Positions 1 to 64,000 of a stretch of 64,000 nt of DNA are shown here, piece after piece. The DNA is from Rhynchopus sp. YZ270_cl-10. Its lineage: Eukaryota. The first letter of the stretch is position 1, and every line of letters starts with the position of its first letter. A program made the translations under genes and the position numbers. The notes beneath the pieces were generated by a model. That model was not told the origin of the DNA and did not search any database. It saw only the letters and a program-made list of their open reading frames with translations. The stretch lies in NCBI GenBank assembly GCA_964035575.1, contig OZ037841.1:558001-622000 (forward strand), in the 5' to 3' direction.

Positions 1-72
1 CCCTTCACTCGGTGCTGCCGGGTACTTCTTCTCCAACCCCTTCAACCACCCTTCATCTATTAGAACTGTCAT
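1..72 (-). CDS. 5' end of a probable protein-coding gene running off the window (MTVLIDEGWLKGLEKKYPAAPSEG...)
   Basis: ATG at 72-70 in an A-rich context (ccaaaaaATG) like other genes here. Frame is open to the window edge, with a pyrimidine-rich tract upstream on the minus strand. Only 24 codons visible. Confidence 0.45.
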   Translation of the reverse strand, partial: MTVLIDEGWLKGLEKKYPAAPSEG

Positions 73-869
73 TTTTTGGTAGTCACGAAATTTTCTAAAA
101 TAATTTTTTTTTTTCAAAAAAAAGGGGGAGAAAAAGAAGGAGGAAGAAGAGGAAGAGGAAGAGGAGGAGGAGGAAGAAAAACACGAGAGTGTTTTTTTTT
201 TTTTTTTTTGTGTATTCTGTGAGGGTATTAAGGTGTTTATTGAAGAGGTGGCCCTATAAGATAAGAGGATTATGTCGTGATGGAAGAAGTATAAAAAGGG
301 GAGGAGAGTAGAAGAATTTTTTTTTTTCATGCTGGTTCGTTCAAAAAGAAATTTTAAAAGGGGATGTGAGGGGGGGGAGAGGAGGAGGTGGGATGTTTTG
401 TTGTGTCGCTAAGCTGAGGTGTTTAAATGATCTTCTCCAATCCATTTGAAAACGTCCCCAGGCACACAACAGAGGAGAGAATAGAGGGGGGTGAGGGAGA
501 GACAAAAAAACACTTAAAAAGATGAATGCACCACTCTGCGCAAAACATCTCAAAAAAACTATCCACACAAACCACATTCTATAGAAGGATTTTTACTTTT
601 TGATCAGTGGGATTTTTTTTTTTGAAGAAAAAAAAAAATGCGTTGACTAAAGTAAAAAGGTACCTTCGCTTTTACCAAGGCAAAAGGTAGAATGAACACA
701 ATAACGTACCACACGCGAACACAAGAGAGTCCAACCCCTGAGTTAACAGATGCTACCCAAAAAAAATCAAAGGGGACGGTTTATAAAAAAAAAGTGGATA
801 AAGTGAACCTTATGCTATGCTTAGTCACCTTGATCACAAATAAACCATGGTGAGATACCTCACCTTTAC

Positions 870-1044
870 ACGACGGGACCCAGTGACAAGTGACAAGTGA
901 AATCACATGTCATTTCACTTGTCACAATATGACAAAAAAGCCACTTGTCATGACAAGTGACTTTCTAGGGGATATAGGCTATTTACTTGTCATTTACTTG
1001 TCATTTTCACTTGTTACTTGTCACGTGTCACCGGGTCCCGTCGT
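870..1044. mobile_element. MITE-like element with TIRs and internal GTGACAA heptamer repeats
   Basis: Left ACGACGGGACCCAGTGACAAGTGACAAGT is the near-perfect inverse of right ACTTGTCACGTGTCACCGGGTCCCGTCGT. TSD unclear (possibly AC). Confidence 0.7.
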
Positions 1045-1456
1045 ACCCACCGTTGCCTTCCCCCCCCCCCCACCTCGGTGGGGGGGTCTGCACTCAATGT
1101 CGGATGACTTTTTATATAATCCGTTCGTTTAAATGCAGCTGTCATAGAAGAAGTCTTTACTACCATTTTTCAAAATTTCCATATTCCAAAAAAAACACAC
1201 AACAAAAATTTATTAGATGAACCTAAGCTTCATTGCTTCACCTTTTTTCAAAAAAATTAAAAAGAACTTTAAAAAAAGTGATAACACATCACCGAGTGAC
1301 GAAAGCTCTGGGGTATGAATATAACCGCAGATGGCTCACTTTGCTGACTTAAAAAAAAAAAATGCTAGGAGGAATCTATTCAAAAAATAATAAAAAGAGG
1401 GAGAGAGAGCAAGGCTTTGTGAGACGTCACTAAGCCTTGCAGTTTTTAGCTACGTT

Positions 1457-2097
1457 CAGTGCTGACGCTAAGGAAAAAGCCGGTCATATATGACCAAAAA
1501 AAAAAGAAAAAAAAAAGTCTGAAAATATGCCGGTCATATATGACCGGTGTTGGGTGGGTGGGCAGGGTGGGGTAGGGGATGGTCGGAAGTCCCCCCCAGT
1601 TGGCACCTCACACGAGCCTCTGAGAGTGACCAGAAATGGCCTCATGAACAAAGTGACCCCGTCACAGCCAGAACGCGACTCAATTGGTCAAATGCCGAAG
1701 GAAAAGGAAGCAGGCAGCGTGGCGAAATAATAAAAGTAGCGTACCGTGCGCCTGCGGCGCAAGCTTGCCAACGCACCCTTCCCTTTGACATAGTATATCA
1801 GTAAAAATGTGCAATTTAAGCGCAATTTTTTGAAATGTTGCGTACCGTGGCTTCGCCACGAACCTTTGGGTGCCATGACCGCCGTTTCTTATTGTAAACT
1901 GATCCCACGCGTGCCTGGTGCAAATATCAGTGAAGTGCCGAACTCTGCAGAGGAATTCGCACATTCCGCCGGAGGCCCCCAACTTGAGCTGGGTTGGGGA
2001 CCCGGGCGCGCGAAGCGCGCCCGGGCTCGGCCAAAAAAAAAAAAGTCAAAAAAAAATTTTTTATATGACCGGCCAGCCGGCCTTAGCGTCAGCACTG
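1457..2097. mobile_element. Non-autonomous hAT-type element
   Basis: Perfect 17-bp TIR CAGTGCTGACGCTAAGG / CCTTAGCGTCAGCACTG. 8-bp TSD GCTACGTT at 1449-1456 and 2098-2105. Subterminal GGTCATATATGACC palindromes. Confidence 0.9.
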
Positions 2098-3559
2098 GCT
2101 ACGTTCGCAAAAAAAAAAAGGGGGGATGGGGGGAGACGGGGGGGTTTTGTAACTACAGTGAATCCAAGAACATCAGGGGGGGTTAAAGAGAAAAAGTTCA
2201 TAAGATGAATTTAACCTAGCCCCTCGTTGCTGAATCACCTAAGTAAAAACACACCATATTTTTTTGCACCCAAAAAAGACTCACATTCTTGTAAGAGAGG
2301 TTGAAAACTACAAACTCCTCAACGCTCATTGGACGCAGGCACTGAAAAGGGGGGGGAATAACATAGCTCCACGAAATACGATTTACCCACAAGGGTACAC
2401 ACTGCAACACAAAAAACTCAGAACAAATAGTAAATGCGCCTCACAAAACATCCCTTTTTTTGTTCTCCCTGCAACCAATGGATGTATGCGTGACGCACCT
2501 CACCTCACCTCGCCCATTCTACGAGAGTACAAAGGCAGTATCATCTTTAAAAAAAACATGATGGAGGAGCAGAAACACACTGTAATACGAATTCACATAA
2601 AAATGTTAAAAAAAACTCACAGAAAACCTACAAAAAAAAAGCGAGACGCAACATGAAATAGCACTGAGCACACTGTACACTGTACACTTTCACATACACA
2701 CTTAAAAGGTGAAGCATATTTTTTTTTTTTTTGCCTTGGCACACCCATAGTTTCCAATCGCGCCAGAAACTATGCTCACATTAGGATACCACACAATCAA
2801 AAAAAATACCCTATATTAGAGAGAAAAACGAATCGACGTAACCTGAGATACACACCACCCCAAAGAACGCAACCCAAAAGATGCTGTGATACGTTTGAGG
2901 ACACGGGAACAACAGTTTTACTTTTTTTTTGCACGGAACGAAACAAAAAAAAACACACACACACACAAGGTTAAGATCCACCGAATCGCGTTGTTTTAGC
3001 CACACCTTAATAAAAAACGGAGAGAGGACTCCACTGGGCCATCAAAATAATAACAAAATGGTATGAAAACCCTCTCTGTGCATAAGAAGAAAAAAAAAGG
3101 TCGTGCGCACACATCAAAAAACACAAGTACAATAAAATTTAAACACGTTCACATTTTGGATGTAAGTCAAAAAAGGGGTGCAAGTAGAAAGGTAACGTTA
3201 AAAGGGGGAGAGGGGGGGGTGCAATGCGCCATTGCGGACGCGGTGGTTTAAAAATAAAATAAAAAAAAAAGTTTTTGTAAGATGAAACTAAGCCTCTCAG
3301 CCCCTTTGCTTTCAAAGTATAAAAAATGCGTTTGTATTTTCTTGATTTTTGCATTTTTTTGGCATTTTTAAAAACCCCCCGCTGGGGGTGGGGAAAAGGG
3401 GTGTCGTTACGACATGGTACTGTTCACTCAAACTTCGTTGATGCATTTCGTGAAGTCAAAAAAAAAAAAAAAACAAGTAATTGCTATCGGAAAAAAAACG
3501 GGGTGTGATGTGGAATTCCATCCTGTAGAAATAATCTACAATAAGCCCAGCTTTCTGCT

Positions 3560-3870
3560 CTTCTGCAGGTATGCTAACGCTCTTCGTACACTGCCAGACC
3601 CACTGGGACTCCAGCATCTGAAACGTTCAAGAAGGGGGGCTGTCCTCTTCGTCCAGCACCATCTGCTCGATAGCGTTGTTGGACGCCCGCTCGGCAGGCT
3701 GGGCGTGGTCCAGCTCGTTTTTGTCCACAGGCTCCCCACATTGTAGTCGTCGTTGGAGCAGTGCGGAAGGAACACAGAATGCACAGACTACAACACATCG
3801 ATCACACCAGCAAATCGCCAGGATGCTACGGTGGTTTCGAAAATCGCGCGGAGGTTTCCACAGCACACCC
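3560..3870 (-). pseudogene. Degenerate piggyBac-like transposase C-terminal fragment
   Basis: Across shifting frames ILAICWCDRCVV, PHCSNDDYNVG and VDKNE resemble the piggyBac motifs ILxxxWxDxxxV and PxxIxDYNxxMGGVDxxD. GC-richer island with no intact ORF. Confidence 0.45.
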
Positions 3871-5625
3871 GCTTTTTTCTTAGCAATTACTTGTCCTTGT
3901 TGTTATTGTTGTTTTCAACCACCTTCCTTCAACCCTTGTAGGATCAGTTGTTATTTTTTTCGCGAAAACATGAAATTACACATTTCAAGAGAACAAATTA
4001 AAAAGGGTCCTTATTTGCATTTTTGGGATCCGCCCGTGCAGTGGTGGGGTCAATCTGGAAAATTGGACAATTTTTTGAGCACTTAAATTTTGAGAAATAT
4101 GAGCCCGGTTCCTTATACGTGGGGCCCATTTTCGGCTAAAATTTTCCTCAAAATCTGGTTTTGTAAAATTGACCCTTTACTCCCCCCCCACATCGATTTC
4201 AATACTATACCTTACTTCACCTACGGTTGCCCTTACAGGGGGGTGAAGGAAGGTAAGTTGAAAAAAAAACTCCCTTCTCCTTCTTTGATATTCGGGAAGC
4301 GATGTGCAACTAAGCGGTCTGAACACATTCAGAAATAGAAGGCTTCCATCATTTTTTTTTTTAGCATCGACCATCACCTGTCCGAGGACGGGTTCTGTAC
4401 ACAAGGTCGCCCGAAGGCTAATGAATTTCAAAAAAAAAAAAATTCTTTGAAATAGGGGAAGATATACAATGTCAGTACCAGTCTCCACTCGACGTTCAAG
4501 ATCACAAAATACAATACACTGTTTCGCAGCAAGCACACGCTTGGGAGATGGGGGGGAAAAAAAAGAAAAATTGTAAGATGCCTCCCCTACAACATCTTAT
4601 GAAAAGAAAAGTTGAACTGTAAGATGAACCTAAAACTGTCATGCTTTTAAAAAATGTGGCAAAAAAAAAGGGGGGGAGAGGGGAGGTTCAAAATTGTGCC
4701 AGTTAACTTACCATATTTTTACTAAAAATGGTTTGGGGATGTATGGGGGCACTGCAGTGCACTTCAGAGTCGGTCTGTGCAGTATGAGGGGACTTGAGAA
4801 ATGCCTTTCAAAAAGAAAAGACTTCATCGGCAGATTAAAATGGTGGTTTAGTAGCGTTATATCGTGTTGGGTTCCCTAGTTTTTTTTTTTACTTTTCTCT
4901 CTTCAAAAGATTGATTGAAAAGTAGTTGCGCACAGCGGTGCAATCCTCACTTCATCATTGAAGGGGGAAAAAATCATACATTGAAAGGTGTCGGAAAGAG
5001 CAACAAAAAAAAAGTCTTCTCAGTAATTAGCGAATGCTGTCTGAGAAGGAAAAAAAAGAAGAAGAAAACTGTAAGATGCATGCACCTCTCGTGCACACAC
5101 ATCCCCAAAAAACACCTCTCAAGCAAAAGAAAAGTTTATAAGATGACCCTAAGCCTCTCTGTGCTTAGTCTGATTAGATTACTTAATGTTTTGAACATTA
5201 AGTAATCTGCAGTGCTTAGTCACCTTAGAAAATCCCCTCTCCCTCCATTAACCATAAATTTTTGTACCCGACAGTTTTTCGCGTGAAGAGTGTCTGTGGG
5301 AAAATGGAGAGACGGGAGAGGGAATGAAGAAGGGGGGAGAAAAAGGTTACTAAGGTATGTGTTGTATTCGACGGAATACTCAAAATATTCAATCGGAAAA
5401 TCGTTGAAGAAAAGTTAAGAAAGGTTAAAAAAAGGTTGAACCTAAGCCTCTCTGTGCACGCTTAGTCTTATTAGAGTACTGTTTTGAACATTGGTTATTC
5501 ATCAATATTTTTTGTTGTTCCTTTTTGCTTTTTGTTTTTGCCTAAGCCTCTCTGTGCACGCTTAGTTACCTTAAAACTATGCACATTGCAACATATTTTT
5601 TCGCTCTTTTTTTTGTTGAATCATT

Positions 5626-5755
5626 GGTGTTCCCGAAAGGGCCCATATTGACAGGTCCTTGACATGTCCCCGACAGTGGGGGGTGCGTTAAAATGACACA
5701 CCCCCCCTATATTGACAGGTCCTTGACATGTCCTCGACAGGTGTTCGGTAACACC
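5626..5755. mobile_element. Short MITE
   Basis: TIR GGTGTTCCCGAA / TTCGGTAACACC flanked by direct repeat AATCATT. Internal direct repeat ATATTGACAGGTCCTTGACATGTCC twice. Confidence 0.75.
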
Positions 5756-6608
5756 AATCATTCCCAAAAAGAGAATCACGCCACATCGTTTATTTCCCGT
5801 AGGCATTTGACACATAACAAAATATCACATAAAAATAACACGCTAAAGGATACCGCATCTTGTATAATCACGTTATGCAAACGGGGAGAACAGGGTGAGT
5901 AAACAAGCCACCTAACTCCTTGCGTTCGATGACCACCCATACGCAGGTATCAAAATTTAGAGAAAAAAATGTAAAAAAAATAAAACGATGGAAGCTGATA
6001 AATAGAGAGAGTGCATCCAACAACTTTTCAAGAATTTTTTTCGTATTTTTTAGAACGTCCTGAAATTTTTGCGGAGTTACCCAAATGTACACGTACAGAA
6101 CACAGTCTGGTAGAGAGAAAACACACGATCACAGGAATCACACTAGGGGTAGGTGACGCCGTCTGGGTCCGGTAATTTAAAATAGGGGTTGCAAGACAAA
6201 CCTAAACTCAGTGCTTTCAATGTCACCCTATCAAAAACCCCTCCTGTCTTTGCTTAGTTATCCACCCGAAATTTTTGGAGGAATTTAGTGGGAGTTGGGT
6301 AGACCAAACTCCACCAAAATTTCAGGCAAAAATCAGGTAGTAGGTACACTACGAACGTCATAAACATTAATTCATTTTCCTCCCACTTTCGTGGGTACAA
6401 AGATGCCTATGAAAAGGCTCAAAATGCCCAACAAAAAAAAGAGACATTTTGATCTATGAGTGGAGAGAAGCGAGACATACAAGGGAAACACTCTGGGTTG
6501 AGGATTCCAGCCCTCTAAAAAAAAAAGAGGGAAACGTGAAAAAAGAAAAGAAAAGAAAAAAAAAAAAGAAAAAATACAAGAATGGGCACGCTCCACGACA
6601 GACTAATA

Positions 6609-6737
6609 GTCAGGGGGGCTACTAGCGGAACTACAAGTCGTAACAACTAGTGCTAAACTAGTAGTGTAACTGGGGTAACACTAGTCCTAAAACACGAGTC
6701 ATTTGTACTAGTAGCATATACTAGTAGTCCCCCTGAC
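6609..6737. mobile_element. TA-flanked MITE (degenerate relative at ~11089-11190)
   Basis: TIR GTCAGGGGGCTACTAG / CTAGTAGTCCCCCTGAC with TA on both sides; internal ACTAGT repeats. Confidence 0.7.
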
Positions 6738-8694
6738 TAGCCCGCCGTGTGTACAATTTCAACCCCCGAGGGTGAATTTTTTTTCTCTCTTCTGTATATA
6801 TTGCGGGTAATGATTCACTTTTGTGTTCGCTTTCTTTTATTTTGCTAAGTTTTATTTTCCCCCCTTTTTATATGACCCCTGCGATCAATAACAGAAGGTG
6901 AAAAAAAACCCCTTAAGACACGAATAATCCTTGTCCCAAATGAGACAGGTTCTGTACCAAAAAAAGAAGGGAAAAATATCACTGTGTAAAAGAAAGATTG
7001 AAAGCGCAAACACACCTCACACAACACGGAAGCAGAGGGCAGACTCTGTAAATAGTTTCCTCCGATACGGTCGCCAAATCACCCCCCCTCCAGCAGGGGG
7101 TAAATTGAGCAATCGAGAGAAAAAAAAATGTTGGGGTACTTTTGAACTATACTCTATAGTTTGAAATACCCCAAAAACAATGAAAATTTTGTAAGATGGG
7201 GTGTGCCTTTTGTGTACATACATCTTAAACAAAAGTGAGGTTGATCATTGATAGTGCAAACCCCCTCTGGGAAGCAGGTACTGAACAAAAGAAAACGAAA
7301 CCTTTGAGAAAAGGTACTTTGAAAACTTGGTTGTATTAGTGCTCCACTATACTAAACACTTTTACGTCACCGCAGACGAGCGCGATGATGATGTTTTTTT
7401 TAATTGATTCGTCCCTTCACTTTACCCCCCTGATTGCATCAAAGAAAGCTAACTTTGTAAGATGAATGTGTCTTTTCTCTCTCGTGCACATTGAAAAAGT
7501 TGGCAAAATGAACCTAACCTTCTTAGCTAGCTTCGAAAGAGGGGAGAGATAGAGAGAGAGAGACTACGCACAGCGGGGGGGATACCGTACGCAGGTATAC
7601 AGGCACTACCTTGGTTTTTTCATATCATGTAACGATTTCAAATAAAATGTGAAGCGCGCAGCGAAAAATCAAAAAAAAAAATTGTGAGGGAGGTTTTTTT
7701 TTGGGGGCTATTACCCATCCGCGACCGAGGTGTCGACGCACCACGTCGGCTGGTAATATAGGGGGTGTGTTGAAAATAAAAAAAACAATGTGAGTAGAGG
7801 GAGGGATGGGACAATATGTTCTGCGTGGATACACGCGGTTCGATGTGGTGATGATGTAGGTTTTTTTTCTTCTCCAAAAAAATTAAAAAATGGAAAACGT
7901 GAAAGATGGAAGGGGCCGTGCAGGGGACAATAAACACATCTCTGAAAGACGAAAAAAAATGCCCCTTTCCTTTTTCAAATCAATTATTTCAAATAAAATT
8001 GGGGGGAAAACGCAGTTGGGAGGGGGGAAGAGAGAGAGAGGTTAAAAAATGTAGTGCAACCGCTCCTGCTGACGCAGATGCAGGTGAAAAAGTAGGACTG
8101 ATAACGCTTCGAAACGGACAGACACTGTTGGAATGAGTGAGACTCTTACGTGAACGCTCTGAGGGGTGTACCTCCTCTTGGAGACTATTATCCATACAGG
8201 GTGCTAGATCAAATGCAAAATATTTGATGTAACTTCCCTATGTACAATCAAGATCCTTTTTTTCTTAACTTTTTGTTGTATCGCTTCAAAGAAAAAGAGA
8301 AGTTGAAAGTGCAAACGTCTCACCGTTCATCGGCAGATAGACGCTGGTTTTCCGCTGGGTTATTTAACCCCAGAGTGCACTTCATTGGTGGCACGAAGAA
8401 AAAATATTTTCCTTATAGGATCCTTGTATATGATGTCAGACTTTTGATCACAATCGTTTTCAGGGGAATGAAAAGAAAAGTTTTAAAATAACCCTGAGAC
8501 TCGTGCTTAGTCTGATTAGATTACTTAATGTTTTGAACATTGGTTATTCATCAATCTTTTTTGTTGTATTTTTGGATCCTTTTTGTTTTGTTTTTGTTTT
8601 TTTGTACTTGCTTACGTGCTTAGTCACCAAAATAAATATGGTTATCCAGCTACATATAGGATGCAGCTTAAAATCCATCGATACTGAAAGAAAA

Positions 8695-9630
8695 AAGTAT
8701 TTTCATCATATGCAATCAATAAATTGATAGTATATGGTGAGGGATCAACAAAAATGGTCCCATCTTTCTTTTTATGGTGTGTGTTTTGCAAAACGTAGAA
8801 AAGAAAAGTAAAATGCTTCGTGCACAAGTTGAAACTTCAGTAGATTGGTTTCTGATATTAACCCTGTTTCAGTCCTAAGAATCATACAGTTGTATTCAAA
8901 AGGGTGGACATCTTCAGTGATTTCCCTTTAAATGGTGGGTGAATATCGTGAAACCGATGTTCGTGTGAACATTTGGTACCTTCTACTTCAGTTTTTTGTT
9001 TCGGGAATACACAAAATACAAAAGTTTTTTTTTTTCTTTTTTCTTATTCCTTTCTCTGTCCTTACTGGATGTAATGTCTGATCACCAGGAGGAAGAGTAA
9101 CCTAAAGAGTCTTGGTCTTGATGGCTGCCGTGTATACGTAAAGTATTCCGTGCAATAATTGCTACCAATCCAAACAAGAAAAAAAAAAAGAAAAATCAAG
9201 CAACAAAATACTTCCTAGAGCGTTTTAAAGAGACCGGAGAGTGTTGACCAAGAAACTCGAAAACTGAAATCGCCTCAAAAAATACAAAAAGTGAATTTGA
9301 AAGTACCAAACATTGCAACGAACGTTGGGCACTGAAATAGGTGAAGAGGTGCAACAATATATGATGGAGGGAAAAAAACTGGCAAATTTGGAAGGGTTTC
9401 AAAAAAAAAAACAAAAAACATACGCGCAAAACGGAGAGACAAATCATAAAGACCCCTGCCTCCTCTCTATAGTGTGTCCTTGTTCATGCTTGGTTACTCT
9501 GTTGTGCAAACCCTTGGACAAAACAGTATTTCATAATATTATGCAGTCAATAAATTGATAGCACAGCAGGGATCGCTAAAAATGATCCCATCTTTCTTTT
9601 TATGCGGTATGTTTTGCAAACCCTTGCGCA
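8695..9630 (+). repeat. Two diverged ~100-bp direct repeats (8695-8800 and 9525-9630)
   Basis: Shared AGTATTTTCAT..ATGCA(A/G)TCAATAAATTGATAG...CCCATCTTTCTTTTTATG..TGTTTTGCAAA. Confidence 0.7.
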
Positions 9631-9646
9631 AAAATAATAAATATCA

Positions 9647-9714
9647 TGGGATGGCTGAAAGGGTGATTCGCACTTCTTGCGTACGTTGCGCACCCTCCCC
9701 CATTCAGCCACACC
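9647..9714. mobile_element. TGGTGTGGCTGA-family MITE (relatives at 28436-28592 and 37951-38084)
   Basis: Ends TGGGATGGCTGAA / TTCAGCCACACCA. Internal GATTCGCACTTCTTGCG shared with the 37951 copy. Confidence 0.6.
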
Positions 9715-12700
9715 ATTATCAGTTTTGTAATTCCATAAAAGCTTAAAAGCTTCTTCCGTGCATTGTGTATGTGGGTGTGTGGAGGGAAATTTTTGATGAA
9801 CCTAAGCCTTACAGTACTGAGTCACCTTCAGGAAAATGGTGGAAACTGCGTTTTTGTTTTTGTTTTCGTTTTCGTTTTCGTTTTCAAAAGACAATAAATA
9901 AATAAATGGGTGACCATTGTCAGCAAAGTTTGAAAGATGAATATACGCCTTTCTTTATTTCTTCTTCTTCTTTTTTTTTGAAAAAAAAATAAAATAAAAT
10001 CACATACAAAATACACACAAAACCAGCTAACCCGAATCGAACTATTTTTCAGAAATGAGATGGGAAACACGGGGGCAGGAAATGATGGGCACATGCAGAA
10101 GAAGAGGGTGACGATAAAGAAATGCCTCACCACCAGTGTGTAGCATATGAACTCCTTACGAACGCCTTCTTGTTCATTTAAAAAAAAAAACGAAATATTA
10201 ATTTCATACTTCCAAAGCAAGAGAGTACAAAGGATGCCCAATGCAGACACCTCCAATATTTTTTATTAAAAAAACTCAGCGGGTTTATCAAAAATGAGGA
10301 GGTAGGCACACAAAAAATGTTTCAGATATTATTTTCAATCGAAAAAAAAAAAAAAAAAAGAATCGGCGAACAACAAAAAATTTGAAAGGGTTTGTAAAGT
10401 GCTGTACCTAACAAACCGGGTGGGCACCGAAACAAAACAAAACAAAAACAAAAAAAAAAACTTAAAAGAAGTGCTGACAAAGAAGCTCGAAACACCAGAC
10501 ACTCCATGGGGCCAGCAAAACCCCTCAAAGAGTTTTTAACCCTAATTTGAAAGAAGAAAAAAAAAAATATAAGATGAGCGCAAGCCTTTCGTGCTTCACT
10601 ACCTAACAAAGATGGAAGGTGCGAAGAATACAACACAACTCACATTCAGAAAAAAATACCTCCAGTTGCAAAAAGAAAACAAAAGAAAACGTAAATAAAG
10701 GCAAAATGATGAGAGGAGCAGGGGGTCCAGTTTAAGTGGAAACCCCCAAAACTGCTTGGGGCGTGGGGTGGGTGGTTGCGTCAGGAGGCAAGAGGGGAAA
10801 CCACCACATGGGTGTGTGAGTGTTGTCACATTTTGTTTTTGTACTTATGGGGAATATGATGGGATGTGGTAAAAATGCACTTCGTTGTACTGATATGTTT
10901 AGATACATTTTTTTTGTGGTCGACAATCGCCTACGAGGACCCACTGTAGTGGGCTTAAAAAAAAGAGAGAGAGGGAGGGAGGGAGAGAGAGGTTGGCTGG
11001 AATGAAGAACAGATGAAAGTGCAGAAACGCCTCACCGTACATACGGGCGGACGAGAGAACTGCCCCTCTCTGGGTGCACAGCGGACCAGTCAGGGGGGTC
11101 TGCTAGTACCGCGACTGGTCCAAAATGACTGTGTTTTACGACTAATTTTGGTACTGTAGAGTACAGTAGTTCCACCAGTAGTCCCTGAGTAATCCGTCGG
11201 GTGGGTTATCTAACCCCCCCCAGGCCAACATGAGAGCACATTGGTAACCACCAAAATCACCAAAAAGAAGAACAGCAAAAAAAAAAAAAAACACTGATCC
11301 TCTCGTGCCTTGAAATCACCTTGAAATAAATAAAAGTACCAAAAATAGACGCACATTTGCACACACAGCACGATTTTTTTGCCATCTGGATTCGGGGCAA
11401 AGCAAAAGTACCTTTTACATTTTAAAAAAACACACTGTTTACGATAAGAAAAAAAATGAAGGTTTGGTGTTGCTTCTCAGGCAGCACGCGCCTTCGGAAG
11501 AGTAATACGGAAGCAAAATGCACCGGCACGATGGGATATCAATCCCACAAGGGTTGGTGGCACATCATGATTTTTCCTTTAAAAAATGACGAAAAAATTG
11601 AAAACCAAAAAAAGTGTTGATTTTAGACAACTATCACGGGATAGTCTATCTACGGAAACCACAAAAAAACAATAACACACACACTTGAAGGAGAGTGAAA
11701 GAAGAAAAAAAAAGTTTATAAGATGAGCCCTAAGCCTCACCGTGCTTAAGTCACCTTTGATCACGATGGGTTTTTTTTTAATTGCACAGCAAGCGTGGGT
11801 ATTCCACAAGGGGGCGTTGTGAAATTCTACGGTGGAGAAAACTTGTTTCATATACTAACTATTCTACTGAATAGAAGGTATAATAGGGTGCACTAAATGT
11901 ACCCAAACTTTTGTTTACGGTGGAGAAAACGAAAACACTTTTAAGATGAATCCGATACCCTCTCCCTCTCGTTTGTTTTTGTGCGTAAAGTGTGTAATAA
12001 ATATTTCTGTGGTGATATTTTTTACTGCACTACGCTCCCCACTGACTGGCAGTGAAGAGGAAACCTCTTTGAGACCAAACAAAAGTAAGTAAAGTTGATG
12101 CAGGCACCTCCCGCTGACCCATTGCACGATGCCTGCTGGATGAACAGCATGGTCAGGGTCAAAAGTCTCCCCTTATCATCCCCCCTATCGTCACTTCAGC
12201 TCTCAAATGAGTGAGATAACCTCTTTCACAGAAAGGTGAATTTGCCTTTCAGCACCTCCTTTTTTTTAAAAAAGTTTTCTCCTGAAGAGAAAAAAAATGG
12301 GGGGGGGGGGGGGGAAAGGGGGGGTGTGATTCTAGCAATGTAAAAAATACGGCGCGCAAAATAAAATAATTTGGATGACATCTCGGATTCATTACTTTTT
12401 TGATAATCTGTGTGGTGTATGCGGTGAAGAAAATAACCTGACTTTGTGGTTTTACCGTTGATTTACAACGGTGAAACCACAACGTAAAAACCACAAGCCA
12501 AGTCATTTTACTTTTACCTTCATCGCCGCCGTTCAGGCAGTCTTCACCATCCTTTTTGTCTTTTTAAATTTTTGGATGTGTTTTTTTTGCAACTTTACGC
12601 AAAAACTGCTGTTCCTAAAATGGTCCAAAGTATTTGATTTTTTTTTTACTAAAATGCAGCGCCAAAAAAAGAAGAAAAGGGTAATAAGATGATGTGCAAG

Positions 12701-12894
12701 CCTCTCTGCGCATTGTGCTTAAATTTCACCTTGGTCACCTTTTAAAAGGAGGGAAAGTTGAGAGTACAGACGTCATCTTTGAACGACTGCAGACAGAAAA
12801 AAACAAAAATAAAAACAAGTTCTTTTGAGACACTGCTTGGGAAGCAGGCACATCAGGAGGGGGGGTAAAATAAAAGTAAAATAAAGAGATGTTC

Positions 12895-13017
12895 ACCTGA
12901 TTTGTACCCCACGTATAGGCGAGTACAGGCGCGTATAGGGCCGTATAGGGCCGTATAGGACTGTATACGCGCCTGTACGTGGCCTGTACGCGCCTATACG
13001 CGGGGTAAAGATCAGGT
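12895..13017. mobile_element. Foldback/MITE-like element built from 11-bp units
   Basis: ACCTGATTTGTACCCCACGTATAGGCG ... CGCCTATACGCGGGGTAAAGATCAGGT are inverted ends. Internal CGTATAGGGC-type units invert at the centre. Confidence 0.65.
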
Positions 13018-15042
13018 TGAGTTGGAAGTGCAAACAAAAAAAACAAAACAAAAAAAAAAAACACATGCATACACACACGGTAGATACCCAGCATGTGCAT
13101 GCTCACATACAGAGAAGGAGGTTAGCTCTATAAACGCTGTTTTATTTCAAACTCTTTTGTTATGAATGTTTTTTGTTTTTTAGCTTAATTTCGTTTGCCT
13201 TCCAAAAAAAAAATGTTCTACCCCGTTTTTGGATTGTCCATGGTGTTTTGTGGACGGTTGAAATTTGTCAAGCTTCGAGGAGAATTCCGTTTGCTTATTC
13301 TTTTTGAGTTGATTTTTTTTTTTTCTTTTTTCTTTTTCAATTTTTTTTCTGTTATATGTCGTTCTGATCAAACTGTTTTGCAATCTTGCATTTATTTGCA
13401 TTGTATTTTTTTTTCTAAAAAGTGAAGTTGACAGTGCAAAACGCCTCTGCGACGCAAACACCTGCCACTCCGTGGGCTATCGAACCCTTTTTTTTTACAA
13501 GGACATCCCTCAGTATCGAGAGATCTAACAACTGAGTGCAAAGCTGCCCCCCTTTTTTTTGTTGCTGCAATCGACAATAGCCCCTGGTCTAATCCTTTGC
13601 ACAGTCAAATATTGGTGAATTTTTTGACGTGCTATAATTTCGACCATTTTTTTTCCGAATTAACCCCAAAAAAATAACAAAAAAAATACGACATTTTTTT
13701 TTTCTTTTTTGCAACACACGAAATCAAACATATATCACGAAGAGGGGGTTTGAGCTCAGGTAGTCTGGCCATTTCCTTCGTATTTGGGACAACATAAGAG
13801 AGGTGGGAAGGAGAATACAAGCAGAACGGAGGGGTGCGAGACAAGGCGACGAGGAAAAGAAAGCCAACCGAGAATAATACATATTAACAGCCTGGGATGA
13901 CCAGTTTATTTTCCCCTCGTACAACCTTTGGCCTCTCCCGACCCTTCACATCAATATACAAGAAGGGGTACTTCTTATGTACCCCAAGACTCTTCGCACG
14001 AAAAAAAAAAGAAAACAAAAGAAAATACCGAGTTTGTATTGCTATTTTGGACTATAATGGATAGCTGTAAAATTGTACCTCAAAAAAGTCCAAAAAAAAA
14101 ATTATGGTCCAATAATAATACAAAAGGTAAAAATAATGAGAAAAAATCACACTGAAAAAAGAGAGAAAAAAAAAGAGAGAAAAAAAAGAAGAAAAATTAG
14201 CAAGATGAACCCTAAGCTCTTGCTATGCTTCGTCATCTTTTGTAAAAAGAAATTGATACAATTTTTTTTTGGTTATTTTCAGCTATTAAAAAAGAAGATG
14301 AATGTACCTTTTGAGTGAAAAAAAAAAAGATCTAGGGGAGAGAGAAAAAACTTTTTTTAAAAAACGGAACAAGAAAAAGAAGTGCATGTTTTTTTTTTAG
14401 GATTTTTGTCGTTACCAAAAAAGGAGAAACTAAACGATTTTTTTGTTTTTTTTTGCTGTACTCAACTAAAGTACACGCAAGAAAAACAAAAAAAATAAAC
14501 AAAATAATCGACAGATGATGACTCAAACCTCTTAGGTAACAGTACATCTAAAAAGATGGGGGTATGTATTGGGGTAGACTTTGCACAGAACAACATCTCT
14601 CTACGGACGTAATAAAGACACACCCGGGGGGGAACACTCAAACCAAGAGCATTTCCTTCACTTCTCGCCCCAATACACACCCCAAAAAAACAAATCTAGA
14701 GAAAGAGAGGAGATTTTTAAAATTGATAAACCCTGTTTTTTTGAGAGAGAAAAAAACAAAAAAAATATGGCAGCAACATACTCTGCCCACACAAAACAAC
14801 ACATTTTCTTTCCAAAATGGTGTAAACTCACCACATTTTCAAAAAAGTCTTCCTTATTTTTTTTTTTATCCATCGCCAAAGGCTTGCAGAATACCAGGGT
14901 AATTTATCAACCCCATTTTTTTAAATCATCAACACAGATCATCGCGCCGACCGACCTCCTCCGCTACCTCCGTTTTTTCATGGATTTTTTTTAGGTCGGG
15001 AAACCTAGAATAATTTCCAAAAAAAATCATCACATTTTTTTT

Positions 15043-15561
15043 TCAGTCCCATTCCTCACCAACGACTTCGCTAATCTCTTCGAAGAAGGTTGATCGGATG
15101 CTGGTTGGGGCGTCTCCTTCGTCTCCGGCATCCAGACAGGCTTCAGACGGTCGTTGCGCTGAACAGAAGGAAACCGAGCGAGGAGATTGCTCCCAGCTAC
15201 CGAAGGAGGAGGTAAGGGAGAAGGGGTCTGAGGCGGGGGACGCGGAGACGGAGAGAGGCAGCATGAGTGGGGAGATGCGTGAGCGGGCCTGCTGCGAAAT
15301 GTACGTTTGACAACGATGGCAGCGTCGGATCTGCGCTTTTTCCTCCTCCTCCTTTGTCACAACCTTCTGCACCTCCCTTGCCCCCATCTGCGCAGGGGTG
15401 ACCGCAAGCACACAGCACTTCGCACAGCACAGCTCACCACATTCCCTGCAATGATGCCTTCTCCGCACCACAGTGAACGGTTTGGTACATTTGCTGCACT
15501 CCGCCCTTTCGGTATCATCCTCCCAGTGAACGCCCCATTCTGAGCTTGCGGTACCACCCAT
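15043..15561 (-). CDS. FYVE zinc-finger protein (~172 aa), possible N-myristoylation (MGGTAS)
   Basis: WxDD...CxxCxxxF...RRRHHCRxCG...CxxC...RRCxxC is the FYVE signature. First ATG at 15561 follows a polypyrimidine tract. Confidence 0.9.
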   Translation of the reverse strand: MGGTASSEWGVHWEDDTERAECSKCTKPFTVVRRRHHCRECGELCCAKCCVLAVTPAQMGAREVQKVVTKEEEEKAQIRRCHRCQTYISQQARSRISPLMLPLSVSASPASDPFSLTSSFGSWEQSPRSVSFCSAQRPSEACLDAGDEGDAPTSIRSTFFEEISEVVGEEWD

Positions 15562-16085
15562 AGTGAGAAGTTGGAAAGTTGGGAGAAAAGACAATAAAGG
15601 GAGAGAAGAGAGAGAAGAGAGAGAGGTAAAAGAAGGGAGCAACAAAAAAAGGTGTTAAATTCGGTTCTTGATGTAGGGAAGAAGGGAGGGAGGGAGAGGG
15701 GAGAGTAGGGTTGTGGGATGTGTTATAGTTCTGTATTGTGTGGGGTTGTTTTGAAAAATAGTAACACTGATAGGTAAGTAAAAGGAAAAAAGGTTTTTTC
15801 GTTGATTGCACAATTACCCTGTTTGAGGGGGTGATTGGCGACCCGTATCTGAGGAACTATTTCTCCTTTAACCCTTTAAGGACCAGAGGGGACATATATG
15901 TCCACGCAACCACCTAAATTGGCTTCCACTAGGACTTTTTGAAGATTTTTTTTTTTAATGAGAAGATTTTGTGCGAAATCTTTCAAAAGACGCAAGATTC
16001 GATTTTTTTTGACGCTCTCATCCCCTCTCATCCACACCCGGCATTTTCACATAATACGGTATTTTGGGTCATTTTTTGGGAATAA

Positions 16086-17012
16086 TTGGGAATAATGAGC
16101 AGTGAAGCATCCGAGGATCCAAGCTTTGGTTTGTACGAGGACGAAGAGGAGGAGGAGGTGTCAGAGGTGGACTCAAATGACGGGACACGCATTGATTGGA
16201 ATAGTCTGACCCCCCCTGTTTGGGTGAAACGGAACGTGACCCCCGAGGAGCACCCCTTCGAGGAGAAGAAGAAGCTCGGCCGGCCCAAGCAGCACTCCGC
16301 ACTGGACCTGTTTTTGACATTTTTCACTGCGGAATTAATGCAAAACATCTGCATCTGGACAAAGTCGCACGCATCAACGAAGAATGTCGACCTTGAGTTG
16401 GATGTGCCGCTTCTCCGGGCGTTTATTGGGCTTAGTCTGTTGATGGGTATTGTGCAAAAAAGTGATGTCAAAGATTATTGGTCAACGGACCACGAAATTG
16501 CCACACCCTTCTTTCCTGCGACAATGCCGAGACGCACATACTTGAACATCTTGTACAATTTGCATCTCCACGACATAACGACATCAGACCCCAACGACAA
16601 GCTCAGGAAGGTACGGCCCTTCATCACGTACCTGAACCGCAAGTGGGCGAGTGTGCAGCCGGGCAAGTACATCTCTGTTGATGAATCTATCATTAGATTC
16701 AAAGGTCGCATCTTCCTGAAGCAGTACCTCCCGAAGAAGCGCCACAGATTTGGCATTAAGTGCTACGCTGTGGCGGACAGTGAGACGGGTTTTATCCACC
16801 AGGCGCGTATTTATTGCGGGAAAAACTCTGTCAATGACAACACCATCGTCCGCAACGCACTGCAAGGGGAAACCGAAGTTCTGCGCTTGGTGCACAGGTA
16901 CAAGGATAGTCAAGAAGACCGTCAACTCAAAAGAAGGAGAGGGGAGGGAGGAAGAAAAGGTTTTAAGATTGTGTTGACACACACACAGAATTTCGCCTTT
17001 TTTTACAGCTGA
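16086..17012 (+). pseudogene. piggyBac (DDE_Tnp_1_7-type) transposase, 3'-truncated
   Basis: Motifs DYWSTD, DKLRKVRPF and ISVDESIIRFKGRIFLKQYLPKKRHRFGIKCYAVADSETG. Similarity is lost near 16860, before the second and third catalytic Asp motifs. Confidence 0.88.
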
Positions 17013-17184
17013 GACACAATGCTCCTGTTTTCTGAACAAAAAAAATTTTTTTTCTGTTTCCATGGTTTGTGTCTGTTTATTGTATCAACAATACGCGAGA
17101 GGAAAGGTTCTGGCTACTTTAGTGTTACCTAAAATAGTATACATCCACAGACAGCTTTGTACATTTTTTTTTTTTCTTCTGCTT

Positions 17185-17873
17185 CTGGGGTGGCGACAGG
17201 GGGGTGTGGAAAAAAATATTCACAAAAAATATTTTCAAATTCTGTCGATCACAAAAAATCACAAAAAATCACAAAAATTCACAAAAATTCACAAAAAATC
17301 ACGAAAAATCACAAAAGTGAACCGTTTTGGGCCGCTGTAATTGTGGTGTAATTGTGCTCAGTAATGCTCAGTTGTGCTCAGTTGTATGTAAGTGTGTGTA
17401 AGTTTCGCTTAAAATTGAACTTTTTCGGCGTGGCTGCATAACCGATTCCCTACCGTGTTTTCTACCAGTTGTCATGCCGTTTTGGGGCATCCATGTGTTG
17501 GAAAAATATTTTTTTGTTTTCGTTGGTGAAGCTTTTAAACGGCGGTATTTGCATTTCCGGAATCCGTCCGGCCAGTGGTGGGGTCAATTTGCCGAAATGG
17601 ACAAGTTCTCGTTTTTGGTCAATTTCCGCCTACACAGTATACACAGCATACACAGACCCAGAGTGGGACAAAAAAAAAGCTCATCTCAAAATATGCCGAT
17701 CACAAAAAATCACAAAAAATCACAAAAGATCACAAAAGATCACAAAAGATCATAAAAAATCACAAAAAATCACGACCTGTCGCAAAGAATCACAAAGAAG
17801 AAAAATGATTCTTTGTGATTTTTCGTGATTTTTCGTGACTGCCCAGTTCCGACCCCCCTTGTCGCCACCCCAG
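17185..17873. mobile_element. TIR element with 10-bp subterminal tandem repeats, nested in the piggyBac copy
   Basis: TIR CTGGGGTGGCGACA(A)GGGGGGT / ACCCCCCTTGTCGCCACCCCAG; CTT on both flanks (3-bp TSD); arrays of ATCACAAAAA. Confidence 0.8.
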
Positions 17874-19209
17874 CTTCCATCTTTTTTTGTACTATGAACA
17901 CCGTTTTCGACACAAAAAAATAAAATAAAATAAAAGAGCAGTTGGAAACGTGCTAAAAACGCATCTCAAAAAAAAATAAACTAGAAATACGACTTCAGGA
18001 AAAAAAGGTTTGCAAAATATACCAAGTCTCAGTGCTTAGCCATATCACATGAAACAACTAAGGAAACCACTCGTTGTATCCCGTACACTATAATTACCAT
18101 CCTTTTTTTTGGAGGGATGGTGTGGCTCGTCCCAAAATAAAGTGTGGTTTTTTTTGTACTTATTTTCTACTTTTTTTGTATAAAAGTGGGGGTTTTGGGC
18201 CACACCAAGGAAAGTTGCTTTTTGGTCTTCGAGGAATCGCCCAATAATACACTCAATTTTTTCACGTTTTTCTTGTACCTTTTTTCAAAATAATTGGCGT
18301 ACAATGAGCGCTGCACATCCTCTAAGGGTCTGCTCGCGTTTTTTTTTTCTCATTAGAGTCGCTCTTAAGCTTGCGCCTGGTCTTAAGAGGAGTGATGCAT
18401 AGCACCCCACCTCAACCTATATATAGGGGTCTGCACCACGCGTTTTCCCTCCCCTCTACCGCTGTGAAATACCTTGTGTATAAATATGTCGGGAATCTTG
18501 CACAACACTGGGAATTTGCCCCCATTTTTCTTTTGGCAACTCCAAACACATTTTCATACACAGTAATAGACGCAGCCACCAGGACACATGACATATCCCC
18601 ACTCAATGGGATCAGGAGCAGACTGTGTGATGAAGCTACACAGCACCCCAGATAAACCCCGGAGAAAGAAAACAAATGTGACGAAGAGATGGCCAAAAAT
18701 CTTGGGGGGGAAAAAAATGTGTCTCACACAGTACATCCGTGGGTTGGGGGATGGAGGTGAGAAAAGGGGGGGAAATGACTCTACAGTTTTTTCTAATAAA
18801 CATAACAACAACTAACACAATATACAACGTGTACAAAAAAAAAAAAAAAAAAACGCGATTTCTTTCTCTTTGGTACCGACAATCGCCCCGAGGGGATTCT
18901 CTTTATTTTCAAAACTTTGTAGGAGAGGTAGATTATTTTTTTTTTTGAAAAATTGATGACGTGTAGACACCTCGCTTTTTTCTCGTGTGAACTCCACGCA
19001 TTTTTATTGTATAACGAGGGATACGTTACAGATGACACACCCTCCATCTCTAAAGAACGTGACAGAGATGAGACATTATGAAACTCAGATTTTGACACCT
19101 TCTTTTTTTGCTGCCCTTTTCTTCTTCTTCTTCTTTGAAACCTTAATTGTATTAGTGTAGACACCGAGGACGGGCTCCACTATTTAAGATATTTCCCTCT
19201 CAACTCAAC

Positions 19210-24431
<5,222 letters not shown>

Positions 24432-25142
24432 TTGTTGCCCCCTCTCCCTTCCCCTTTGTGTAAATCACATTCAGTTCTGATGAGGCATGTAGGTGGGTGT
24501 GTTGGAGGTGTGTTGGGTGAGGGTCATGTGAACGCGCTTGGGGCTTGAAGAAAGCAGACTTTGACAATAATAGGACCGAGTGAAGATCAGCTTCTAGAAA
24601 AAATCAGGATAAATCGAGCACTTTTTTTTTTTTGAATGAAGATCCATTTTTTTTAGACCCCGACCCACACCACCTCTAAGCAACCACACCTATTTTTCAA
24701 AAAAAAATAACAAAGCACACGTCTCCACGCAAAAACACCACAGAGACACTGTGGGCTGTTACGAGGAAGGAGGCCGCGAGCTTAGATGTGAGAGGTGGAG
24801 TGGGACGGGGTGGGCAGGGGGGCTTTAAGCGAGGGGGGTGGGGGGGGGGACTACCGTCCTTCAAACGATGCACAGCTCAGGTGCCATTTTTCTGACGGGG
24901 AAAAAACCCAAGATGGGGTTCTTTTACTAAGATGTCCGATATGGGGGGCAAGACATGGGGGGAGCAACTAGATACCGGCATTTCCTCACAGCGAACGTTG
25001 TGTGTGGGGGAGGTTGCTTCAATGTTGAAACAAAAACGGGGTAAAAATAAGGTAAAAAATTAAAAAGAGGGTAAAAAAAGAAGGGTGTGTGAGGGGGGGA
25101 GCCGGTACTATTTTATGCAAGAGAGAGAGAGGGATTTGCTCT

Positions 25143-25606
25143 CTAGTAGTTGTCACGTGCGAACGGCTTCGGGTCACCTCCGCCGACGGCCGTCAGGTTG
25201 ATGGCCTTCTCTCTGCCCATGTGGTCGGTCTCAATGTCGAACTCAACGTCCTGCTGCTCAGCGAGGGAGCGGAATCCCTGCAAAAAAAAAATGATGAGGT
25301 TGGAGTTGGAAAAAAGGAAAAGGTTAATATGAAATGTGCCTCTCGTGCGCGGTTGAATAAAAAAAAAAACTGATAAAAGATCATCCTGAGTTTCACCTGA
25401 AACCCTCCCCTTTGGGCAACCCCATCCCTTTGCTTCCCTCTACCCTCTGCTTGCCACCACCATACCTGCATGCGGATGGCGCTCTGGTGCACGAACACCT
25501 CAGCGTCGTTGTCGGAGCGCTGCACGAAGCCGAATCCCTTCTGGTCGAGCCAACGCACAACACGTCCCTGGTTGGTTCCCAGCACCATGCGAGTAAGACG
25601 GAACAT
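25143..25606 (-). CDS. Small cold-shock-domain protein, copy A (91 aa, probable mitochondrial presequence); exons 25606-25466, 25277-25143
   Basis: GRVVRWLDQKGFGFV...VFVHQSAIRMQ|GFRSLAEQQDVEF carries RNP1/RNP2 CSD motifs; GT-AG intron; Arg-rich N-terminus MFRLTRMVL. Confidence 0.93.
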
Positions 25607-25820
25607 TTTGTTGTGTTTTTAAAAAAGTTTAAGTTGACAAACTCTGTGAAGCATAATATTGTTAGAATAGAAGTGGTTACCATCACCTTCCACACTACTG
25701 AGTACTATGCAGGGCTGTACACCCGACGTAGCAGTTTCCTTTGCCCATCTTCACATTGAGCGCCTACTTCAGGAAAATCGTCGTAAGCAATTTGAGAGAA
25801 GATAAATGTTAAACAGTCAA

Positions 25821-25909
25821 TAGATCCACTGTTAATCCATTTACTCTGAGACTTGCATGGCTTAAATCCTTGAAACAAGCATATGACTACTGGCAGGATC
25901 AACCAGGTT
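25821..25909 (-). rRNA. Orphan 5' fragment (~90 nt) of 18S rRNA, non-functional
   Basis: AACCTGGTTGATCCTGCCAGTAGTCATATGCTTGTTTCAAGGATTTAAGCCATGCAAGTCTCAG...CAGTGGATCT is the conserved SSU 5' end. The expected GCGAATGGCTC continuation is absent. Confidence 0.92.
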
Positions 25910-26537
25910 TCTTGTCACTCTAATCGATAGGGGATTGCTCCCCTGAGATCAGTGATCAAAGAGCCTAATGACGGTTGATACATTCCGGCTTCACCTGTGA
26001 AGAGGCTTTGGGATTCCCCTCAGGCAAAGTGTCTTCAGAACTGGACGGCAGAACATAGGTACAGAAGGGAACATCAGTTGCGTGCGACTCCACGATACAA
26101 CAGTTTGAAAAGAATAATACAAGTGTGGGTGGCGCTCTTCCCCATTGCCCTTTTTTATTTTCTACTCTCTCAGACAACGATTCATTTTTAAAGCACAACA
26201 AAAAAAAAATTAGGTTGCACATCAGCGCAACGAACAGAGAAAAACCTTGGTCTACCTCTTTTTTTTTTTGCTTTTTGCTCTTTTGTTTTTGCATTTTTTT
26301 AGAAAAAAATACTTCATCCTCCCTGACCCTGCCTCAATGTTATAGCAACTGCATTATCGCTGTGCCTTTTTTGCGTTGCTGGTTTTGTGTACGTCATTAT
26401 TGCCCAAATGTTCCCTCCCCTCAAGTTGTCTGAATTCTCATTATAGTATTGTACCCGTGGGTGGCTTTGGCAGTCGGTTGTGGGTTGCGTGCTCTGTGTT
26501 GCCAAGCCACCGTTGTGCGAGAGAGAGGCCTCACTCT

Positions 26538-26997
26538 CTAGTAGTTGTCACGTGCGAACGGCTTCGGGTCACCTCCGCCGACGGCCGTCAGGTTGATGGC
26601 CTTCTCTCTGCCCATGTGGTCGGTCTCAATGTCGAACTCAACGTCCTGCTGCTCAGCGAGGGAGCGGAATCCCTGCAAAAAAAAAATGGTGAGGTTGGAG
26701 TGGAAAAAAGGAAAAAGCTAATAATTATGAAATATGCCTCTCGTGCGCGGTTGAATAAAAAAAAACTGATAAAAGATCATCCTGAGTGAAACCCTCCCCT
26801 TTTTGGAAACCCCATCCCTTTGCTTCCCTCTACCCTCTGCCTTGCCACCACCATACCTGCATGCGGATGGCGCTCTGGTGCACGAACACCTCAGCGTCGT
26901 TGTCGGAGCGCTGCACGAAGCCGAATCCCTTCTGGTCGAGCCAACGCACAACACGTCCCTGGTTGGTTCCCAGCACCATGCGAGTAAGACGGAACAT
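26538..26997 (-). CDS. Small cold-shock-domain protein, copy B (coding sequence appears identical to copy A); exons 26997-26857, 26672-26538
   Basis: Exons match copy A by eye; the intron differs by small indels and substitutions. Confidence 0.93.
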
Positions 26998-27218
26998 TTT
27001 GTTGTGTGTTTTTTTCTTTTAGATTTGATGAGCCTGTTAGTTGTTTTTTGTTTTGCATTTTTCTTTGAGCCGACACACAAAATCCCCCCCCACAAACATA
27101 TTTGCTTTCTCAAGAGGGCCGTCAACAAACGGGTCACCTCTTCCGCCTACCTCTATTGATAGAGGTGGCAAGAGGGCAAGGGGCCGGGTAGGGATAGGGG
27201 TATGGCTTGCTGCACGCT

Positions 27219-28400
27219 TCAATACATGAGCCCGTACCCTGCACCAAGGGATGCTTGATGTCGTCTGGAGCATCGGGGGACCCCTCCGTTCGGTGCTGTC
27301 ACTTTTTTCGCGTTTCTGTGTGGTGAGAGAAGGGAGGTGGGTGGGTGTGTAACGACGGTGAACTAAATGACCTGACTTTGGCTCAGCCACCAGCAGCGAA
27401 ACGACAATGTCAAGATCTATTACTTCACCTTATACCAGCGTCCGCACAGAGAAAAAAAAATCTATAGGTACGGAGAACCCACGGGAGAACCACGAACCAC
27501 GGAGAACTGTTTCGGGCTATATTAAGATTTGCGGAGCACCTTCCGGGGAACCACGGAGAATCCGTTTGGTGATCACACCATTATTGGTGCAAAAATTTGA
27601 TTTGGTTTTCCAAAACGCAGGCTTTTTTAATTGATGAACCTACTAATAGGATCCTACAATGCCATATAACACATTACAGAATTATAGGACCTATCAGAGT
27701 GCACTGCATGCCTAGGGGGGTTAGGGGAGGGGTCACATGAAAATAGAGGGACCACATACAATTCTGCAGAGAGTTGGTACTCTACGATTTGGTTCTCTGC
27801 CAACCCGCGTCTGTGGTTTGTCTGTTACAATGTGGGTTTGAAGCAATTGAACGCACTTTTACTCCGCTATGATTTTCCTCAAAAAAAACATAAAAATCGC
27901 GCCGAGCTGATTCTATTAGCCCCCCTATTCATCAAGGTAGCCCACATAGGAGGGTTTAAAAAAGATCAAATAAAAACGACAAAACTATTTCATCTCTGGT
28001 TCGGTCTGACACATACCATCCCGAGAATTTCTGAGCGGTGAATGAAGACTCTTTGCCCGGACTGCACATCATTCAAAAAACCGAAACCTTTGTCTACGCG
28101 CCACCCACCGACCCGCCCGAGGCGTCGTTCCGCTTTCGTCTCGGGGTCTGTAAAGGGCTCGAGCCGTTCCGCTACTGATGCCCCCTCACGACTGGCCCTC
28201 TTCTCTGCATTCCTCTCAAGCGCACGTCTTCGCTCCATTGCGACCTGCACATCGACGTCCACACCATGATGTGGCGACCCGGATATCACGACGTCCCCTT
28301 CCCTCACCTCGCTACGCACTTCCTCCGTCTCTTTAAACCCCTTCAAGGAAACCATGCTCCTCTGCAACGCACCTCTCAGGTGTGTAGCACAGCGTCGCAT
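27219..28400 (-). CDS. Divergent cold-shock-domain protein (~180 aa) with N-terminal extension; exons 28400-28017, 27821-27760, 27315-27219
   Basis: Spliced product GRVGGWRVDKGFGFL...VFIHRSEILGM|TNHRRGLAENQIVEYQLSAEL|NAKKVTAPNGG completes a CSD. GT-AG introns, phases checked. Confidence 0.88.
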
Positions 28401-28435
28401 GGTGTTGTGTGTTTTATGTTTCTGGTGCTATTATT

Positions 28436-28592
28436 GGTGTGGCTGACGACCCCAAAATAGCAGAAAATAGCAGAAAGTAGCACAAAATAGCACCTCCTTC
28501 AGCCGCGCCAAAAAATCCAGATGCCCAGAATAGCAGAAAATAGCAAAAAGTAGCAGAAAGTAGCAGAAAATAGCACCCTTTCAGCCACACCA
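28436..28592. mobile_element. MITE with 10-bp internal repeats (AATAGCAGAA)
   Basis: TIR TGGTGTGGCTGA / TCAGCCACACCA with ATTAT on both flanks. Confidence 0.75.
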
Positions 28593-29075
28593 ATTATGTG
28601 ATGTATAAAAGAGCGTTTCAATGTCACAACACCAAGCAATGGCAGTGCGAAAATACAATACCCGGACTACTTTTGGGTCCAAAACAATAGGTTTTGTAGA
28701 ACAAAAGGAAGGGAAATTCATGTTTTTTTTGTCTAGACGCCCACCTACCATGTGGAACTTGGTATTTTTGTCTGTGTCGACAATCGCCTATTTTTTTCTC
28801 AGTGTTTTGCCTTCATTTTTATTTTTGTAGTATTCGACGAAAATAAAAGACAATATCTCCCAAACAGCGTACAAAGATCCATCCTAACACTGTCAACAAA
28901 AAGATGGATGAAAGACAAAAATCTTTAAAGAGGAGTTACGTGCGGGGAGAAAAGAGAAAATTTTATCAGATGAACCTAAGCTGCTCTCTCTCTCTCTGTG
29001 CTTAGCCATCTTTTTAAAGACAACAACGCTGTCTGCACTACCGTCATCAGCCCCCGCTTGCACTGCTGCTGGCTT

Positions 29076-29512
29076 TCACTGCCACAGCGTTCGTGTTGCC
29101 ATAGCAATGCACCCAGCCGAGACAAATGGTGACAGCCGGTCGCCAATTACAAAACATTTGTAGCAAAACCCCCGTGCGCCTCTGTGTTCCCTCTTAAATA
29201 TACCTGTGTGCAGGGAGGGGGGTGGTGGATGAAGAAAAAAAATGCTGTGTATTTGATTGTAGACCAAAAATTATCTCGTTTTGAATTTTGAATTTTTCGA
29301 GCTGTCACCAGGTATCAGGCACTCGATTTTCAAGTTTTCGGCATTTTCTTGCCTTGCAAAATGGACATAATAAAAATGCGGAGTTTTTAGACAAAAAAAG
29401 AAGAAGACACGCACACACACATACCCTTCCTGAGCTGCTTCACGTACGTCGCAGTGCAGATCATGAGCAAGAGCACCAGGCAGAACGCATCGAAGTTGAA
29501 AAGCGCTGACAT
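29076..29512 (-). CDS. TMEM167: Protein Kish (TMEM167 family), ~71 aa; exons 29512-29425, 29203-29076
   Basis: MSALFNFDAFCLVLLLMICTATYVKQLRK|GIFKREHRGARGFCYKCFVIGDRLSPFVSAGCIAMA matches the Kish pattern MSAxFNF...LLxICTxxY...G..G...K...IGxRxSPxV...C..MA. Exon 1 is absent from the ORF track. Confidence 0.93.
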
Positions 29513-31044
29513 ATATCCTTCCTTTCTCCCCTCTACCCCCCCTACCCCACCTACTCTCTACTGTGTAGTACTGCGGGGGTGGTGGTGGTTTGAAAATGTT
29601 TTTTGTATGTTTCGAAAGTGCTTTGTGCTCTGTTTAATTTTGCTTGATAGGTTTGTAGACGTGGAGTTGGAGAGGAAGGGCGGGGTGGTGGTGGTGTGTG
29701 TCAATCAGACAGAAGGAAAGAAAAAAATGCCTTTTTTTTTAGTGGTTGTTGTGTGAGCGCAGAGGTACGTTGTAGCAAGCAAGGGACGAGAGGAGAGGGG
29801 TATGGCAGGGTAGGCAGGCTTGCAGACCACCACATGAACCCACTGCAAAAGAGAATAAAAAAAATGCTGCTTTTTCCCCCTCCTTCACTTTTTTTTTGCT
29901 TTGTCCCCCAGGGGTTTTATTTGTAGCTAGCTCGGGGGGGAAACAGGGGCGAGACACTATCACGACACTCGTTGTGTTTCTCTCTTTTTCTTTTAAAAAC
30001 AAAGAGCAAACTTGAAAGATGAATGTGCCTCTCCCGCGCGCACACATCTGAAAGAAAAGAAAAAAAAAAAAGAAACAAAATTCTTAGAGTAGCGCAGTGT
30101 GTTGGTACGTCCACTTTCTCTTTCACATTTTTTTTTTCTAAAGAAAATCACACATTTTTTTTTTCGTCCCCTATCCAATTCGAATACCACATGGTATATT
30201 TTTTCTTCACATTATTGAGTACGAATCAGTTTCCCCCTCTTGCAGACTTCACTTTCGTTTTCTAGTACGCCCAATACCGGGGGCAAACACTGCTGTTTAT
30301 CTATTCCTTTCAGAACCCCCCAAAGGGAACTTACCGCTAGGTGGAAGCTGGACGAGAAGAGGAGGGCTGGTGTGTTTGTATTTTTTTTTATATAGAAATA
30401 TGTTTTTTTTTTGTTTTCCCGACCCCACCAGCTCCTCTCAATTTCTGTTTTTTTTTGTCCAGGTACCACAACACAAAGAATAAACAATATGAACAAAGTT
30501 TGCAGAATGAACTCAAAGAATGGGACACACACAACGTACAGAAAACACACCACTCGGCTCGTTCACAAAAAAAAAAAAAAAAAAATGCAGAAAAGTTGTT
30601 TCATATACTAACTATTCTACTGAATAGATGGTATAATCCGACAGAAAAGGAAAAAAGTTGTGAAAACACTATGGATGTAGGCACCCAAGGATTTGGGGGA
30701 GAAGAGGGGTTTTTTGAACGGGTCACGAGCACGGACAAGACATGTCAAAAAATTTTTTTTGCAAGATGAGTTGAACCCACGCCAAAAAATGAAACGAGAC
30801 GCTGTCCCCGTTGGGCGCAACTATGGATTCTCCGCAAAAAAAGAAAAGTGAAGTTATTGATGCAAACAAATCCAGATGACCAACGATTGTCAGCGTCGCA
30901 TGGAATGCATGAGTAACAAAAAGAAAAAGGAAAAAAAAGACGTTGTCAGAATATATTTTTTTTGAATGAAACATTTGGATCACCCCCGTTCCTCTTTCTC
31001 TCTTCGGTTCCCTTTTCTTCCCATTTTGTTCCCCATACCCCCGT

Positions 31045-32566
31045 CTAGTTGACGCTGTCGAACCACTCCTGGTCGAAGTCGTCGAGCTCGCGCACCTCAA
31101 GTGTCTGTAGGGAAAAGAGAGATAAATGCCATGAAAACCTCATACTTAATGCAGGCCCAACGGATGTAGGGCAGAAGATGCAAAAAAAAAAGATAAAGAT
31201 ATTTTCAATCGATGAAGTTTTGTCTATCAGAGTCGAAAGAAAAGAATAAAAGTTTATAAGATGAACCTACGACACCTTCACGAAGTGGAGAGAGCATACC
31301 TGAATGACGTCAAAGTGCTTCGATATTTCGTTCTTCCAGCGTGTGGTTTCCATCGACTTCTTCGGGGGTGCCTTGGAAGGGCTGTAGAAGAGAAGCACCA
31401 GGGGTGTCTTCAACCGTCCGTCGGGCATCGTCTTGTTGTAGCTGTGTGGTGTGGTGGGATATGATGGTGAGGTTTGTCCTCTTTCGTGTTTAGGTAAGAC
31501 CTTCCGAAAAGATGATCCTAAGCCTCTCGTGCTTAGTCACCTTATCATATTCGTTATCGCACAGCATCAGCTGCGCTGGCTTCCACAAGGTTGTTGTCAG
31601 GGATGATGTCATTTCCCCAGAAAAAGAAAAAAGAACAAACACATTGTTTTCTGAGAATCAGTCGGCGTTTATTTGAGAGTTGAGACTCTTCTTGACGTAT
31701 TGCATAACAAAACTAGACGATATCATCCGCCAACTGATCTTTGATAACAAAAATATATCAGTGTTTTTTTTTCGTTGAACGCAGCCAAATAGGGGTAAAA
31801 ATCTGGCGCAAGATGAAAGGATTCAAGGGGAAATACTATTATACAAGATCTGAACGTTGGCTTTCTGTTTGTCTAGTTTCTTAATACACTAGGGGGAAAA
31901 AGTGAAAAATATTCCAAGCCTCTCAAACTTCACCTCAAAGGAATACCTGTAGAAGATGTACTTAGGGTTGAGCTCTGTGAGCTCGTCGTTGATGTCCTCG
32001 ATGTCGCAGTCGTCCAGCCACTCCTCAAGCTCGAAGGTTGTGCCCTGCTTCTTGATCGTGCAGATGGCGGCTGTGTTCTTTGCGTTGCGGCCAAGCCCGC
32101 TCTTGAGCTTCTTCAACGCCTTTGCGCACTTTGCTGTGATCACCAAACCTCCTGGTGTTGTCTCATCCCCTCCGACAGGGTCTTTGTGCTCCTTCTTCTT
32201 GGGCTTCTCTTCTTCTTCTTCTTCTGCCTCCTCTGCCTTTGCCTTGGCCTTTGCTGCCTCTTTTGCTTCCTTCTCCTCCTTCTCCGCCTTTTCCTTTGCC
32301 TCCTGTGCCTCCTTCTCCTTCTGTTTTTGTTCTTCAGCTGCCTTAGCTTCCTTTTCCGCTGCCTTCTTCGCCGCCTTCTCCTTCTCCGCCTTCTTCGCTG
32401 CAGCCGCGGCTTCAGCTTCGGCTTCAGCCTCTCTCGTCTCCTCGTCCTCTTCGTCCGCCTCGTTCTCCAGTGTGCTCAGAATCTTCTGCAGAAGCTTCTT
32501 CGTCAGCGCACCTTCAGCCTCTTCCAAAAAGGCCTCCACCTCCTCCACTTCCTTACGAAGTCCCAT
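31045..32566 (-). CDS. ADF-H domain protein (GMF/cofilin-like) with long E/K/A-rich N-terminal helix; exons 32566-31947, 31441-31300, 31104-31045
   Basis: C-terminal EDINDELTELNPKYIFYS-YNKTMPDGRLKTPLVLLFYSP...EVRELDDFDQEWF resembles glia maturation factor. GT-AG introns are in frame. Confidence 0.85.
31509..31543 (-). other. Representative intact copy of the dispersed, single-orientation GAGA-loop hairpin (family A)
   Basis: Plus AAGATGATCCTAAGCCTCTCGTGCTTAGTCACCTT. Near-identical copies at 37430, 52991 and 63543; dozens of degenerate copies from 803 to 63942. Confidence 0.9.
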
Positions 32567-33393
32567 TGTTTTTTTTTTGTGTTGTGTGGTTGTCTGAAAA
32601 ATGGGATGCTTTGAGGGAGAAAAGGGGGACTAAGGGGTGGAAAGGAGAAAAGAGATTTTGCTGATGTTGCCTTCACGCTGTACATAAACGTTGCATCAAA
32701 AGATTGGGGAAAGGGGTGCGTAAAAAAGGGGATCCCATGTGAAATGAAACAGCTGGTTAAAAGCTCAATCGTTGTTCAGTCTGAAAAACATACATTTATG
32801 TGTGTCACAGCCGGACGTTCATGACAGAGCGAACCCACTGTACCCGTCTAATAAAAGCAAATAGTTTTTTTTTGCATGATCTTGTCTCTGCAAACCTGAA
32901 CACCCTTTACCAGTTGTGAAAACCTGAGCGGTGTGACTTTGGGCTCGCAAGGGAGGTGTCGCTACTCACCTGTCCGCAGGCACCCGGTTCGCTACTTTTA
33001 TTATTTCGCCATGTCATTTTTCTCATTCCTCGGGTTCTGCGAGCTCCATCCGTCAAATGCTAGAAAACACTTGTATTTTATAGTCTTTGGAAAACACGCC
33101 CACCCTCTCCGTCCTCCATCGGCGCTCGGCACCCGACATCAAGCTTGCTCCTCGAATCGTCCAGTTCGCAAGCATTGCTCACCCCCCCTAAAACTCAAAA
33201 AAAAAATCGTGAGAGGGGGTGAAACCCCCCCTAAAAAAAAAACTCTGGGTAAAGCTCATGCCTTGCAGAAGAACTTCGGGGAATGGAGAATGGGAAGGAG
33301 GTTTTTGTTTGTTTTTGTGAACGAAAAAAGAAAAAAGAAAAACATATCACACAACTCGGCTCAACCCATATCCAATGACACTCCTTGAGAAGT

Positions 33394-35838
33394 TCACACA
33401 CGCAATGTGAAGGTCTGGTTCGAGACAGTCCCGAGCGAGGAGGACACCTTTGCAACGAGAGTCACTTCACCCGAAACGGCGCCCGTCCCTCTGAGCTCCA
33501 GCCCAGTTTTCCACGACACAGTCCTAGCGCCTCTCGCGTGCGTCACAACAGACACCCCTGCCTTGATCATGGCCACGCTGTCCAGCACCTCCCCTTCCAC
33601 ACCTTCATACACCCCTCGTACCTGAGCATCCTCCAGGCCCATCAGGACCAGGTTGGACCCTTTACACATCGCCAAAACCTGGAAAGTGGTGTCAACCGCA
33701 AAACACGAGTAGTCATCTGCAGAGGCAATTGGTATTGTCTTCTCCAGTGTGAAGGCCCCTCCCCCCCACCTGTACTTCAGCAGCGCGGCGGAGGTGAGGA
33801 TGTACAGCGTGGCGCTGTCGGTGCTGTAGATGTGGTGGATCTGAAGGGCATCGCCAATGACCCCTGCAATGTACACCTTGTGTTCTTCTAAAACTAATGC
33901 GTGGTTCGTGTCGTCGATCACGAAGGGTCCGGAAATAAATTTGGGTGAGGAGAACAACTCGTCTTGCCTGCTGAGTGTTTCGTTCTCCCAGAAGTACGAG
34001 AACACCACCATGTCACTGCTTCCAATCACAGATGCATAAATGGTGCCACTGCCTCCTCTCCACGATGAAAACGGCTGCTTCGCTGTCTGGTTCGGCGTCA
34101 ACTGCAGGCCTATCGAACCAGTTGATTTGAACACATAATTTTTATCCAGATCATAAAATGACGCGGAAAACCCTATTGGATCTGGATTCCGGGTGAGGAA
34201 GGCAAGTGACTTCCCATCATGACCTGCACATACGGTCCTAATATCATCTCTCCACACTGTGAACGCACTGAGCGAATACGGGTTTGTTGTGTTCAGCGGA
34301 GTAGTGCCCAGCCACGATGGGAGAGGGGATGCTTCCTCTCCTGTGATTTCAAAGAGAAGAGTTTCAGTGGGGTAGAGACTTTCAAAATAGTCATCGAGGA
34401 CCAGCCCAGTGTCAAACGCCCCGCTTTCCACCTTCGGACTCACCACACCAATTCTATGAGTCACCACAGGAGGCTGGTACCCAGCATAGTGCACAGTACG
34501 GTAAAGGTCCGGGGCAGAACCCACTGCGTACTTCCCCTTCACAACCAAAGAAACGTCTGTGTTGGTGGTGGTCGCCCCGTCCACACCCATTTCAAGCCAC
34601 AACCCAACTCCGAATGTAGAGGATTTCGTGTCCGTCAGAATGGACAACACGCCGTCCTTGCATGCACACGAAATGATGTCGCCACCAGATTTCCAGGGGA
34701 TTTTTTCAGTGGCACCAGACTCCCGCTGGGCGACACCTGAGTAAAGAGATATGTTTTTCGCAGTGGGTGTACTTTCAGAGAAGTTCAGCTGGAATAGTGT
34801 GTTGTCCTTGAAGCCGTAATACATCCCATTATCAAGAAAATAAGTAGCGCTGGTGGTAGGTTCACGTGGAACATCAACGGTTGCTGTGTACTCCACGTGT
34901 CCCTGCGTATCGCTCACCCAAAGAGTAGGCGTGTAAAAAGACTTTCTTATCACAATGACCTCTTCTAATCCCATGGTGCCTCCGAGGCAGTCGACCAAAT
35001 TGGGGTACTTAGTTTCTCCTCTATCTACTTTGATGATGTCGGGTTGCTTATGAAGGGTGTATGGGTACAAGTAGTAGTAATAATCTTTGAACAAGACCAC
35101 GTACACGGTGGCGCCAAACCCGACCGCGCAATATATTCTATTGTCGAATGTGTCCGCAGGCGTGATTTCTTCCAGAGTGGTCATTTGATTCGGGTCAGTG
35201 AAGTCAATAGCGGTAAGGGTGTCATCACAAACCACCGTCCCGTACACACCTTCCTCATCCGGCTTTTTTGTAACAGAGAAATGGGTCATAGGTACAGAAC
35301 CTCCAGCACACACAAAGTCCGGTGGCTTCCCATTTCCTTTCACCTCGGGGGACGTCGGATCCGCCAGTGAGAAGACAATAAAACTCTCGTTCATTGCAAT
35401 GTACAGCATTCTGTCATACACAGCCACATTCCTGATGGCGAGAACCAGAGGGATCGATGAGAGCAGGTTCAACCCAGGGGGCGAATGTAACTCCGTGACG
35501 CTCATGTTGAAGATCGAGACGTTATGGGGCCCGGAAACCACAGTGATGCCGTCGTCCATGAAGAGTGTTTCGGAGTACTGCAGATTAACTCCCTCGTAGT
35601 CAGTCTCCCACAGAGACGTCGCGTCAGGCAGGTTGACCAACCCAGCCGAGGTCCATGCAGGAGCTGTGGATCCGTCTGCTTTTTGGAGGCCTGCTGTGAT
35701 ATTCAACCCTGTCCAGCCGGTGGAACCTCTCGCTGTGTACGTCTTCGCCGATTGATTGATGTAGGCTGTCATGTCAGGGAGGGTTGTGAGTACAGATGCA
35801 GAGAGCATGGCCACAGAGGAGATGAACATTGACACCAT
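33394..35838 (-). CDS. 814-aa intronless secreted protein, beta-propeller-like segments plus cadherin/Ig-like (LPSWL) motifs
   Basis: Long ORF with a hydrophobic N-terminal signal. AVYDRMLYIA...VFSLADPTSP is LVIVD-like; SPLPSWL and SNQTFTLRV resemble CADG/He_PIG ends. Confidence 0.85.
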   Translation of the reverse strand: MVSMFISSVAMLSASVLTTLPDMTAYINQSAKTYTARGSTGWTGLNITAGLQKADGSTAPAWTSAGLVNLPDATSLWETDYEGVNLQYSETLFMDDGITVVSGPHNVSIFNMSVTELHSPPGLNLLSSIPLVLAIRNVAVYDRMLYIAMNESFIVFSLADPTSPEVKGNGKPPDFVCAGGSVPMTHFSVTKKPDEEGVYGTVVCDDTLTAIDFTDPNQMTTLEEITPADTFDNRIYCAVGFGATVYVVLFKDYYYYLYPYTLHKQPDIIKVDRGETKYPNLVDCLGGTMGLEEVIVIRKSFYTPTLWVSDTQGHVEYTATVDVPREPTTSATYFLDNGMYYGFKDNTLFQLNFSESTPTAKNISLYSGVAQRESGATEKIPWKSGGDIISCACKDGVLSILTDTKSSTFGVGLWLEMGVDGATTTNTDVSLVVKGKYAVGSAPDLYRTVHYAGYQPPVVTHRIGVVSPKVESGAFDTGLVLDDYFESLYPTETLLFEITGEEASPLPSWLGTTPLNTTNPYSLSAFTVWRDDIRTVCAGHDGKSLAFLTRNPDPIGFSASFYDLDKNYVFKSTGSIGLQLTPNQTAKQPFSSWRGGSGTIYASVIGSSDMVVFSYFWENETLSRQDELFSSPKFISGPFVIDDTNHALVLEEHKVYIAGVIGDALQIHHIYSTDSATLYILTSAALLKYRWGGGAFTLEKTIPIASADDYSCFAVDTTFQVLAMCKGSNLVLMGLEDAQVRGVYEGVEGEVLDSVAMIKAGVSVVTHARGARTVSWKTGLELRGTGAVSGEVTLVAKVSSSLGTVSNQTFTLRV

Positions 35839-36135
35839 TGTGTCACGACTGTGACAATTCCCACAACGAGGTTGCGGGGGGTTTTTTTAAAATAAGTAAA
35901 AGAAATAAATTTCTGTGTTGGGATGGGTGGGAGTGTTTTTCACTAAAAGGTAGGATTAAAAGCAAAAGAAAATGATGCAAAACATCAAGTAGCCGTGGTC
36001 CATTTGGAATATACATAGATACGTACAGACAGTACATAACACATGTAGCCCTAAAAAGTACAAGGTCCGAAAACCATCATAGATAGGAACCAAGGGAGCG
36101 TGGTGAGTTTGGAGTCTACAAAGAGGTTGCCCGGG

Positions 36136-36171
36136 GGGGTAGGGGTAGGGGTAGGGGTAGGGGTTAGGGGG
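36136..36171 (+). repeat. (GGGGTA)n telomere-like, G-quadruplex-capable tract
   Basis: GGGGTAGGGGTAGGGGTAGGGGTAGGGGTTAGGGGG. Confidence 0.7.
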
Positions 36172-38319
36172 TCCGACTGTGAAGAAAATGACCGTACAAA
36201 TAATTAATTAGTAAACTTCTGGCCATCTCCAAGGCAAGTGCGGGTAAAAAACACCCTCAGAGTGGGTCACAGAGTACCTGTGGGCCGAAAAACGACCCAG
36301 AAGCCACCCCAGAATACAAAAAAATGGGGGAAAATAGTGAAAAAAAAAAAAAACGGCTTTTGCTGGCAATTATTAGAAGTATGTCTACTACAGAAGGTAT
36401 AGACGCAGGTCGTTCAACTCTCAAGAGCAACTTTTATTTTTACAGATTTCACCTTTTTTTTTTTTTTTTTTGGGTTCAGTAAATTTTCAGTTTTGAAGAA
36501 GAAAAAAAAAAACAAGAATAAAGCTAGTGCATAGTTAGTGCTGCACTGAGGGATAAATATCGTAGCACATCACGGAAGAAATTTGGATTTACACTCTGCC
36601 CCATCCCCACCCAACTCCATCCTGTCCACAAAAAAAGGAAAAACAAATTCGCAAGATGAACCTAAGGCCTCTGTGCGTTAGGGTGTCACCTTCCAACAAA
36701 AAAAAAAATATTTGAACGATGGCAACAAAGCACCGCGGGGTTGTATCACAAATACCCCCACCAACCCTCTACACGACAGTGAAGTAAATGATTTGCCTTG
36801 TGGTTTCACCATTGCAAGATAACGGTGAAACCACAAGGTTCTCACTGAGCTTGCCTTAGGACACCTGCGTTAATGTGTAACAGATGTGCCGCCCCAGCCA
36901 AACTCCCCACCTGACTGGTGTCTCCAAACGAGGGCTCACTAGCTAATGCTAGTTTGTCGCTGTAATCGGAAAATTCAAGTCATTTACTGACCCGGCGTGC
37001 AGAGCATCTGACCCCACCCCCACCCCCCCACACTGTGACCCCTCACCGATTTCTCATTAACATAACTCTTGAAAGAGAGAGAAGGCTTTTTACCCACCAC
37101 TCTCACCGTCTAATATCTACAGTACGTCCTTTACTTTCGAAAGTGGGGAGGGGAGGGAAGCTGGGAGGGGAAGTTTGCTGGAAAAAAATTTTTTGTAATA
37201 CCATGGTGTGTTCGGAACTTAAATTCTCCCGTACGTCTACCAGGGGGATTAATGAAAAAAAGTGGTAAAAAAAAGATTAGTGTTAACTGCAAAAGATAAG
37301 GAGCAAAGATTGCTTCGAACTTTGTTGAGTATCTAGGCTTGCTATCCTCACGTCTCTTTTTTGGCTAACGCTCCGTTGTGGAAATATGGAAAAAAAAAGG
37401 GAGGAGTAATATCAAAAAAAAAGTTTTTTAGATGATCCTAAGCCTCTCGTGCTTAGTCACCTAAAGTTAATTTCTGGTTTCGGTGGTCTGCTCCTTGACC
37501 AGGATTCAGCCTGTGACCGCGCTCATCAGAAGGAGCCAGGGCTCTCTGTGGATAACACAAAGGGGCTGGATTGCATTTCTTTATCCCTCATTCGGTGGAA
37601 AGGAAAGAGAAGAAGTAAAAGAAACCTTTGTAAGATGTGCCTCTCATGCATCTTTACTACTATCGTTATCACGCTGGAACACGCTGGGGTTTGAAGATGA
37701 AAAAAAATGTAAGACGGTATGTTCCTCTCGCACACATCTTTTAAAAACTGGGTGGACAAAAAAATAGTTGGAAAGAGTCTATAACGTAAAAAATCTAAGC
37801 GTCGTTTGAAAGACGTTGAATATCGGTCAGAGTGATATATCTATGCTCTCCTGCGGGAGGGCAATTACAAACCTGTATTTTCGTCCACTTTGGACGCTCT
37901 CCCACATCAAACTGGTCACCGTGTATACATGCACTTCACTAAGCTGCAAGTGGTGTGGCTGAAGGGGGGGGTGATTCGCACGTCTTGCGCATTTTATTTC
38001 ACCCCACACCAAAAAAAATTCGAGGGCTGATTCGCACTTCTTGCGCACTTCTGCGCACTTTTTGCACTCCATTCAGCCACACCAGGCAAGGTGCTATCCT
38101 TTTTTGTATTAGTGTAGACACCAGAGGATGAGCTCCACTGTACCTTTTTTTAAAAAAGAAAAACGCAACTTTTCTTTTTTGAAAAGCTTGCGCTAACACA
38201 GGGAGTCTTCACCCCTGCCATTTTTTCACTTTTTTTTTTTTTTTGTTTTTATTTTGCTTTCTATTTTGCACTCTTTATTTTGTTCATTTTTCCTCATTTT
38301 CCCCCCTCCTCTATTTCCT

Positions 38320-40164
38320 TCACGATGCCAGCTTAACCTTCCCCATTAACAGCACTTCATCGTCTTCATCGAAGAACAGATCATCCCCTGCTGGCACATC
38401 GTTGTCACCCATCACCTCATCTTCATCGAACCCGTTGTTCTGGTCGAACTCATCAAGCTCGACTACGTCTCCGTTCGTTCTCTCCTTGCCCCCTCTTTTC
38501 CTTCTTCTCCACATCACCACTGCGATCACTATCAACACTACCACCACCGCCACACCCGCCACCACAAATTGAACGATACCTCCCCCTTTTGGCTCTGCCG
38601 GAGGTGATAGGTTGACTTCAGGAATATCTGTTTCTTTCTCACCCGGAAACTCTGCGGGAGCAACCGAAGGTGGTATGGCAGGAGCATCAGAAGGCGCCGT
38701 GGAGACAACCGATGCCATTGGTGCGGTTGATTCAGGGATATCGGTGGTGTCTTTTTTCGGGCATACGGCGGAGCTTGAGTTGTAGTGCACCTCACCAAAA
38801 CGCCCTCCCCACGAAACTGCAGAACCGTTTCGGAGAATCGCCGCAAATCCATCGCTCGAGGCTGCCAACGAGACCACTTCTTCCTCTAAAAACGCTGCAA
38901 CAGTTGACGAATCCCCTCCATGGTTTTTATCACCCCAGGTTAAAACACTGCCGTTCTCCCTTAAGGCTGCGAATGCTGCGTTATTTGCGACGACATGCAC
39001 AACATTGTTTCCTATCACCGGATGTGGTACATCCATGTGTCCTCCAAAAGAGGGGTGTCCCCAGGCTACCACCCGAGCATCTGATGTTAAAGCCGCGAAT
39101 GCGCGTTTTGTTGAGAACAAAATTTTCACCGGAGATCTAGCAAGGAGCGTTGCGACGCTGGTGGTATCCCCTCCGTGGTAGCCCCCTTCAAATGCTGGGG
39201 TGCGTTCCCAGGAAACCACTTTACCTTTGTAGGTTAATGCGGCAAAGGCGTGGGAAGTAGAGTAAATGGATTTGATACTGCTCAGATGAGAATGCACCGT
39301 CCTGCTGTCCCCACCACTGTCCGGGGAACCCCATGCTACAGCAATGTTATCTGCACGGAGTGCAAGAAACGCGCCTTCATTTTGAATGACATTCAGCATG
39401 GGGGCCCACAAAGAACTCCGTACCGTGGTTTGATCTGCATTTAAGGCTCCCCAGGTTACCACCCCACCTTGGTGGTTCACTGCAGCAAACCCATGGGGTC
39501 CTCCAAATATTTGCTTGACATTTCCCAATTTCGAGACAACCAGCGAGGAGTCACCACCGTCAGCACTGTCCCCCCAGGACACCACCTTTCTCCCTTTCGT
39601 TAACACAGCGAAAGCATTGTTTGAGGTTGCAATATCGACGATCGGGTCCGCTCCGTTGAGTAGAATGTTCACTAAATCGCCGCGGTGGTTTTTGATAGCG
39701 TTACCCCAGGTGTACAACGAGCCATCCTTTTTGACAGCCGCAAATGCACTGGTAGTGGAGGCAATAGAAACAACAGAGGAATTGTGGAGTTCTGGGTAGG
39801 AATCAGAGGCTCCATAGGCTGGGTTGCCCCAGACTGAAACATTCCCGGTATCATAATATAATGCGGCCGCAGAATGTTCAGAGCAAATGAGTGTTGTGTT
39901 ATGTCCTTGGCTTGCTTCTGCCAGCGCCGTTGCGTTTACACCACGCATTCCCCACGTCAAGACCGTACCATCTTCACAACGCATCGCGAACGAATCGATG
40001 GTACCACAAAGAGGTAAAGGGGGTGTAGTAGATGCATCTGTACTGCCATCAGTACCCCAGCCATCAGCATAGCAAAGCTGTGCGACGACCACGACAGACC
40101 ACAGACCGAAACGGAAGTTGGATAAAAAGGACCCCCTCTTGCGGTGCGCGTGTGGGTACATCAT
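38320..40164 (-). CDS. RCC1/BLIP-II-like repeat type I membrane protein (~614 aa)
   Basis: Repeated AFAAL..DG.VV.WG...GGDSS.V units; N-terminal hydrophobic segment; TM FVVAGVAVVVVLIVIAVVMW followed by RRRKR; acidic tail. Confidence 0.9.
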   Translation of the reverse strand: MMYPHAHRKRGSFLSNFRFGLWSVVVVAQLCYADGWGTDGSTDASTTPPLPLCGTIDSFAMRCEDGTVLTWGMRGVNATALAEASQGHNTTLICSEHSAAALYYDTGNVSVWGNPAYGASDSYPELHNSSVVSIASTTSAFAAVKKDGSLYTWGNAIKNHRGDLVNILLNGADPIVDIATSNNAFAVLTKGRKVVSWGDSADGGDSSLVVSKLGNVKQIFGGPHGFAAVNHQGGVVTWGALNADQTTVRSSLWAPMLNVIQNEGAFLALRADNIAVAWGSPDSGGDSRTVHSHLSSIKSIYSTSHAFAALTYKGKVVSWERTPAFEGGYHGGDTTSVATLLARSPVKILFSTKRAFAALTSDARVVAWGHPSFGGHMDVPHPVIGNNVVHVVANNAAFAALRENGSVLTWGDKNHGGDSSTVAAFLEEEVVSLAASSDGFAAILRNGSAVSWGGRFGEVHYNSSSAVCPKKDTTDIPESTAPMASVVSTAPSDAPAIPPSVAPAEFPGEKETDIPEVNLSPPAEPKGGGIVQFVVAGVAVVVVLIVIAVVMWRRRKRGGKERTNGDVVELDEFDQNNGFDEDEVMGDNDVPAGDDLFFDEDDEVLLMGKVKLAS

Positions 40165-40492
40165 AAGGGAGAGGAAGGGTAGGGGTTGTTTGCTGAATAT
40201 GGTGTTGTGGATGAGCAGCCGGAGGGTTCATCTCAAAAAACAGTGGGGGGGGAAGGGGAAGGGGAAGGGGCCGTATTTATTTATTTTCGTGAGCAAAACC
40301 AAAACCAGGCCATGGACTAGGTAGGGGAAGGGACCGAGGTCTCTTCCCTAGTAGTGGGGCCATTCTGACAGGGGGAAATATGGGTGGAAAAAGAGATAGG
40401 GCAAAACGCCTCTGATATGCAGCCAGTGAGGATCCGTGGGGTTATCGAACACCCGGACTGTGCTGTTTTGCAGGAAAAAACTATTTCATTTA

Positions 40493-40779
40493 CTGGGGGG
40501 GGGGGGGCGAATAAGAGATGTGGCATCTCTTATTAGGCGAACGGACGAGCCAAAAATAAAAATTTTTTTTTGGGGGGGAAAAAGCAAAAAGACATTTTCG
40601 CCGGAGGCAAAAAAAATTTTTTGACCACTTTTTTGCCAGACCGGGTAGACAGGGTAAAATTTCAAAATGTTTTTTCGAGATAAAACCCTGGCGCATTCAA
40701 AAAAAAAAAAAAAAAAATACCCCAAAATCTCAACCTGATCTCTTATTCACCCCTGATCTCTTATTCGCCCCCCCCCCAG
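40493..40779. mobile_element. TA-flanked MITE (Tc1/mariner-type target)
   Basis: TA-CTG(G)nCGAATAAGAGAT ... ATCTCTTATTCG(C)nAG-TA. Confidence 0.85.
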
Positions 40780-42241
40780 TAACGCGAAAGGTCTCGTACA
40801 AAAAATCCTGAAGAAAAAAAAAAGATTTTTCAGATCCTTAATCCCACTACTGAAATTAAGGATTGTGTACAATTTGGGTGCAAAAATTTTGACCATAGAG
40901 GAGCACAAACCTTGAGTCGCTAATTTGGGGGGATAAAAAGAAGTAAAAGTGTTCATGAAATCTGGGGGGAGCAGGGAGGGAAGGGGTTGTATGGGTGGTC
41001 TGGTAAGTGCCCGTACCGTACCGTGAACAGGGGCGGTTCTCAAGCACTCGTGACCAGTAGAAAAATATTATTTGAAATACAAAGCCCTCTCGTGGCAGTG
41101 TACCTTATAGAATACCTTCTATTCTGCTGAAAGAAGGTACATAGAAATGGATAGGAAGGTATATAGGGGAAAAAACACATATTTTTTATGTTGCAATCAC
41201 CATGGCATAGGCAAGAAGTAGTCGGCAGTACAACTTCGAGCCAAGGTTTTTTGTAACTAGTTTTTTGAAGAAAAAAAGTGCAGGAAAATAACGAAAAGAC
41301 AAGATAAATAGTTCGTAAGATGTGCCAAGACTGTCATGATGTTTTTGAGACATGAATGTATCTACACACATCTTGCTAGATGCAATAAAAACAAAAACAA
41401 AAAAAAGACAACCGAACCATGTTCGGAGGAATGGGATGGGGTGTAGTGGGTGGGAAGCAAATTATGAAACGATAAAAAAAAGAAAAAGTATCTCCGGGAC
41501 GAGAACCCGGGCTAGTAAAAAGTAGTAAATTAAAACAAAAAAAAAAAAATGGCGTCCAAGGCACACAAAGCGCTGGGTTTAGTTGTCGTTGAGCTCGCTC
41601 GATCCCAAGGAGACTCAACTGCGTGGGTAGGACACGTGTGACTCTGTAGTCCCAAAGAAAAGGGGATTGTAGGATCACAAGGCACACCGATGAGAACATA
41701 CGCGACTTCGAAAGGCTTATGTGCCTCGCTGGTCACGTGGAATAGAAAAAGAATAAAAGAAATAGTAGGATCGCTAGGTAGGTACAGTTGTTTCGTTGAT
41801 TGCAAAAAGAAACAAAAAAAGAAATTAGAAAATAAAGAATAAATGTACCATTCGCCATATCAACACCGACGACAGTATTGGTATTTAGCTACTCGACAAA
41901 AAGGTATTCGCTTGACAAACTTACGTCATTGTGAAATTTAGCATTCCCTGATCGGACGTACGTTCCTCAGGAATAAAACTAGTTCCAGGATATCTACTGC
42001 TACTGTTTTGTGATAAAAAATTTTGTACGATTATGTGACAAAGAAGAAGGGTTAAAAAAAAAACAAAGAACAAATTCGTCAGAAAGAAAAAAGGTTGAAA
42101 TATGCTATCTCTCGTGTACTTAGCGAGAGTCAGAATACTACACACAGACACGGGTTAAAACTACCCGAACGGTGTACAGATGAATAGATGAAAGACAAGG
42201 CACACCAAAGCACGTCAAGTAGGTGCTCCACCTCTACCTCT

Positions 42242-43827
42242 CTACACAGAGACGTTGCTGTGCTCGTTGGGTACATTCTGAGTAGGAGATTCAGGCTCTT
42301 TGGTCGTTTGTTTCCTTGACACACAGCACACCACGAGCACCACAGCCGCAATCGCAACAAGACCCACACCGACACTGATACCGACAATGGCACCCACAGC
42401 AAGCTCGTCGTCTGAATCAGATGGTGCTGCTGTGGAGGAAATACACGCGTACACAGTCCCCGTGCGGACCCTCGTGTACCCACCTAAGCAGGACAGCGGC
42501 ACACACTCACCCGCGTCTGTGGGGTATACCTGGCTCACACCAGGCACAGTCGGACACTGCAACGCATCTACAGAGGCAAGCCCTGCAGACAGCACATCCC
42601 CAAGGCCCAGGTCAGACGCCTGCACCTTCTCCGAGAGGCGTGCTGCCACGTCCATTGCAGCCACGTCAAGCAGCGGCATGTCCGACACAGACACAAACAC
42701 GTTCAGCGACCCGCACTCCTCACGCACGTCCGTCACAGTCCCACCCACAAGGTCTACTACAAGCTCACCGACACGTGCACCCTTCCCAGAGCTACCGTCG
42801 CACGCAACGTCGAACGTTGCGTGCACCACATCCGACACCCTCGTCTCGCTCACCACACAGATGTGTGCACGGCGTCCGCTGGCAGCGTCAAAGGGCTTCA
42901 CGAAGCCGTCCCCACACGTGCAGTGTCCGTTGTCCTTGCATGTTGCCGCAGTGTCGCCGTGCTGCTTGCACTGTGCATCAGAGGTGCACCATGTCATAGC
43001 TGCGCTGCTAGGCGCTTCAGTGGTTGGCACCGAGTTCGGCGCTTTCGAGGGAGTCGGCACTGAGGTTGGTTCTGCGGTCGTTACTGTCGTGTTCTGTGTC
43101 TGGGGTGATGGAGAGCAGCAGGCATAGAGTTGCATCCGTACGAGAACAGAACCTTCTTGTTTCCAGACACCGACTTCAAGCTTGCAATCATAACGACATG
43201 CGTCTGTGCGCGAAAGCTCTGTTTGGTGACGGTCTTGTGCTCACCACTGACACTCGACTCCGTATGCCCATCGACGCTTACGATGAAATCGCCATCAAAG
43301 TCGTTCAAGTAGTTCACCATAAACGTGCCGTCACAGTAGACAGTCCAGAACGTGTCGTCAATTTCATCGCGAAGGACGCTGTCCACGATGGCTCTTTTCG
43401 GAAGTTCAGATGGTGTTTCAGTCGGCACTGAGGTTGGTTCTGCGGTCGTTACTGTCGTGTTCTGTGTCTGGGGTGATGGAAGAGCAGCAGGCATAGAGTT
43501 GCAGCCGTACGAGAACAGAACCTTCTTGTTTCCAGACATCGACTTCAATCTTGCAATCATAACGACATGCGTCTGTGCGCGAAAGCTCTGTTTGGTGACG
43601 GTCCTGTGCTCACCACTGACACTCGACTCCGTATGCCCATCGACGCTGACGATGAAATCGCCATCAAAGTCGTTCAAGTAGTTCACCATAAACGTGCCGT
43701 CACAGTAGACAGTCCAAAACGTGTCGTCAATTTCATCGCGAAGGACGGTGTCTACGATGCCGCTGCTTTTGTCAAGGTTGTGCACACCAGCGTGCAGCGC
43801 CATGGCTGCCACAAGCACTAAATTCAT
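42242..43827 (-). CDS. Surface protein (signal peptide, tandem ~120-aa domain x2, Thr/Pro linker, EGF-like, TM), split by a 1-nt frameshift near 43110
   Basis: ORFs 43081-43884 and 42242-43135 overlap in different frames. Repeat copy 1 reads GATGGAAGAGCAG, copy 2 GATGGAGAGCAG. CTSDAQC...C...GHCTCGDGF and a C-terminal TM are present. Confidence 0.8.
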
Positions 43828-44715
43828 GGTGTGGAGAGTGTGGTGCAAAGGTGTATGATTTATCTGTGATGGGGTGGGGTACACGCAGGCAGTAACCAGA
43901 TCGGTGTTATCGGTTTTCTTGCTAAAATAAATTTAGACAGAGTTGTTGAGATAAAAGGGTGTAGGCAGAAGGGCGAGAAAAAACAAGGAGAACATAATCG
44001 TTTATTTAGCGTTAGGGGTGGTGGTGGTGGTGGTGGTGGTGGTGGGGAGGGTGTTAGAATGGAGGGGGGAAAGAAAAAGGTAGGGCAAGAAGGGTATTAG
44101 CCTCTCGTGTTTAGTCACCTCAAAGAAAAGGGGGTTATTTTGAGTGGTATACGAATGTGTTGTGTCACAGCCTCGAGAATGTATGCACACAATTTGGTGG
44201 CGAGAACGAAAAATTTTTTGGCGATCGTGGACAGAACCTTTTTTGCGTTGTCCTTTCTTTTGGCGGTCACCACATTGTTTTCAAAAAAAATACCCGCGAT
44301 TTAGGGTAAATCGCGCGATCGCCATCAAATTGTGTAAAAAAAATATTTTTTGTTTTGTTGTGGCTAGTGGGGGCGAGAAGAATGGGTAGAGGGGGGAACT
44401 GATATGCAAACAAAAGAGACGTTGAAAGTGACAACGCCTGACCGGACAAAAACAGGCCGGCGCAGGACAAACTGCTTCTCCAAAACGAGGGGTCATCGAA
44501 TGCCACCATCAGAGCCAACAAAAAAAAAAATCTGAGAGTGAAAGAGACAGAGAGAGAGATTATACTTTGCTCTCTGGGGGGGGGGGGGAAATACTCTCAA
44601 GAGCCGAGGCAGGCTTCGCGCTAACTTTTGGAAAAAAATCTGAAAAATCGTGCTCCGGGCCCAAAAAAACGTACCTCAAATAGGGTTACGTCTGGGGGTG
44701 AAAAAACAGTGTTTT

Positions 44716-45660
44716 GTGGCATTTCCGAGCCAATCCCGCGCTGTGGTGGGGCATATTCGGAAAAATGGACAAATTTTTAGTGACTTAAATTTTCACAAAA
44801 TATGAACCCATACTCCTAAACAACGGTCATTTTCAGTATGAAACCCCCAATTTAGATGGAATTGTGGTGTTTTTGACTGTGAAGGCAGGTAGCGCCGCAG
44901 GCGCACGGTACCCAACCTTTTTCTTTTCCCTTTTCTCTGCTTTCTTTTGATTGCGCGAGCCGATTGCTCTCCACGGTGGGGTCACATGTGTGTGCGAAAA
45001 CGCTCTAAAGTACCCGTACTCTGAACTATGAGATTCCTCTGGTTCTAGTAAAGAAACCCCGTCTCAAAAAGTGCGTAAATATCCTTTTTTCCGCCCAAGA
45101 GGTCGTTTTGTTGCATTTCCGAACCAATCCCGGCTTGTGGTGGGGGATATACGGAAAAATGGACAAAATTTCAGTGACTTAAATTTTCAGAAAATATGAA
45201 CCCATGCCGTAAGCAAGGGTCATTTTCAGTCTGAAATCCCAACTTGGCGTAAAATTGTGTTTTGACTGGAAACACCAATGTACTGAAGAAGCTATGGGGT
45301 TTCTGTAACCACAGAGGAGAGTGAGAACAAAAACCAGGACGGTTGTGGCCTCGGAGGGGGTGCCGCCCTCACACAGTGAGGGTGGAGACTGTTCAGCAGC
45401 GCATTGTCGTACTCAACAGAAAATGAACACTGTACATAAGTACATCATATTTAGAAATAAAGTAGGGTAGGGAACAGGTAGCGCCGCAGGCGCACGGTAC
45501 CCAACTTTTTTCTTTTTTTCTTTTCCCTTTTCTCTGCTTTCTTTTGATTGCGCGAGCCGATTGCTCTCCACGGTGGGGTCACATGTGTGTACAAAAACAC
45601 TCTAAAGTACCCTTACTGTGCAATATGAGATTCTCTGGTTTTCTTAAGGAAACCCCGGTT
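44716..45660 (+). repeat. Composite direct repeats (44716-44880 ~ 45110-45270; 44886-45062 ~ 45476-45658)
   Basis: Visible duplicated blocks. The first block also resembles 4015-4170 and 17548-17610. Confidence 0.8.
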
Positions 45661-46208
45661 TGCAAAAAAAAAACGTACCACAAAAATATCCAAAAATCCC
45701 GGGCCAAGGGCCAAAAATTAGCGCAAAGCCTGCAGCCGAGGGGGGGGTTTTTTTTTTTGCGGCGGCGAGAAGTGCTTAAGTTCTTGGGTAGGCTCTGTAC
45801 ACAATATTGGCGTTTTTGTTACATCGAGTTTTTTCCCCCAAAATTTTGTTGTCCGTCCCTTCCCCCTTTGGCCAGCAAAAACAAAAAAGAACAAAAGTAT
45901 TTCAACATATGCATTCAATATTGGAAGAACAAAAAAAAGGGGGCAGAAAATTAACGCCGACGTTGGAAAAAATAAATACCGTGATTGGCTTTTATACAGA
46001 CTACGTGTTGTCTTCTTTCACAGAAAAAAAATTAAAATTTAGCACAAAACTACCATCGCATAACACAAAGGACACACTGTTGTCACGATCTCTACAGCTA
46101 ATGTGTTGTGGTGGGGTTTTCGTGGGAGGTGCATGGAGGCTTCGCAGGTATTCGGCAAAAAAGAAAAAAACAAAACAAAAAATCGACGGACGAGAATGAT
46201 AAAGTTAA

Positions 46209-47580
46209 CCCTTTAGACCCCAAGCCATTTTTTGGACCCACTTTTGAGTTTTGGTTTTTGGGGCTCTCCAACCGGTAAAGGGACCCCAGATGCAAATTTT
46301 TGATCGTACCTGGCCGCAATTGAAAGATTTTGAACACGGCTTTCAATTCCATTTTTTTAAGTTTTTTTTCGAAAAAAAATGTTATCCCCAAAATGAGGTG
46401 AGCATAAAATTGACCTTTTGATTTTTTACTCTCTCTACCTGCCGAGACAACCCTAGTAAATTATTGCCGCCCAAAAACTGCTTTATTTGAAAGATTCGCC
46501 ACAAAATCTTTTCAAAGAAAAAAAAAATCGAGCAAAAAGTCCTAGTAGAACCCAACTTAGATGAGTGTAGCTCTGTTAGCAGCATGTCTAAAGATCGATT
46601 TCCCTAACGATTTACACTGAAACACCACTACACAACGTAAAAGTGCATTTTTTTCACGTTTTTGGGCATCTACAGGTCCGAAACACCCCCAGAATGGGTC
46701 AGAACGACCCTGTGTGCCGAAAATTCACAAAAAAAGCACCCTAAAATACGAAAAAATAGTGAAAACCCGGTTTATAGTGTGTTTTGGGTGGGAATAAGGC
46801 AAAGGATAGTCAGAAAAAACAGTGATTTTGGTGGTGGTTCTCACGGACTTCCAAAGTGCACTCAGATGCACAAAAGTTTTCGATTCTTGCTTCTTTTGAC
46901 AGATTTGACATCAAATCTTTCCAAAAATGTGAAAATCTTTTCCCGAAAATGAGTAGAACCCCACTTATCAACCCTACTCGCCTTACGACCTTAGCAACGT
47001 TAAAACCCATGATTTTGGTGGTAAAATCTCACCAAAATCCGAGGATATCATAGATGCAATAAAGTTTTCGCTTTTTGCGTATTTTGAAAGATGCGAACGA
47101 AATCTTTCCACACAAAAAAAGTGTTTTCACGAAAACGAGTAGAAAATTTTTGATCACATGGAGGCTCTGAAAAGTGACCTTTTTTCAGTACTTTTTCACG
47201 CTCCCCGGCATCCAAGGAAAACCCAGATGCATAAAAGTGTTCTTAGATGGCGTATTTTGAAAGATCGGTGAAAAATCTTTCAAAATATAAAAAAATGTTT
47301 TTCTGAAAATGAGTAGAACCCCAGTAATCGCCTAGTAGTATTAGGAGGGTTATTTCAGGGGGTGTTGGTCAAAAAACAGTATTTTCCGTGGCGGTCCCGC
47401 CTTCCCCCCAGCATCCAAATAAATACCCGATGCACAAAACTTTTCGATTCTTGCTTATTTTGAAAGATCAGGGCGAAATCTTTCAAAATATAAAAAATGT
47501 TTTTACGAAAATGAGTAGAACTTTTCCCATTGCTCGTCGGGATTTGCTTGGACATATATGTCCATCTGGGGTCTAAAGGG
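46209..47580 (-). mobile_element. Non-autonomous piggyBac element with intact ends
   Basis: TTAA on both sides (46205-46208, 47581-47584); perfect 14-bp TIR CCCTTTAGACCCCA. Right end inverted resembles the left end of the 15872 element, including GGACATATATGTCC. Confidence 0.93.
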
Positions 47581-48095
47581 TTAATAGTTAATAGTGGAAA
47601 AACGCTATGTATAGACACACCCCCACACGACAAACACAACAGCTGGACACTGGGTTGGTAATTGTTTCCCACGATCCAATTGGGCATCCAAAACAAAAAA
47701 AGAGAACAAACTGACAGATATGCCTTTGCTGTGTACACAACACACTGGGCTCGGCTAATGCACCGCTTTTTTGGAACTACCCACAACTTTCAACACAAAA
47801 AAATGGTTAATATTCAGGGAAATTCGTACCTGACTTTCAAAAACACACCACACAAAGGAAATGAGTAATGTAGTAAGGTATGTGCACTCCTCACGTCACC
47901 ACGATACGGTGACACCAACAACGCAAAAACACTTCTCATGGAATGCACTACAAACCACCCCCCCACACCTTTTGGGCAATATTCTGTACAAGAATCACCC
48001 CCATTATCAAACACACCCTCCCCATCCCTGCAATTTTCTGCAACACTACCTCTCTCTCCCTCTCTCTCCCCCCCACAACCGCTTTCCTTTCCCAC

Positions 48096-49589
48096 CTACC
48101 CCTGCAGGCAACAGACGTGATGCGCTGGATCGGTTTCATGCCAGGTACACAGTTTTAGGTCACGACAGAATGTTTCCTCCCATGTTGTGCTGGCGACTGC
48201 GTGGACAGGTTGGAACATATCATTTGCCTTAGAGCTGCAGGTTACAAAGGTCTCCTGCACCTCTGCCGTATTGGGGGACTCTCTGACCGGCGAGCACATC
48301 TCATCCGACACTTCGAAGCTCCACACCTCTATGTATGCTATCGTGAACCTCGCCTCGCTGCTGTGCGGTGTCCCCGCTGAGAGGGTGGAGTCCTCACGAC
48401 GTACTGTGTTGCCTTCTGTTGGCTTCGCGTTCGGTTCGACACTATCAAAATGAGACGCCGCAAGAACCGGAGAATTGAAGGTGGCGCTTGCTCCAGTGCG
48501 TCCCTGCTTTAGATCGCCTCCAATAATTAATGCAGGCAGTCCGTTCATATCCCCCCCAACCACAATCGAACCATCAGTCAAAGTTGAAAGAAAGCAGTGC
48601 AACCCGCCCGCCACCTCCATCCCATCTTCATCTTCAACAGGAACCCAACGAAACGGTTCAAGCTTTCCATTGATGAAGCGCCAGACATATGTTTCGCCTC
48701 CCCCTTGCGATAGCCCTGTCTTTTGAAAATCAGGCGACGTCGTAATGAAACACCCAAACACATCGTCGTCCGTTGTTTTGAGCACCACCATCTTCTCTCC
48801 TGAGACCGCAGCCAGCTTTCGCTTTAATGTAGACAACAAAAAACCGTGCTCATCCGCCGAAAAGACAAGACTCCATTTCATCCACTTCAAATGCGATGGC
48901 AGCGAATCAACCAACATATGCATTTGACATGGTGAGAGACACGTGAACGGGGTCACCTTCTTTGCAGGCGGAGGATCACGCAACTTCTGAGCCGACAGCA
49001 ACGGGGTTTGCGGAATCGGCATGATCAACTTTGTTTTATCCAACCAGCACCCACACCCTGGGGGCACCCACCCCGCCTCTCCACCTACCCCCGGAACCAA
49101 TCTATCCCCCGTATTAGCTGCTGTCACACGAACCGGGTGATGAGACCGCATCTCCTTTGGTGGGAGTGTCGATGAATTGCGTGGTATCTTCAATATCACA
49201 CCAGGGTAGTGAGGGTTCCTCGCCTGACTCTTCGACAGCGTAGAGGTGCGGACAGACCCAGCACTCAACAGACCTGTCTCGGAGTGGATGCTCAAATTCA
49301 ATACGTCGCTTCCGGTAAGGGATGCTGACAGCGTGCCTACGTCGGGTGTGCAGAGCTCCATTTCTGGGGGTGCGTCTTTTTGGTGTTCCATCCCAGAGCC
49401 GACAGGGGACATTAGCATGTTCTTAGGTGTCGTGACATTAGTGACCGGTACCCCCAAAGGGCTGGTCGGATCTGTCGTCTCCGGTTCCGCGTCGGTCACC
49501 CGAAGTGTGGTGGGAAGAGTGGAGGTTGGTGTTGCCTCTCTCTCCTCGTGTTCTGGGTCACCAAAGATGGCATCCCACAGACCGAGCAT
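48096..49589 (-). CDS. TLDc-domain protein (OXR1/NCOA7-like), 497 aa
   Basis: WSLVFSADEHGFLLSTL...VFGCF...GGGETYVW...GxTGxSATFNSPVL...IEVW are TLDc motifs. Confidence 0.92.
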   Translation of the reverse strand: MLGLWDAIFGDPEHEEREATPTSTLPTTLRVTDAEPETTDPTSPLGVPVTNVTTPKNMLMSPVGSGMEHQKDAPPEMELCTPDVGTLSASLTGSDVLNLSIHSETGLLSAGSVRTSTLSKSQARNPHYPGVILKIPRNSSTLPPKEMRSHHPVRVTAANTGDRLVPGVGGEAGWVPPGCGCWLDKTKLIMPIPQTPLLSAQKLRDPPPAKKVTPFTCLSPCQMHMLVDSLPSHLKWMKWSLVFSADEHGFLLSTLKRKLAAVSGEKMVVLKTTDDDVFGCFITTSPDFQKTGLSQGGGETYVWRFINGKLEPFRWVPVEDEDGMEVAGGLHCFLSTLTDGSIVVGGDMNGLPALIIGGDLKQGRTGASATFNSPVLAASHFDSVEPNAKPTEGNTVRREDSTLSAGTPHSSEARFTIAYIEVWSFEVSDEMCSPVRESPNTAEVQETFVTCSSKANDMFQPVHAVASTTWEETFCRDLKLCTWHETDPAHHVCCLQG

Positions 49590-50300
49590 GGCGCCCTGAA
49601 AATAATGGTGTGTACTGTTGTGTTAAAGTTGAAGGGGATAAAAAGGGATCGCGAATGGTGGGATCGGAAAAAAAAAACCATTTGGGGGGATGAATGGGGG
49701 GGGTTCTTTTCCAAAGGGGTATCGCCAATAAAAAGAAAAGTGGAAAGTGATGTTGAAAGCAGGATCAACCTTCACGGTGCCGAGGTGACTCATGGAGGCC
49801 CCCCGACTGAGATAATACAGTAAAATGAAGTTAACGTACAACCCGCCTCTGGGGAACACTGAGGGAAGAACAGTTTGGTATACAACAGTGTGCACACAAT
49901 ATCGTTTTATTGGACGACAGCGCGCAGAGTGTTAGCCCGCAAAAACAAATGAGGGTTATTGACGCATATACACGCCTCAGACTGACCCACAAACGATGCC
50001 AGCTCTGGATGAAACAAAATATGCGTGGACTGCACTCAAAGACAGGTCAAGAGGAGACTAACTTTGTTTGAAAACAAAAAAAAAAACTATTTGATGAACC
50101 GAAGCTTCACATTGGTCGGCCTACTCAGCTCACAATAGACCCTATAGGTGCGGGGCCACACTGTACACAAACACACAAAAAAAAATCTTGCCATTTTTTG
50201 TCTCCCTCACGTAATACCCGTACCCCTTTCCCAACCCATCCCAACCTCTACGTGGCGTGCACCTCAGTCAAGGTGGACACATGCCCCGTAGTTACCCCCT

Positions 50301-53300
50301 TTATTTCCAGCTGTACTGCTTGAGCAACTTGGCTGCGTCGTCACTGCCACCCAAAGACTTAAGGAACTCCTGCAGGCTTGCACCGCTGAGCTGCGTGGTG
50401 GTAATGTCTTGCGCGTTATTCAAGCCAAGGCCAAGTGTCGGCTGTGGGGTGTAGTGTGTGGATATGGTGCAAATCAAAGAAAAGTTCATAAGATGATCCT
50501 AAGCCTCTCTCGCTTAGCCACCTTGAAAAATGTATCAAAGTTGACTTGAAATACAGCCCTCTCGTGAACCGTGTACCTTGGTTGTCCGGTGCACCGTTGG
50601 GTGGACCCCCAACCGTGCAGTCCTACAATCCATTTTTGAGGTTCACATCTGAGATCCAAATCAGAGTAAACACTCTTGGAAGAGTACCCTCTTTTGGGAA
50701 GCATGATATGGGTCGGTGCCAAAACCCTTAGTAGGTCTAAGGTCTACGAATAAAACTTTTTTGGATGAATCGAACAAAAATATTAGTCTTTCATTTGCAA
50801 TAAAACCGACAATACGACAAGGTGCCGTGCTTGCACATCTTAAAGAACCTAAACCCCCCCTCTGCATAATATTAAATTAATAATACGAGTTATATTTAAT
50901 AATACGAATATTATTTAATAATACGAAAATGGGTGTTTATATTTAATAATATGAGAATGCCCAGCCAAAATGCTTTTTTTCTTCGCGAAATAAAAAATAC
51001 TCCCCGTCTTGGCTGGGGCTCCGTGCATGTTTTGTTCACAAACACAGGGGAAAAAGCAAATAAAAAATAAAAAATGCGCTATTTAATAATACGAATATGT
51101 GAATAATATGACTTATATTGAATAATATGAGTTATATTGAACAATACGCGCTATATTTAATAATACGAGATAATTAATAATAAGAGTAATTTAATATTAT
51201 GCAGAGGGGGGGGTTTACGCTTATTTTTTTACTTAAAAACGAGGGTATTGGGGATCAAAGGGGTGTACCTCGTAGTCTGGGTCGTACGACCGGACCCACA
51301 GCTGCTCGGCAGGACACATAGGGATGCTGAGAGGGCGGGAGGCGAACTCCCATGAGAACTCCTCGGACAGCTCCTTTGACGCGGCTATGAAGTCTGCCGA
51401 CATCAGTCCCTGCAGCTTCTTGATAGGGAACATATGAGCCTCGGTGCTGTGGGGTGGTTACGTCAAAAGGATGTGTGCACAAGAGGCACATTTAGTTTTA
51501 TAAGCTTGAGTTTAGAGGGAAAAAAAGAAAGCTTGTAAGATGAATGTGCCTCTCGTGCGCACTCATCTTACAAAATGACAAAATGCGGGATGACAATTCC
51601 GATTGAACACTCAATACGTGCATGTGGTGTACTCTCGTGTCAATACAACAACAAGCTCGAGCTTGGTACCATTTTTACTTTACCGATTTACCACAGTAAA
51701 GCCACGTGTCAGTATTACCCCGTCCCACCCTTTACAAAAAATGAAATGACAAACCTGAACACCCACTGCTCCTTCCCCCCGAGAAGCCAATGCCCGGGGC
51801 CACCCTCTGCACGTGACTCAGCGTCCTCGAGGATGATGTAGAGATACTTCAGCGTCTCGCTGAGGAAGAAGGACTGCATGGAGTCCGTCTGAATGCCTGT
51901 GTCGGGTGTGTCACGTTCATCTGCACCGGCACCTTGCAGCACGGCACGGAGCACGTCTGCACGCGGCCGCCTCGGCACCGCCTTGAGCCCTTCCAACGAC
52001 GCATAGCCACATTCAGTCTTGCACTGCTCCTCCAGCGCCTTGATCAGCTTCCGTATCGGAATAAGCCACGAATCGTCACCGGTCGCATGCATAAAGTACA
52101 TTACACTCTCAATCAACTCAGGCCGCAGCAAATACGACTTATCCGTAGCACTGCTGACACTCGAAAACCCCTTCGCATCGTTGTAGAAGAACCCCTCAGG
52201 CAGGAAGCCCACCCGGTCCACGATGTGGAAGAAGGCGTTCAAGGTGCGCGAGGCATGCTCGAAGTCTCCTGTTGTGTTCGTGTGTTTTGGAAATCAGTGG
52301 TTTTTGATAATCTGTTTACAGTCGCGGTAACTAAGGTGGTGCCTTAGCTTTTCAAAACCCGAAGACCCACCTTAGTCTGACCCATCTATGTTTATACCAC
52401 AACTAGTATCTGCCATTCAGACTGTCTTCACAATTATTTATGTGGCAATTCTGGAATAAACTAAGAAAACGATGTTATTTTTTAAGAATTCATCACAAAT
52501 GATTAAGGAGCAGAAGGCGAGGGGGTGTTTGACCTGATGGTAAACCTCAATTCCACCAATATTTCAAAAAAAACCCAAAAAGTGGATGATATTCATGAAA
52601 AAAACGGAATAGGGGGTGTACCTGTAAGAACTTGGAGTCCCGGCCAGAAAGCTGCTAGCCCTTCAATCTCTTGGCGCTGGATGAGCCCAGAGCCCATGTG
52701 CACATCTGCGTAGAAGTCGCCGTCAGCTACGTAGGCCATTACGGCCTCGTACACCTCGTCGTATGCTTGCCAGTTGGCGTCGAGGGTAGGGTTCAGGATG
52801 TGGTTCTTCAGCAGGTACTCGTAGAAGGAGTCTGAGTTGGTGCCGATGCCTGACCCGTACTCGGTCCACTCTTGGGTTAAGAAGTTCAAGTGCTTGCCTG
52901 TGGGGAGGGGAAGTGGAAGTGGAAGGGGTTGAAAAGGCGTCGCGTTTTGTGACTGCTAGAAAGAAGATAAAGAAAAAGGAAAGGCTTATAAAGATGAACC
53001 TAAGCCTCTCGTGCTTAGTCACTTTGACCTTAATCATTATAGCTTCAGTTGACTGTGTCTAGGATTGTATGAGTGTTGTTGGGGATGATGTCAAGGACCC
53101 GACACAACATTGGTTGCATGGTAATTTGAATGTTTTTTTTTTGGGAAAACCTTTATTCGGCTCACAAAAAGTAATTTTTCCATCATTCGGCTCACAAAAT
53201 AAAATTTTTCCATCATTCTATCAAAGTCACTATAATTTTTCCTTCATTCGGCTCACAAAAGTTAATTTTTCCACCATTCTATCAATATTTTGCCAATTTT

Positions 53301-55653
53301 TCCATCATTCTATCAAAGTTTTTTTTTTCACTTTTTCGAGGAAATATTTCCACTGGAAAAAATTTTTGGGTAGGATTTTTTGCCCGTTTTTATAGGTTGT
53401 GGGAGGGAAAATTCGTAGGTGACTTATTGCGGCGAAGGTCACGCATGTCAGCAATCACACTATGTGCACCATAGTTTGATACACTTCTCACGTTATCGCA
53501 GGTCCGGGAGGCGACGGCGCCGACGATTCCTGTGTTGGCAACAGGGTGATCGTCAGAGGTGCAGGTGCGCTCGTGCTGGGTGATGCGACAACCATCACCG
53601 TCTTGCACCGCACACACCCTCCATGCACATAAGGAACCGGCACACAAGGGTCATTCGGGTGCCTGTGCGGTTCGAGACGCGGAAGGAAAAATGTGGAGGA
53701 TGAAGGACTGCCACGTTACCGTCTCCTTTAGGTCATCCAAGCTGTTAAACTCGGCACCAGTGACCACTTGTCTTTGCATGTTTAGCAAACAGTGTGTAAT
53801 TTGTGACCCTAGAACTATAAATTTTTCGAAAAATGCAAAAAAAATGACCCCATTTTTCCTCAAAAAACCACCCAAATTTTTTTTTCCAGCGGCAAAAATT
53901 TCTTCGAAAAAGTGAAAAAAAAAACTTTGATAGAATGATGGAAAAATTGGCAAAATATTGATAGAATGGTGGAAAAATTAACTTTTGTGAGCCGAATGAA
54001 GGAAAAATTATAGTGACTTTGATAGAATGATGGAAAAATTTTATTTTGTGAGCCGAATGATGGAAAAATTACTTTTTGTGAGCCGAATAAAGGTTTTCCC
54101 TTTTTTTTTTTTTGTTTGTTTTTCTTTTCTGTGCGGCAACCGGGAGCTAAAACATAAAAAGCCTCTCGTGTTCAGTTACCTTAAAACCCTGATAATTGAT
54201 TGTGGAGAGCAACCATCATTTCCGACGCTACATTAACCACAACACACATACCCATCAGCCCGTTTGCGGACCTGCGTTTGAAGAGCTGGAGGGCTGCCTC
54301 ATTGCCGAGAGTCATGAAGCGGGTGTCGTTTGTCAGAATCGAGAGCACCGTGAACTCGATGCTGAGCGAGCCCGCACCTGCCAAGGAGGCCACTGTGGTT
54401 TCACCCCTGGGCACACCCCTACGCAGGTTCACAGCACCGTAAGGGATGCCGGATGTGGTGCGGAAGGCGGGGGAAAGCCTTGTGCCCAGGTCCTCTGCCA
54501 AGCCTAGCAGCTCGCCGTTGTACCCAGGTACAAAGGCAGACCGTTTAGCGTGCTCCGGCAGCCAGTCCACCAGCTCCGTACCGTACTCTGCAAAGATATG
54601 AGCGGAGAGAAGCCCACCCAACACCCGAATCGTTGTCTCAAACAGAGACACTGTTGTGTCGATATCAAATTTTTCTGGAAAGCTTTCGATGACGAGCCGC
54701 ACCCCAGCTTGAAACCCCGCGAGATCCTTCATCACAATGTACGTATCGAGCGAGTCAATCAACGTCAATGACGGTACATCAACAAAACCAAACCCCGACC
54801 CTTCACAGGTTAACGGCTTTAAATCTGGCGCTGGATGTGCGTGCTTCATGTATCCACCCATACCATGCTCGAACATATCTTTTACATCTTGCGAGCCAAT
54901 AGCGGTGTTGTCTTTGTCGAGAAGGGGGGTGGATGATGACGTCTCGTTGGTTTCTGCAGCTTCGGTCACCTCAGTGCATTTCTCTGTTGTGGCTTCCAGC
55001 TCTTCGACGTATTGGTTGTAACCTTCGTCCGAGATCACTATGGGGTCGATGATGAGGACGAGTCCTTCGTATTCACATGGTGTTTTCTCAGATATAGAGA
55101 TGAATTCAGAGACTCCACGAGAAGGTGAAAATCGTGGAGTGAATCCGGCATTAAGAAGAATAGGATAGGAGAAATGCACAATGGTCATTTCGCCTTCACG
55201 TTGCCTGTTGTCGCAGGCATCCCCAGCGGTAAACTTTTGTGTTTCGATTTTAATAACGCCCATCAACCCCGCCCGCAATACCATATCAGGATACACCTTC
55301 GTCCCCTCCAATTTATGCGTAAAATGCAAGCGAATAAACGCCCTAACGTCCTTCTGTCCTTGCTTTGAAGATAGAACTGCCTTATTGAGTTTGGTGCTTA
55401 CCTTTGTCTGCGGGGTTTCTATAACAGATCTACCCGAAAAATCCCCGATTTTAACCGGAACTGAGCTGTGGTACTGCTGCATACTCAACCGTTCGCACCA
55501 GCTGTACCGATACCCTTCTTTGTTGTGGTCCAGGCAGAGTGGAGAGGTGGAGGTGGAGGAGGTGGCTGTGTCCATCCCAGGTGTATGAAGCGACAGCGCG
55601 CTGAGTAGAACTGTGCACACCCGGGCCAAGTGGGAGCCCTTCTTTTCAAGCAT
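50301..55653 (-). CDS. EDEM-like GH47 alpha-1,2-mannosidase with N-terminal MRH-like lectin domain (~835 aa); exons 55653-54252, 52897-52622, 52268-51755, 51446-51269, 50441-50301
   Basis: GH47 motifs FETTIRVLGGLLSAH, DSFYEYLLK, YLLRPELIES, SFFLSETLKYLY and spliced VFSTEAH. GT-AG introns are in frame; the last exon is less certain. Confidence 0.9.
50852..51215. mobile_element. TA-flanked MITE in an intron of the GH47 gene
   Basis: TIR AAC(C)nTCTGCATAATATTAAATTA, TA on both sides; internal ATTTAATAATACGA repeats. Confidence 0.88.
53143..54100 (-). mobile_element. Mutator-like (MULE) deletion derivative in intron 1 of the GH47 gene
   Basis: ~190-bp near-perfect TIRs starting GGGAAAACCTTTATTCGGCTCAC, poly-T on both flanks. 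Internal broken ORF (TGAEFNSLDDLKETV...C....CAWRVCA...RITQHERTC) resembles the MuDR DNA-binding domain. Confidence 0.85.
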
Positions 55654-55729
55654 CTTTTATTTTTTTGGGAAAATGAGGCTTTCCGGTGCCGGTGTCTGTT
55701 GTGTGCTGTGGGAGTGGTAGAGGATGTAG

Positions 55730-57030
55730 CAGGCCTCAGGCGTATACCGGCCTTTTTTCGGGGTTTTTCGGGTCCGTATACCGAGTTTTTTCCCGTTTTT
55801 TTTTGGTGGTTTTGTGGGCATTTTGCGCTGGTTTTTCCAGATTAAATTATGATTTTTACCTTACTTTTGCCCAGAAAAATCCTTATTTTCGTTACGTGTA
55901 GGATTTTGTGTTTTCTCGTTATCATGTTGCCTGGGTACCCAGAATACCTGGGTACCAGAAAGTGATAGGAACTACAGTGTGTACAGTGTACAGTGTACAG
56001 TGTACAGTGTACAGTGTACAGTGTACAGTGTACAGTGTACAGTGTACAGTGTACAGTGTACAGTGTACAGTGTACAGTGTACAGTGTACAGTGTACAGTG
56101 TACAGTGTACAGTGTACAGTGTACAGTGTACAGTGTACAGTGTACAGTGTACAGTGTACAGTGTACAGTGTACAGTGTACAGTGTACAGTGTACAGTGTA
56201 CAGTGTACAGTGTACAGTGTACAGTGTACAGTGTATAAAACCATAAAACAGTGTATTTCTGTAATTCAAACACTGGAAAAATGTAACAAAGCACTGTTTT
56301 CCCCTCGAGAACAGCCGTTTTCCTTCACTCGTGTTTCCTTTGCGTGCAAAGAAAACAAGAGTGAAGACAAACGACTTTTCTCTCGAGAAAAAATAGCTAT
56401 TACCCGCGGTTGAAAAAAAAAAAAGAACCGGTCATGGCACCAAAGGTTCCTGGCGAAGCCACGGTACGCAACATTTCTAAAAAATGTTGCAGAAAATGGT
56501 ACTGCGTTGGTGATTTTCGTCAGGAAAATTCCCGCAGCGAGAAATCGATTCCATAAATTATTGTCAAAATTTTACTTCACATATTTTCTAAAACGAAAGT
56601 TTCTGGCGAAGCCACGGTACGCAACATTTCCAAAATTGCGCTTAGAATTACATATTTTTTGCAGCCAACCTGTCATGGGAAAGGTGGGATGCATGCTTGC
56701 GCCGCAGGCGCACGGTACGCTACTTTTTTCCCGCAGGCAGGGCGAACGCATAAAAAAAAGTTTGTTTGCCCTAAGCGTTTCTTCAAGAGGAAGGTTGAAC
56801 CTATGCAGAAATTTCCTGCCGCAGGTGGAGATTTTTTTTCCCCCTTTTCCTTTTTCTGCCTTTTTTGGGTTCTGCGAAGAGATTGCAACCCACAGTGGTG
56901 CCGCACAAAAACTTTAGTGGGGTCCACACCCACCCAAAAACCCACCAGTGAAAAACGGGAAAAAAAAACGGGAAAAAAAAGTTGAAATCCCAAAACCCGT
57001 ATACGTATACCACTCCTAGCGGTAGGCATG
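55730..57030. mobile_element. hAT-type non-autonomous element just upstream of the GH47 gene
   Basis: 8-bp direct repeat GGATGTAG at 55722-55729 and 57031-57038; imperfect TIR CAGGCCT / AGGCATG. Carries an inverted copy of the 1735-1880 module. Confidence 0.72.
55973..56234. repeat. (TACAGTG)n heptamer array, ~37 units
   Basis: Directly visible tandem array. Confidence 0.97.
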
Positions 57031-59337
57031 GGATGTAGTCAAAAATTTTTTTTTTTGAAAGTAGGGGAAATGAGGGAAATGAGGGCTTTATTTTTGAAAA
57101 AAATGAATGTTTTGTTTTGTACACTAATTTTGCACTCTCTCGGTGAAAAAAAAGGGCACACAAAAAAAAATGAACGGGGGAGGGGGGAAACTATTTGGTC
57201 ATACCATAATACTAATGGGAAAAACAAAGAAAACTTATAAAAAAAAAGTACACACACATCACATAATAAAACAGGAAAACGTGACGTCAAAAAGAGAGGT
57301 GTCCGGGCTCTGTGGGGGTGGTTGCTGTTTCCTTTGTTGTTAACAGTCTTGCCTCACCTCCGCAATCTGCCCGAACACCATTATTGTTATTTTTTTTTTA
57401 TTTTATTTTTTTGTTGTTGAAAATCTGCTAACGGTCAGCCACTAAGTGGTCTGTACGGTTATTGTTTATGCTGTATTGACACTCCCCAAGAAATGGGGTT
57501 CTTGAAATCAATTCGATGTGACCCACCCAAAAGGAGCTAGGACATGCACATCTCATCCTAGGAGAGATGAGGCACATGTGACCCATTTGTATCACGCCAC
57601 CACCACCCCACCAAAGAGATGGGGTTCTGATCAAACGACACCTTTTAACAGGCCAGGATATACACAGACGACACACCTGATCCCTTAGGGCAAAGAAAAA
57701 AATGATAGTTGTTGATGCAGGCACCTCCGACTGACCCACTGTATAATGTCAGCCATCCGTATGAAAGCATAAGTACCCTGCTGCCAACAACAGAAGGCTT
57801 TTTTTTAATACGATTACCTACAGTGCAGGCTGGTTTACTCACAAAGGTTCAAAAAGAAAAAAAATGTAAGATGCAATGTTCCTCTCGTGCACATATCAGA
57901 GGGAAAAGGACTTCCATGCGTCGCTGATAGTCGGAGTCACGCCTACGTTCGTAAGCTACAATAACATGAAAAAACTTGAAAAGATGAATGTGCCTCTCCA
58001 CACACATCTTTACTACTATCGTTATCGTGCTGGAACACACAATAAACGGCAAAAGTGCAAACGCTCACCGTTCATTGGCGGACTCAAGGCACTGCTTCTC
58101 CGAGGGTTATCGAACCCCCCAGAGAGCATTTCATTGGCATGCACACGGTTACCACCGAGGGAGGTTGCATGCAGCGAAAAGAAAAGAACAAAAAGGTAAT
58201 CAGATGAACCTAGGCCTATGATTTCGTCACCTTCGAGAGAAAATAAAAATTGGGGGAAAAGGGCTCTGACGAACCAGGGGGAGGAGGGGAGGAGCAAAGG
58301 GAAGAATTAGCATTGGAAAAGAAGAGCATGGGGGCGAGTGAGCATGCAGACAAAACGAAACTGTATGCTTTTTTGGTTTATTTTATTTTTTCTCTCTTGA
58401 TAAATTGTTGGAGTAGTGTAGTTGCCTCTTTGTGTTGCCACAGTTTGTGCAATCTTCACTTTCTACTCTGTCGTCTTGATGGCCTGAAATGGATGTAAAC
58501 GGAACTTCCTCTTGATTATTTTTTTGAAAAACTGATAAAGACCCAAACCCTCTCTGCTTACTCAAAGAAGATTGACACCACATACCACACACCATCCTCC
58601 GTTTTCTCGGACTACCGTTATTACGTCCCTCCCATCCCCGCTGTATTTATTTCCTCCTCATCAAACAAACAGGGACAGGAAGGAACTCCGGGATTAGATA
58701 AACCTCCCGGGTGAGATAGCTTTTATTTATTTTTTTATTTTTTTTGGCTGCGAAATTCACATTCCTTCATTATTGTGGCGACACCTACTATTTACCTATT
58801 GGTAAAGAACTCTGTACTAAATATGTCGAATCCTTTTTTGTACCACAATGTCAGAGTGTTTTCCAGGATCTGGCATTATTTTTTTTGGGTGGCATATTTT
58901 TTTTTTTTTAGGCCAAAAAAATTTTCCCCGCGCGGAAGGCCCCCTCTTAAACACCTGTACATGATTTACCCGAACAGGGCTTCCGCTTGGTTTTTGGTCT
59001 CAAAATTTGGTCCCCCCCGAGCTTTCTCCGAGCCCGAGCGGTCGTCGCGCGCGACCCCCTGCCAACCACAGTAGGGAGAGGGGAGGGAGTGGGCGCCGCA
59101 GGCGGAAAAAAATTGCACTATTCACAATTTTGGCGATGTGCAGTAGGAGCGCCGCAGGCGCACGGTACGCTACTTTTGCCCTATTTTCTGTGGCTTGTGA
59201 AGGTGGTGAACGGTTCGTGAAGGAAGCTGAGACGGCGATGGTGTTTGTTGGGTAGGTGCAGGCAATTCGAGCAACTCAGCGAGCCACGTGCTCTCCATGG
59301 TGGGGTCACAGGTCATACAACACTCAAAAAAAAAAAG

Positions 59338-59417
59338 AAAATCTTGGGTGGCATATATGCCACCCAAAAACCACCCCAAAAATCTTGGGTGGCATGTCAT
59401 GCCACCCAAAACCACCG
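59338..59417. repeat. Tandem pair of palindromes TTGGGTGGCAT(AT/GTC)ATGCCACCCAA
   Basis: First copy is a perfect 24-bp palindrome; the ~40-bp unit occurs twice. Confidence 0.85.
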
Positions 59418-62400
59418 TGGAAAACACTCTGCACAAGGTGTAGAGACGCAGATTGTCCTCAACCCTATGAACACGCTTTTCATACTTCGCACATTTCAGG
59501 CATAAATTTATTTTTTTTTTCGAGAACCCCCAGGGGGGGAATCTGTGGTCTATTTTATGATTTTTTTTTAGGGGGAAAAAAAAAATGAAAAAATTGACAA
59601 CGTGTGTGTCACCTTGAGTGATCTCCACGCATTTTTCTTTTCTTTTCCAGTCACATTAAACCACACGTATGTCCATCAAACACTAGGTTTATGGACAAAA
59701 AAAAATTGGGTAAAATAAACTAAGCTGCACAAAGCTTAGTTTATCTTACATAAAAACGTCATTCAACCCAGAAAAGAAAAGGGGGAAAAGACATCTTTTT
59801 TTTTTTGCAGACGGCACACATCTGAGAACAACCCGGCTATGTGTGGCAGAGATTAAAGAGACAAAAAAAAATTGAAACTCTCTGGTCTGACCCCAGTATA
59901 TAATGGATGCGAGTAATTTTGTTGGTTGAGAAAGAGGGGGGGGAGAAAAGAAAAAAAGAACGTTGAGAACAATGAGCGCTTCATAGCTCACGCCATTCTC
60001 AAAATCATCTTCACATTTTTTTTTTATATTTTGTTTGATATTTTTTTTTAGTGTAGCTGCCACAAAGACAGTCTTCACTGGCTTTTTTGATAATCTGAAA
60101 ACGGCCAACCCACCTTTTCGAAAAAAAAAAAAAAACAATGGTTTTTAAAAAATACTGTACTTCATCGCCCCCACACACACATAAGGGAGAGGGCTTGCCC
60201 TCTCCAATTACATACAATTGTCCACTGTGCTGGAGGAGACTGAGAAGTCAGCAGCACCACCGCCACAAGAAGTGACACTGAGGGCAGTAGTGCTTATGTT
60301 TTGGTTCCGAGCAGCAGCGAGCGCTGAAGACGCGACATCGGTACCTGCATCGTCGCAGGGTGTCGCAGCGACACCGACCCCACAGCAAGAGAGACACCTC
60401 CGCTGTGATGCCAATGCCGCCGCTGCCGACCGACTGGCCGACGACTGCGATGACTATTTGCATGGAGAAACTCCAGGATCGCATAAGAACTGTGCAAAGT
60501 GGGAAGCTCAACCTCACTAAAAACAACCAAGTTTTCAAAAAAAAAAAAAAAAAAAAAAGATGGTTTTCAAAAGCACCCCTCCATTTTTTTTGTGGAATTA
60601 CCGTTACAATTTGAGGTGCATTCTACAGTCGCCTGAGTAGTACCCACCTTTTGGTGGTCTAGGAATCTGTGGCCAATGCTTTGTACTAGAGAATTATATT
60701 ACAATACTGTTGTTTGAAGAAAGAAAAAAAAAAAAAGAAAAAAAAAAAAACGATAAAACCTACGCGCTTAGTCACCGTATACAATTAGCTGAAACACCCC
60801 ACAGTACCTACTCCTCTGTCGTGGGGGTTTTTTTTTTGTGTTGCGTCAACAATCGCCTAAGTACCTACCTTGGTTGGGGGTACCTAGACGGATGGTGGGG
60901 ATTTTTTCTCGTATCGAGCCGATCGAACCCTGGAGTGTTTTGCCACTGGGGGGGATGGAAAGGGAAAAAAAAACAAAGAGAAGTAACGCCTCACCGTTCG
61001 GCGGACGTAGGCACTGAAAAAAACAAAAACGAAAAAAAAAAAACACGAAAAACCTTCAAATCTTTACCACACCTTTGTGATAATAACAGAAAAAAAAAAA
61101 TGAATAATTAGCGTGATAGGCACAGCTTTTTCGAGCGTAAAATTAACTTTTTTTTTTTTCTCTGTTCGCGTTGCACTAAGGGAGAAGAAGGTCGCAAAAT
61201 GACCAGCAAACAAAAACACTAAAGACAAACGCAGGAACAGGCAACATTCCGCGGGGGGACTACCCAATAATTTAAAAAAAAATGCACAAAAAAAAAATGT
61301 CTTGAGAAGCATTTTGAAAGAGTACGACAACACTCTCCAGGAGGAACAACACGGCCGAAGTCTGCAGAAGGAGTGTCGGGTGAGTAGTGTATTACCCGCA
61401 ACACCACATATTTAATAGTTAGCGAACCAAACAGAGATATGAATAAAATGCAAATATAAAAAAAAAAAGGGAATAGTTATCGATGCAGGCTCCGACTGAC
61501 CCACGTACAATGCCAGCCATCCGGATGAAAGAGCAGTTGAAACGTGCCAAAACGCATCTCAGTAGAGCTCATGGTGAAAGCACCAAAAAAAAAAAAAAAG
61601 GAGATTTTTGAAGATGAACCCAAGCCTCATGCTCAGTCACCTAAAAAGGAGGAAGCTTTTTGATATTCTGTTTTTTTAGTGTAGCTGTCATTCAAACAGT
61701 CTTCACCTTTTATAGGGGGGGAATGTAGTGGCTAATAAGAAAAAGGGGGCGTGGGGGCGTGAATGGGTTTTTATGAAGTTTCTGATGTTTGCTTTGTGCT
61801 CTTTGTTTTGTTTTTTGTTTTGTCTTTTTTTTTGCAGGGTGTTTGAAGAAAACGAGTCGCAATATGGACAATGGACGGATCAGAATGAAAATCTTAGGCA
61901 CTCACCTTTGCTCCACGTGCCTCATGAGACAAGAAACGTCATGAAATACAAAGCCCTCTCGTGACAGTGTAACCAAATAAAGAACGTCAGGATGAACTTG
62001 AGAGAACTTTTTTTTTTCAGCAAACCCTGGTTGGGATATTTTTCAATGAAACTACATACTGAGTTCAAATACGAAAAGAATAGTGTATAGCAGACCACAC
62101 TAGGGTGGCTACACTAATACAACCAAGTTTTCAAAAAAAACAACTACAACAACTAAGAACGAGCTAGCATCAACTTGATGATTCGCACTATAACAAAAAA
62201 AAATTGTTTGACTATAAAAACTTGTAAGATGAATACAACTCCCTCACATATCACATCTTACAGACTAAATAAGGGGAGGAATTTAGCACGCACGGCACGC
62301 ACCTCCTTTCTCTTCCCCCCTTTTTTTTTGGTGTAAAAAAAAAAAAAAAGGGCTATCATTCTTTCTTGAGGAGTTGTGAAACAAGTTGCACCCAAAAGAA

Positions 62401-64000
62401 TAAGTTTCTCTCTCATCGAGTTATGTGAAACATATTCAAGGGAACAACAAACAACCAGAAAATCATGTGTGGAATGAAGGGAAAGACGTACTTTAAAAAA
62501 AAAAATGCACAATTCAAATACCGGAGCTGGTGTGCGACTGAAAGTCACAAAAAAAAATAAAATGGCATTTTTTGCCCAATCGCGCCTCCCTATATTTTGC
62601 AAGGTGAAAAAGAAAAGAAGAAAATTTTGCTTATCACTCAGTGGTGCTCCGGGGGAGGTCGATATTGACAGGTAGCTGACCGATTTCGTAAGCACCACTA
62701 AAAAAAAAAAAATTTACTCGACCCCACCTCGAGTATAATAGAAAAGCCTTCTGAACCGCCATTAAGGATCAGGTAATGGATGTCAGGGTATAAGATCGTA
62801 ACTGATACCTGAATCTCAAGAAAAAGAAATTTAAAAAAAAAATAATCAGAAATGATGAAAACTTGTATTGAAGAAGATAAGTGGGCCTGTACACATCCGG
62901 TTGGAGATTACGAGGAGATAACGTCCAAGGCCTGCGAACCAACAACAGGTAAGGATGATCAGGTGTGCACGGTTGTGTTTGGGGTAAAACGGTACAATAT
63001 TTTTTTGTGCTTTTTTTGGTTTTGCTGTCCGACGAATTCCCTTTTTCTTTCTTTTCTTTCGCAGAGTTTAGTAAAAAAACATGCTCAAAAAAAAATAAAC
63101 AAAAAAGAAAGACAGCAGAAATATGAGAGGGGGAAAAAAAAAGAAAGCTTTTTATAATATCAGCCTAAGCCTCACAGGGTAATCACCTTGAATAAATGGC
63201 AGCTGGTAATTTTACTTTTTTTTAGTAAATGGTTGGAATAGCGGAGTTGTCACCTGTGTTAGCAGCTCAACCTCTCTCTCGTGAAGCTTGCATAACAAAA
63301 GAGACTTTTTGAGGCCAAAGTGTAGCCTGTGTTTCGTCTCCTGCTCGCCCAAAAAAAGAGATAAAAATGAACGATTTTTTTTTTTTTTTTGAAAGAAAGA
63401 AAGATGGAGTTGTCCATGGACATCTCGTCTTTTGTATTTGTTGTGGGGTTTGGGAAGTGTAGGGCTACAGCTGCGTGCGTACAAGCGTACAAGCGTACAA
63501 GCGTGCCATGATGGGGAGGGAAAAGAAAAGAAAAAGTTTATGAGATGAACCTAAGCCTCTCGTGCTTAGTCACCTTGATCGGAATCAAAGTTTTTCGGAT
63601 GACGTTGTCAGCGGTCGGATGCCGGCCCCGGATGAAAGCACAAAGTGCCCTACAGCCAGCAATAAAAATGAAAGATGAAATGGGTTTGTCATGTCTGTCA
63701 TTCACTTCTTTTTTTTTGTTCAAAAAAAAAAGGGAGAGAAAAGAACAATGCAACATCCTGGACAAAGAGGGAAATTCGGACTATCGTGATTTATTTTATT
63801 TTTTGCTCACACGATTTTGGGTCGCTTCGAAAGGAGAATTGGTCGGAAAGATGAACCTAAGCTCGCTTAGTCACCTCAGAACAATGTCAATATAAAAAAT
63901 ATTGTGTGGGAGATGAATGTGACTCTTGTGCACACACATCTTGAAAAATAAACAAGAAAACAAAACAAAAAAAAAATAAACAAACAGCAAGCAAAAGGGA

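Follow-up and report, generated by a model that had tools for sequence, protein, structure and literature searches.

A short hairpin repeat oriented almost exclusively with transcription in a directional gene cluster of a diplonemid-like protist

Diplonemids transcribe their genes in long one-way clusters and have to regulate them post-transcriptionally, and no cis-acting RNA elements of diplonemids are described in the literature that we searched. The window analysed here is a stretch of 64,000 nt from a Diplonemidae-like marine protist, in which all the modelled host genes lie on the minus strand. A small hairpin is dispersed through it, nearly always pointing in the direction of transcription. 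A sequence-only reading had proposed a candidate cis-acting RNA element with a conserved apex and covarying stems, or else the recognition stem-loop of a retroposon. Is this a signal that the host maintains, or a mobile element?

The catalogue was built with iterated nhmmer, which gave 48 merged matches (none in a reversed-window decoy), and with two covariance models, R1 for subfamily A1 and R2 for subfamily A2, which added four more. The resulting 52 matches represent 50 loci, ca. one for every 0.9 kb of non-coding sequence, and a search for an exact 10-base core returned 10 matches on one strand and none on the other (0.04 expected). Copies are clustered, with 11 gaps of 40–150 bases against 5.3 expected (p 0.009). 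Of the 37 positions listed beforehand, 36 fall inside this model-based catalogue; the other, a degenerate A1 copy at 54159..54183 in a GH47 intron (52898-54251), was recognised by eye only, as was a second degenerate A1 copy outside the catalogue at 21338..21362 (intron 21293-21472). The repeat had no match in Rfam at E values up to 10, and no relatives were found in public contig sets.

Folding bore out the described structure: the best copies form a stem of 14 pairs, interrupted by a bulged A and capped by C-GAGA-G, and do so better on the minus strand. The hairpin spans ca. 35 bases and the whole element ca. 41–45. According to the sequence logo the stem is followed, on its 3' side only, by a short AYA tail of 5–6 bases (A in 23, C or T in 32 and A in 21 of 36 copies), with an A-rich stretch of 3–6 bases, and then by a U-tract; the upstream logo is mixed and T-rich, and the 5' end of the repeat is sharp. 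The basal stem (AGRTG...TCATCT), the AYA tail and the U-tract are the best-kept parts. Over all the matches the minus strand folds better as RNA in 39 cases and worse in 10 (mean -7.3 vs -5.5 kcal/mol), an advantage that is smaller when the same strands are folded as DNA (-2.8 vs -2.6 kcal/mol; 30 better, 16 worse).

Three subfamilies, A1, A2 and A3, with compensated changes between their upper stems, make up the family. Copies are on the minus strand unless stated, and where no method is named A1 copies were found by both nhmmer and R1, and A2 copies by both nhmmer and R2. The reference A1 copy (63531..63576, also by folding) has its stem at 63542-63576, followed by the AYA tail and U-tract, and near-perfect copies lie at 37417..37462 (also by folding), 31507..31543 (intron 31442-31946) and 52981..53025 (GH47 intron 52898-54251). 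In others the apex is altered (788..831, 9793..9828, 14190..14239, 58191..58233), shortened (1204..1243, 61600..61642), deleted (63846..63876) or expanded to a GA run (28955..29012), the loop is GAAA (10561..10597) or has five bases (11708..11757), or the interior is expanded (12675..12740) or deleted within the basal stem (31248..31280, intron 31105-31299). The copy at 61600..61642 carries two wobble changes and has an 8-base direct repeat at its flanks. Degenerate A1 copies were found at 2191..2240, 3269..3311, 7494..7533, 36642..36692, 63151..63189 and, by R1 only (E 0.008), at 31896..31938, adjoining the donor of intron 31442-31946; a weak A1-like match at 59700..59749 (R1, E 0.06) is doubtful. 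There is also a 5' part at 44099..44120 and a 3' part at 4618..4646 (nhmmer). In the A1 copy at 5128..5226 (nhmmer, sequence) the halves 5128-5170 and 5207-5226 are separated by an AT-rich insert, itself a hairpin, with a 10-base duplication at its flanks; a related insert splits the copy at 5432..5572 (nhmmer; halves 5432-5467 and 5541-5572), and the 3' half at 8474..8512 (nhmmer) has its 5' half near 8590-8610, past the same insert.

Among the A2 copies the apex is intact at 5064..5103 (also by folding) and the best-folding copy is 51528..51568 (z -7.0; nhmmer, folding, R2), with others at 30008..30047, 37702..37737 and 57859..57895. The loop is altered at 7183..7225 and 63906..63941 (the latter also by folding), the apex expanded at 7451..7490 (nhmmer) or shortened at 57972..58009, the interior diverged at 62217..62261 and the whole copy shortened at 37627..37650. 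We also found a 3' fragment (14295..14313, nhmmer), a degenerate copy (508..553, R2, E 0.03) and an A2-type basal stem with a different interior (4564..4600, R2, E 0.006). A copy without basal stem occupies a cold-shock gene intron (25326..25350 in 25278-25465, nhmmer) and has a paralogous copy in the intron of the duplicated gene (26727..26748 in 26673-26856, nhmmer). The A3 copies, all from nhmmer, lie at 21056..21092 (intron 20381-21191), at 41071..41105 (also by folding), at 61938..61973, where the fold is not as in the model (z 0.0), and at 50543..50578 in GH47 intron 50442-51268, directly 5' of an A1 copy (50478..50524, nhmmer) whose stem ends 48 bases upstream of the acceptor.

The polarity is nearly absolute, with 51 of the 52 matches on the minus, gene-sense strand. 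The statement that no copy was inverted has to be given up for one A2 copy on the plus strand (51472..51492, GH47 intron 51447-51754; nhmmer, R2), which stands tail to tail with 51528..51568 and probably arose there by fold-back duplication. U-tracts run only 321 sense to 212 antisense, so that the supply of targets does not account for the polarity. Eight other short repeat families share it (29 of 30 matches), and a MITE-like family of the window is present in both orientations. The avoidance of coding exons was likewise upheld: not one of the 52 matches falls in modelled coding sequence, which makes up 26% of the window (chance ca. 1e-7).

Such a placement brings up a cis-acting pre-mRNA element maintained by the host, perhaps a domesticated mobile element. 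Its basal stem, together with the AYA tail and the U-tract, would flag or protect the polypyrimidine tracts of the polycistronic transcript and so steer splicing, 3' end formation or decay. We consider this unlikely. The polarity beyond that of the U-tracts argues for it, as do the more stable RNA fold of the gene strand, a roughly twofold density in modelled introns (2.0 vs 1.0 per kb) and several intronic copies that stop 45–95 bases before the acceptor. However, 4 of the 12 modelled introns (all GT-AG) have no catalogued copy, and in the 8 that do the distance to the acceptor ranges from 25 to ca. 670 bases with no fixed position, AGs intervening in several. Only 38 of the 321 sense U-tracts follow a copy, the first downstream AG is no different after copies than after other U-tracts (p 0.75), and in three single-exon genes the nearest copies are 200–850 bases from acceptors placed by eye.

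Most copies have decayed in sequence. The apex, thought to be conserved, turned out to be the most indel-prone part, intact in 14 of 52 matches and in 5 of the 27 basal-arm pairs on the sense strand. These 27 pairs compare with 1.4 expected, in a search whose detection favours the basal stem, and the arms are kept around interiors differing greatly in length and sequence, a point in favour of the pre-mRNA element. The C-GAGA-G cap resembles the sarcin-ricin loop of large-subunit rRNA in being a GAGA tetraloop closed by C-G. Rfam lends this resemblance no support, as no rRNA family matched at E up to 10, and unlike that loop the cap sits on a continuous Watson-Crick stem and is the part most often lost. 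As for the covarying stems, they hold between subfamilies, the A1 and A2 consensus sequences showing compensated changes at 3 of 6 upper-stem pairs, and fail within them, where 389 of 500 shuffles for A1 and 437 of 500 for A2 reach the observed score. Stem positions off the consensus break the pair in 62 cases and keep it in 35, an excess which, like the decayed apex, counts against a host-maintained signal. Wobble-forming transitions outnumber mismatch-forming ones 29:17, as such a signal would have it, but this is not significant (p 0.10) and comes from model-fitted alignments. The basal stem persists better than would be expected of neutral decay alone, although it is also the part that detection favours.

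Of the readings first offered, the best fit is to the recognition stem-loop of a mobile element: under selection on the source copies, subfamilies should be compensated relative to each other while their members decay, as is observed here; a processing, splicing or decay signal fits less well. We think it somewhat probable that the repeat is a mobile element, non-autonomous and very short, whose spread was linked to transcription and likely went through RNA, and whose copies then decayed. Copying would go through RNA made within the host polycistronic transcript. In the source copies, selection would preserve the length of the stem, its basal part and the cap, because these are read by a mobilising protein, most probably the reverse transcriptase of a non-LTR element. 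New copies would enter the sense strand where it is U-rich, and would owe their direction to transcription coupling or to loss of inverted copies. Most would then decay, apex first, as hairpin tips do, and any host use would be secondary. LINE-, SLACS- and R2-type reverse transcriptase genes are present in Diplonema papillatum (PMC10161547).

For a mobile element speak copies that are nearly identical over 35 bases while their flanks are unrelated (upstream similarity is at background save for a few pairs), the compensation pattern, the pair-breaking excess, the decayed apex, the one-sided tail, the larger fold advantage as RNA than as DNA, the clustering and the like-oriented sister families, with the Leishmania SIDERs as a precedent. 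Against it stand a sharp 5' end unlike that of typical retroposons, no poly(A) tail beyond 3–6 bases, no autonomous partner within the window, the persistence of the basal stem and the want of a reliable target-site duplication. A loose test found duplications of at least 8 bases in 7 of 36 copies vs 1.9 expected (p 0.003); an end-anchored one gave p 0.31 with none of 36 scoring at least 9, and the best-preserved A1 copies have no duplication, whether TA, 8- or 9-base. The polarity, for which target supply gives no explanation, also exceeds that of the SIDERs, sense-biased retroposon relics of directional clusters with a reported bias of roughly 4-fold (PMC2689281). SIDER1 and SIDER2 (ingi clade) are, like our repeat, abundant degenerate non-coding repeats of euglenozoan directional gene clusters, mostly in sense orientation and T-rich context, with rarely recognisable duplications (19% of LmSIDER2; SIDER duplications have 11–19 bases). 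Unlike them, the repeat is ca. 10 times shorter, so that there is no room for the 79-base 5' signature of SIDERs, consists of a single hairpin and U-tract, ends in a few A-rich bases, and occurs also in cis introns.

Mobility could instead act at the level of DNA, as a minimal MITE with the basal stem as inverted ends or as a REP-like single-strand hairpin served by an HUH nuclease, its direction coming from the strand exposed by transcription or replication, or from purging of inverted copies. We find this rather improbable. The basal arms do resemble terminal inverted repeats around variable interiors, with a perfect 10-base arm in 51528-51568, the T-rich flanks lack duplications, and the slight DNA fold advantage favours the same strand; Helitron and MULE proteins are reported in D. 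papillatum (PMC10161547). The arms, however, are imperfect and of only 6–7 bases (longer in 2 of 12 A2 copies), and the one-sided tail, the undupli­cated best copies and the polarity missing from the MITE-like family of the same window set the repeat apart from MITEs. It shares short length, paired ends and phylum with the MITE-derived non-conventional introns of euglenids and hemistasiid diplonemids, but is absent from coding exons in a host with conventional modelled introns. Bacterial REP/BIME sequences (TnpA-REP, HUH family; PMC8266576) are similar in being extragenic imperfect palindromes of 20–50 bases with a bulge, subfamilies, mosaic arrays and strands that fold differently. Our repeat differs in being eukaryotic and nuclear, in arrays that run head to tail rather than as inverted pairs (one exception), in an upstream logo with no conserved 5' tetranucleotide of the GTAG type, and in having no linked transposase, no TnpA-REP gene being found by Pfam among 29 frames of the window.

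Finally, the copies might be dispersed small structured RNAs, of the single-hairpin H/ACA-like type, or relics of short non-conventional introns, which we judge very unlikely. Trypanosomatid H/ACA-like RNAs also have one hairpin with a 5–8 base basal stem and an ANA triplet directly after it, and are clustered in polycistronic DNA; sense-only placement and clustering recall intronic small RNAs, and short base-paired non-canonical introns abound in hemistasiid diplonemids (PMC12621601). Yet the repeat has ca. 41 bases rather than 57–91, a bulge of at most 2 bases in place of a pseudouridylation pocket of 5–11, and ACA/AUA instead of the AGA box (PMC2613932), and it comes as dozens of decaying copies with no Rfam match. 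Its ends (AAGRUG/CAUCUU plus pyrimidines) depart from the Euglena code, N3-CDG...CHG-N5-6 plus purine (PMC12501133), and it is never found in coding exons, although inserts that are spliced out cleanly would persist there.

What the evidence supports is the existence of the repeat and its polarity rather than any function; a role of the hairpin as an RNA-processing signal is the less likely possibility. A bolder and unlikely extension would be a mobile RNA hairpin of ca. 45 bases, among the shortest nuclear interspersed elements, whose insertions all follow the direction of transcription and which, along with several sister families, the host has come to use as a dense, structured code marking the polypyrimidine tracts of diplonemid polycistronic transcripts. 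A sense-oriented repeat at one copy per kb is obvious raw material for regulation, as SIDERs are in Leishmania. Even if it does nothing for the host, an element of 45 bases that has near-absolute polarity but lacks a duplication raises the question of how it is copied. In either case, the repeat offers an inexpensive indicator of the direction of transcription in genomes with poor annotation.

Family A, a dispersed hairpin of about 45 bases with three subfamilies (A1, A2, and A3), is a real, dense and strongly polarised micro-repeat. Iterated nhmmer searches with seeds from the window gave 30 matches for A1, 15 for A2 and 4 for A3, or 48 after merging, and the reversed window used as a decoy gave none for any of the three. 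An unfiltered search of the window with two covariance models, R1 (A1) and R2 (A2), contributed 4 extra matches (E up to 0.06). The resulting catalogue, which omits plus-strand echoes of strong minus-strand matches as well as weaker matches, holds 52 matches at 50 loci, two copies being split by an insert. It includes 36 of the 37 coordinates at which the sequence-only reading had placed the motif, and the 10-base core is matched exactly 10 times on the plus strand and never on the minus strand (expected 0.04). That reading had noticed no inverted copies, which is true of 51 matches, all on the minus strand, but not of one on the plus strand; it had also seen none in coding exons, and indeed 0 of the 52 matches fall within modelled coding sequence.

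All recognisable host genes (FYVE, two cold-shock genes, a cofilin-family gene, RCC1-like, TLDc and GH47) are on the minus strand. On the plus strand just one coding frame belongs to a clear family, a piggyBac-type transposase fragment (16086-17012; Pfam DDE_Tnp_1_7, E 4e-44), and the region around it (14313-21056) contains no family A copy. Five genes have complete frames with 12 GT-AG introns, with several nearby splice choices that also keep frame in two of the five. The four GH47 introns match tblastn breaks against four homologues, and the spliced product falls in a supported clade with the protein of Diplonema papillatum (quick tree of 28 rows, SH-aLRT 96). The introns have GTATG donors and CA-rich acceptors, in agreement with the pattern reported for Diplonemidae in the available part of PMC12621601; for D. 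papillatum, the available part of PMC10161547 describes one-way gene clusters and RNAi. The tandem cold-shock genes (25143-25606 and 26538-26997, minus strand, one intron each) have identical protein ends, and a third cold-shock-like gene lies at about 28000-28400. A membrane-protein gene (42242-43829, minus strand) carries a 369-base internal duplication (96%) and changes frame near 43100-43240, reflecting either an assembly slip or a short intron outside the gene model.

The 51:1 polarity departs from an even split (p 2e-14) and is also far from what the U-tracts supply, which is 60:40 (321 in sense, 212 in antisense). As RNA, the gene strand folds better than the opposite one in 39 copies and worse in 10, the others being tied, and as DNA it has a slight advantage (better in 30, worse in 16). 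The lone inverted copy forms a tail-to-tail pair with a sense copy, probably through a local fold-back. Eight other short families, chosen from self-BLAST and by eye, share the polarity, with 29 of 30 matches in sense; a MITE-like family of the same window occurs in both orientations. Transcription and replication could each underlie this bias; with genes running in just one direction, the window gives no means of telling them apart.

Other repeats accompany family A. Family B, of 85-90 bases (7248-7284, 8301-8388, 11180-11218, 13426-13487, 40395-40471 and 58048-58137; gene strand in 6 of 6), has a terminal stem with inner hairpins and no match to tRNA or Rfam. Family C is a hairpin of 60-68 bases (12082-12143, 30847-30904, 49947-50014, 57699-57766 and 61467-61530; sense in 5 of 5) that has an internal loop and, past the stem, ACA or AUA; in the copy at 57699 the triplet is 15 bases from the upper stem, like in H/ACA guides. 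As a candidate small RNA, family C would be preferable to family A. Six further short families of 2-4 copies (11836/30588; 1122/52406/60039/61667; 19141/38098/62090; 9659/37967/38022; 8694/9523; 10911/18867/28774/60838) are in sense except at 62090. Fold-back or MITE-like elements with long inverted ends are found at 870-1044, 6607-6739, 12430-12509, 12895-13017 and 53143-54100, the last with 240-base arms (96%) within GH47 intron 1, and a tandem array of a 7-base unit (55923-56300) lies just upstream of GH47.

The fold was as first read: the best copies, taken on the gene strand, form 14 pairs with a C-GAGA-G cap, arranged as a basal stem of 7 pairs, an upper stem of 6 and a bulged A. The U-rich tract noticed after the stem is there too, with A-Y-A-A-A followed by U-richness at +7 to +17 across 36 copies, which taken together have only mild T-richness 5' of the stem. 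A3 (4 copies) folds more poorly than the best copies. RNAalifold recovered only the basal stem for A1, and no structure from a poor MAFFT alignment of A2.

The apex, first read as conserved, is intact in just 14 of 52 matches and bears most of the deletions and expansions in the alignments. An exact pair of basal arms (AGRTG...TCATCT) is found 27 times in sense (ca. 22 of these being copies) and twice in antisense, against 1.4 expected, and the apex is kept in 5 of the 27, a persistence of the arms that detection may favour. The stems had been described as covarying, which applies between the A1 and A2 majority upper stems, where both sides changed at 3 of 6 pairs with pairing kept, but not within A1 (15 rows) or A2 (8 rows), where covariation was not above shuffles. 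Across 26 A1 and 13 A2 copies, 332 stem cells equal the majority, 35 are changed but paired and 62 break the pair; transitions giving G-U outnumber those giving A-C by 29 to 17 (p 0.10, in alignments fitted to the model). The pattern of stem changes suggests that source copies are under selection and that copies decay once inserted; signs of selection on the inserted copies themselves are weak at most.

One alternative is a host RNA signal. Of the 12 modelled introns, 8 contain catalogued copies; these number eleven, two of which belong to a duplicated pair, and their distance to the acceptor runs from 25 to about 670 bases (intron ends being accurate to within a few bases). In several cases the copy stops 45-95 bases short of the acceptor, a spacing that would also be expected from T-rich targeting. 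The distance to the first downstream AG is no greater than it is behind other U-tracts (p 0.75), and copies precede only 38 of the 321 sense U-tracts, so that family A is no obligatory splicing signal; we consider a host signal unlikely. Clustering of the copies is modest. We rejected a donor mimic: A1 starts like a 5' splice site (21 in sense, 3 in antisense), but A2 lacks such a start, and GTATG is the sequence of 7 of the 12 real donors. A general rule of hairpins before U-tracts is absent once family A is removed (p 0.37).

We lean toward a decaying mobile element. The flanks of the copies are mostly unrelated. A longer parent element was discarded, with upstream sharing in few pairs only (21056/50543, 37627/57972 and 31507/52981) and no common 5' extension. 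Flanking direct repeats appeared in a loose search, not in an end-anchored one, and the best-preserved A1 copies have none; neither a poly(A) tail nor a partner gene within the window was found. The one-sided tail, the polarity and the RNA fold favour an RNA intermediate. The missing duplications and the arm-like basal stem are compatible with a DNA route, and we infer copying by one or the other; an element acting at the DNA level is about as unlikely as a host signal. An AT-rich hairpin with a T-rich tail on the plus strand (5171-5206, 5468-5540 and 8513-8590) shares an identical insertion point in three A1 copies, with flanking duplications of 10 to 27 bases, and is possibly an element targeting family A, or one event duplicated later.

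Rfam returned nothing at gathering score for the whole window and, at E up to 5-10 in 57600-64000, 5050-5240 and 63500-63660, chance-level matches only, none to rRNA or spliceosomal RNA; no tRNA was found. Any resemblance to U2, U6, group II domain 5 or the sarcin-ricin loop is thus without Rfam support. Exact A1 had no match in public metagenome or viral contigs. A gapped pattern found 13 loci in metagenome contigs, 4 in prokaryote contigs and none in viral ones; each is a lone match within GC-rich DNA, and we regard them as unrelated (R1 scores none, R2 one of the 17, at E 0.97). Leishmania SIDERs are closest in setting and bacterial REPs in build, but family A lacks some defining features of both, as given in the available parts of PMC2689281 and PMC2323293, and of PMC8266576, and likewise some of H/ACA-like RNAs (PMC2613932) and Euglena-type introns (PMC12501133), in the parts available. 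We found no such element in the diplonemid literature, where motif logos in the supplements of PMC12621601, beyond that search, may bear on novelty; 'hairpin' is absent from the main text and seven searchable supplements of the D. papillatum paper (PMC10161547), whose repeat appendix probably lies outside that text. Family A is apparently undescribed.

From the FYVE exon to a short possible last exon near 3600-3770 there are 11 kb (3560-15060) with no clear coding frame, which may be one long intron. If so, most of the family A copies there would be intronic.
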